A stretch of 64,000 bases of DNA from Paragordius varius. Lineage: Eukaryota; Animalia; Nematomorpha. Each line of letters opens with the position of its first letter. Within the stretch, counting starts at the first letter, position 1. Below the pieces are notes generated by a model, which was not told the origin of the DNA, made no database searches, and worked only from the letters and a program-made list of their open reading frames with translations. The position numbers and the translations under genes are program-made. The stretch covers positions 12,834,001-12,898,000 of the forward strand of contig OZ176050.1 of assembly GCA_964247055.1 (NCBI GenBank). Reading direction: 5' to 3'. Shown here piece by piece: positions 1 to 64,000 of this stretch.

Positions 1-152
1 GTGACCAGGTACCCCGAAAAAAAATAATTTTTTTAATAATATTATATGGTGAGAGTTAGAAATTGCTTCATCGACTGTTTTTATGCAAAATTTGGCTTTA
101 AATTTTAGAATGTTTTAATATTTTTCACTATATAATGCTTTCTAAATTAATA

Positions 153-190
<38 letters not shown>

Positions 191-298
191 TTTATATAAT
201 AAAATTCAAATTTATTTTATCTTATTTGGCTCAATTTATTAATTAAGAAGTTTTATTATACTTTTACCATTTAAATAATATCCTTATCATATTTCTAG

Positions 299-3200
299 TT
301 CTTCAAAGCACCTTCACATTTGCTCAATCAAGGTTATGTTGACGCAAATCATTCCCAAGGTTAGCATTTTAACCATTTTTTCAAGAAATTTAATCAATAG
401 AAATTTGATGATTTTCAATTTATTTAACTTCTTGGTAGAATTTTGCACCAACTATTTAGTTCAATTATATACAGTCCCTTATTCCCAAAATGAGATTATG
501 CAATACATAAATTATTTATTTATTAATTTTTTATATTAATGTATTATAATATTCTTTATATATTTAAATTTCTTTTCATTAATAATGTTGGAGTATTTTC
601 TTTTATACCCTAAAATAAACAAATATCTAACTAACCTATCATCTAAAAATTTGAAAAAGTCTACAATGAATGATTTAAAACTTTTTATATGAGCGGGATA
701 GGAGGTTTACCATATAATATACGAATTACAGTTTCAACTCACCCTAAAAATAAATTATGTGTTTTTGAGCTAATATAACTTACTAATAATATTAAATCTA
801 TCTTTATTATATAGTTATCATTTTTTCAGTATTATTTTAATTTAAAACAAAATTTTATTGTTTAAAATATATAAAAATATAGGGAATTTTTAATCTTAAA
901 AAACATATATTACATTTGAGGGTGAATTTGAATTGTTCAAGGGTGAAAATGAATTGTAAATGGTATATATATTTCATATCATACCACATATAGTAAAAAC
1001 TGATTTTGAAAATGTTAACGACGAAAATGCTCAAATGCAGTTTGATGCCTTCGATGAGCTGTGTCAAGAAAGGTCTCTTGCATTTTCTGAAAAGACAAAT
1101 TCTAGCAATGGCCCAGACTCCAGAAATAATTCAACTTTTAGTAGCGCTGAAGGAAATGGGTAAAATTTTATTTTAACTGAAATTTGAATTTTATCCAATT
1201 TGAGGACAAAAACATATAATAATGAGTGGTGGGATTGTAAAATAAGTTTATCTATATATATATTTTTGGATTGTTTTAAAATATTTAAGAATATACTATT
1301 AACAGTTTAAATCACCCCTGAAAAATTCAAAGTTACCCTCGAACAATTTTAATTTATAAATTAGGTGTTATTTAAGAATTAAAACCTTTATTTTATAATA
1401 TTTTTAAAATATGAAAATCTGTTTAAAATTAATATAATGCTGAAAAAATAATAAATGTCGTAAAAATATATTTCATATTAATGATGAGTAATACTATCCC
1501 GAAAACACATAATTTATTTTTAGGGTCAATTTGAAATGTAAATGGTATATTTAAAATGACAATTAAAAACTACTGAATAAATAACACGGAAAACGTTATG
1601 GTAAGCTTAAAATATATAAAAGATAGTCATTAGTATAATTCAAAAAAACTCTGTTTATTTTTTCATAAATTGACAATTTTTTGCGACTTTTTATCACATT
1701 TTTTAGATTTAAGATATGAATATGATTTGAGAGACCCTAAGAATTAATCAGTTGGTATTATAAGGCCTTTTTTATATAGAAAAGTATATTTTCTGATTAT
1801 TTAAACTTTAAACCTCTTTTTATAGTTCGACCGAAAATACGCCACAAAAGATGTATTCACATTCTGCATTTAGCCCTTCTTTTGAGGATTTTACCCATGA
1901 TGAAAACATTAACCAGTACAGATTATGTTTAAAAATGTTAAATAATATCTATATTATATTCAATTTTTCTCAGCAGTCTATAATAATTTATATATTCAAC
2001 ATATTATCTTTTTACATTGTTTTGTGTTCCTTATAAATTCCAACTATCTATTTAAATGATGAGCATTTAATACATGATTTATTTTTTCGTAAAATAAAAT
2101 TATAGGCGTTGTTTATTCTAAAAAGCCTTTATAAGGAGGGACGATCTAGTATATATGATTAAAATAAGTTTTTCCTTAAATTTATTAATTTTAGCAAAAA
2201 TTGCACCACTGCCGTTTATATGGATTCTAATGGTCCTGTTTATACCACAGAGACCGGAGCATATCCTAAACGTAATAAATATGGTGGAAAAAGTATGTTG
2301 TTTAATAATATTTTTTATGCAATTATATTGGTTATTAACAATTATTTTATTTTAATAAATTTGATTACACATTTTTTGTTCTAGAAACTTCCACAACCTT
2401 GCTTCTAAACGATCACAATAAAACAACGTCATATGAGGATTTATCATTCATTACGAAACAATGTATGGAATTACACAGAGATTTTGAAACTGATCAATTT
2501 AACTCCAATCCTGCTTGTGACGATAAAAATTATAATAAAGGTTGGTTTTTGTTTAATAAATTATCGAAATTTGGTTAATAAGCGTGTTTTTCGTTCTTTG
2601 ATATTTATTTATATTTAAATTGTTTAACCAAATCATTTTCTTTATTATTTTTTAAACCTTGGTTATTTTCAATTCAACCTATTTTTGTTGCGAAATAAAT
2701 TATAGAAATGTAAATTGTTAACACACCTAATTTTTTATGTAACAACTGTTAGCATTGTTATATATATAATTAAGGTTTAAAAAGAAATTCGTCTTTATTG
2801 CTTTCGTTTTGACTTTGCGTAAAATTTTACAGTAAAAATTGAAATTATACGGACAAAACGTAAAAATATAAAGACAAATTTCTTTCTAAAAGCCAACACT
2901 TTTTGAATTCTCATTGTTTCAATCTGTAAAGTGGGAATTAAGATGTAAAATGATAACACAAGCAATTTATATATTATGGATTGTAATTAAATTATTTTAA
3001 TAGGATAAATTAAGGATGTTTGAAAAAGTGTTATTGTCTAATGGAAAAAAATTTGTCTTTATTTCATTTACCTTTTGTCCGTATAATCTCAATTACATAT
3101 TTTGTACGTTGTATGATAAAATACCATATCTGTGTATTCTCTAATATGTTAGAATCTCAATCTCACACACAACAACATGTTAGTGGTCTAGATGGCTGTT

Positions 3201-6200
3201 TTTCTACACAATTTTCGGCGTTTAATAATGAACCAGACGATTTGACCGAGGATCAAAATAGCGATGATCTTGAATGGAATAGTCAGGACCTAAAATCGTT
3301 AACTGATGAAAATTATGATGAAACAACTGTTTCAAAACCTCACCTTCAAGATGCTAATATTGGGAATATTTCAACACCAAAAAATAACGCAACATGTAAT
3401 CATATGACAATGCAACAACCAAAGGATATCCAAAATATATCAGGTAATATTTTGTACGAAATTTGTAAATTGAAATGATTTATAATGCGTTAATTGGATA
3501 TGTATTTAAAAATATTAGTGTTTAAATTAGAACCCTAGTAAAGGCGCATTTTTTAGGAAAGTTGAAAAAGGAGGAAATTAACTTTTATAAATATGTTTAA
3601 GCAAAGTATCTTTTAATCTTTCAAATTGTTTTTTACAGTTCACGGAATATTCTATAGTATGTCACCAAAGGACATTATAAATTGATAATCTTTAAGCTAT
3701 AATACTGTATCATTTTAAATATATTAAGATTTAATATCAGCCTTATTATGTATTACATTTACAATTTTTACTTAGCTCATAAATGTATAATTATATAATA
3801 TATAAATTGATATTAGTATGCATTTTATTGGTTTCTTATTTCATACTAAAGTTGATCAATTTGCAACACAATAGTTTATGGAAAAAGAATGCGAAAAATC
3901 GTTTATTCAACATTTTATTGTTTTTCCAAACTACACAACTGTGTTGCAAATTGCACAACTATGGTGTGAAATAAACAACCGTTAAAATGCATACTGTATA
4001 TTTCACAGATAACACGAAACATAAGAAAACTGGTACGTTAAAATCTCTCGTTAAGACAAAAACCGATAATTGCTTGGAAAATTTGGATGATTTTTCACCA
4101 ACAATCGAGCTGGCAGACATTAAAAGTGGCGATTTTTTAACCATCGAAACTGATAGAACTCTACAAAGGTAATATATTGTTTTTAATATTATTTGCACAA
4201 TTTTAAATTTTCTTGGTGGAGCAGCATATATGTAATTTTTCAAAATTTTTAGTGATAAATTAGCTTGACTGCTTATGATAATCAGTCGCATTACGTATTG
4301 CTAATTAATACAAACTAATTTTTTGAAAGATATTTAATGTAAATCAAAATTTTTAGATTTTGTATTTAATGGGCCTGCTGAATAAAAATAAGCACCTACT
4401 GGGTAGTAGGTGCTTGATAGTATGTACCAGTTTTTGAGAAAACATTGAATAAAAATAGGTGCTTACTATCATGTACGTACTTAAGTCTTTAGTATGTGTA
4501 AAATGTTTATTTTCATTTTGTTTTTTGTTAGTTTTCGATTTCATTCATAAAATGCGTTTGAAAAATTCATAAAGAAAATTAGAAAGTCTAACTTTTGGAA
4601 AATAAATATCGATTATCTACCCATATTTTTAAATAATGCATTTATTAATACACATTTATTCATAAATACACAAAAAATAAATCAAAATAATGTTTGAACA
4701 ATTGAATCTCGTTTCATTTTGCCAGCCTAGAATATTTGGGTTAGATCAATATTTGCTTCACAATCCTCCACATATTCAATATCAAAATATGAATTACTAT
4801 CAAAATCTGTTAAGGGCTCGTTAATATATTAGGATACATTATGTAATATGGAACTTAATATAAGTTTTGTGATTCGTTCTGGACTTAAACGAATTTCGTT
4901 ACCAAGTATAGGAAATCGGGTCTTCATTCGACCGAAAACCCGCGCTCGATACTGCTTCTTTCAGAACAATGTAATTTATTGAATTTTTTCCGTTATCGAT
5001 CATCGTATTTTTGAAGGGGGTTAGGAGCCAGGGTGATAGTGGATATCCATTATCACCCAACAAACAAAAATCTTTGCACATATATGACTGAACAATCGTG
5101 TTTTGCCATATCCTTGAATCATGTGCAGATCCTGGCCATTGTGCATCCACGGATGTAATTTCTTCATTGGCATTACATGTAAATTGTACATTGAGGGTAC
5201 ATCGACCCTTTCGATTTATATAGGCCTCAACATTTTCTTTAGGTCTTAATATTTCAAAGTATGAACAATCAATGCAACCAATAGCAGTAGGCATTTTATA
5301 TTTGGATAGCCATATTTTATTCGCCATAAGCTCTTCAAATGACTTGGGAATTTTTACCCAATGAGATTTTGATACTATTTCGTCCATAACTTTAGGTATA
5401 TTTTGCATATTGTGGAACTATGAACATTAACATCATGTCCTATACCCGCTTGATATCCCGGATCTCCAAGAAATCTTAACACAAAATCTAGATTTATGAT
5501 ATATTACCTCCATTTGCATCCTGGGAGTTAGTTTCCTTAAAGATATATTTAATTTTTAACCAAAATATGGAAAGGTCATTTTATCTTATAACTCGAATTT
5601 GAATAAATCGGTGGTTTTTTATATAGAAAATAGCTTCATTCAAAAATATTCTCTCAAATATATAAAATTTAAATGTTTATAAAATAAAATTAAGGTCATT
5701 ATAAAGTATATAAACTCAAATATTTTACACAAAAATGAAATAATCGAAGAAAATTATATGATTGTGGACATTCTTGAAAAAAAACCAATATTTTTTAACA
5801 AAAGTATTAATCTCTGCAAATTGAACTCCCAAAGCTTAAAATAGAGAAGGAAAAAAATTATTATTAATAATAAAACAAATAATATTTAATTAATATAAAG
5901 TTTATATATATATATATATATATATATGAATCATGTAATTTAAAAAAACATTTATCTTAGAATTATAAAAATATAACCGATATTTTTTTAAGTGAAAAAA
6001 TAATAGTTTAAAATGTTGCCATTTACCAGCTTAAAAAAAACCAGTAAGTACTAGGTAAAATTTGTAAAAAGACAATTTTTATTCAATGATATTTGTCAGT
6101 AAATACTGGTAAACATAGTACGTACTGGATAGTAAAAGCAATATATTTTTTTATTCAATACATAGCTAGTATATACTGGAAAAAACCTAGTTTTTAGCAT

Positions 6201-7545
6201 ATACTAGCTTTTATTCAGCAGGCCCAATATATAACTAATAACCAAATTGAACGAGTAACTTTATTTTGTTTCGTTTATAGTTAATGAACATATATTTCTC
6301 AGTTTTTGTGTTAAAGATATTGCTTTTGATTCTGATTGACTGCATTTATAAGAGTTCGGATTATTTATATTTGAAAAAAATATTTTTATAACCAATTATA
6401 GATCTTCAACGCCAGAAAATTTACATAGGGATCCGTTAATTACACGGTTAGCACAAGAAGGAGATGAGGTTTCACATGAAAATCTAAAGGAAAACCCTAC
6501 ATTACCGATTATTTCAAGTTTTATTATTTACAATTTTTATTTCAGTTTTTACTGTTTTACCATCTAAAACTATATACAGTCATGTATGCTTTATTTTATC
6601 AAAAATTTATTTTCTCGTTTAATGGGTATAAATTAATGTTAAGAAATGGAAAAAACCAGAGCTCTATGGTTCTAACAATATCATATTCATCAAAGTAGTA
6701 TGAGAATTACCATGGAGCTCTTGTTTTTTCCATTCTATACCAAATATTTATACCCATTTAACGAAAGAAAATAAATTTTTGATAAAATAAAGGATACATG
6801 ACTGTATTTGTCGACATTGGAAAATTTTATATTTATACCACAAAATGATTGCTATTTTTTATACGCGAAATTAGATCTGGATAAATTAAGTTTGAAATCA
6901 AATAACAACCCTTCAACTCCAAACGGTGTAATAAAGGGCCCAATTAACGAAGATCCTTGGTCTATTGATGATTCTAGCTTGGAAAAGAGCACTACACCAC
7001 AGTATTCACAAGTAAAATTTATACAATCTATATATATATATATATATATTAATAAAATTTATTTTTACCGTTAAATTTTAAACCCATTTCAAATTTTAAA
7101 ATATGCATTCGATGGCCTTGTAAAATATGGAAATTGTAAAAAAAACCAGTCTCAATCTTTTTGTAGTCAACTACTTCTTAAATCCTTTTGTTAAATCGCT
7201 AAAAAACTGAAAAATATAATTTTTAAATTGTTTCTTATTGGATTTGGAGGCTCTTTATATTTAAGATTATAAAGTTAAAAAATTATATTATATAAGTTTA
7301 TAGTGTTTAATTATTATATTTTTAATAATTCGAACTTTAATTTAATATTTTTTAGCAAGTTATAACCTTGGAAAAAAATCCTCAAAATTTTTCCATAAAA
7401 ATCCCATTTGTGATGAAATATATTAATAAATAAAACTTATATATATTATTAGACGAAAAACCTTGATAACGGTAAAGATTCAACAAATATCAACAATACC
7501 AAAGATGAAACTAATAGCAAATTAATGTGGGATGATGATTTTTAG
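299..7545 (+). CDS. 3' part of an unassigned, low-complexity S/T/N/D/E-rich protein; the gene starts upstream of the window
   Basis: Phase-consistent GT-AG exon chain: 299-332, 994-1159, 1826-1915, 2195-2292, 2385-2540, 3153-3443, (3639-3656 optional), 4009-4168, 6402-6517, 6875-7011, 7453-7545. Ends ...NSKLMWDDDF* (TAG 7543-7545). No domain recognised. Confidence 0.8.
720..965. mobile_element. MITE, TACCATTT family, copy 1
   Basis: Right end GGGTGAATTTGAATTGTTCAAGGGTGAAAATGAATTGTAAATGGTA|TA, degenerate left end. Same internal sequence as the copies at 1294, 42038, 44433 and 45794. Confidence 0.7.
1294..1547. mobile_element. MITE, TACCATTT family, copy 2
   Basis: Right end GGGTCAATTTGAAATGTAAATGGTA|TA. 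Left subterminal repeats of the CACCC..GAA.AATTCAAA type. Confidence 0.7.
2830..3094. mobile_element. Tc1/mariner-type MITE (CAGTAAAAATTGAAATTATACGGACAAAA TIR)
   Basis: TA|CAGTAAAAATTGAAATTATACGGACAAAA ... TTTTGTCCGTATAATCTCAATT. Second copy at 43619-43877. Confidence 0.7.
4371..6225 (-). mobile_element. PIF/Harbinger DNA transposon (defective) in an intron of gene 1
   Basis: Perfect 17-bp TIR GGGCCTGCTGAATAAAA / TTTTATTCAGCAGGCCC and 3-bp TSD AAT (4368-4370, 6226-6228). Contains a transposase remnant and subterminal TACTGG/CCAGTA-like motifs. Confidence 0.92.
4899..5510 (-). pseudogene. Harbinger (HARBI1-like, DDE_Tnp_4) transposase, frameshifted and truncated
   Basis: Motifs AIGCID, YINRKG..LNVQ..C, WPGSAHDSRIW, LLGDNGYPLSPWLLTPF. 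The upstream frame FVLRFLGDPGYQAGIGHD is joined by a frameshift. Confidence 0.9.
6577..6804. mobile_element. Palindromic Tc1/mariner-type MITE (CAGTCATGTAT TIR)
   Basis: TA|CAGTCATGTAT...ATACATGACTG|TA. Arms are complementary over most of the 228 bp. A second copy at 48687-50338 is interrupted by a hAT element. Confidence 0.88.
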
Positions 7546-7669
7546 ACATAAAATCAAAATTTATGCCAACAATATTTGAAAAATATTTTCCCTGCACCAA
7601 TAATACGTCCATACACCTCTCGATTTTACATAAAACACATAAATTAATTATTTTCAATATTATGAGGAT

Positions 7670-7709
<40 letters not shown>

Positions 7710-7975
7710 TATTTATCAATACCAAATTATATGAATTTTCGATATACACACAACCCTTTTGTAATCCAATTTTATACGTCAAAAAATGTGCCTTTCTTAT
7801 TATAAATATACTTCAATAACTTCCCTAATATGGCAAAAGTATCATACTACAAGAATCAAACAGCTCTACATATAGGTCTAATTTAACAATAACTTACAAA
7901 GTTATAAAATAAATTTATTAAATAGTTTATATTTATACAAAAAATATTTAACTGTGTGTGAATTTTAAATGAATG

Positions 7976-9592
7976 TCAATCCGCCTTTATTTCTGCGTAA
8001 CGCCAATCACCTTTTTCAAATAGGGTTACAGAAAAGTCCCAACCAAGTTTTCTATTGCAGATTTCATAAAATGAGGGGAAAAGCTGTTTTACCGTTTCTT
8101 TTGAAGCATTTAATATGTCCGCTTTGAATCGGTCGAAATTTCCAGATTTTTTCATTTCAAGGGCAATCAATAATTGTATGATTTGGCAATGAAATAAAGC
8201 TTGGAGCTCTATTTTAGCTGTTGTTTCAGTTGATAAAAACACATATAAATTATATGGTGTTAAACAATTCCAAGAGTTTTTTACTGTATGTTGTATTGCG
8301 ATTCGGTAACCATCCTCTTCATATGTCTCAATTTCTTTCACAAAGCATTCTGCATAAACGGATAAATCTGCCCCTAAATAAACGCATCTTTCCAAAGCGG
8401 GTGTTACCAAATTTAATTTTGGGTAGGTGTAGTATGATCTGTCAAAAACTGTTAATTTTTCATTTTGATTGATTGGGTCAATAGCTGCTTGTTGGATTAT
8501 GTTATCGACACTTGCGTCATTTTTTACTTTGAATTGTTCATGGCTTTTCAACAAATTTTGATCCAAATATTTTGTTAGCAGGCCATTGTAACGCCGTAAA
8601 TTAACGCGTGTCATTCGTATGCATTTAAGTGCCTTGTAATTTGACCAGACATGACATGCGATAAGAATGAAAAAGGTACACCAGGTTATGGTTAATTCAA
8701 GCGAGGAGTTAATCTTATTTGCCGCTTTAAGCGCTGGAAACAGGAACGAAATGGTAAATATAAGGGCTATGAGATTAACTAAAGTTTCTTGACTCCCATC
8801 CTTGGCAGCAATGTCTGCCGAATTATTTGCGCGACTTTGATGTTGAATTAGGGCTGCGCGGGTTCCCGAACCAGCGACACCTACACAAGCTCTCATAACG
8901 CTAGCAAAGCATAAAAGAAAAACCAAATTCCAATTTATGGCATGGGTTGATGATTGTTCATGAACAAATTTTATCGGTTGATCCCAATTCAAAGAGGTGG
9001 ATTCATTATGTTTACACGTAACTTCAAAGAGTGACGATGAAATCAAGGGTAAAAATTCGCACGTGGCTTTAATGCAACGGTTTAAACAAATATGATATAA
9101 CGCAGCAATTAGGGCAAACAAATTATATTTAGAGAAGATGGGAGCCAACATTTCTATAAGTAGCGATGCATCATTAAGAATATCTGCGAATAACCGCCAC
9201 TGTTTTAAGTTATAATCTAAGCAGGTTCCCGTATAAACTGCAAAAATTATACCACCCATCATGCCTACCCCATTTTTAAGGATCCAATTAAATGTGGCGC
9301 CTAAAGTGGAAGCAAATGGGTCTCCAACGCCTAAGCCCATTAATACTGCCCTTGTTGACAAAGTTCCACATATCGAACTACAAAATGCCTGTACCGAATC
9401 CCAAATTTGGTAATTTAAATAGTCAGGACTTACAGTATTTGGATAACCTTTGGGTAAAAAAACATCATAAAACCATTGTTTAAAAGATTTATTTGAATTT
9501 AATTGTCCTTCTATTGTAATTGTAGCGTCACTACTATTTAATTTGACAAAAGCGTGCTTCTTATTTTTGTAAAACTGTCGTAAAATTACCAT
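7976..9592 (-). CDS. RUSF1: RUS family member 1 (DUF647 / C16orf58), 538 aa, no intron in the CDS
   Basis: Motifs VFLPKGYPNTVSPDYLNYQIWDSVQAFCSSI, KQWRLFADILND, TRAAL..HQ...NN.AD..AKDGSQETLVNL. Confidence 0.93.
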   Translation of the reverse strand: MVILRQFYKNKKHAFVKLNSSDATITIEGQLNSNKSFKQWFYDVFLPKGYPNTVSPDYLNYQIWDSVQAFCSSICGTLSTRAVLMGLGVGDPFASTLGATFNWILKNGVGMMGGIIFAVYTGTCLDYNLKQWRLFADILNDASLLIEMLAPIFSKYNLFALIAALYHICLNRCIKATCEFLPLISSSLFEVTCKHNESTSLNWDQPIKFVHEQSSTHAINWNLVFLLCFASVMRACVGVAGSGTRAALIQHQSRANNSADIAAKDGSQETLVNLIALIFTISFLFPALKAANKINSSLELTITWCTFFILIACHVWSNYKALKCIRMTRVNLRRYNGLLTKYLDQNLLKSHEQFKVKNDASVDNIIQQAAIDPINQNEKLTVFDRSYYTYPKLNLVTPALERCVYLGADLSVYAECFVKEIETYEEDGYRIAIQHTVKNSWNCLTPYNLYVFLSTETTAKIELQALFHCQIIQLLIALEMKKSGNFDRFKADILNASKETVKQLFPSFYEICNRKLGWDFSVTLFEKGDWRYAEIKAD

Positions 9593-9689
9593 GCTGTTAA
9601 AACTTTATACATTCACATATCCAGCCGTATAAAATAAATATATTTATGTTAATTTTTTGGCTAGTTCAAACATTAATATCGCCTTTTAA

Positions 9690-10262
9690 CACTTGGAGAC
9701 AACAACTCACTTTAGTCCTTCGATTTAAATTGGGCTAGTTGGATAACCCAGGCCTGTTTAAAATTAAATACTTTAAAAAGTATGGAAGGAATCGAAACCA
9801 TGGCAAAATTTTGAACTTATATAACATTTATAAACCCAAATATATAAAAAATTTTATTCAAAAATACTTGATATTACTTATTTTAAGCTAAAACCTAAAG
9901 GTTAAAATTTCGTCAACGTGACATGTGTCAAATTGTAAAATTAAAAAAACACAAAATAAACCGCTTCTATTTCTATTAATGTTAGATGTAATTTATATAA
10001 AAAATTAGCTTTAGTTTCACCCTTAAAATTAATTGAAACGATGTTTTGCAATAAATTTATGGAATAAAAATGGCGTCGAAGTAGTTTGAGATGGAACTTT
10101 TTTTCAAAACAAAATTTTATCAAGATATTTTGGCATATATATAATTTTTATCAGGATAGAAGCATAAATTTAAATTGGGCCCGTTTCCTTCAATAGTTTT
10201 TTAAAAATATGAATTTGAAATTAGTCTGGGGTATTTAAATACCTTTTATTTGAATCGAAGTG
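9690..10262 (+). mobile_element. piggyBac-like MITE, copy A (TTAA TSD)
   Basis: TTAA|CACTTGGAGAC...GAATCGAAGTG|TTAA (TTAA at 9686-9689 and 10263-10266). About 570 bp, non-coding. Confidence 0.8.
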
Positions 10263-10624
10263 TTAAAGGCATTATTAACAAAATATTTCCTAATATTAAA
10301 TTGCATCCCAAATTTTTTTCCTTATCTTCTCATGTTGTTGTTTAGAAACTAGTCGCGTAGCTACTCTTGCTTTTTTCAGAAAATATTTTTTCATTTCTAG
10401 ACGATCTTGTAACTTTCGAATCATTTAGGAGAGGGTAAGGTTAACTGAATTAATGATATCGAGAAACCGCGTTTTACGGCGGGCGATTTTGCGGGCCCTG
10501 TCGACCAATATCAGAATAAATTTTTTTTGCTTTTGTAGTGATTTAAGGATAAATATAGTTTTCATATAACCGCTCCATATCATAAAATAAAAGCGCTCAT
10601 TCTGAGAGTTATTTTTTGTCTTAA

Positions 10625-11179
10625 CACTTCGATTTAAATTGGGGCTAAATACCCCAGACTAAATTTAAATTAATATTTTTAAAGTAATTTATATTTATGC
10701 TTCTATCCTGATAAGAATTATATAAATATGTCAAAATAGCTTGATAAAATTTTGTTTTGAAAAAAAAATTCCTTCTCAAACTACTTCGACGCCATTTTTA
10801 TTTTACAAAATTTTTGCAAAATATCGTCTTCATTTAATTTTAAGGGTAAAACTAAAGCTAATTTTTATATAAATTACATCTAACATTGATAGAAATAAAA
10901 AAAGGTTTATTTTGTATTATTTTTTAATTTTACAATTTAACACATGTCACGTTGACGACATTTTTATATTTCGGTTTTAGCTTAAAATAAGTAATATCAA
11001 GTATCTTTGAATTAAAATTTTTATATATTTCGGTTTATTAATGTTATAAAAGTGCAAAATTTTGCCATGGTTTTGATTACTTCCATACTTTTTTAAGAAT
11101 TTGATTTTAAACAGGCCTGGGGTATTTAACTACCCCAATTTGAATCGAAGGACTAAAATGAGTGTGTTGTATCCAAGTG
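10625..11179 (-). mobile_element. piggyBac-like MITE, copy B (inverted relative to A)
   Basis: TTAA|CACTTCGATTTAAATTGGGG...GTATCCAAGTG|TTAA. The interior is the reverse complement of copy A. Confidence 0.82.
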
Positions 11180-11642
11180 TTAATGTTTCATTCCAAATAA
11201 TATCATTAAATATGATAAACTACATATAACAACATTATATTTTTATATAATTATAATTTTCAGATGTGGGATCCAAAAGTCCCAAATTTCCCCTTAAAAA
11301 TGGCCTAATTCTCTTTAACACGATAATGACGAGATTAAGCGATAGGAATGAATATATGTCAAATTTGACATCAAAAAAGATTTTGTTCTAAATTGTCGCT
11401 ATAATTTATAACTAAGTCGGCTAAATTTGGTTAAATTTTTGAAAAATTTTTCACATAAATTTAAAAAACTATTCATCAAAACTTTAAGGAGATAGAAATG
11501 TATTAACGAATTATATAAAAGTGTTTTTATAATATTAAAAAACGTGGAGTATAAAAAATAACTGATAAAGTGTATATAATCTGTTAAGAAAATGCATTAG
11601 GATTATATGTTGATATTGGTTTTGGCCCTTACGAGTAATTTA

Positions 11643-13230
11643 TACTTGGATACAACACATTCATTATAGTCCTTCAATTCAAATTGGGGTAGTTAAATAC
11701 CCCAGGCCTGTTAAAAATTCTTAAAAAAATATAGAATAAATCGAAACCATGGTAAAATTCTGCACTTATATAACATTAATAAACCGAAATATATAAAAAA
11801 TTTATTCAAAAATACTTGATATTACTTATTTTACGCTAAAACCAAAGATAAAAGTTAGTCAAGGTGACATATGTGCAATGGTAAAAATGAAAAATAATAC
11901 AAAATAAAGCGCTTTTTTTATTTCTATCAATGTTGATGTAATTTAAATAAAAAATTAGCTTTAATTTTACCCTTAAAATCAAATGAAGAGGATTTGAAAA
12001 AATTTTATAAAATAAAAATGGCGTCGACGTAGTTTGACATGGAACAATTATTCCAAAACAAAATTTTATCTAGATATTTTGCCATATTTATGATTTTTCA
12101 AAGGCCTTTTTAACAGATTGGAGTATCAGATCATATTATAAACATCATCAAATCCATTTACTTCAATTCATCCTTAACCATAAAAACCCCACACGGCACA
12201 AGTAATTGGATACGAATAAAACAATGGTTTACGACAAGGATGCGTCCTTTCACCGACTCTTTTTAACGTTTGCATAGAAAGTGTATTAAGATATATAGAT
12301 AAAGCTAATGGCATAAGCATCGCCGGCAATATTATATCATCACTTCACTATGCTGACGATACTATACTGCTGTCAAATTCAGTGGACAACCTAAAAAAAC
12401 TCTTAACAGAATTTTCAACTGAATGTCAAAAATTCGGACTGACGATCAACTAAAAAAAACTAAAATTATGAATATAAACACTCAGGATCTTTACAACAAC
12501 TTATCTTTTGACAACCAAAAAATCGAAGTAGTTTCCCAATACACTTATTTAGGCAGTCTTATAAATACGACTAACAACAGCACCCCCGACATCAGAAGAA
12601 GAATAGGAATTGCTAAATCAAAAATGATAAAATACAATAAACTATGGTCGTCACACGACATCAAACTCAAAACAAAAATCCGATACTTAAATCCCTAATA
12701 TTCCCTAGCATGTTATACGCGTCAGAAAGTTGGACAATAAAAAATGATGACGAAAAATACATTAACGACTTCGAAATGTGGTGCTGGCGGAAGATACTAC
12801 AAATCACATGGAAAGACAAAATAAAGAACACCGTAATCCTTGACAAAATAAATCCCGAGATACACCTGATCGGCATGTGCCTCAAAATGATATTGTCATA
12901 CTTTGGTCACATTACCAGTGCTAGACTTGGAATTCCAATTAATGACAGGCAAGGTCGAAGGATTCAGGAAACGTGGACGCTGCAAGATGCGCTGGATAGA
13001 AAACCCAACTAAAGAAACCAATCTTTCTTTACAACAGCTAACAGCACTCGCTTACAATCGAATAAACTGGAGAAAATATACCTTCGAAAAAGCAATTAGA
13101 TAACGATCTTTGCCATAATAATAATATAATTTTTTTATAGAAGCATAAATTTAAATGGGTCCGTTTCCTTCAGTAGTTTTTTAAAAATCCTAACTCAAAT
13201 TTAGTCTGTACCCCAATTTGAATCGAAGTG
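11643..13230 (+). mobile_element. piggyBac-like MITE, copy C, interrupted by a LINE
   Basis: Left end TACTTGGATACAACAC, right end GAATCGAAGTG|TTAA. Colinear with copy A on both sides of the 12092-13125 insert. Confidence 0.8.
12092..13125 (+). mobile_element. 5'-truncated RTE-clade LINE (reverse transcriptase pseudogene)
   Basis: Motifs DFSKAF, GLRQGCVLSPTLFN, HYADD, YLGS, FEMWCWRKIL, YFGHI, GKVEG.RKRGR..MRW across frameshifts. ATAATAATAAT tail. Confidence 0.92.
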
Positions 13231-14225
13231 TTAAGGAAGTTATTTACTTTGACGCAAGTGCTCTATTAAAATAGACAAAAATTACACGAATACAATTTTT
13301 TGGTGAAAAATTAAAATACATAAACTGCATTAAAAAGCAAAACAATATTTGAAAAGACGTGGGCTCCGAAACCATAATTTTTTGCTCTTCTAATATGGTC
13401 TTTTATTAGAATAAACGGAGCAATAATAAATTGATAATATGCTAAACCTTGATATAAAAAACAAATTTTTTAAAAAATGCATACTTATTAAAATTTGTTG
13501 AATCGTGCTTCAAACTATCTTGGCATGATAACGGTATCTAAACACTTTTTCATATACAATGATGCCACACTTTACCCTTATTTGCTTTCTAATTTTGGAT
13601 AATTTTTTAAAAAAACCTAATTGCTCCTAATCGAAAAATCGCAAAATTAGTGCACATTATGCGAATTATGTCGGTAATATTGAAAACTAATTTAAAAGCA
13701 AATCATGGTTTTATGAAATTTTAATTTATAGAGGCGTGTTCCAAAAGTCTCAAAATTTTATACATCTATAAAAAATATACTAATCCTCATAACATTAATA
13801 TTTGTGCTTTAACCTACACAGTACACAAAATCAGGTGAAAAATATTGAGATATTATATATAATTCCCAATTTGTCAGTATTTTCATGACGTTTTTGGTTT
13901 AGGAAGCCTTCCGACATATAAGAATATTATATACGATTTCTGGGTATAACTCTATATCAAAAATATTTAACGAACATGGTAATATTTTTTGCTAAAAATT
14001 GGACTTCCCACCAAAATATTTTAATATTATATCAACTAATTTAAAACAACAAATAAAATTATATTTGTGGACTCCTCACGGCGCAAACACTCTATATTAG
14101 GCTATTTTTCTTTAAATAAATGTGAATATGCCGACATAGTGCGTTAAATTTATCATTGCCACTATGACGATATAATATTAGGAAAAAATGCATTCTTTGC
14201 TATAAAATTTTATTTTATTAAATTA

Positions 14226-17200
14226 CAGTATGCATTTTAATGTATGTTAAGTAATTTTATTGCCTGCCAAATAACATAAATGGTTTATCAAATGCGTAAA
14301 ATACTGACCCACGAAACGTAGTACACATATGAAAGAGGATTGACGTGAGAATTAACATAGGCTTTAATTTGATGGATATTTTGTAATGTTAAATTTTGAG
14401 AATATTATAGCAATTTATGTTAACATTTGTAATATTGTTGTTACGTATTTAGATGCGGAATTTATGGGTTTTTATCTTTGATAAATTAATAAATAGTAAA
14501 ATACGTATTGTAAGATTTTTTATGTGTCCTAAATTTAATAACATATATTTTTCAACATGCTATAGTTGTTATTACTAATAAAAAAAACAGGTAAATATAT
14601 ATATGTGAAAATTTAAGTAGATTTTAGATTTATGTCTTTTATGTTTTGCTTTGTTAATTATTAATAATTTTTAAGTATTTCAGACATTTTAATCAGGTAA
14701 AAATTGTGATTTTTAACAAATTTAAAAATTTAATTTTTTTTAGTTTTTTAGTTTGCATTGTTAATTGTAATTAATTAATTTTGGACATTTTAATTAATAA
14801 AGGTAAAAAATGAGGTTGTTTTTATATTTAGTAAAAATTTAATTTTTTCTTGTTTTTATATTTAATATTGTTAATTATAATTACTACATATTTGGAAATT
14901 TAAATAAATACAGGTGAAAATGGCGGTTTTTAACAAATTTTAAATGTAACATTTTTTGTATTTTGTATCATTGTTATTTAATTACTTACTAAATATTTTG
15001 GACATTTAAAAAAATGGTGTAAATTGCGGTTTTTAATAAATTAGTAAAATTTTATTTTTTGTTCAACCTTGCTAATTTATTTATCACTATATATTTGTGA
15101 TACATTGATATATACAGGTAAACATTACTATGACTTGCGGTTTTTTGATTTTTTAAAATATTTTATTGGTTTTACTTTGATAATTTATATAATTAATATA
15201 GTTAACATATCTGAGTAGGTAAAAAAGCATGTTACGGTTTTATGTTTGCCATTTTATTTTCCAAATCAACTATTTATATTTTAACAAACACCTTATGTCA
15301 CCAAAGATTGAAAATAAGATCAAGATATATAAAACATCTTTTAAAGTATCTGAATATCGCCAAATATAAATAAATTTATTTAAATATAAATGTATAATTA
15401 TACAAAATATTCATATTATGTTTGAAATTAACATTCTTCTTATTGATATTAATACAGGTAATTTGTTTATATAAATGATGTACGATGCGGTGTGCGTTCA
15501 TGATGATCATATAGATTGAAGAATAGTATAAGATGCAATAATTAAATGCAGATAATCCTGAAAATTTTAATCACCATCATTTTTTAGGTAGATTCTATCA
15601 ACTAAAATATAAGATAATTAATATATTACAAAATTGATACCTGGATTCTAGAAGTATTTTCAACATATTTATATATTGGGGGAAACATTCATAGTTTGAA
15701 AGGGAACTCAAAAGGTTGACTTGGCTTTTTAACAACTAAATTTGCAAAAAAAATATTTTCTTCGTGATAAAAAATTAAATGATACTTTATGTTTTTTTTC
15801 GTTGTACCATCCTAAACTATAAATATGAAAAGGCTTATATGATTTCACCATACCAATGACGTCAAATAGAAAATAGAAACAAATAATTTTTTTCAAAAGC
15901 TTGGAGCACTCCAAAAACTAAGCAGGCAACACTAACATTGTTTGCTTTGGTGAAGAATAATTTTTTATATTTATAGTTTAGGATGGTAGAACGAAAAAAA
16001 ACATAAGTATCATTTTTGAATTTTTTATCATGAAGAAAATATTTTTTTGCAAATTTAGTTGTTAAAAAGCCAAGTCAACCTTTTGAGTTCCCTTTCAAAC
16101 TATGAATGTTTCCCCCAATATTTAAATATGTTGAAAATACTTCTAGAATCCAGGTATCAATTTTCTAATATATTAATTATCTTATATTTTAGTTGATAGA
16201 ATCTACCTAAAAAATGATGGTGATTAAAATTTTCAGGATTATCTGCATTTAATTATTGCATCTTATATTATTCTTCAATCTATATGATCATCATGAACGC
16301 ACACCGCATCGTACATCATTTATATAAACAAATTACCTGTATTAATATCAATAAGAAGAATGTTAATTTCAAAAATAATATGAATATTTTGTATAATTAT
16401 ACATTTATAATTTAAATAAATTTATTTATATTTGGCGATATTCAGATATTTTAAAAGATGTTTTATATATCTTGATCTTATTTTCAATCTTTGGTGACAT
16501 AAGGTGTTTGTTAAAATATAAATAGTTGATTTGGAAAATAAAATGGCAAACATAAACCGTAACATGCATTTTTACCTACTCAGATATGTTAACTATATTA
16601 ATTATATAAATTATCAAAGTAAAACCAATAAAATATTTTAAAAAATCAAAAAACCGCAAGTCATAGTAATTTTTACCTGTATATATCAATGTATCACAAA
16701 TATATAGTGATAAATAAATTAGCAAGGTTGAACAAAAAATAAAATTTTACTAATTTATTAAAAACCGCAATTTACACCATTTTTTTAAATGTCCAAAATA
16801 TTTAGTAAGTAATTAAATAACAATGATACAAAATACAAAAAATGTTACATTTAAAATTTGTTAAAAACCGCCATTTTCACCTGTATTTATTTAAATTTCC
16901 AAATATGTAGTAATTATAATTAACAATAAATAAAAAAACAAGAAAAAATTAAATTTTTACTAAATATAAAAACAACCTCATTTTTTACCTTTATTAATTA
17001 AAATGTCCAAAATTAATTAATTACAATTAACAATGAAAATCCTATAGAACAAAAAAATTAAATTTTTACTAAATTTGTTAAAAACCGCAATTTTTACCTG
17101 TAATTATTAAAATGTCCAAAATATGTAGTAGTTAATTACAATTAACAATGCAAAACCTAAAAAAACAAAAAAACTAAATTTTTACTAAATTTGTTAAAAA

Positions 17201-18289
17201 CCCAATTTTTACCTGTAATTATTAAAATGTCCAAAATATGTAGTAGTTAATTACAATTAACCATGCAAAACCTAAAAAAACAAAAAAAAACTAAATTTTT
17301 ACTAAATTTCTTAAAAACCGCAATTTTTACCTGTAATTATTAAAATGTCCAAAATATGTAGTAGTTAATTACAATTAACCATGCAAAACCTAAAAAAACA
17401 AAAAAAAACTAAATTTTTACTAAATTTCTTAAAAACCGCAATTTTTACCTGTAATTATTAAAATGTCCAAAATATGTAGTAGTTAATTACAATTAACCAT
17501 GCAAAACCTAAAAAAACAAAAAAAAACTAAATTTTTACTAAATTTCTTAAAAACCGCAATTTTTTCCTGTAATTATTAAAATGTCCAAAATGTAGTAGTT
17601 AGTTACAATTAACAATGCAAAACCTAAAAAAACAAAAAAAACTAAATTTTTACTAAATTTGTTAAAAACCGCAATTTTTACCTGTAATTAAATGTCCAAA
17701 ATATGTAGTAGTTAATTACAATAAACAATGCAAAACCTAAAAAAACAAAACTAAATTTTTACTAAATTTGTTAAAAACCGCAATTTTTACCTGATTAAAA
17801 TGTCTGAAATACTTAAAAATTATTAATAATTAACAATGCAAAACATAAAAGACAAAAATCTAAAATCTACTTAAATTTTTACAAATACATATTTACCTGT
17901 TTTTTTTTATTAGTAATAACAACTAAATAAAATTATAATACCAATATTAATTAATACAGGTATTTAGCATGTTGAAAAATATATATTATTAAATTTAGGA
18001 AACATAAAAAATCTTAAAATACGTATTTTACTATTTAATTAAAGATAAAAACCCATAAAATTCCGCATCTAAATACGTAACAATATTACGAATGTTAACA
18101 TAAATTATAATATTCTCAAAATTTAACATTACAAAATATCCATCAAATTAAAGCCTATGTTAATTCTCACGTCAATCCTCTTTCATATGTGTACTACGTT
18201 TCGTGGGTCAGTATTTTACGCATTTGATAAACCATTTATGTTATTTGGCAGGCAATAAAATTACTTAACATACATTAAAATGCATATTG
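14226..18289. mobile_element. 4.06-kb non-coding foldback element with Tc1/mariner-like ends
   Basis: TA|CAGTATGCATTTTAATGTATG ... CATACATTAAAATGCATATTG|TA. Arms at about 14226-15849 and 15948-18289 are reverse complements, with a spacer of about 100 bp. Confidence 0.9.
17080..17800. repeat. Minisatellite of about 117 bp, about 6 homogeneous units, in the right arm of the foldback
   Basis: AAAAACCGCAATTTTTACCTGTAATTATTAAAATGTCC recurs near 17085, 17201, 17318, 17436, 17554, 17669 and 17778. Confidence 0.93.
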
Positions 18290-19444
18290 TAAGTTGGAAA
18301 ATAAATAAAGATATTAAAAACAGACATATATCTCATGAAATACATATATTCTAATAAAAAAAATGTAGCATGATTTTTATGGTACTTTTGATTCTAACCC
18401 CTACGAGTGATTTAAGAAAATTATTTCTTTTTTCTGTCACTTGCCCCATATCAAAAAATTTCAGAATTTTTGCCCTTATGTAAAAAATTTTTTGGTGGAA
18501 GCTAAATCCTTCATTTCAAAAAACATAAATATTTTATACTATATTTACAAAGTAAAACAATATTTTTAAAAAATTTCAATTTTTTGATCGAAGTTCCGGA
18601 ATTCTCAAATGTTTTTGGCCCATCCAAAACATGGTAATGCTTTAAAATAAACGCAAACGCCGAGAGTTCAAACAATATTTTTGAAAAATAAAATTTTGTG
18701 GAAAAATTTATTTTTTACTAACCTTTGAAAAACCGTATTTTATGGTATATCGGAGATAGTAAAAAAGGTATCAAAAGGTAAGAAATTATAAAAAAGCTTC
18801 CTATAATATTCAATTATATTTATTATTTCTGTTAGGCCTTAATCGTCCAACTAAGTGTGATTTTTTACATTTTTTTTGTATTTAACTAAAACTTGAAGAA
18901 CAAATCCTTAACGAAATTTGATTAATGTAAAATATAAATAGGTTTTATGTTTAAGGACACAAAAAATTACATAAAAAAGAGGATTTTTTGTTATATCAAT
19001 CACAATTAATTTATTGAGATATCATATAATAATATCATATTTAAATCACATTATCAATATCTGTTTATATATTTATATATATTCTATTTTAAAAGAGATG
19101 TGTATGTTTAAGATTATTTCGCAATAATTTTGAATTATGTGTTGGATACTTATATAGATGAATCTTTATGAATCTAAAAATGTGTTTAAAATAATTTGTG
19201 TATAGAGATATTTATAATTTAATGTTTTCTATAGTAAAAATGCCCAAACTTTCTAAATAAATTATAATCATTATAAAATTACCACCAAATTTAAAGTAAT
19301 AATTGTTGTTGACAATATCTTGCATGAAAAAATTTATTTAATTTATATATATACCATTTTTTGGAAAAATACTTTTTGCACCCATGATAAAATTGTTGTG
19401 TTTTTAAAACTTTTTAGCAATAATAGCACGTAATATATAAATAA

Positions 19445-20605
19445 TCATATTTTCCCATTATTATTGTTAGTATTATGCAATCTTTTTAATTCTGCAGCAT
19501 TATATAAACTATATTCCCTTTCTTCATCATCATCGTTTTTATAAGTTCCTCGCCCCAAACCAGATAAATCCGTTGTTTCGTCTTCAAGACTATCATTTTT
19601 AACAAGTAACACCTTTTCATGCCCATTTTTACCACCATGAGCATTAAAAAATGCATCAGAATTCTTGGAATGATGTACATTGCCACCAGCACCAGTAGTA
19701 GGTTTCTTTTGTTCATACATGTATATGGCAGCAAATAAGAGAGCTAAGGAAGCCACGTAATATCCATCAAGGGTAAATCGATCAGGGAACATGAACCAAC
19801 TTACTATGGCCGTCCCCATATTCCCAAGACTGGCGCAATAAATTTTAACGATGTTATCCAAATTTTTGACAATCACAGCCACAGCTAAGCCACCCAACGC
19901 ACCAAGGGCCAGCGTCCAAAACAGGAGTGTTAAGATTGAACCAGTTCCCACCAAGGCCTGGGGTGATATTTGGAGGCGAAACATGTTTGATACAGCATCT
20001 ATTGAAAAAAAATAGTTAACAAGCTGATATTGTAAAAAGAGGATGGTATATACATAAAAATAATAATTGAAACATTAGATGATTCATCTGTTTTTGGCTT
20101 CATGAAGTATTTTAGTGAAAAATTATCATTGAATTTCTTGCAATGACATTTATAGGGAGAAAAGCACACAAAAAACTAATTAACGTTGTAAATATTATGC
20201 ATATTTAATTGGGGAAAAAAACCTATTTTTCCATAAATGTTAAGATGGAAAAATTTTCCGTTTTTTTGGACAAAATAATTTTTACGCATTTATGTGCAAT
20301 CAAATAAGGATATGAAGAATTAACAACTATTTAATGTAGTAACGCGCGTTAAAGAGTGTTAATGTATTTGTATCATATATATGACTGTTAAGAAATATAA
20401 ACATAATATAAAAGCATAAAATAATGTACTAGGTTGAAAAGAGCAAAGGATGACACTAAGGACAAAGCTAAATGCATACATTTGGACTTGTTGTTCCATG
20501 AATGATCGTTTATCATTTTTAAACAGGTACTATAGTAAAATAGGATAAAATTATGTTAACCGAAATGCATCTTATTTAAAGGTAAATTTTTTTTGAGATT
20601 ATTCT

Positions 20606-20636
<31 letters not shown>

Positions 20637-23614
20637 TAAAAATAGTATGAGATAATAATTATTTAAAAATATAAATCCGTAAATTATTAAATTAAAAATA
20701 AACAAAAATTAAGGTTTCGAATTCGAATTAAAGTAAAATAACAAGCAAGAAACCGGTGAGTAAACTCTAATAACATTTTTTACTATATCACCTTATTAAA
20801 TCCCACACTTGCATAAATCAAAACTTACGTTTCACTTTTAACCCTTATAAAAAAGTAATTCAATATTTATCTACGCAATTTTCATCATCACTGTAAGCCC
20901 TGGGCAGACAAGTTTTAAAGCCTTCAAAAGTCCAGATACATTTTAAGTCCTTACCCTTAAAACAAGGAAAAAAGAGACTTTAAACTGTATATTTTATGTA
21001 CGAAACATTTTTTGTCAAAACTAATATTTTTAATATCCCCTCCTCGGTTAAACAAATTTTTTCCTTCTTTTTGATTAAAATACAATTTTTTTTTCTATCA
21101 AACTTCGGTGATGATTGAGGCAGTAACCGACATAGATGCAGAAATAAGTGATAAAATAAATGCAGTCATAGAAAGTCCCTTCTTGGGTTTTGACTGTTCT
21201 TTCAAATTTTCATTTTGCGTTTTTTCATCAGTCTCAGACCTCTTTTCAACGTTGACCGTTAGAGTTTCAGGCAAATTATTATTGCCATTTTCATAATCTT
21301 CCTCATGCATGGGAGGATTAAAGCTTGGAGGCATAGGGGATATGTAGTGTTTTTGATCGATATCACGACGCTTACGTTGGTTCTCCTATAAACATAAAAA
21401 ATTAATTGATTAATTTAAAAAAAAATTATTAAAAATTATTATTATTAAGTATATAAATATATCTTAATCAAACATTTTATCCATTTTATAATGGTTATTT
21501 AAACATTAATAGCGTATACTGTATTATTTACAATTAAAAAATTCTTTTTGCACTTTTATTAAAAATTAAAATATAGTTATTCAACTATCATTATTAAAGG
21601 AGCAAGAAACCTGTATATGGTTTAATAATCCAAAAAACTCATCAAATAATGCACATAATCAAAAATTATTGTTAATAATCAGAATTATAACCATAATTAA
21701 TATTATTTATGATGAGAAAAAATATATTTCGCAAAAATAAAAAAAAATTGCTCGCTTTTTAATGTGAACTAAACTGTCAACGCAGGCACAAAATATATTA
21801 TAAATTTACAATATTTTCGGGAGCATTAAATGCTTGAAGAGGTGGCAGTTTAATGTCTTTGTCCGTTATTATTTGAGAGACGCCATCGGGATTACTCAAT
21901 TGTGGCACTGATGAAGGTATTGCAGAAATATTATCTATATTATCATCATGAATAGAAGAAATTTCAATGATTGCAGTTAATATAAAAAAATATAACATTA
22001 TATAATTTGCTGGTTTTTGTATTCCCCCTCGCCCAAATAAATAACTTTAATATTATAGAATGACATTTTTAAGTTTCTACTTAAACAAAAAGAAAAATAT
22101 TGTTAACAAAAAATATTAAAACACTCTGGCCATATTTAATTGCGAGCACTTTAGTTAATAAAAAAAAATTTGACGTTTATCATAAACAGTAATCAACATA
22201 ATTAATAAATTCACAACTAAATTATCAAAAATAAGGATGTTAGGTATATTATGAATAGTTAAACTTATAAGTACTGTGTGAATTTAGAAATTACTTATGG
22301 TAAAAACAGTAAATTACTACCCTATACTTGATTAAATAATTAACATTAAAAACAATATAACTTTAACTTTAACGATCAAAATACCATAGATATATATTTG
22401 CCAAAAATCTATCGAAAAATCATCACATTTTACTAAAAGATTCCATCAGTTTTTTCAATATGCAAAAAAACTACCTTTATAACCACTATTTGACGATAAT
22501 TTTGTTGAGACAGTCGGTTCACTGTTCATGAGTGTTAGGGTACACAGACTAGCTACTAAAAGACCAAGGGCAAACCATTGCATACGACTAATGAGTTTGT
22601 GGAATAAAAAGCGATAAACAATGGCCGTTAAAAAAACGCGAGATTGAATTAACATTAACCAAATGGGGGGTGTAGTGTAATTCAAAGCTGCCAAATACAC
22701 ATTATTATTCAGGGAATAAATGAGGGCTGGCAAAGCAAATGCAAAAGATAGGCGAAATCTGTGATGGCAAAAAAGTTATTATAACTTTAATTTTGTAATT
22801 TGATTAAAAAAAAAGATAAAACTTAAATTACAGGCCAACGTATAAAAAACTTTTTTTACATGAAAAAACAGTTTTATTTGTTAGCAATAAATAAGGTTTT
22901 TTGGTGAAATACAACCCTATAAAAAAATTTTTTTACATCATGCAAGACAATGTTAACTCAAAATGCAAATACTTCACAAAAATTTGCCCAGTTTAGATTT
23001 TAAAAGTTATAAATCAAATGGAATTCGATTGTACCCTTTTACGGCTAACCAAAATATGTGACAAGATAATCAACGTAAATGGTACCATAAAAATGGTTTT
23101 ACAAAAATTTCGATCTCTCTGATAACATATTGTTTTCTACTTAAATTTGAGTGATATGTTGAAAGATTATATAAATGTAAATTTAGGAATTCTGCAAAAT
23201 ATAAATAATTACAATTTTACAAGTTACCAATGTTTTAACAATGTAAAAAATTAAAAGGATTTCTTCAGAAAAATATGTATTATTAACATACCTGGATTTG
23301 CTACCATGTTTATGAGTGATGTATATATAAATCACAGCTGAAAAGAGAAGTTTTATCGCTTCAATCCATGCCACAATTTGGGTTTGAGGTATTGGATAAA
23401 GTCCTTGATTATAATATCTTATATATTAGCATTCTATAGCTTACTTAATAGAATATGTAAAAATTTGTTTGGCCACATCCAAAACAATAAAAATAATACA
23501 GTATTGAGCAGCATGTAATAAGGAAAGCTTTTTACGGGCTAATTTATCCGTACTCCGTTCGGTTTCGTTATCATCTATGAGTGGTTTTTTGTCCTCATAA
23601 TCGGTTTTTATCAT
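19445..23614 (-). CDS. SLC35A-family nucleotide-sugar transporter, 7 coding exons
   Basis: Exons 23614-23445, 23417-23292, 22758-22475, 21934-21810, 21385-21104, 20529-20430, 19998-19445, all phases consistent. Motifs PALIYSLNNN, QWFALGLL, IITEYLFK, GLAVAVIVKNLDNIVKIY. Confidence 0.88.
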
Positions 23615-23765
23615 CTTAGAAATTGATATTTTGTAAAAACTTTTGAGCAACGTTTCATAAATTTTTCTCCCCAAAAAAAATTGCCAGTTGGTGCGGATCA
23701 AATATTACACCTCATTTTATCCATTGCACGTTTAAAACATGTGATTTCAAGAAATTATTAAAATC
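23615..23765. promoter_or_regulatory. Probable bidirectional promoter / 5' UTR region between the SLC35A-like gene and PNISR
   Basis: Divergent start codons at 23614 (-) and 23766 (+), 151 bp apart. Promoter function is inferred. Confidence 0.6.
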
Positions 23766-26700
23766 ATGAATGGTGGTCAATCTAATTCCGAAATTCCTCC
23801 GTGGAGAGAGCCCCATCAAAATAAATTTGTTGCGAAACAACCTTTTAAAACATATTATCAAGAACCATTAGCCAATAATATGGAAAATCTTAATCAAAAT
23901 ATGAATAATAATAATCAAAATACGTTTTTACCATTCTCTAATATTCCATTGTTTCAACCACCTAATACATTTAACAATTTTCCTGTCAATAATAACCTTA
24001 TGAATTTTATGCCGAAAAATGCCTTGAATTTTAATTCTGGCATGTCTAATAACCCTATAAATTTTATGACAGGAAACACTAATTTGCCCAATCAATTTCA
24101 ATTTTTACCCCAACAACAGAATATGGCAATGTTTCAGCAACAAAACCAACAATTTTTGATGGCTCAACAACCAACCTTTTTACAACCACCCTCACAAAAT
24201 TTTGAAATGACTTCTGAAACTATTCAGCTAACCAATTCATTTCAATTCCCACCCCATCCTCAGTCCTTACAAATGCAAAATCAATCAATAATGCCTCCCA
24301 TGATGCATCAATTTAATCAAAATAATCTTAATAACAGCAACACCAATAATAACTTGTATGAAGCTAATTTTCCACCTTTTATAACGACGACAACACATCA
24401 TACTTCTTTGCCGATGGGTTCAGTTATACCGCATCCACATAATGTTCCTTTCATACCTCAAATGGGGCCGACAGGTTTTAAAATCATTTACGATTTTATT
24501 TCTTTACTAAAATAAATTTCTACTTTTTATGTTTTATTTTAGAATCATTATTTTTCTAACTAGATTCACTAAATATTCTTGAGTTTCAACTCTTTAAAAC
24601 AACTAAAATATGTTGTTTTCTTTTTCAAAAACATACATTACAATTATATTTTTATATTATATATATAGTCTTTCCAACTCCCACACCTGTGATGCCTATG
24701 GTTCCCTTGGTAACAACGATCCCACCTCAACAGGCTGTACGAAAAGCGTTACCCACATGGCTCAAAGATGAATTGTTGAAGCGAGAACGAGAAAAAGCGG
24801 AAAAAGAACAAAAACTCCAAAAAGATAATATTAATGAAGATGGACCAGGTATTTCTAAAGACCGCTTTTTCATATTTTTAAATGATATATAGCATAATGG
24901 TTTTTTGAGATTAAGAAATAGAAATTTTAATTGGAATAATTAATATTCAACAATATTATTGCTACTATTAATCATCGCATTGGTAGATATAAAAATATAT
25001 ACGAATCATTTTTGGTATATATATATTCCTACTTTATTTGCACGTTTGTTTTTAAAGAGCATGACAAAATCATTTATATTATTGCAAACGTTTGATCATC
25101 ATCAGTTTCTGTATATTGTGTGTCTATATATGTAGATGAAGAATTAAATGAAAAGACAACCTTTGAGAATATTGTTGGATTTGATAATAAATCGGAACAT
25201 AGTTTAGGAGCGAATGATAATTACCCCACCTCCGAGGACAGGGAACAGTCATTGAGCCCTCGTAATGATAATACGAGCAGTGAAAAATCAGTTAATACAT
25301 CTCCCTCCTTACCTCAAACCAGTGGCAAAGTTGATAAGGTACTTAAATTTTAGATTAATGAAAAGTTGAGCTTAGAGTTTTTTTCAACGATTGAACATAC
25401 AACCGAAATAGGGCTATTGGTTATAAATTATTCTTTTTAGTGAACTTGATTGTGGTTTTAAATATCAACAGACGTTTATTTTCATATTTAGTTTGTTCAA
25501 AAATAGTATAATCCATTCATCGGTGAAGTTTTTAAAAAAATTGTTTTTAACTTTTTATATGTTATTTGTCTAAAAATTTGGTTGTCATCCCATGGTTTTT
25601 TTTATAAAATACTTTTTTTCTTTTTTAAAATAATTTTACGGGCAGCGTTACGAGATATATATGCAAAATATGGATAAACAGTCACATAAATTATAACATA
25701 TAAAGCTATTTATTGTATGTTACTTTTATCTGGAAAATCTAAAAAACAATCAACACCGTTTTGAAAACCATTTAAGGCCAAAACCCCAAAGACTTCCCAA
25801 TTCGAACTCGCAATATTAACAAAAAATTCATATTTTACCCTTATTTTTTGCTTGAGATTTAAAATATGCATTTTATTACCTTGCATAAATATATTATTTT
25901 TCCTTTAACATGTCATTTTAGGTGACACAAATCAAGGAACTGTTGACGGAAATTTTGCTCCTAAGCACGAACGAATTGATAGGGGATGCAGTAAATAATA
26001 CTATGGCTTATATAAAGAAACAAAGTGAATTCATTTTCTTTTAAAACTCTCCTTTTTATATAGTAATTAATTCTCTATAGTCCGAAACCCCGATATTATC
26101 TATCAGATGCTCGACGCATTTAAATATATTATATTGTTTTATTTGATTTTATTTAAATTTGGATGACACTGGGCTTTTATAACCTTTGGATAGATACTCC
26201 TTACAACAAATCTCATTATGTTGATTCTGCCATTTTATTTTATAATGAATCTGATATGTTGTTTTTTAGTTGAAATGGAGAAAAAGGCTAATAGCGAAAA
26301 GGCTAGAACAAGGATTACCTCACTTGGTATGTGTTTTAAATGTTTAAAAATAATTTAAACTTTAGGCAAATTTTTATTAATTTAACTGTCATAATCGCCT
26401 CTGAAAACTGTAAATATTCAAATTTTATGCAAAGCGTAACTCTACCATTTTTAATTTACAATAAACTTTTTTTACAAAAATTTCTAGGAATCGGTGCTTA
26501 TGGCTCAGATACAAGTTCAAACGAAGAAGATGAGGAGCCCGATATGGAAAATGTTGAAAAGAAACAAGAATCAGCAATTATCGTTGCATTTAACCAGCTT
26601 TCAGACAAGAAAATACCATTAGTGGATCAGGCCTATGAACAACACAATTTTGATTTAGCAAGCGATTCTGATGGTACTAAAAGCAATAATAATAACATCC

Positions 26701-27880
26701 AGTCGCAATCCGAATTGATTTCAACTCACCATAGTAAAGCGTTATCGGCGCATGACCAACAAGTAATTACAAAAGACAGCAGAACTGTGGAGAGTATGCC
26801 GAGTAGTGTAACCAATAAACTTATACCAAAGTCAGTATCGACAAGTGTAACAGATTTTGTTGTTAAATTATCTAATGTAGTTGTTGTTGAACCATCCGAC
26901 CAAAGTAATACAATTTATAATCATGTTGTTACTATCGTTTTAGTTCTAATTAGATTTCTATTCAATATCATACTTCAACTTAATATCCATTAGATCAATC
27001 CTCTCAATTAAAATTGGATAAGAATTCACAATCGAAGCAATACCAAGATATTATTGTTCCTTCTGGTGCAAATACTTCTGGTATAAATTTTCCGGATAAA
27101 GATGTAAGTAAATTAATTTCTAGTGCATCGAAATCGCAAAATATCGTCAAAAAAATTGATGAGACAAAGAAAATGACCACACGAGACATCATAAATGATA
27201 CAGAGAAAACGGTGCTAAAAGCCTCAATTGGGAGTAGTCTTATGGGTGAAGTTATAAAAACAACCGAACGCATTCAAGTCAAACTGAAACAAGCTGAAAA
27301 AGAAAAATTAGCCATGAAAGAAAAGGCGGCTGCTCGTAAAAAAGCTGCTGACGACAAATTGAACAAAAGTTCTTCTGATCGCCATAGAATTCATGTTGAC
27401 AAAGGTCGGAAAGATCGTAGCAGAGATAGATCCGCGCATCATAAACGCGATAAAAAGCGACGCAGTAGATCCCGCTCTCGAGATACCACAAGTAAACGTG
27501 ATAATAAAAGCCCCCATTCTAAAGCTACTTCAACAACTTCTTTAAGAAGCAAAGAAGATAATAAAGAAAAAAATAAATCATCACATAGCTCCAAAACAAA
27601 AAATGGCACAAATCCACCTAAATCATCAACAAAACATTCCTCTGACCTGGATGTTACCAAACATCATAAAAAGGAAGAAGGAAGTGAGCGTAAAAAACGT
27701 CACAATGATGAAAGCCGCCATCACAAAAGCGGAGAACGAGCTAGGAAGCGAGAAAAGAAAAAACGGCGAAAAGCATCTTCAAAAAATTCCAAACGAAAAC
27801 GATCAACTTCTAGAAGTAAATCAAGTAGTAGCTCATCAAGTACCGGCATGGATTCTAACACAAGTTCTTATGGCACATAG
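23766..27880 (+). CDS. PNISR: Arginine/serine-rich protein PNISR (SFRS18), 7 coding exons
   Basis: Exons 23766-24474, 24669-24848, 25136-25338, 25922-26024, 26270-26326, 26488-26904, 26994-27880, phase consistent. P/Q/N-rich N-terminus, RKALPTWLKDELLKRERE, LLTEILL, LGIGAYGSD, and an RS/K-rich C-terminus. Confidence 0.87.
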
Positions 27881-28064
27881 ATGATCCTTCCTTATCACGC
27901 CCGCCCCTACCAAAAAATGGGATAAATTGCGTTGACTCATGTGTGTATGTGTTATACGATCATTAAATAACTTTGTATAAATAAATGTAAATTATATCTA
28001 GTAAAATTTTGTTGAGACAAAAAACTGCATTATTACAATATTAACATTGTCATTTGCCGAAAAA

Positions 28065-28900
28065 AATTGTTATTTGTTTACGACCTAGTTTTTGAAATAT
28101 TGAGAGAAAATCGAAATCGGGCAAAAAGTGAAAATTAAGGATAATTAAGAATAATATAAAAAATAATGATAAAAGTCGAGATATTATGGTTGATTATTAT
28201 TTTAGGAGACATTTCTATAAATAAGTAAAATCATATAAATAGGGTTTTTATAAAATCTCAGTTCAAAAAATGGCGTTTTTCTTTTAACACACTTAAAAGT
28301 CAAAAAAAATTTGTCAAACTATATTAAAATAATTTTTTATATTATTTACTAGCTAAACTCATTATTGAAATCTTAACATTCATATTTTAGTGACTAAAAA
28401 AAGTTCTATATCAAAATAAAATAAAAAATATATTTTTTTTTCTTTTTTTTCATCTGGTTTATATAAAAATTTACACTGTTTTATTTAGGAATTTTACATG
28501 AGCGGGATTTATAACGTATATAATTTGTGCAAAATAGGCAAAAGTAATGGAATATTAACCAACTTTTTATTTTGAATAAAATATGAATGTTAAGATTTTA
28601 ATAGTGAGTTTAGGTAATAAATAATTTAAAAAAATTATTTTAATATAGTTTCATTAAATTTTTTTTGTTTTTAAATTGTAAAAGAAAACACCATCTTTTT
28701 ACAAATTTCATAGAAACCCTTACTATATGATTTTAGGCTATTTATATATGAAAAATATCTCCTAAAATGATAATCAACCATAATATCTCAACTTTTATCA
28801 TTATTTTTTGAATTATCCTTAGTTTTCACTTTTTGCCCGATTTCGATTTTCTCTCAATATTTTAAAAACTAAGTTATAAATAAATAAAAAATTTTACGGC
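28065..28900. mobile_element. Non-autonomous foldback/MITE with inverted arms of about 330 bp
   Basis: TATTGAGAGAAAATCGAAATCGGGCAAAAAGTGAAAA (28099-) pairs with TTTTCACTTTTTGCCCGATTTCGATTTTCTCTCAATA (to about 28859). Arms about 28065-28390 and 28575-28900. Exact ends and TSD are unclear. Confidence 0.75.
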
Positions 28901-30629
28901 TAAGGAATACGCTGGTCATAAGCTACCTAATGAAAAAAAAATTTTTGCATACAGTGTTAAGATGTTGTATTGATATAGGTGGTAATAACTTAATTTTTTA
29001 GTTTAATAACTTTGTTTGATATTTTAATGGTTTTTTTTGTTTTCACAACTAACTAAAATCTTTGATTGCGAAAACACCTTAGCAGCCCCTTCCCAAAAAG
29101 CCTTTAAAGCAGTAATTCACCGTTACTAATGTTCATCTAAAAACATCCAAATTAATTTAATCCTTTTTGCAATAAACCAAATAATTTTTTTGCCTAGTTA
29201 TTTGAGCAACTGAAGTTAGTTGCTAGGAACGAATAGGTTCTGTAAATTCTTACATATAAACACTGAAATGAAAAGCAATAAGGCTGGTAAAAAAATTTAA
29301 TCCCTGATCGAATTAGCTTACATCTCTCATTAAAAATTAAATTCGGTTGTCCTATTTTCAAACACAAGTTGAGCCATCAAATTGTTAAATTAATAATTTG
29401 TAAAACAATTTTGTTTAATTATATTTTATCATTATTTTCTTTTGTTTTTAGTTAATCCATTGAAAAAGATACTCCCATGTATCGAAAATTTTGGATATTA
29501 TACTTCAATTTAATAGATTTTACGAGAATTAAAATCATTGTTTTAACAAAATTTATCTCGTTGACAATTACAAAAATGATTTTTGTTTTTCTTAATTTAC
29601 TTCCCTTTTGTATTTGAAATATTGATTTTAACATTTAACTTCAGTTATTTTCGAAATCTTTTCTACCCCAGAGTTGTTTCATATTCAAATATGATACACA
29701 TAAGTTAATGGGAATTCGAAAATTTGATTACTATGGCTTTTCAAACGGTAGATAAATATTTATAAAAATTGCGAAAAAAACCCCATATTTTTTGATTTGA
29801 CTTAAAAATTTTATAGCATATATTTATTAGATTTACATCAGACGTTTATATCAAATGGTGGAATTATAAAGTTTGGAACTAAAATGTACCTATACTATAG
29901 AAACTTCTTTAATTTAATATAGTAATTTGATAATTCATAGTATTTAATAATATTACTTTTAAACAACTTTACGGAATTTCGATTTATAGTTGTGGTAATC
30001 GCAGAATTCTGTAAATATTTTGTTTTTTAAATGGTCCCTTTGCCCTTATTGAATTTAAAACTCATAAAAAAGCCATATCCTAAATTAACATTTGACTCAA
30101 AAACAATGGCGGAATCTGTATAATAATCTACGAAGAGAAACGCCAAATACCATTTAAAATCACATATCGTTAATCCAAAATAAAGTTAATAATCTTAGCT
30201 AACATATACCAATTTATTTTATAAATTGGTGGTTTATTCATAAGACACGCCTCAACCTAATAAATATGAATAGCGCCAATGTTCATTCGCAAAATTTAAC
30301 ATGTAGAAGATGTGGTAAAATAGTGAAACCCTGTCATCCATCCTAAATGATTACCTTCAACTTTCTGTACATTGGAGATAAAAAAATGAATAAAAACTTA
30401 TACACTCTTTTATCATTTACATTCAATTAGTTGCTAACAAGAATTATTGCTATAGAGATGCAAAAGCGTTAAAGAAATCTTGATGGTATCTGAAAAATTA
30501 TATCTCTAAAAACATCTATAATCAAAAACGAATGGTGAGCAGCATAATGTCTCGTTTTATAAATCATGCATAATCCAAGAATACCTCTAAAAGTATGTAA
30601 TTAAAACCATAGCAAAAGTTTGCACTAAC

Positions 30630-30851
30630 ATAATGAATTTAAAAAAATCATTCAAAAATACTTGATATTACTAAATGCAATTTAAAAATTGATTTAAAAC
30701 GACATGTGTGCATTAAAATATGTTGGATATGATTTAAATAAAAAAGTTTTAATAAGACGATATTTTGCAAATATGTCGTGAAATTATAGTGGTGTCTAAT
30801 CAACATAACTATAGTCTAGGGTATTTTGATACGCCAATTTCAATCGAAATG
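30630..30851 (+). mobile_element. Degenerate fragment of the piggyBac-like MITE
   Basis: ATTCAAAAATACTTGATATTACT and the end CAATTTCAATCGAAATG|TTAA match copy A. Confidence 0.55.
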
Positions 30852-30966
30852 TTAAGATTATAACAAGTAACGGGTGTAGGAACGTCGGCCACCTGCTGTC
30901 AAGCCTTTCCCTATTAAGATTATAAAAAATCGAAAGTATGAAAAAAGAAACACTTTATAGGCCACA

Positions 30967-31142
30967 TCTGCATTTTTAATGGGAAGGGTATTTAATTTGT
31001 ATGTCAGCCATCTATGAGTTTTTTTGTTTTAATTAATTACATTTTTAAAAATTATGGAAAAAAATACCAACTATTAAAATAAAAAATCTCATACGTGGTA
31101 AGAGACATGTAGATTAAAAACCCTTTCCATTAAAAACAGATA
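30967..31142. mobile_element. Small palindromic MITE-like element
   Basis: TTAATGGGAAGGGTATTTAAT ... ATTAAAAACCCTTTCCATTAA inverted arms. Confidence 0.55.
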
Positions 31143-31203
31143 AGAGCTATTAAGATGACTGATAATTCCCAGAATACTTTATTCTATATATTTTAAACAG
31201 AAA

Positions 31204-31219
31204 TTAAAAAATAAAAAAA
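31204..31219 (-). terminator. Pol III oligo-T terminator of tRNA-Lys
   Basis: TTTTTTTATTTTTT on the minus strand, starting 2 nt after the tRNA 3' end. Confidence 0.75.
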
Positions 31220-31221
31220 TA

Positions 31222-31294
31222 CGCCCGAATTGGGGCTCGAACCCAAGACCCTTAGGTTAAAAGCCTAATGCTCTACCGACTGAGCTATTCGGGC
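31222..31294 (-). tRNA. tRNA-Lys, anticodon UUU
   Basis: GCCCGAATAGCTCAGTCGGTAGAGCATTAGGCTTTTAACCTAAGGGTCTTGGGTTCGAGCCCCAATTCGGGCG (73 nt). Full cloverleaf with intact A and B boxes. Confidence 0.97.
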
Positions 31295-32679
31295 TGATGT
31301 TATGGACAAATATTTCAATTTTTAAAATTATATTAATGAGTGTGTGAAAATATGTGGGCATTGGTATTAACAAGAAATCTTTCCACAAAGTTTTTACTGT
31401 TTAATATTAGAATTCATTACTCATCAGCGCTAAAAATGTTTGTTTGTAGCCATGAAAAAGAAGATTTTCCGTATCAGCACACTAAGGTTTTTATATATGC
31501 ATAAACATAGCCCATACCAATTAAAGTACACCAAGAATCACTTTTGAATTCCACGCTTTTAGAAAATGATTTGTTAAAGTTTAAAAAAAAGCCTCCTTGC
31601 CCTCAAGATCTTTCCGAAATTTTATATATTAATAGACGTGATTTACGACCAAAAATTTTTAAATCTTTAAAACGAAAATACATCCCCAAGCATTTATAAA
31701 TATGGGTTAAATAAATATTTCCATTTTTATAATCTTTTTATTGAACCTTTTACAATAATATTTCTTTTGAAAAATAAAATTACTAACCCGCAATATTTAT
31801 TAATGTTATTTTCACTCATTGCGTTTTTTAAGTTTTTTTGTCCCTTAGGATGATTTTGATAAGCATATAACTGAAAGCAAAAAATAAAAGTGATTATATA
31901 AGTAAATAATGTATGGTTTTTATGGTGGTAATTTCCCTCTCTACATTTATATATTTTCCTTATAGCTAATGTGACCAGATATTTTGAATTTTGACGCAGT
32001 ACAAAATTAAAACATACTTTGGCTGTTTTTACACCATCGGTGTGGTATATACAGTTTACACAAAATATCCTGATGAGATTAACATTCTGATAGGAAAATA
32101 TCAGGATCATCATAATGCTTTTGGTTTAAGTTTTTAGATGTGGGCTCTGAAAGTCCCAAATTTTTTTGGCTATTTTAAAATGGACTGTTCTATAGAAATA
32201 AACGCAAAATTCCGATATTGTGCAATAATTTTAAATTTTTGCTAAATTTTGATATCAACTAAATATATTTTAAAAAAATACAAAAACTCTATTTTTTAGC
32301 AAGATTTTGTGGAAGCATACCATACTATTTTGAGCATGATGGAAACGATATATAATTCGATAGGGTTAATTTCTCGATCAGAATTTTGATTGTATTCGTT
32401 CGTTTTCAAATTTATGTTTAATAAAAAGTGTTTTTTGACAAAGATTCATCAAAATTTTCAAGCAAACTAACCCTTAAATTAAAATTCTGAATGTTCAACA
32501 TCATCAAATTATTAAAAAAAGAGTTTTATCGTATCTTAAAGCTCTATACTGTGTCCATCTTGCTTCAAAATTCGAAGTACGCTTCAACAAATCTCAAATT
32601 TGTTTATACAAAACAAATAAGAAAACTATTAAAAATTAAATTTTAGGAAATAAAACAAGTTATATCATACCTCCCACAC

Positions 32680-33802
32680 ACCTAATGAATATGGAAAACG
32701 TAAAAACTTTAATTGTTACGAAAAAAAGGTTACTTCGAAATCATGTGCCATATATACTAAACTAAATAATAGTTACGGGAATAACAATTTTCTATATAAT
32801 TTTCCATATAATTATAACAAAAAATGAACTATCTAAACTTGATCAAACTTTTATTAAATATCATAAATTAATTTTGTTATTTATTTTTTGAGGCACTTCT
32901 TTTTGTGGAAGCCCTTAGTGAAAGAGCCATTAGCCTGAATCTTACGATGGAGCCGAGATTTATAGTTTCGCCACTGCGCGAAACGCTGCAATCCTAAGTT
33001 TTATGTATAATTTGAGCAGAAAATAAAATATTAACCAATTAAAAATAGGCCAGTCTTAGTTTTTTACCGCAAAATGAACTATAAATTTGGGGTTATATTT
33101 ACAGAGGGTACTATATCAAATTCTAAAATAATTTTTTTGAATAAATAAAAGGTAATTTTATAAAAAATTCATAAATAATTATTTTTTTTAAATATCAAAA
33201 AGCGTACAAAAGTGGGCGAAGTACAGTCACAGTTTTTTTCTGAAAATCCAGATTGCGAAAAACAGCCTATCTGGTCACATTACACTTAATGAGGTAGAAA
33301 ACGTAAAAAGCTCTTTATTTTTTAATACGAAAAAAAAATTATTTGGAATTCATATTCCATATATAATAAATTTTGTGTCCTTTCTAAACTTCATCAAACA
33401 TTTAATAAAATATCATAAATTATTTTCATCTCTTTTTGCGGAATGGTGGATCGAGATGCTAGTTGCGCCACTGCGCGAAAAGCTGAATCATACGCAGTTT
33501 GACCGATCCAATATTCAATTTTATTTATGATTCGAGCAGAAAATATATTAACCAATTAAAAATAAACCAATCTTATTTTACCGCAAAATGAACCATTTCT
33601 TTACAAATTATGGGGTTATTTTTACAGAGGGTACTATATCAAATTCTACAATAATTTTTTTGAATTAAAAGGTAATTAGTATATATTTATAAAAAAAATA
33701 ATTAATTCATAAAAGCAGTACAAAAGTAGGCGCAGTACGGTCGCAGTTTTTTTCAGAAAATCCAGTACTGTACTGCGAAAAACAGCCTATCTGGTCACAT
33801 TA
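32680..33802. repeat. Diverged tandem duplication, period about 520-600 bp
   Basis: GCCACTGCGCGAAA, TTTACAGAGGGTACTATATCAAATTCTA and AACAGCCTATCTGGTCACATTAC each occur twice. The last motif recurs at a 520-bp spacing (33268 and 33788). Confidence 0.8.
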
Positions 33803-34399
33803 CTTATGGCTAATAGTACTATCAAATAATATTCAAAAAAGGAGTTAAGAATAGCAAAACCTTTTTATAAACTTTTGGGGCCATTTAAAGTTAAAATATT
33901 ATATCAAATATTTTAAGCATTGGCCAAGAATATGATTTCTTTAGTTTTATAGGCGCATGATAAAAAAAATGTTGTACCTAAACCTCATCTTAAACTTTTT
34001 CACCGCTCTTTTTCTTAAATTTTTTTTAATCGCTAATACAATAGGCAAATGTATAAAAATTAACTAAGTTTTAGGGTATTTTACCAGAAAAAACTTGATA
34101 TTTATTGATTTTAACATCGGCTGTTTAGTTCAATCGTGTTTCGGTCCGTCCCAATTTTAGACTATAACAGTGTTAATCAGCAAAAATATTCAGAAATCCA
34201 AAAAAAATCTTGTCTTTAGGGTCAAAAAACCAATAAAAATTTTATAACTCTATGAGATGACATTAGCGGATTATTATGCTCCGAATAAGTAATCAAAAAA
34301 TTTAAAAATTTAGGCCAAAAAGCACTTCTAGGCCCGTGGTTTGAGTATCCCTCCTCTAAAAAATGTATATCTATGCATAAGGGGTAAAATAAAATTTCT

Positions 34400-34830
34400 T
34401 AATTACCCCTTAGAGTTTTGGGCATTGCCTAAATCCAATGATGTTGTTAATGGGTATCCCTTTATTATAAATTAATTGTGGATCATACAAGTATCCCTGG
34501 ATTTATACCATCTTATTTTAAATAATATAGCTAATTAATATTTGTTATTGAAAATGGGAAATTTGTAACAATTTTAATTTAAAATAGTACTGTTTGATTG
34601 ATCACACCTTAGGTATTTGTTTATGCAAAGATTTTAGTTAAGTATTATTTCGTGACTTTATCCCCAAGTGGCAGAAGGGTCAAAATGATAACTTAAAAGT
34701 ACGGACCATTCTATTTCAATGGATAAGATCAGGATTTAGTGGGTTGTATATATATATATAAATCCATGTCATATAATTATGTTGCACTGATGAGTGTTAA
34801 CAAGTACGAAACTATTTGCGCTTATAATTG
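34400..34830. mobile_element. Probable Penelope-like element remnant with a hammerhead-like motif
   Basis: Minus strand 34400-34500 reads QGYLYDPQL..IIGFRQCPKL*, resembling the PLE IIxFRQPxNL motif as I recall it. Plus strand has CTGATGAG-stem-GAAAC at 34787-34812. Highly degenerate. Confidence 0.45.
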
Positions 34831-36079
34831 ACTAAGAACTTCAATCATTTTATATTTTCAATTAATGTCAATGTTATTTTTAATTAAAAATTTTTTTTAA
34901 CACTTCATTCGTCATTTTTTATCCGCGATGATGAGGTTTCAAGCTTAATCTTGTATATCGCCTACTGTTTTAAGAGTTTTTCGGTTTAAATTTAATTGTC
35001 ACACATTATTTTCCCTATAAGATTAAAAAATTTATGTTTTTTACAGTTTTATAACTTCTAGAGCATAAAACTAGGCGTGTTCGAAAAGATTGAAATAAAC
35101 AGATCAAATATCAAAAATTTGCTGGTGCATATCGCCTGAAAGCTTTTAAAATTTATTATTTACATTTTCTAACTTTAATATACATTTATTTGTCTGCTGT
35201 ATCCTCGATGAAAAAATCTGAGAAAAAATGTCGGCTAAAATGAGATGAGGTTTTTTTACATTTCTGCAGAAATTTTTTTTTTGAAGCATCCCCCTAAAAA
35301 GGATAAAGAAATATTAAAATTGGCCTAATATCTCTGGGATTCAAAACTACCCCAAAAGGAAAGGAAGTGGTCATATACCATACCATTGTATAAAATTACT
35401 GCAACATAACAAAACTATTTTGTTACATGTCAGTATGCACATTTATGCTGGGTTATTCAAATTATTGTTGGTCACAAGTAATACAGTAGCATAAGTTATA
35501 AAACATTAATTAATTTAAAAAAGCGTGCTTTTTTAAAAATAATTGTTTTGATGTCATAATCTAATTTTAAAATTCTTATCACGCAATCTCATCATATTCA
35601 TTTTAAGGAAACTAGTTCATTGCAAAAAGGGTCACCAATAATTCGAAATTTTCTTAATAATTAAAATTATGTAAATATTATAACTGCTTTCAAATATAGT
35701 TTATGTTATTTTTAAATATTTTAAAATAAAGCGTCTTTGGATCTGTGCAATCTTTGGATTTTTCTATATGGAGCAATTACCACAAAAGTGGTACATATCT
35801 TGCCAAATCATTCTTAAAGACTCAAATCAAGAGAATCATACAGAATTGATATACTTTTTATCAGGATATATATATTTTATAAGGATATTTATGTGCCACT
35901 GTATAATTATTTTTATAAATCCTTATCATGTGTGGCAAATTGACCTTTAAAATTTTGTAATCACAATTTAATTTACGTTTGGTTGTTTAATAACTCTCCT
36001 GTTACGGAAAAAAACATTATTTAATAAATTTGGCACAATTACTACATTTTCTTAACAAGCTCTGAAATTTTTAACGAAA

Positions 36080-36850
36080 ACACTTATGCAAAGAATCCCC
36101 TATTGCGAAAAGGAATGGGCTGTAAAATCGGCCATTAAAAAGGCAGAGGCACAATGATATCCACTCTGTAATAATAAAACATATTACCATCGTAATACTC
36201 CACGATTTTTAAAAAATTTTGAATTGGAAATAATTATTGAGGATTGTTGCAGAGCCATCCTAATATTTATTCTTAAAAAAAATCCTGATATATGTAAAGT
36301 TTGCTTGAGGATATATCTAGCAAACCAAATGTCCAAAATTTTCATAAATCAGCCAAAAAAGCCTTCAGCCTATTTTTAAAGGAGGCATACCTATTCAGGC
36401 TGGATTCCGAAAACGATAGTAATATGATAGCATATGGGATAAAAAATAAAGATATTAGAATTCAATAAGAAAATCTATAGATGTTTTGTGGATTTTAAGA
36501 TTTTTTACCTAATCAATCCAAAAACTATTCTAAAACAACTGCAAGTTTCAACTCATCTAATCAACAATTTTCTCAAGAACTGCTATAGTTTCGACAATCA
36601 TGGGGTAATTGATACATGCTTGATGAATGTTAGATTTGGGATGTGGTTAGGTTATAACTTCTATTTATGCAGATCGTACGTTTACCTCCGCCGACACCCT
36701 AAGATTATCACAAATATTGCAAACTTTATAGTTGAATGTGAAAAATATGGTCCACATTTTAATCTTTCAGAGACAAAAGTATTAGAAATTATCTCGAAAG
36801 TTGCTGTAGTCATCAACCCACATCCCATTGAAGAGTAAATAATTGCACAT
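36080..36850 (+). pseudogene. Degenerate RTE-like LINE reverse transcriptase remnant
   Basis: Frame-broken motifs EWAVKSAIKK, IQAGFRK, IYRCFVDFK, IYAD, ECEKYG..N.S.TKV. Confidence 0.75.
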
Positions 36851-37613
36851 ACCCCGAAACCTTAGGAATAATAGTTATACACCGGTGCTTTAACGTAAAA
36901 CCGGATGCGACCACAAATTTAAAAAATCATCGATTAGAATACCGAAATCCGCCTTGCCAACTATTTTTCCTACTTTCCTTACGGGAATGGCAAAATTTGC
37001 ACATTTTGCTAAATAATTTTTTTTGATAAAAGGTAAATGCTTCAATCCAAATTATACTAAAATATATCACTATAAGTTAAATAATATTTTGAATTAAATT
37101 TTGGATGTGAGCTCTAAAAAGTTTCAAATTTTTAAACCCGTCTAATACGTTCATTAAAAGACAAAAGTGCAATAAAATAGTGCTAAATTGGGTTATCAAA
37201 ACAAGTTTTTCGAAAAAAATATTTTCATAAAAAGTAAATTTATAGCAAAATTTTAGTGAAGCGAGTTTTATAATATTTCAAACCATAGTGAAAACTTTAT
37301 AATAGCACATTAACATTTCGATATTGGGGTGTCTAGTAACTTTATACCATATCTAAATAGATATTAAAAAAACTCTACTGAAAAGAACAGTTCTACTCTA
37401 ATGTTTTCCTGATAAAAATTATATAAATTATAAATTTGAGTTTTAAAAATAAAGTTTCATATCAAACTCTTTCGACACCTTTATTTTACAATATTATTAC
37501 AAAATATGTTTATTTATATTGAACGCTAATCATATCTTACATTATATAAAAGAGAAAAAGTCGTTTATTTGGCATTAATAAATTTAGCTAATGTACACGT
37601 TATCTTGTTTTAA

Positions 37614-38187
37614 CACTTCGATTCAAATTGGGGTATCTAAATACCCCAGACAAAATTTGAGTTTTTAAAAAACTACTGAAGGAAAAGGTCCCAATTTAAA
37701 TTTATGCTTCTATCCTAATAAAAATTATATAAAAAAGCCAAAATTTCTAGAAAAATATTCATTTTGAAAAAAAAGTTGTATGTCAAACTACTTCGGCATT
37801 TTTATTTTAAAAAATCTTTGCAAAATATCGTCTTCATTTAACTTTAAAGGTAAAATTAAGGCTAACTTTTTCTTTAAATCACATCTAATATTGATGGAAA
37901 TAGAAAATGCGGTTTATTTTGTATTATTTTTCAATTTTACCATTGCACAAATGTCACATTTACTAAATTTTTACCTTTCGATTTTAGCTTAAAATAAGTA
38001 ATATCCAGTATTTTCGATTAAATTTTTTCATATATTTCTGTTTATTAATGTTACATAAGTGCAAAATATTGCCATGTTTTTTAATTCCTTCCATATTTTT
38101 TAAAGAATTTAATTTTATACAGGCCTGGGGTATTTAACTACCCCAATTTGAATCGAGGGACTGATATGAATATGTTGTGCCCAAGAG
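37614..38187 (-). mobile_element. piggyBac-like MITE, copy D (an older partial copy lies just upstream, about 37314-37580)
   Basis: TTAA|CACTTCGATTCAAATTGGGGTATCTAAATACCCCAGAC ... GTGCCCAAGAG|TTAT. Colinear with copy B. Confidence 0.8.
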
Positions 38188-38706
38188 TTATCATAAAACC
38201 TTTTCCCATATAATTTGTGGATGGTTTTGATTACTAACACATATAATTATTAATTTTAAGAAGTGTTTGACTTAAATCAAAAAATATTTTGTTAAATACA
38301 CAAATATAAATTTGTAGCTCTTTTTATCAAAATCCTGGGTAGCAATGTTAGCCTCACTAACATATAAAATGTTTTTATACCGTTTCCACCATGTTTTAAA
38401 ATATGATAAAAGTTACTAGAATTTAAATTTTAAAAAACATTTATTTTGGGAAAAAGTTTTTTGTATTTAACGCATAGAATCGGCATTTTTGCGTATAAAA
38501 AGAATGCATATTATCAGCTTTGGTAAGAAATTATTTCAAATAATTTAAAACTTTTGAACAGTTTTTATTTATTTTTTACCTTTACGTTTCTGTTTTTAAC
38601 TATGGGAATAAATTGAAATTAAATGAAGATAATAACTAAAATATTTTTTTTTAAATTCTTATATAAAATTATAAAACAACTGGTTTATCATATTTTAAAC
38701 GACTTT

Positions 38707-41700
38707 ATGGTTATGTCAGGTCAATTACTGGATAATACTTTTACGGAACGCCAAAATATATTAAAAATATCTGAATATTCCATAAAAGAAACCATCAATG
38801 TTTTCCTAAGTGAAAACTACAATTTTGAGAATGATTCATCTGAATTAAATCAATTTTTATCGATTATAGAAAATATTTTTTTGCACCAGATAAAAAGTTT
38901 ATTAATTTTATAATGTTAGGATCCACAAGAAATTGTTGGAAATTAATTTATGCGTTTACAAAATCTAAAGAACGATACGAGCTTTTGGAAACAATAATTA
39001 ATTTACCTCATGTTAAGTATGATACTTACTATTTTTGATAAATTAGTACCTAAAATGATTATTTTATACATAATTTATTTTTAGGACAAATATTGGGCGT
39101 CTCCGTGCCTGGATCAGGTTCTCTTTGATGCAAAAAAATTTCTCGGAAACATTTGCTCAACTTGCAGAAAATAAACTTTTTCTATCGTAATTATTTTATT
39201 AACACGTTACTACATATGATTTTTTAAGATAAATCTTTGTAGGAATAACTTTTAGAAGGGAAATTATTATAATATAGCTTATTGCTAAAATAAGTTTATT
39301 AAAAATATGGCCACATAACCTCAATGAGAACAGTTGGTTTTTAATTAATAATTACGCTTATTTATTATTTAATAGCATTTAAAAATATGCATCAATATGG
39401 TGTGTTTGCTAATATTATCAGCGGTTTTGCAAATAATCTGGGCATGTCCACTACCTTTAATGAACTTTTGACAATAACGTTATGTAATATCTGTTTTTTT
39501 ACATATAATTTTTATTTTATTTAGCGAATATTATGAACCGACAGCATTTATGTTAAACGAAGAAGCTCAAATATTTTCAGGTCTTTTGTTGAGTCTCAAT
39601 TTTATCGATTACAATTTTTGCCTCCGGGAAATGGATTTGGATAACTTTGTAACCTTTTTTTTTACATAATTTCCCCCTTTTTTTCAATAATTATCCTATA
39701 ATATACATTAAAACGTAAAACAGATTTTCAATTTATGTTAGAAGTTATTTATATATTCCCTTGACTTTTTTTCGTTTTATATACTTTTTGAGTTATCATT
39801 TTATATATTTTATAAATTTCCTTAACCAGAAATTTACAATCGATGTTGGACGTTATATGAAAATTGCATCACTTGAAACTTTTCCCTTACCTGTTGCAAA
39901 TAAATTTGCGCTTCAATCGGAAAATTTTGTTAAAAATGAAACTATCGATAATACCAACACTAATTATTCCATAAACAACAATGATGGTAATGAAACAATA
40001 CTTAACAACACAACCTCAAGGGAAAATGGCAATAGTTTTGATCAAACCGATTCTATAAGTTTGGATTCATCGAGAGAGTAAATTCTACTTTTACTAATTT
40101 ATTTAAAGTTTGTTGTGGTATAAAATCTTTTAAGGAAAACCTAATATTAAGGGTTTTAATTTTAAATATCCTTAAACTTAATTTAATAATTCTATTTGAC
40201 AATTTTTGTGCGAAAAATTCTGCATTAAAAGAGTTTGGGGATTTTTTCATAGTTATACAAATATTTTTATCATATGCAGATTATTTATTTTTTGACTTAT
40301 CTAAATATATATCATTTATTATTATATACAGTATGAATTTTAATGGCCTTTCACACTATAGTAGGGCAATTTGCAACACATGAGTGTATGAAAAAAAAAG
40401 GAAATTATTGTATATTTAAAATTCTGTTTTTTTTTCATACACTATTGTGTTGAAAATTGCCTTACTATAGTGTGAAATAAGCAACCATTAACATGCTTAC
40501 TGTAATAATTTATCTTTTTAAGATTGGTTTATCATTTTATATATCATTGACTAACACTTTAACATAGAAATACATGGGAATTTATGGTTCTCCTATATTA
40601 TTAACTGATTATTTAATTCCCATCTCATTTTTAGATCCAAACTAACCGATATACTTGATCAAAAACATTACTTGGAAGAGTTGAATAAACATCATAAGTA
40701 TTTTTATTAAATTAATTTAAACCATCTCTATCATAATTATTAAATAATCTAACTCTTGCCTTTATTATAAGTTTCGTTTTAAACATGCCATTGGTTTTTC
40801 TATACTTTTGCTTTTACTAAATTTTGATAATTATACACATTTAATATAGCCAAACTATAAATGAATACAAGGACAAATATGCCAAACAGGGTAGGGAAAT
40901 TGAATCTCTCAAGAGGGAACTTAACGTGTTAGCCGATAAAAATTTGGAATTGGAAACGGCTAATAGCCTACTCATAGCAAATTTTGAAAAACCATCATCC
41001 TACAAAGATAATTTTAATACGGAGCTACAAAATAATTCAACAATACCTTCAATAAATACGAATTGCAATTCAAAACGGATTATGCGAAGAGATCAAACTT
41101 CACAAACTGATTATGATATTAATAAGGATTTGAAATCTCAGTTTCTTTCTACTGCGAACCAAGTTGAAGTAATACATTTTTCTATAGTTTGTAAATGTTT
41201 TTAATTTCCTTTTTAATCATTTAACGGTTTGTTTTTCCGGAATCGTTTTGAAAATCTGTAATTATAAGGATCTCGAAAGATTTATACATTGCTGTTTTGA
41301 TAAGTCAAAATTTTTAGAAAATAATATAAATTGATTTTATATGGCTAGCCTTTGACATTTTCATTATAATAATTAGGTTATTAAGTTTAATGAAAAAATG
41401 GTACCTAAATTAGCCTTTTGATTAAAGAAAAACAATGGATTAAATTTTGATAATATTATATATAACCTTGGCGTAGTTTTTTTCAAAAAATATGGTAGCG
41501 GGAAAGAAAGAAATATTGACCATCCTGATTTAAAACGTTTCACTTTTTATGGCTATATTTGCTTATTTTTAATCATTATCCTGTAAAAATTACCATAAAA
41601 CACAAAACTTTTAAAATATTTTTAATATAAATATTACTTTATCAAATTGTATAAAATAATATTTTATTCACATTCTTCTGCAAAGAATGAACAAACAAAA

Positions 41701-44700
41701 CATGAATGTCAAGAATCCTTATTAAAATCGACCATTAATGAACTCAAACAACAACTTCTTAACCTAAAAGCTGACAAACTGGTGATTATTTTTTATTTTA
41801 ATCCATAATTTTTATATAAGAAGTTTTTTCATATAATTTTAAATGTGGAAAATTGTTCTGTTAATTATTTTTAATTCAATTTTTGGTAATTTTCTTATAA
41901 AATGGGCATTTTCAGCTTTAAAATTTAGCGTTATAGTTTTTTTTATAGTGCATTTGAAATTTTTTTCATTTCATAACGGTTTTAATCTCAAATAATTAAT
42001 TGTATTATCCAATATTTTATAATTCATTCAATTAATATACCATTTATAGTTCAAATTCACCCTTAAACAATTTAAATTCACTTTCGAACAATTCAATTCA
42101 CCCTCAAATGAATAACATATTTTTTAAGATTAAAAATTACCTATATTTTAATATATGTTCAAAAATTAAAATTTTATTTTAAATAAAAATAATACTGCAA
42201 AAATAATAAATTATGCCATAAAGATGTATTTTATATATAATGCATAATTTATTTTTTTGTGAATTTAAATTGTTTGAGGGTGAATATGAAGTGTAAATGC
42301 CATATTTTTAACTAATTGTTGCATTTAGTTTATTCAATGTTTGTAGGAAATTTTATCTTTTACTTTCATTTAACAGAAATATGAACACTTATATCAAACA
42401 TGTAGTCGTAAAGCTGAGGAGGCACTTTCTAAATTAGGGCATTTAGAAAAGAGTGATGCCCAAAAATCGCATCAAATATTGGACCAACGGAGGCAACTAG
42501 ATGATTTAAAGGCTATAAATGCCGAAATGTATACAAAAATTGAGGTTTTTTCCTATTTTTATTGAGGATGTATCGTCTTTGTGTAACGGCTAGCCATTGT
42601 ATCCGTATAGAGAAGCTGTCTGTAATATTTGCCCATCCTGCCAGGCGTTATCATCAATGTTGGCAGGACTTAAATCATTAATTATTGTTGTTTTTCCCAG
42701 TTAAATGTTGGTCTACTCCTGCTATTGTTACCTTCGGGCGATGTAGGGATAAAATTTTATTTGTCCATTGTTCTGGAACACGTTTGATGTGTCCGAAATA
42801 TCTAGGCCTATTTTTTCTGATCATAATATTTAATGGTTCGATTTGGTACAGTTGATGTAAATTTGAAAAAAAATCGCCTTAACTAAACCGTATATGAAAC
42901 CATTTTTATTTTGTATCGTAATAGTACAAGGCGTGTTAAATAAATTTTTATACTGTTACTTTTACTCTTAACAAACATATTTCATACTTTGTGTTAATAT
43001 ACTTTTGATTTATAGCAAATTATCAATATAAAGCGATAAAATTATTTAAATGGTTATACGATTGTTTTAAAGGGTAATAAATACAACTTGTTACGAAATA
43101 TTTTTTTGTGATATGTTAGTTATAAAATTATTTGGAATACATATTTTCATTCTTATTTATAAAACGTAAGAGCTAGCTATGTTTAAAGTTATAAATTTCT
43201 TTCAGATTTACGGCGCATTCAGATTGTCAATTTTAAAAGAATATCCGTTCGTTATATTTATAAACTTTCAAATTTATATTATTTACCATACGGTATATAT
43301 TATTTAGAATTACGAAGCATCATTAAAACATAAACATGAATTAGTTAACCGCCTTGAACAAAAAAATCGAAGTATATCAACGGCCTTGAAAGATATGGAA
43401 GAAAAGTTTTAATTTTAGCATGATATTATAAATTTTGAGATAACTTTTATTGATTTTTGAATTTTTATTATAAATTTTTTATGTTGATAGATATGACAAA
43501 CTGTTGAGTTATCAATCATCGACTGAAGACATTTTCGGTAAAATGGAAAGGGAATTGGCTAAAAAAGATCAAATTAGGTAATTTTTTATACAATATAAAA
43601 AACTTTGTTAATGTATAAACAGAAAAATTTGAAATTATACGGACAAAACCTAAAAGACAACCATACTTTGTTTGACTTTATTTTTAAAAGGTTAACTCAT
43701 TGTTTTAAATTGCAAAATATATGAAATTGATATGTATATTGGTTACACAATCAATTTTATATTTTACAATTGTAATTATATAATTTATATGAGAAAAAGT
43801 ATGGTTGTCTTTTAGAAAAAAATATTTGTCTTTATATTTTTCCTTCTTTTTGTCCGTATAATTTCAGTTTTTACTGTATATACGTTTGTATGACAATATA
43901 CTAACTGTAGGGAACAATTGGAAAATGAATTGAAAATGGAACGTGAAGCTAAAATTGCTCTTCAAACACATATGCATCGTGATAAAATGGAATTTTCACG
44001 TAGACTCAAAGAAATTAGCAAGGCAGAAGATGTTCTTAAGGTAATCATTCGAATATATTAATGAATCATTACATAAATTTAAAATTTTTTATCCATCTTC
44101 AAAAATGCTTAGTATCTTGGTATTTAATGTATTGCAAGAAAAAAAACGATACAACTCTTAATTTATTTTGTTCTTTATATAATACAATACCATTCATTAC
44201 AGTGGACCCACACTTTCATAATGAGCTTTTAAAAATAAACACCGTTTTCAAACTATTTAGCTTATACTGATAATTATCCACTTGTTTAAATTGGGTATAC
44301 TTCGCATTAAAGTCCTCATAGCCAAAAAATATTAACTAGTTTTGATAGACTAAATATTTTTTAAAAGGGCTCATTATCCGCATTATGTTATAGAATTTTT
44401 TCTCACAATCGGGTTTATTATAAGGGATCCACTATATCACCCTTGAATAATTCACATTCACCCTCGAATAATTCGAATTCACCCTAAAATAAATAATGTG
44501 TTTATTAAAGATTAAAAATTAATTTTTTAATATTTTTAAAATATGATCCTCTGTTTAAAATTAATATAATCCTTAAAAAATTATAAACCATGTCGGAAAT
44601 ATTTATTTCATATGAATGATGAGTTATATTAGCCCGAAAACACATAATTTATTTTTGAGGTGAATTTGAATGTTCAAGGGTGAATTTGAATTGTAAATGG

Positions 44701-44923
44701 TTTATATATAATAGAACAATGAGTATTTACACAAAAAGAATGAAGAGTTGACAAGCGTTTTGGCAGAACAGGAAAAAACGTTGACAGAACTTGGAATCAA
44801 AATTAAAGAGTAAACTTTTTTTCAAAACCCTTAACCTCTTATTTTATTTTTAATCACTCCTAAACGACCAAAAATATGTTTTTAATTGCGAGAAATCGCT
44901 TTTTATACCGTTTTTTATTTATT

Positions 44924-44974
<51 letters not shown>

Positions 44975-45627
44975 TATTTTCTGTTTTTTTTAAAAAAATT
45001 GCCAATAATTTATGCATAATATTTTACCCTTTCAATAATAGAAGTACACTAGAAACAGATAATTTGAAAGACACGATACTACCATATTTAATTCCCGCCA
45101 AATGGCAAAAAGACGACGAAGTGTCGCAATGCCCCATATGTAATGTGTCTTTTACACCTCTCAATCGTAAGGTTAGTAAAATGAAATATTATTTAATAAT
45201 ATATTATAACTTATAGTTTAGTTTAAATAAGTTGTTTTTCAAACCATTCCTTAAATTTCGCGTTGTTTTTATTTTTCTTAAAATGTTACTACGGCGGACA
45301 TCTTTTGTTTAACATAAAAAGTTTTGAATATTTTAAATTTTTGAATATTTTAATTTTTTATAAACATTAAAATATAAATCAAAAAAATAATATTTTAATT
45401 TAGCAGTTAGATAATTAATAGATGCCTTATTTTCAAACGTTCACTGCATAAGTTTTTTTAATTATTTTTATATCATTTAGCATCATTGTCGAAATTGTGG
45501 CAAAATATTTTGTAAAGAATGTTCTCGATACAAAATTGAAACAGCCTACTCTTCGAAACCGGTCCGTGTATGCCAATCTTGCCTTAATTTATTGCAAAAC
45601 AAATCTTCACCTCTCATTAAAACTTAA
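38707..45627 (+). CDS. RUFY: RUN and FYVE domain-containing protein, 15 coding exons
   Basis: Exons 38707-38896, 38920-39016, 39085-39186, 39525-39648, 39830-40077, 40635-40697, 40850-41168, 41686-41781, 42377-42544, 43308-43405, 43491-43577, 43911-44040, 44715-44809, 45042-45171, 45481-45627. RUN motifs KTNIGRLRAWIR..LMQK and ILDQKHYLEELN, coiled coil, FYVE WQKD..C..C...RKHHCRNCG..C..C...RVC..C. Confidence 0.92.
40329..40502. mobile_element. Palindromic MITE (CAGTATG family)
   Basis: TA|CAGTATGAATTTTAATGG ... CCATTAACATGCTTACTG|TA, with complementary arms. Confidence 0.8.
42038..42302. mobile_element. MITE, TACCATTT family, copy 3
   Basis: TA|TACCATTTATAGTTCAAATTCACCC ... GAAGTGTAAATGCCA|TA. 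Confidence 0.78.
42570..42880 (-). pseudogene. RTE-like LINE 3' remnant in a RUFY intron
   Basis: Minus strand reads IRKNRPRYFGHIKRVPEQWTNKIL, then SRSRP..NW after a frameshift. Confidence 0.7.
43619..43877. mobile_element. Tc1/mariner-type MITE (same family as 2830-3094)
   Basis: GAAATTATACGGACAAAA ... TTTTGTCCGTATAATTTCAGTTTTTACTG|TA. Confidence 0.78.
44433..44702. mobile_element. MITE, TACCATTT family, copy 4
   Basis: CACCCTTGAATAATTCACATTCACCCTCGAATAATTC ... GGGTGAATTTGAATTGTAAATGGTT|TA. Confidence 0.75.
44929..44972. repeat. (TA)n microsatellite; others near 158-186, 5905-5926, 7029-7048, 7674-7704, 20608-20635
   Basis: Seen directly. Confidence 0.9.
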
Positions 45628-45793
45628 ATAATATCTCAAAAACTTTGCTAATTTCTGTGCGCAATAATTTAAACACTTGAGCAATGATATATATACCATT
45701 ATTTATTAATTATATTTATATGTTATAAATATAGATGTATATGTTTTTATGTATTTATATATCTATTATATGTTATGAAAATAAATTAATATA

Positions 45794-46110
45794 TACCATT
45801 TACACTTCGAATTCACCCTTGAACAATTCAAATTGACCCTCGAACAATTCGAATTTACCCTTGAACAATTCAAATTGACCCTCGAACAATTCAAATTGAC
45901 CCTAAAATAAATTATGTGTTTTTTAAGGTAAAAAGTTACTAATATTTTTATAAAATGAAATTTTGTTTGTAATTAACTAATACTGAAAGATAATAATTTA
46001 AGCCATTAAGATATATTTCATATTAATAAAGATTTATATTAGACCAAAACATAATTTATTTTTAAAATGAAGATGATTTGTTCAAGGTTGAATTTTAATT
46101 GTAAATGATA
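45794..46110. mobile_element. MITE, TACCATTT family, copy 5 (best preserved; five 21-bp subterminal units)
   Basis: TA|TACCATTTACAC followed by TTC[AG]AATT[CGT]ACCCT[TC]GAACAA-type units, about 5 copies. Right end TTGTAAATGATA|TA. Confidence 0.82.
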
Positions 46111-46259
46111 TATCACATCCAAATATTTTATCGATGAATATTATATAATTTAAATCAGTAATTGCGTTTGAATTGGTGTTTGACTTGTCTTAAATATTTT
46201 AGTGAAGATTAGGTAGGGGCGACAATTGTAATTTACGAATTTTTATATAAATATTTGGA

Positions 46260-46330
46260 ATTTAAATCTAATGAAAAATCTACCTATATACCTATTTTCC
46301 GCTGACTACACGAAAGCATTTGATAAAACT
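46260..46330 (+). pseudogene. Small LINE RT fragment
   Basis: Reads NLPIYLFSADYTKAFDK (DxxKAFD motif). The flanks are not interpretable. Confidence 0.5.
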
Positions 46331-47578
46331 TTCATTAACAGCCAAGGAGAAGTTGGAATTTCTTGAATAAAAAAAATGTTAAGCATTACCCTTAGTAGAA
46401 ACGGCACATTTTTATAAGTAGAGATTATCAGTCTATTTCATTCCTCTACCTCTCCTATCTAACTTCTATACGCTTAAATTACAATGGACTAAAATAGGGT
46501 AGCCTAACACAAATGGCTTCGTGGGCCGCATCTTGGATGAGAAAATGTGCACCGGCGAAATATATGGGCATTAACAAATGTTTTATTATATTTTAGGCCC
46601 AAAACTGTAAAAACAACTATACATTTTAACTTTTTTACGAGTTCATTGCTAAAATTTGGAATTACTTACCAGAAAATTTGTTTAAGAAAACAATTTTTTC
46701 TTACATTTTGTAAAATTTTGTATTCGAAATTTTTGGCCGGGTGAAGAAATATTTTGGAGGGCTGCGTGTTGGACACCCCTACACAGTTAGCGGCTTATAA
46801 AATCGTTAACATCCGTTTACCAACGGAATATAAATAGGAATACTATTTGAACTACAAAGTCAATTAATTCCATGGGTTTAAAACAATCTAATGGTGATGA
46901 ATTTCGAGATTTTATAAACAAATATCTTAACCAAAAGATTGATTCAATATCACTTCTATTGATCGATACTAAATTTAAATCGGTTCGACACCTAAAAAAT
47001 TATTGTCAAAAGTTTAAAAAAATTAAGTTAATACATGAGTTTAGAAAAAATTATTTTTGATTATAAGTGTCTTGCTTTATACCAAAAACATGTGGAATAT
47101 AAACGCATTTCAATATAGCAGTGGATTTATTTAACCGTTCGCTAGTTTTAGCGCAAACATCGCGAAAGATTGTTTCTTGAAATTACTTAAGTAAAGGAAT
47201 TCATTTTCTACTTAAAAATTTATCCAACATTCTATCGATTATGTTTATTTATTATGCGCGTCACAAATGTAATTTATTATTGATGAAAAGGGGAAAAAAT
47301 GATTAGTTATTGATTGCTTATGATTCAATAAACCAGTTAATGAGAAATGGTTTGTTTTGTTTTTCTTAATTAATTTTTTTCACACACACACTATTTTTAG
47401 AAATCCGTTAATTCATGACGGAATAAAGCATTTGCAGCGCGAAAAAAAAACAATATTTTTTGACAATGCGCGGAACCTGATTTAAAAATATTGATTAAAA
47501 TGAGAGAATCGATAAAATTATTATTTTTTTCATTCGGGTCAAATGTTTAATGTGTGGATATAAAATTAAATTTTAAGC

Positions 47579-50500
47579 ATGGAAAAATCTGTTGATGCAA
47601 AGCCTATTGTCAAAAAACGAAAAATCTCTTCTGTTTATTATCACATCTTTAAAGCTCTCATTGCACGAAGTTTATTTGGCCTCCATGGTTTCGTTACGAT
47701 ATGGAAAGTTGTTGAAACTTTAAACATTTTTACACTCTGGTTCTTAGCTATATCTTTGGTCGGATTACTGTTAGAAACTATTCTATGTGTGTGCTTACGA
47801 AAAGGCCAAGAAATAGCGGGGTATACATAATATTCATGTAAACATTGTTTCAAATTTTAAATCCCATACTGCCCATTCAGATGGGGCAATATAAATAAAA
47901 AATAACGAAATACGCTAAACAGCTGATTCAATACATTTTGCTATTAGGTCCATAATTGGTCGAATTTCTATAATATGGTTGTTTAAATATTTTTTCCAAT
48001 GGTTTAGCAAATTCTGATTGCATTTAATTGCCATTTTTTATTGTTGTTATTGAACCCTAACTGAAATATTAGTTTAAAGGGTACACATTGAAATAAATAA
48101 TAAATCTAATTGAAGGCCGATATCGAGTTTTAAAATTAATTTACTTTTTTAATCCAATAGATTCTGTTTCAGTATGTTCTTTTACCTGTGTGCCGTTGTA
48201 CCGTCCATTTGGCTCCTTGAATTGCATTCTGCACATCAACGAACCCAAACTTCATTCCGTTTTATCAATACGAACAAAAATAATCCAGATAATAACACTA
48301 CAAAAGATTATAATAATATAAGTGATCCCAGAGATTATAATATTTTAACATCTCAAACTAACACACTCACTCAACTTATTGGAGTTGATGTATTCCGTTA
48401 CATTGAGGTAAATTTATTAAAAAAATTAAGCTGAAATGCGTACAAATATAAAAAATATATATTTTAATTTTCGACTTTAATAGTAAAGTCTTTATTTCGA
48501 TAAAGACTTTACTATTAAAGTCGAAAATTTCAGCTTAATTTTTTTAATAAATTTCATAAATATAATGCGTAATTCCCTCAACTTTAATTGAGGTAAATTG
48601 TTTTTACAAAACGACTTAAGCCATATATTTAAGGGTCTATGTTGTAAAAACCCCTAGTGTTGCATAAAAATTAAGAATAAATGGTACAGTCATGTATCGT
48701 TTATTTTATTAGAAATTTATTTTTTTTCGTTAAATGGGCATTAATATTTGGTAAAGAATGGAAAAAACAAGAGCTCTATGGTAATTCTTATACTTTTTGA
48801 TGAATATGATATTGTTAATACCATAGAGCATTGGTACTCAAACCGCGGCCCTAAGAGTGCTTTAAAATTGCCCTATTACCATATTGATACTCAAATTATT
48901 TTTTTTATTGATAAATTTTTAAAATACACATAAAGGAATTTTTGCTTATTTTATAATTTTTTTTTCTTTAAATTTAATTTTGGTAATTTTTACTTTTTAC
49001 CCAATTTGAAATGTAGAAAATTTCCCTCTATTAAAATGATTTCAAAATATTGGCACACGTTGTTTCTTCTGTATTCTATTTGCTTTTTTATATTAAAATT
49101 TTTATTGCATTCCTTTTTTGTAATTAAGCAAGCCTTTCACCCAAACTTGCATATACATATTCTTTTTTGCTATGTATCATTTTTTATAACTCATTCCCAT
49201 AAAATATGTTTTAAATCAACATCATTAAATTTCGTTTTTTATATCATAATTTAAATTATATTCCTAATTTTTTAAAAAAACAACATGATATCTAAACATA
49301 AATTCAAAGGATGAATCTAATGCTAAAAAAAGTAAGTTATCCGATTCGTTTCTTTTAAAAGAATGAGAAGAAAAATTCTTTGTCGTTTTAAATAAAAATG
49401 TTGTTACCACCTGCCTTATGTAGAAACAACATAATTATAAAAAAAATAAAATATTAAAAAACATAATACCCATCATTCTCATAAATTACCAAAAAATCAT
49501 GAGGTAAGAAACGAAAAATATAAAAAAAATTAAGGAATTATACCAGAAAGAAAAATCTATTCGGTCCGCTTTTGCCCACGAAAAAGCTGTAACATTAACT
49601 TCGTATGAAATTCGCTATATTTTAGGAAAAAATATGAAGCCGTTTACTGATTCCCAACTAATAAAAGAATGCTAATAAATGATTCCACTTTTATTTGATA
49701 AATTCCATAATAAAGAGCAAATCAGAGACAAATTAAAAAACTTCAACTTTCTGATTCAACTCGACCCATTGAAGATATGTCTAAATATATATTAACAAAA
49801 CATTTTTGCCTCTGAAAAAGTAATATTTTAGTATTGCTATTGATTGTAGCACTGATATTAGTTCAACACCCCAATATGCGCTCGTGAGATTTTGCAACGA
49901 AAATTTTTATCAATGAATAATACCACGAGAGGAAGTGATTTTCTCAAAATAATTAGCACTTTTTTCGATTATAATGATTTATAGATGAAAAAATTGGTTT
50001 TGATCTGCACAGATGGCTGTCCCTCTATGATTGGAATAAACATTATCAAAATGTTTTAATTTTTACATTGTGCAAAACAGGTTTTTAGTTCGATTTACAT
50101 GCGATCCGCAAAAAATTCATTGTGCTGATTTATATATTTATGTGCATATGTGTCAAATAGCTATGAAATGTTTGCCATTACAAGGTTGGCCCTTGAAAAA
50201 AAATATACTTGATTTGGCCCGTCATATTTTTTTATTGAGTACCACTACCATAGAGCTCTTAATTTTTCCATTCCTTATACCAAATATTTATATCCCTTTA
50301 AAGAAAAAAAAATTTTGATAAAAAAGGATACATGACAGTAAAATCTAAGCATGTTAACACATGTAAGTTTTATCTGCAACACAAGGTTTAATCTTAATAT
50401 TTCAATATTTTTGTTAAAACGATCAATAAAGAAATAAAAACAAATCAACCCTTACCCCTATCTAACAACCAATAAACCATTCATGTAGCTTATGTTTGGA

Positions 50501-51353
50501 TAATTTCTATTTATACTTTTTAATTCTATTTAATTATCCTTTATCGTTATATTACGGATTTTAACAATTGTTATTATAAAACACTGTTTGCTAGAAAATT
50601 ATTTATACCTTTTTTCCCATTATTTAACTTATCGATTTCAAAATAGTAACTAATTTAGAAATAACTCGGTAAGCATCGGTTAACAACATAATGTAATTTG
50701 TATAAACTACCTAATAACCTTTCTAGGAACATACACCCGTGTTTATGGATGAAGCTATGTGGACTCATGTTTTGGAACAAATCCTATTGGTCGTCATTAT
50801 TTTGGCCCGCTGGCTTCTACCCAAAGGTAAAATGAGTCGTGACCAACTTTCACAATTACTTTTAGTCCATATCGGGATTTCGGCTGACATCATCGAGTTT
50901 CTTGACATGTTTAATGACGAAACTGTGAAATATCACCTAAAGCTTTGTAAAATTATACTTGCCCTGTGGTCTTGGAGTTTAGTTCAATTCCTTTTCGTTA
51001 CACCATTTTCAGCAGGGAGAAAACCAAGATTTGTTTGGTTACCGCTATGGAATCACAGTAGTCGATCGTATCTAACCGATATGTCATACATAAACATTCA
51101 TGTAATGTCTTTACTATTTACCTTATTCATGCAAGATGGTCCTTTCTTAGCCATGAGACTTGTATTAATTTTACGATTCGGTGCCGTAAATTATATGATG
51201 ATATTTTTCACATGTAAAAATGCACTAATCACAGCATTGCAATTATACCGCCTTTGGGTCGTACTCTATGAAAACTACCGAGGTCGTAAAAAACTTAAAC
51301 TTATAAACATAAAACGAACCAGCATTCTTCCTGTAACCAGAAGATCTGTGTAG
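47579..51353 (+). CDS. TMEM26: Transmembrane protein 26, 3 coding exons
   Basis: Exons 47579-47820, 48161-48407, 50727-51353, phase consistent. Motifs ARSLFGLHG, FYLCAVVPSIWLLEL, EQILL..IILARWLLPKG.MSRDQLSQLLL, MQDGPFL..RL, FFTCKN. Confidence 0.92.
48687..50338. mobile_element. CAGTCATGTAT MITE split by a hAT insertion
   Basis: TA|CAGTCATGTATC ... GATACATGACAG|TA. Removing 48829-50255 restores the reverse complement of 6577-6804. Confidence 0.85.
48829..50247 (+). mobile_element. hAT (Buster/SPIN-like) element, internally deleted, with a transposase remnant at about 49560-50090
   Basis: TIR CA(T)TGGTACTCAA / TTGAGTACCACTA and 8-bp TSD CCATAGAG (48821-48828, 50248-50255). Remnant motifs KPFTDSQLIKEC, LQLS, FSIAIDCSTDISSTPQ, TTRGSD, ICTDGCPSMIG. 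Confidence 0.9.
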
Positions 51354-51607
51354 TAAATGTACATTTATTTAATAAATATATATATTTCATCCATAAAAAT
51401 TTACTTATTTGAATGTTAAACTTCAGTTAACTATTTGGGAACAATAATTATTATTTTATAATTTTGAATATGTATTAAAATAGAAAATTAGCTTTTGAAA
51501 TAAACAAAATTATAATAAAATATGGGAATCTACATAATTATCCACATTTATGATAATAATTAGTATGAACAACGATTATACTGGAAAATTTGGTAAGTAT
51601 ACCATTT

Positions 51608-51817
51608 CCCAGTCTAAATAAACGTTTTCCCAGTCAATCGAAACGTTTTCCCAGTCAATCGAAACATTTTCCCAGTCAATCGAAACATTTTCCCAGTCAA
51701 TAAAAACGTTTTCCCAGTCAATCGAAACGTTTTCCCAGTCAATTGAAACGTTTTCCCAATCAATCGAAACGTTTTCCCAGTCAATAAAAACGTTTTCCCA
51801 GTCAATAAAAACGGTTT
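51608..51817. repeat. Ten 21-bp units (CCCAGTCAATCGAAACGTTTT), left TIR
   Basis: Counted directly. The mirrored array of ten units is at about 53848-54057. Confidence 0.95.
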
Positions 51818-52550
51818 TATTTTTGATAATAAATATCAAAACAAGATACAAAAATAACTTTTAACCATTATCAGCGTAATATAAGGATATTATTTTGCAA
51901 AAAAACACAATTATTGAATGACAATTTTTCCCATATACTCCACTACACAATCTTTAACTTATCTTTGAAAGCTATATTTTATTAGCTGGATGAGTATTTA
52001 ATGGTTTTAGAGATTTTTTTAAGAAAATTAATAATTTATTTATTTTATCAATCGTTCGCATTAATATTCGGGGCTAACCTAAAATATCCAAAGTTTCGGA
52101 TTGAATTATAAAATTTAAATGTATTTTCAACTCTTTACAATCAAAAAGGAAACCTTTCAACTTTGTCCTTGATCAAAATACTGTTTTAAAAAATAATTTT
52201 ACGATGAAAAAGTTGATTTTTTGATGAAAAAATATATTGGATAGAATACAAATACATAATATTATGGTACGCAAGTTTATGTTAATTTGAGATGTTTAAG
52301 TATGAAATTTTAATGTTTAAGGGCTAACTGAAACACAAATGGTATATAATCTGATTACCTATATACAATGCAGCGATTATAACGAGTTGATAACCTTTTC
52401 TGTGACTATCTGGTGTGCAATAACTAAAAATATTATACCATTATTTTCTTGTCTGCTTTTAATTTATTGGATAAATACCTTACGTTGATTATTTTGCATA
52501 TATCAGATTATCTATATAAGGTATTCATTTAATTTGGTAATTTTTTAGTA

Positions 52551-53568
52551 ATGTCAGAAACAGGAACCAAGAAAAAATTAGTTATATCTCAACAAGATAG
52601 AAAACGATTAGTAAAACGAGTTTGATGGAGAATGGACTGTGGATGTATCAAAGGATTTAGATATAAACTATAATACTGCTCGTCAAATTATGTATAAATA
52701 TAAAAAAAACAATAGTTCAGAAATTCTAACTCGTGGAGGCACTAAAAACAAAAAAATTACGGAAGATATTATGCATTTCATTGATAATAAACTAACTTAT
52801 CAGCCGTCATTATAACCAGTTAAAAAAAATTTTGGAAGATGAAAAAAAAATAAAATTATCTAAATCCTCTATAGACCGAGTAATCAAATCTTTAAAAATA
52901 ACTTTGAAGTTAGCCCATCATCTTAATGAAAAAGTCAATGATCCTCAAATAATAGATTTAAGGAAAAAATACGCAATATGGTTTCACAATCTTTCTCCGA
53001 TGACTTAACAAACATTATTTATTTGGATGAATGCGGTTATAATAACCATATTAGAAGAAGCCAAGGTCGATCCAAAAGTGGCACGAGAGCCAATATTGTG
53101 GTGCCTAGCGTAAGAGGCAGAAACATCACTTTTTTTGGAGCTCTGTCATTAAGAGGTATGGTTTATTACGAAATAGAAAGCCAAAGAACAGTCAATTCCC
53201 AACGCTTTACAAGTTTTTTTGATGGACTTTGTGAAAATTTAAAGCGGGACGATATTCAATATCATTTTATTATGGACAATGCACGGATTCATAAAAAAAA
53301 TGAATTAAAAGGTAGAGCCGATTTATACAAATACAAAATTGATTTTTTGTCCCCGTACAGTTATATGTTGAACCCAATCGAAATGGCATTTTCAAAAATG
53401 AAAAATTTTGTCCGACAAAATATTATATTAAATAATATGAATGCGAATGTGGAATTAGTGAATCTGATATAATTGGCAGCGGGCTCCATAACATCGGAGG
53501 ATAGCAGAAATTATATTGAAATAATGACAAATATGGTAAAGGCGGCAGCCGGTCTTCCTTATATGTGA
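52551..53568 (+). pseudogene. DDE_3 (IS630-like) transposase with frameshifts and stops
   Basis: HTH region ending RGG, then IYLDE, MDNARIH, PYSYMLNPIE. 34 residues between the second D and E. At least three frame breaks and a stop at 53470-53472. Confidence 0.9.
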
Positions 53569-53847
53569 TCTTTTTATAACATATACAATAAATGAAAACC
53601 ATTTTTTAATATATTATCTAAATTTGTCTCTTTAATAAAATCAAACAATGATTGATTTATTCAGGTATATTTGTGCAGTAATAGTTCAACTTTTTAAAAA
53701 TAAGTCATTAAAGATTGTGTTGTGGAATATATGGGAAAAATTGTCATTAAATAATTGTGTTTTTTTGCAAAATTTTATCCTAATATTACGCTGATAATGG
53801 TTAAAAGTTATTTTTGTATCTTGTTTTGATATTTATTATCAAAAATA

Positions 53848-54057
53848 AAACCGTTTTTATTGACTGGGAAAACGTTTCGATTGATTGGGAAAACGTTTCA
53901 ATTGACTGGGAAAACGTTTCGATTGACTGGGAAAACGTTTTTATTGACTGGGAAAATGTTTCGATTGACTGGGAAAATGTTTCGATTGACTGGGAAAATG
54001 TTTCGATTGACTGGGAAAATGTTTCGATTGACTGGGAAAACGTTTATTTAGACTGGG
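53848..54057. repeat. Ten 21-bp units (AAAACGTTTCGATTGACTGGG), right TIR
   Basis: Counted directly. Reverse complement of the left array, with a different order of variants. Confidence 0.95.
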
Positions 54058-55543
54058 AAATGGTATATTAATGAAGCTCATTTTTTTCAGTTTCTCTATG
54101 TATATTCTCTCCGAGGCATCTCAAATGTTAATTAAAAAAAGTGTAATTACATAAATGAAAGATTTATACCAGTCCAAAGATTTTTAAGCCGAATATAATA
54201 AGAGTTACAACACACGCATTTTTAGCTTAAAAAATTTGGTGGGCGCATTGAAAATATAACAAATAGACATTAATAAGTAATTTATCATATAGCAAAGGGA
54301 TAAAAAATCTACCACAATATATCTACAAATTATTGATATTCTTTCCGTTTAAATTTGGAAATATTCAGATTTTCCAATAAAAATCAACTAAAATATAAAA
54401 ATTGAATTTTATCTTTACAGTTTTTGTTTATGAAAATTTCGAATGAATAATATATTCACGCTAAAGATATCTGAGTACTCAAAATCCAATTTATGAGAGG
54501 TATAAAAATTTTTAGAGCCTTAAAATAACCATTTACCGAACAATTAATAGTGTTAATAAAATAGATATAATTCTGAATATATAATAAAATAAGGTAAATG
54601 ATAATTTTAGATTTATTTTTTTTTAAAGTTTTCGGGCTGTAAAATTTTTGATAAGGCTTGAATACCCGTGTTTTAAAAGTATCATTTATTCAACCATCTA
54701 ATTTTTTAATCTGACTTCAGTCCCACACTACCTGAAAATAGTAGGTATAGAAAAATTTTGCTCTCTTTTATTTGAAAAATTTATCCATAAACAAATTATC
54801 ATATATTAATATTTGTTCTGATACAGTCTAAAATTTAGGACTTGAAAATGTAATGCATTAATGTATTAATAGAGAAATGATTTAAGGACAGGCTTTCTTT
54901 AAACGAGTAGTCATATTAACACAAACTCTTATTTTTATATTTTAATATGCTATTTTAGCAAAGCACATACGTCCATAAGACGTGTTGCGTGTTGTAAACC
55001 TTTGCCTTAGGTTTTCTCTTGTACTATTAGAAAATCTACTACAGGATTATATAAATATGACATATTTTAATCTTTGTATGTTTTGGGATTCGATTTAGAT
55101 AGATAGCGCTTTGACGATCCGACAAAAATCTGCGGATCCAACGCCGCACAAGAATATAAATGCAAAAACTGCGGCAAGCAACTGATTATTCATATTTTGA
55201 CAATAATGTATTAGGGGAATAAAACGCATTTTAGATCCCAGGACTATGCAAAAAAGGCAATTTTTGTATTTAGCAATTAGTCTGATAATTTTTAAATAAA
55301 TACTGTATAAAAACTACCACTATTCCTCACGATAAAATAAATAATAATTTATTTTTGGAATACAAATATATTGCAAGATGCTCCAAATAATCCAAACACC
55401 ATGTTCCCTTTTCTGGTCGTCAAACACATACTTTTACATAATAAAGCAGCATAATAAATATTTTTAGCGTCTGTCTACCAGACACACACAAGTGACATTC
55501 AAAAGCAATCAATATTGCTAAATTATAATGCATGCATGCTGGA

Positions 55544-58500
55544 TCAAAAATCAATGTAATCATCATCGCCATCATTATCTGAGAGGTGCCCATTCATTGC
55601 TGTATGATCATGAGTTGAGATCAAAAAGTCAGAATCATTCCAATGTTCACCCCGCATTTGAGCAAGCAATTGCGCAGCTCCAACTTCACCATCTTCTTCT
55701 TGTTCACCTGCTATTAAGTTCGTGCCGTTTGTAAGTCCTCTTTTAACTGTATAATTTTGTTGACCCTTGTCGTCATCATCATTATTGTGACTAGTTGGAC
55801 TCATTAATACTGATTCAGTATCGTCCTCCTCATCTTCACTATCATTATCGGAATAAGGGGGATCGGAATCATTGATGGTTTTTTCAGTTATTTTTATACC
55901 ATTAATTTCTTCAGTGTGTTGATCTTTCATAGCCTTAATAATTGGATATTTTGGAAGACTTTCACCAGGCAAGATTTCAACGTCATCGACCAAAGTAGTG
56001 GATTGGTCATTATGTAAATTCTTTGTAGTTGCGGGTATAAAATATATAGATGTTGACGGAATGTTTGAGTCATTAGTATCGGCTTTAGTTGTTTGATGAG
56101 CGGTAGATTGTCGTCGCTTTGACTCAAATAATTCCTGGGATTTTGGGCTAAATCTAACTCTCTTCCCTGTGGCATGAGGTGTATTTTGATATTTCTCAGA
56201 TGTCTGTGATGATTGCATTTCTGATTTAAACTCCAAGGCAGTTAGTTCCGAATTAAATGAATTATCAAACTTGATGTTTGTAGCAAAGGTTTGACTAAAA
56301 AACAAAATAAAATATTGAGTAGAGTATTAAATAAGTATTCAAAGATAATTAATATCCATAACATAATAGATTAAAACAAAACTTAATAAACCTATCTTCT
56401 GAAAATGTATCATGCTTTTGGGTTGTTAAAATTATGCTTTCATCATTGTTAAGAGCAGCTGAATCATTTTCCATAGGATTCGGGTCAAGCAAATCCTTAA
56501 GAACGTCATAATTTATTTTGGCAGACATTTTTTTGACCTTAGGCGTCCCCGTTAAAACTGTTTTATGTCCCATGCCTTCATTACCTAAAATGATATATTA
56601 AAAATACTTTTGCTATCAAATAAATATTTATTTAAAATGCATGCTAGGATCATATATATATTATATACAATATATGAAATTATAAAAAAGATTCTAAAAA
56701 AAGAGAAAAACATTCTTATTAAATAATATTAGATAATAGACTTAAAAATAACTTTTAATACTCAAAACAAACACTATTTTACATATGATTAAATTATGGT
56801 TAGGAATACAATGTTTAGATAAAACAAATGGCCCCCAAATAATTTATACATAATAAGCTCTTGCTTAATTTACATTTTTTTTTCGCCTATTATCGGTCGG
56901 TAGTAAAATCTTACCAGATGACATTGTGGCACTACCACCACCTCTTTTCCCAGATTTGTTATTATTACTGGCAGAGGATTTCGTCGTTGATTTTAACCCG
57001 TCATTTTTTCCACCATCATCATTATTCATAGAATCATCAATGTTATCATTATTCGATAGTGTGTTATTGCTTTTTTCCTCTTTAGCCTTTCTCCGTTCCT
57101 CCATAAAAGGGCCAAATTGACGTTCCCAAAGTTGAGTTTTAAGGGCGACTTCATGTGGGCCCAGCAGTAAGGCTTCAATTTCATCATCATCAATGTCCGA
57201 ATAATATAGCTCAGCATGATGATGACTGTTGGGAGGAGATGTTGCTTCTTCGTAGTCGTTGTTACATTTTGTAATGGTATTATCTGATACCATGCATGAT
57301 TTTAAGCCATCACTAGAGCATAATATAAAATGGAAAATTTATATGATTGTAGGTGTTATATTGTGAATTTTTAAATTATATGTCTTAGAATAGAGATGTA
57401 TTAGTTGAATTTATTATGACAAGGATTGCCTATACAAATCTGAAATATAAAAAAGTTTATAAGTTTTTTATAATAAATTATTAATATTGAATATAATTTT
57501 AATATGCGATCTTTCCACTTTTTTGAAATAGAAGTTGTTTTAAGTAACAACGATTGAAAAAGCACAATGTAAGTAAAGAAAATAAAATTAGAAAACAGAT
57601 ATTTATGTAGCGTGAAAAATACGCGTAATTTATTAAAAAATCCTACCGATTGATTTCTGAAGTAGTATTTGAATCCGTTAAACCGCCCAATGATTCGATT
57701 GTAGGAAGATATTTGTTACCTGCAAATGTTTGTGTAAATAAAATATCATTAATATAGAGACATTTTGCTCATTTTAAAATAATAGTATAAGATATAAATT
57801 TTTGAATTTACAACATTAAAAACGCAAATTTTTGATTTAGATAACAAAAATATGTGTATTGAAATTCAAATCACAAGTACATACCGATATTTCGTTTGGT
57901 CTCTGGAGTCAAAGCTATTATATTTTCATCTTTTATACCATTTGTTGATTCAATTGAAAAACCATTTTTGCCCGGCAAAACGCCTTCATTTTCAAGGACC
58001 TGAGAAAGGGCTTGTTGATCAATCAGCGCTATAGCAGTGCATTCCTCATCATCTATAAATCAGAATTTAAAAAAAATTTCTAAACTATTTAATGGAAGGT
58101 TGAATTTATCAATAATTTTTTAACCTCATTAAGTTCCATATAATTTTACGTTGTAAATAAGAAAAAATGAAATGATTACATATATGTATTTATTGATAAT
58201 ATTAATATTTCATTCTTGACCATTTGCAAGAAAATTTTTTGTTACCAGTAAAATTATGTCTACATCATATTTTATATGCAAAAATGATTTCTAAAGAAAA
58301 AAAATATGTAAATTTAACAATCAATACAACCCCAGTATAAATTAATACATATAAAAATTAAACAAAACCATAAAAGGCGTACGTACTAGGATTCAATGGG
58401 ATAGTTGTGCAAAGTAAACCAAAATTTTTTCGTTTTGCCATTTTGCTTTTTGCCAGCTCTTGTTCGATTTGCGTTTGTAATCCCTTAATTTCCTCCTTTA

Positions 58501-60520
58501 CATGATTGAACTAATTAAAATTAAAAATATGTATTAGAATTTGCTATAAATATTTATAATGATTACTGATAAATATTGTATAATTTATCAATTCAAAATT
58601 CTTTTGTAATATTTTAAGCTTTTAAAAAATATATGAATGGAAATATTAAACTTGTTTGCCCCTTATTAAAAAACCATACTTATTTCGTTGGTTTTTGCAA
58701 TACATACCATAAAAATTGCATATTAAAATATAAAAACCTAATAAGCCAAGAAATCATTTAATTTCTTTATGGAAAAAAATTTACAAAAACAGCCAAAATT
58801 AATAATTTTAAAAATCAAATTCAATAATCAAAATAATTATCATAATAGTACCTTCAAAGTATCCATCATTTGTTTTGACATTAATTTTGATTTAGCGAAA
58901 GAGGGCGGATCACATTCTTCCTCTAAATCGATTTCAAAAAATTCCGTCAAACTCAAAGCGGCCGATGGTGTGGCAGCAAATTCTTTAAGCCTGAATTTCC
59001 AGTAAATACAATTATAATATAAAAAGTTTTTTTCATAAACTAAATGAGACAAATAATGTAATTTATTATGTATGATGATCATATAATTTATTTAAAAAAA
59101 TTTATCACAAAATGCGTTTTAATTATTTTATTATACATGATTTGCCATTAAATCATTGTTTTTTATTTTGTCAAATCTCCCATACCTAATAGTATTTATT
59201 GATCAGGATAATAATATTATAATTAAAAAGTTTAACCCAAGTTTGACGTCAATTTTAAATACTTAAAACTCAAACGTACTATTAAAAATCGAAATAACCA
59301 TAAAACATAAGCTTTTAACAAAAAAAAACAACATTTTCGATTCAAGTTTCACCGACATTCCAGTCCTCAAAATCACTAAAATATCACATCCATACATAAA
59401 AATAAATTAGATATTTCAATATATTTGCTTGTATCGCTTTTATATTTAAAAATTGCTCAAATCAAAATACTACAAAATAAAAGTTACCGTTTTTTAAGGG
59501 TAGTTTCTCGAATGCGAACAATGTCCACAATTTGTCGCGTTGTCCGATTGAAATTATGTAAGCGGGCTGCAACCAATAGCGCAGCACCACAAAGACCAGA
59601 TGGACGTCGGCCTGCGTGAATCCAATCCTTTTTCATGCGGTTTATAAGCCGAAGTGCCGTCATAACTACATCGTGGGTATTTTTCCCTGCAAAACAAAAT
59701 TGTTTAGAAATTATATTTTAAACAAGCGTGTATGCTATAAAGTATTCCTAATATTTTCATCATGCGATTTGAGACGTAATAAATGAATTAAACCAAAAAA
59801 TACTAACCCAATTCGAGTTTTTGGGCAAATCGAGGGATGTATAGAGCAGGATCCGTAACAGGTGCATTTATGCAAAGCTCAGAAGAGAGTTTAAGATAAT
59901 ATTTTCCCAAATCAAAGATGGAAACTGAGAGCGCATCTGAAAAATCAAGGAGTAAATGAGTTGTCCCTTCCAAACGACAAACCAAATAAAGTAAAGCCCC
60001 ATAAAGAACTGGATGTCGACGTCCACGTGTTATTCCTTTAAATAAGGCAAGTTTATAAAAGTTAAATGCCGTATCCAAGCAATATGAACTAATTTTTAGT
60101 CGACTACCAATCCTATTTAAATCGTTTCTGGCTCTGGCAAGAGTGTTTTGAGACGATACGGAGTTCGGGACAGAAGCGTTAGATTTTTTATGTTCGTTAT
60201 CTTGTAAAGAGGTGGAATACGATGAATACTTTTTGGAACCACCAATATTCCTTGAACTATGGATAACGCCTAAAATTTGATAATATAAAATTACCATCTT
60301 CATTGACAAAAGTTCCGATAGCTGAAATCGCACCGTTTTCTTCTTGAAATCCAACTTCAGAAACAATCAATACATCTTCAACAACAGATCCACAATTTAT
60401 GCAAACTGAATCACCCCTTGAAATTTTATTATAATTTTACCTAGACGGTTCAGTATCAATGTCAGCAGAACCACAATTTGGACAAGTATGATTGGCAATG
60501 CTTTTATTAGTATCTGCCAT
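55544..60520 (-). CDS. BRF1: Transcription factor IIIB 90-kDa subunit BRF1, 11 coding exons
   Basis: Exons 60520-60441, 60416-60295, 60269-59808, 59686-59488, 58990-58852, 58510-58387, 58052-57885, 57719-57647, 57312-56915, 56584-56392, 56294-55544, all phases consistent. Zn ribbon [56 protein letters not shown]. Confidence 0.95.
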
Positions 60521-62954
60521 ATCGCTAATGCGTGAATGAATATATATCTTTACTTCCTACACTTTTTAAAATTCTTTTACTGCATATTCTTTGACGATTA
60601 GCTTTATCAACTCAGATTTTAAGGGCCGAATCTGACATGGACTATTTTTTTATTTTTATTTTATGAAAAAATTATTTGACTAAATTCTATTTAGGTTGTT
60701 CGCAGAAATACAAGAATCAAAATTTGGATCACTCCATTACCCTAACCATCGTAATCGTGTTGAAATAAAAAAGAGTTACATACCGCATTAAGACCCAAAA
60801 CTGCGATAAATATTTTTTGTTTTATTACAATTGGCCCAAGTTTGTTAAAAAATTATTGGAATTACCATTTTTTCAATTTCGGTTTTCGAAACTTATTGAG
60901 CGTTAAAATTTACAATTTTAATTGTTTTAATACAACATTTATTAATGAATACTCTAATTGTATTGTCTTTGTCTTCCAAATTATTAATAATTTATTTTAA
61001 GTCTTGATAATATTTTTACATAATATATTTTAGCGGTTGTTTGCAATCACCGACGCCTTGTGGCACAAACGTCTTTCTTTTTATATCTGGTGATTATAAT
61101 GCATTTATTTATTTTTACCAAAAATTATACCAGTCAACACGAAAAAATTTTTAAGGGCCACAAAAAATATTTGTCTTGTCTCACGGGCCGTGCACCATAT
61201 AATATTGATAAAATTCGATAGCTGTTTGCCAAATTTCTAGATTTTTATACTCAAAATAAGCGCATAAATAAATTCATAAATAATTCAGGGCCTAATTTAG
61301 AACTTTTAGGGTCGCGGTTCGAGTGTCACTGATTTACATCGTTCCGTAAAATATATAAACAATCATTAAAATCTCATCACTACTTTATATTTTAGGCAAA
61401 ACTTCCTAAGCTGTCATTCATTTTTTAAGATATATACATAAATAGACGATCGTTTATATTTTGGTTGTAACATTTATGTATGAAAGGATGTCCAGATAAT
61501 ATTATATTATGTCCATAAATATAATTTGGGAATTAATATTACGCTTGACTAACGAATGTTCTTTTGCCACCAGTTAGGCACCTGTATTATTTAGATTTAT
61601 ATCAACAATTTAACACAAGGGCTAATTTAAAAAACGCTTAACATCTGACCATCTATAAATGAAATACGATAATCCTATGTTCGCAAATAATAATCGCTTC
61701 CGGGTCTCGATTATAAGGGCATATATCAAAAATATGGTTAAAGTCATGAGTTTGCTAAAAAGGCGATCCGTGTCCTGATTAGCAAATTAAAAACCTATTT
61801 AGATCCTAACTATCCTATAAAAACACAAAAAAATTTTGGAGAATTAATTTTATAGAAAAAAATTTTGATTTAAAAGAGGCCTATCATAAATAAATTATTA
61901 ACTCTTTAAATAATGAGAGTTAATACGCACGCGGTATTCGCTTTTTTCCTGATCCTCTATATTAAGTTAACAGAATCTACGGTGTCAACTTTTAAATGCA
62001 TTTCTGTTTCTTTGCTTATAAATAATCTATTGATGGCATTCTCAAATTTAAACAGTCAAATTTGTAGGAATCTTAAAGGAAACATATTGCATTTTTATTC
62101 ACACATAAGGCTGATTCCTTAAAAATAAATACATTTTTAACTTTTTATTATCTTTAAAGCGGGAAGCGAGTTTTCATTAGGTGAAATAATCACATCTGTT
62201 AAATTTATTAGAGGCATTTATATTGATAAAGACTTGGCGCATTGTTTAGAATTTAAACCACCAATCCAAAGCACCGTATAAACGTAGAATTTTATCGAAT
62301 AAAATTATGGATTGCAAATTATTTGCTAATAGTATTAAATAAGACATCCCTTTTTGAACCACCAGTAAAATTATGATAACCGAAAAGCGTGAAAACAATT
62401 TTTTTATAAATTGTATACATTTTTGCTAATAAGGGGAGACTTGCAATTATAGGAGGAATTACAAGAGACAATTTATTTTAAACGATTTCATATTACGATA
62501 ACTATCTCCAAAATATGACATTTTTAAACTAAGGAATTTTTCGTTTTACCATGGAAGCTATCGAAATTCGCAGGATTAAATTCTCACGGTCGAAACTATA
62601 TTAATGCATATTGTATGCACTTTAATTCAAAACTATTGATTTTAAAATTTTACACCAAAATATGGTTATTAAATAACTATATTTTGCCTTTGCTAGACAA
62701 CAACTTTTATATCACATAATATTTTTTTATGAAATATATTAATGATTGCATTTATTTAACATTAACTATAATTTATTTATCAAATAATTGCAATTTATGA
62801 ACATTTTAGATGCAAATTTATCACCTTTTTAGTTTTTTTTGGTTGTATCTCTTTTAATTGACTCGACTTGGCATGGGTTAATGGGTGTTTCATTTTTATT
62901 ATGTGAGCAAAAGAGATCCATTCATTGTATATAAATTAAAACAATTTTCAAACA

Positions 62955-63163
62955 CAGTATGCACATTAATGCTGACCTATTCACATTATAATTGGTCAAT
63001 TGGCAATACAATATCGTATTAATAATATTTTGTCAATAATTAAATAAACAATAGAGAGAAATAATTAATTAGCATTTTGTTGTTTTTTTCCATACACTAC
63101 TGTGTAAGCCAATCAATTAACTATAATATTATGAATAATCCAGTCTAAATGTGCAGCATACAG
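62955..63163. mobile_element. Degenerate CAGTATG-family MITE
   Basis: CAGTATGCACATTAATG ... GCATACAG|TA. Interior similar to 40329-40502. Confidence 0.6.
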
Positions 63164-63249
63164 TATTTTAACATCAACAGGGGCAAAGATTTGTCATTTG
63201 GATTGATTAGAGATTTTGATTAATTACAGTTAGTTAGTTAGTTGGTTAA

Positions 63250-64000
63250 TTAGGTAGGTGGCGGGTATTTGCAATAGCAATAGGGTTGTACATCATAATT
63301 GGGCATACACCAGCCCTGACTCCCATATATACTAACTCGCGTAACATCTTCGATTTTGTCAAATACGCCATCATTCACAATCATAGTTGCTTCAAACAGG
63401 GAATTGTGTGGATTAAGGGCCACAGTTATTGAATAGGTAATTGAATCCGTCGGTTCATTCATGAGTCGAGTTGAACCCATAACATTGTTACGGTAACCCA
63501 TTTTAGCAATTTGTATCTTTTTATACGTCCATGGCAAGCATAAATCATTATAGCCCTCAATTTTAGCATTGACAAAGGCGACAATATGTTTGGCTAATTT
63601 ACGGACCATAGGATCCTTCTTGGATAAAATTTTGTTCACGTTACAGGCACAAAAATGGATTGGAATGCCGGCATCTTTGCAACTTCGTTCATTGGGAATG
63701 GGGGTAAAGAAACTTGCCCCATAAGGGCTAAGACTAGAAAATGTGGCATAACTACGGACATAATCTTTGGGGTATGCTAAATGCATGAGTGTATGATACG
63801 TATCAAAGTGTGAAGTTAATTTCCGTGTATTGGCATTAAGGATGTTCCACAATCGTTCATACCTGGCAGGGAACCAGGTAGGGAGTAACACTTTTAGTAT
63901 GGGTAATTTCTCCTCAAAAGCTCCATGATAAGTTCGTCTGAAAGAATCTAACCTATTGCCATGATCAGAGAAGAGAAATACTATGGTATTATTTAGTGCG
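63250..64000 (-). CDS. 3' part of a DUF229 (alkaline phosphatase/sulfatase-like fold) protein; starts beyond the window
   Basis: Open frame runs to the window edge: NNTIVFLFSDHGNRLDSFRRTYHGAFEEKLP, LTSHFDTYHTL, RSCKDAGIPIHFCAC, C-terminal YCYC. Confidence 0.88.
   Translation of the reverse strand, partial: ALNNTIVFLFSDHGNRLDSFRRTYHGAFEEKLPILKVLLPTWFPARYERLWNILNANTRKLTSHFDTYHTLMHLAYPKDYVRSYATFSSLSPYGASFFTPIPNERSCKDAGIPIHFCACNVNKILSKKDPMVRKLAKHIVAFVNAKIEGYNDLCLPWTYKKIQIAKMGYRNNVMGSTRLMNEPTDSITYSITVALNPHNSLFEATMIVNDGVFDKIEDVTRVSIYGSQGWCMPNYDVQPYCYCKYPPPT

Follow-up and report, generated by a model that had tools for sequence, protein, structure and literature searches.

The question raised by this locus is whether an animal genome with kilobase introns also carries a class of ultra-short introns at the 5' ends of its genes and, if so, whether these are removed by the ordinary spliceosome or by a route of their own. 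A preliminary description of the window (by which we mean the whole 64,000-nt stretch of DNA that was analysed) had claimed four such micro-introns and suggested a distinct, cap-assisted way of splicing them. We re-derived the sequence of all four, and the coordinates, lengths, phases and GT-AG ends that had been given for them were confirmed. Judged from protein and intron comparisons, the four segments are very probably genuine introns. Our preferred reading, to which we assign a probability of about 0.72, is that they are U2-type GT-AG introns that stand, at 23–27 nt, at the lower limit of intron length, that the ordinary spliceosome would remove them, and that their 5' polarity would stem from intron-size evolution.

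Genomic setting and gene models

The window is AT-rich (GC ~27%, compared with 26.93% in Gordionus) and repeat-rich, with kilobase introns, a 10-kb gene desert, and transposase and RT ORFs. The best match of its RUS1 gene was to Gordionus sp. (371 bits vs 248 for the runner-up; E 3e-105; 39% identity and 93% query coverage), and the source genome is probably of nematomorph affinity, as judged by one gene, RUS1, and by the matching GC content.

Three genes are complete and stop-free when the micro-introns are removed. BRF1 (55544–60520, minus strand) encodes 868 aa in 10 exons, with 9 introns of 24, 25, 121, 497, 341, 334, 601, 330 and 97 (or 88) nt in order, and carries the Pfam domains Zn_Ribbon_TF, TFIIB and BRF1. 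The RUFY gene (38707–45627, plus strand) encodes 609 aa in 12 exons, with 11 introns of 23, 68, 338, 181, 772, 517, 595, 1382, 674, 232 and 309 nt in order, and has an N-terminal RUN and a C-terminal FYVE domain in Pfam. The gene for an SLC35A-like nucleotide-sugar transporter (19445–23614, minus strand) encodes 537 aa in 7 exons, with 6 introns of 27, 533, 567, 424, 574 and 431 nt in order, and the Pfam family Nuc_sug_transp matches its exon 3 (profile positions 86–165) and its last exon. As a control we used TMEM26 (47579–51353, plus strand), whose first intron measures 352 nt and lies at CDS position 242, so that 5' proximity by itself is not enough to make an intron tiny.

Anatomy and sequence signals of the four segments

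Micro-intron 1 of BRF1 (60417–60440, minus strand; 24 nt, phase 2, GTAAAA...CAAG) lies 80 nt past the ATG, within the TFIIB-type zinc ribbon, and micro-intron 2 of the same gene (60270–60294, minus strand; 25 nt, phase 1, GTAATT...TTAG) interrupts a Gly codon at CDS position 202 nt. The RUFY micro-intron (38897–38919, plus strand; 23 nt, phase 1, GTTTAT...TTAG) is the first intron of its gene, at CDS position 190 nt within the RUN domain, and that of the SLC35A-like gene, also the first (23418–23444, minus strand; 27 nt, phase 2, GTAAGC...TAAG), is at CDS position 170 nt. All four are 74–88% AT and have an A 6–8 nt upstream of the 3' end, as is expected by chance at this AT content; the SLC35A-like micro-intron has CTAAT 8 nt upstream of its 3' end. 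U12-type signals (an extended /ATATCC or GTATCC 5' site and an TCCTTAAC branch site) were not found in the four segments, the donors being GTAAGC, GTTTAT, GTAAAA and GTAATT. The 8-nt donor of the RUFY micro-intron, GTTTATTA, is identical to that of the ordinary 97-nt BRF1 intron 9, and donors of the GTTT type recur.

By chance, a frame-restoring GT..AG segment (15–45 nt long, at most 30 nt from the site) is expected 0.27–0.86 times per site, with a joint probability of ~0.03. Because this chance is not negligible at any single site, the main support for the four introns comes from protein colinearity and the conservation of intron positions. In RNA-labelled runs bearing the same species label, the fraction of BRF1 and RUFY words recovered was 0.00, and run X4 gave no contig over the RUFY stretch.

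Protein and intron-position evidence

The two BRF1 segments are the best supported of the four candidates. Residues 12–21 of exon 1 match positions 2–11 of Zn_Ribbon_TF and residues 1–25 of exon 2 match positions 18–42, which implies exact colinearity over the junction of micro-intron 1. Without the 24-nt segment, BRF1 aligns gaplessly to 11 homologues (..PSR|GD..), and keeping it brings in an in-frame TAA. A 30-nt alternative for this intron (GTCTAG...CAAG) was ruled out, as it would remove the conserved Ser-Arg. Micro-intron 2 coincides in position and phase (phase 1, Gly codon) with intron 1 of Ixodes scapularis BRF1, which is ~1.7 kb long, and its retention causes a frameshift with a stop 12 codons on. 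As BRF1 intron 4 (497 nt) also coincides with an Ixodes intron, these two agreements indicate that BRF1 has retained ancestral intron positions. A counterpart of micro-intron 1 was absent from BRF1 of the tick Ixodes and of the nematode Soboliphyme. A word-indexed search of cDNA-derived protein fragments with BRF1 exon 3 returned one nematode match.

These observations bear on the proposal that no RNA splicing is involved and that the segments are instead eliminated somatically from the DNA, bypassed by recoding, or read with TAA as a sense codon, which we consider highly improbable. Against it stand the segment ends, which are GT-AG and not TA, the agreement of BRF1 micro-intron 2 in position and phase with a spliceosomal intron of the tick, and the frame shift that two of the four segments cause. 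TAA acts as a normal stop at the end of both the RUFY gene and the DUF229 gene, whose Pfam match reaches 495/496 profile positions. Reading through BRF1 micro-intron 1 would moreover add 8 residues to an otherwise gapless zinc ribbon.

Support for the putative micro-intron of the SLC35A-like gene is solid. Its retention introduces two in-frame stops, and at this site we found no frame-restoring GT-AG segment other than 23418–23444. Exon 2 carries the motif E-x-IKLL-x-S, which marks TM2 by comparison with the mouse CMP-sialic acid transporter; colinearity across the micro-intron, with the stops falling between conserved TM1 and TM2 exons, is plausible by this motif. A word-indexed search of cDNA-derived protein fragments with the last exon gave no match, and PDB searches with exons 1 and 2 returned nothing specific.

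The RUFY segment is the weakest of the four candidates, and homology supports it only weakly. Exon 1 corresponds to residues 10–60 of RUFY3, ending by the donor at the HGLK motif, and exon 3 to residues 101–130; for exon 2 alone, homology was not detectable, a PDB search returning nothing specific. No other frame-restoring GT-AG segment than 38897–38919 exists at this site. Splicing leaves 33 residues between HGLK and NLPxxK, compared with 40 in RUFY3. If instead one A is added to the A5 run at 38892–38896, an intron-free frame results in which this spacing is 41 aa, nearer to that of RUFY3, and together with the weak donor GTTTAT this would suit a segment that is no intron, the frame break being due to an allele with a frameshift, to the recent loss of 1 nt from what had been coding sequence, or to an error left in the assembly, with three real micro-introns remaining. 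We think this rather unlikely. A separately assembled DNA contig (run X1, probably from the assembly's own sample) spans 38738–38977 at 0 differences and 0 gaps, so that both the A5 run and the 23-nt segment recur in it unchanged. An assembly artefact, which the preliminary description had named as a possible objection, is thus countered at this site by an identical frame break, and no indel was listed. Furthermore, the remaining 11 RUFY exons are undamaged, the 8-nt donor also serves an ordinary BRF1 intron, and the read-through peptide had no detectable likeness to RUN domains in a PDB search.

A discrete size class at the 5' ends of genes

Our re-derived set comprises 28 introns from four genes that were modelled in full and about 4 from a fifth, compared with the approximately 45 counted earlier. 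In the four genes, 4/28 introns fall within a 5-nt band of 23–27 nt, whereas the median is ~340 nt and the ordinary introns that follow the micro-introns measure 68–2,300 nt. The next shortest is indeed RUFY intron 2, at 68 nt (39017–39084, plus strand), and the interval from 28 to 67 nt is empty. The claim that each micro-intron is the first or second of its gene also stood in these four genes, where three were first, one second, and none at position 3 or beyond. All four lie at most 202 nt from the start codon (CDS positions 80–202 nt). Up to 300 nt from the ATG, 4/7 introns are micro-introns, and further down 0/21 (hypergeometric P = 0.0017–0.0034, in a test framed post hoc). Within the window there is therefore a discrete 23–27 nt class beside ordinary and kilobase introns, restricted to the 5' ends of coding sequences.

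Unbiased discovery of further cases by open-frame and codon-bias scans was too noisy, as antisense and low-complexity frames scored like real exons. In-gene candidates (56585–56607, 22759–22785, 19999–20020, 40059–40078 and 41163/41169–41187) were checked by hand and dropped, because their acceptors were common to ordinary introns or their joins led to non-coding-looking frames.

It is conceivable, though unlikely, that the 5' bias arises from small numbers and detection, since tiny introns are most easily spotted where conserved N-terminal domains flank them, and others could escape notice in 3' regions of low conservation. There are indeed only four micro-introns, the codon-bias scan left even the known SLC35A-like and RUFY cases unranked, and the position count leaves out the fifth gene (23766–27880) and a gene at 960–7540, which were modelled in part. 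However, the four genes close fully, with all downstream frame breaks explained; an ordinary 95-nt exon, and not a micro-intron, removed what had looked like a phase conflict in RUFY; and the hypergeometric probability runs against a chance distribution.

In-frame stops

As had been described, the 24- and 27-nt introns hold an in-frame TAA, and the 23- and 25-nt introns shift the frame. In Paramecium, stops in introns of 3n length are said to expose retention to NMD, and the preliminary description had hinted at a similar role here. That hint finds no support here, since each of the two 3n introns has a GTAA donor and lies in phase 2, a combination that forces NNG|TAA and hence an in-frame TAA in each. 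Both of the 3n introns (2/2) contain the stop, and 56–60% of random AT-rich 24- and 27-mers hold an in-frame stop as well. Because the phase-2 GTAA donor explains the stops, no NMD-driven enrichment can be claimed, unlike in the argument made for Paramecium. The micro-introns of ciliates (20–30 nt in Paramecium) resemble those of the window in length, in AT-richness and, on our reading, in a canonical spliceosome; however, in ciliates all introns are tiny without an effect of position, whereas in the window they are tiny only at 5' ends. The introns of Stentor are 15–16 nt, as cited in PMC13644364.

Splicing route and origin of the 5' polarity

The suggestion that micro-introns are removed by a separate cap-proximal route, assisted by the cap-binding complex or using a compact spliceosome, and acting only at the 5' end beside normal splicing, has in its favour that all four occupy CDS positions 80–202 nt, with no case further down. 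No result of ours favours such a distinct machinery itself, as the signals are those of ordinary GT...AG introns and one donor is common to an ordinary intron, and we regard the route as improbable. Length is the sole feature that separates the micro-introns from ordinary introns, and ordinary introns of 68–533 nt (RUFY intron 2, SLC35A-like intron 2 and TMEM26 intron 1) share the same 5' zone. In addition, lineages whose introns are almost all of this size, whatever their position, retain canonical U2 and U2AF (PMC13644364). We likewise give little credence to the related proposal that in this lineage splicing of introns below 30 nt is gated by position, occurring only as long as the nascent transcript has moved no more than a few hundred nt away from cap or promoter, with contacts to the cap-binding complex or the early-elongation polymerase as conceivable means; if this were true, selection would keep introns tiny at the 5' end and bar them downstream.

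In our preferred reading, the splicing itself, its branch points, the mode of intron recognition and the origin of the 5' polarity are inferred as follows. The micro-introns would be cut out by the ordinary spliceosome, the whole intron being recognised as one unit (intron definition); the A that precedes the 3' AG by 6–8 nt would probably serve as branch point, and the four would be part of a genome-wide class. At least one of them, BRF1 micro-intron 2, would be an ancient intron of animals that has become shorter, rather than an inserted one. Downstream introns would have grown, the largest through high-copy repeats, and the 5'-proximal ones would have stayed minimal. It is more likely that the 5' confinement reflects intron-size evolution along genes than a second splicing machinery. 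RUFY introns 5, 7 and 8 contain repeats at a k-mer depth of 1e5–1e6. Several introns of 340–570 nt have single-copy k-mer depth and no high-copy repeat, so that repeat-driven growth accounts for only part of the pattern.

Relation to known short introns

The expectation, stated in the preliminary description, that first introns are usually the longest does not hold universally. In the monogenean flatworm Gyrodactylus salaris, intron lengths have modes of ~32 and ~58 bp, and the ~32-bp mode dominates positions 1 and 2 (PMC4040987); bimodal intron lengths in tapeworms are attributed there to Tsai et al. 2013. The likeness to Gyrodactylus extends to a parasitic worm with its shortest class at positions 1 and 2, longer introns from position 3 on, and much longer introns too (PMC4040987); in the four genes of the window, the shortest mode is likewise concentrated at ordinal positions 1–2. 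In contrast to the 23–27 nt class, however, the short mode of this platyhelminth is ~32 bp, and its second mode of ~58 bp falls where the window has a gap up to 68 nt.

Shorter animal introns are known from myxozoans and dicyemids. The median intron is 27 bp in Henneguya salminicola and 22 bp in Thelohanellus and Myxobolus rasmusseni, and Dicyema japonicum has ultra-short introns (PMC13644364); among the 51 metazoan genomes surveyed by the authors of that paper, Dicyema is reported as the only one with similarly short introns. In common with the window, Dicyema and the myxobolids have animal GT-AG introns of less than 30 nt that occupy conserved positions and are flanked by conserved exons, with a weak 5' signal (GTa), a few A's shortly upstream of the AG and no real polypyrimidine tract, in lineages that are parasitic (PMC13644364). 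In those lineages the short class forms the bulk of introns (median <30 nt) in compact genomes, whereas in the window it comprises 4/28, is 5'-only, and accompanies introns of up to 2.3 kb with high-copy repeats; the median of ~340 nt and the non-compact non-coding regions of the window do not fit the Dicyemida or Myxobolidae type.

We found no published report of such introns in Nematomorpha. If they were confirmed by RNA, horsehair worms would be the third animal lineage with introns below 30 nt, and the first to mix sub-30-nt with kilobase, repeat-filled introns within the same genes. Such genes would offer a natural comparison of minimal and ordinary introns inside one gene. They would also open to direct testing how short an intron the animal spliceosome can handle, and how short-intron modes with a 5' bias, known already from a flatworm, have arisen. 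Common gene finders do not accept introns of this length (the default minimum of AUGUSTUS is 39 nt), so that in many nematomorph genes the 5' exons would be predicted wrongly. Artefacts of annotation may therefore account for part of the low BUSCO scores (71.6% for Gordionus) and of the large-scale gene loss claimed for the phylum.

Size, position and chance occurrence of the micro-introns

We built complete models for four genes of the window: BRF1 (55544–60520, minus strand; 10 exons, 868 aa), RUFY (38707–45627, plus strand; 12 exons, 609 aa), an SLC35A-like nucleotide-sugar transporter (19445–23614, minus strand; 7 exons, 537 aa) and TMEM26 (47579–51353, plus strand; 3 exons, 367 aa). None of the four models contained an internal stop, and for BRF1, RUFY and SLC35 this was so only with four short segments taken out, as the preliminary description had held. 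These micro-introns, all of which begin with GT and end with AG where they had first been placed, are SLC35 intron 1 (23418–23444, minus strand; 27 nt, GTAAGC..TAAG, phase 2), RUFY intron 1 (38897–38919, plus strand; 23 nt, GTTTAT..TTAG, phase 1), BRF1 intron 1 (60417–60440, minus strand; 24 nt, GTAAAA..CAAG, phase 2) and BRF1 intron 2 (60270–60294, minus strand; 25 nt, GTAATT..TTAG, phase 1). Retention of the 23-nt or 25-nt segment shifts the frame, and retention of the 24-nt or 27-nt segment introduces an in-frame TAA, which is an ordinary terminator in this window (the last codon of RUFY and of a DUF229 gene whose 3' end lies inside it).

The 28 introns of these models measured 23, 24, 25 and 27 nt, then 68, 97, 121, 181, 232 and up to 2,319 nt, and a partly modelled fifth gene, rich in Q/N and S/R (23766–27880, plus strand), had about four more, each of at least 89 nt. 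The separate short class claimed earlier, confined to the first or second intron, was thus recovered (4/28 introns at 23–27 nt, the next at 68 nt), its members lying 80, 170, 190 and 202 nt into the coding sequence. Micro-introns made up four of the seven introns less than 300 nt from a start codon and 0/21 of those further down; a hypergeometric test devised after the data were seen gave P = 0.0017 for this division and P = 0.0034 for ordinal position ≤2 (28 introns, four genes). Proximity to the 5' end is not sufficient for micro size, because RUFY intron 2 (68 nt), SLC35 intron 2 (533 nt) and TMEM26 intron 1 (352 nt) share this zone, and the RUS1 (UVB_sens_prot) gene (7976–9592, minus strand) is a single uninterrupted exon of 538 codons. 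A hidden micro-intron in the 3' half of RUFY was rejected when an ordinary 95-nt exon settled the phase conflict there, and other small GT-AG candidates within genes were examined and discarded.

For a chance estimate, we considered all segments of 15–45 nt around each site whose removal joins both frames (168–527 per site). Between 0.27 and 0.86 of these per site would have GT..AG ends by chance, so that such ends alone are weak evidence; the probability that every one of the four sites has one or more was 0.027. The case for the micro-introns rests instead on colinearity, conservation of position and phase, their narrow range of sizes and whole-gene closure. Although TAA stops were present, as described, in both micro-introns of a length divisible by three, selection for visibility to NMD of the Paramecium type cannot be inferred from them: both combine phase 2 with a GTAA donor, which makes the NNG|TAA reading automatic, and 56–60% of random AT-rich 24- or 27-mers carry an in-frame stop.

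Support for the individual micro-introns

To judge from its protein alignments, BRF1 intron 1 is the best-supported candidate of the four. Residues 12–21 of exon 1 correspond to positions 2–11 of the Pfam TFIIB zinc-ribbon profile and residues 1–25 of exon 2 to positions 18–42, which is exactly colinear given 26 whole exon 1 codons and a split Arg codon, and the spliced protein aligned without gaps to 11 homologues over ..PSR|GD... An alternative 30-nt segment was rejected, as the conserved Ser-Arg would be lost. BRF1 intron 2 interrupts a Gly codon in phase 1 directly after the zinc ribbon, and at this residue, in the same phase, the BRF1 gene of Ixodes scapularis carries an intron of ~1.7 kb; BRF1 intron 2 is therefore an old intron that is tiny in the present genome. 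BRF1 intron 4 (497 nt, phase 2, Arg codon) also coincides with an intron of this tick. Both BRF1 micro-introns were absent from the annotated Soboliphyme baturini gene, and intron 1 from the Ixodes scapularis gene.

SLC35 intron 1, which separates TM1 from TM2, has two in-frame stops. In exon 2, the motif E-x-IKLL-x-S presumably corresponds to TM2 of the mouse CMP-sialic acid transporter, and exon 3 matches the family profile, beginning at position 86.

RUFY intron 1 is the weakest-supported of the four, and we consider it very probably real. Exon 1 matches the RUN domain of RUFY3 as far as an HGLK motif that abuts the donor, exon 3 matches RUFY3 residues 101–130, and a similarity search with exon 2 gave no detectable match; the loop after splicing is 7 residues shorter than that of RUFY3. 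One additional A in the A5 run at 38892–38896 would give an unbroken frame instead of an intron, and a length nearly that of RUFY3. However, a separately assembled 240-nt contig from DNA run X1 spans 38738–38977 with 0 differences, 0 gaps and no reported indel, which places the frame break in the DNA, although this check is only partly independent because X1 is probably from the same sample as the assembly. The donor of RUFY intron 1, GTTTATTA, recurs without change over its 8 nt in BRF1 intron 9, an ordinary intron of 97 nt (56295–56391, minus strand).

A contig from run X3, of a related organism, showed ~95% identity over 38920–39314 (plus strand), from RUFY exon 2 to intron 3; its alignment breaks off precisely at exon 2's first base, and the 30 nt that fall over the micro-intron do not align, a hint that the micro-intron's 23 nt diverge faster than exon 2.

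RNA-labelled runs under the same species label contained 0.00 of the words sampled from the BRF1 and RUFY stretches, no contig of run X4 aligned to the RUFY stretch, and protein searches returned no transcript-derived fragment across a micro-intron junction.

Splice signals and possible mechanism

All four micro-introns have an A 6–8 nt upstream of the 3' end. The preliminary description had proposed a distinct cap-proximal splicing route for them, and this found no support among the features tested, their signals being ordinary and their donors common to normal introns. For the same reasons, the most economical reading is that they are minimal introns removed by ordinary U2-type splicing through intron definition. 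Lineages with introns this short at every position retain canonical U2 and U2AF (PMC13644364). Downstream introns may have been enlarged by insertions while 5'-proximal ones were kept minimal, which would fit the repeat content of the kb-sized RUFY introns 5, 7 and 8, where repeats (40273–40666, 41849–43030 and 43622–44015, plus strand) reach a k-mer depth of 1e5–1e6 in the DNA runs, versus 200–600 for unique DNA. Several introns of 340–570 nt showed single-copy depth only, with no high-copy repeat.

GTTT-type donors (T at +3 and +4), unusual for animals, also occur in ordinary introns, such as SLC35 intron 5 (20530–21103, minus strand; GTTTGA) and intron 1 of the Q/N- and S/R-rich gene (from 24475, plus strand; GTTTTA).

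Comparison with other lineages

Published animal introns of less than 30 nt are those of Dicyema and myxobolid myxozoans, the sole finds of a survey of 51 genomes whose authors predicted further such lineages (PMC13644364). In the flatworm Gyrodactylus salaris, the shortest mode (~32 bp) dominates intron positions 1–2 (PMC4040987), and tapeworm intron lengths are bimodal according to Tsai et al. 2013, as cited there. Our search of the literature on Nematomorpha found no paper that mentions intron length, and the term "intron" does not occur in the paper on the Gordionus genome. The micro-introns resemble the first type in their extreme shortness and the Gyrodactylus type in the 5' bias of the shortest introns, and they occur together in one genome that is rich in repeats and belongs to a different phylum.

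Gene content of the window

G+C content per 2 kb ranged from 20 to 34% across the window; the value published for the Gordionus genome is 26.93%. The best match of the RUS1 protein was from the nematomorph Gordionus sp. (E = 3e-105, 39% identity, 93% of the query; 371 bits vs 248 for the next match); this 639-aa homologue is the nearest, yet only 39% identical. A tRNA gene (31222–31294, minus strand; Rfam, 73 bits) lies within a 10-kb gene-poor stretch. Among the transposon sequences were an RVT_1 reverse-transcriptase fragment (12220–12450, plus strand), a Harbinger-like DDE_Tnp_4 ORF (4902–5417, minus strand) and a DDE_3 transposase ORF (52942–53469, plus strand), the last flanked by two arrays of a 21-nt tandem repeat in inverted orientation (51579–51861 and 53804–54068), one frame of which gives ..ENVSIDW... 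A 15-codon upstream ORF (23611–23658, minus strand) and the SLC35 start codon overlap as ATGA, and 151 nt separate the SLC35 start from that of the divergent neighbour (23766, plus strand).
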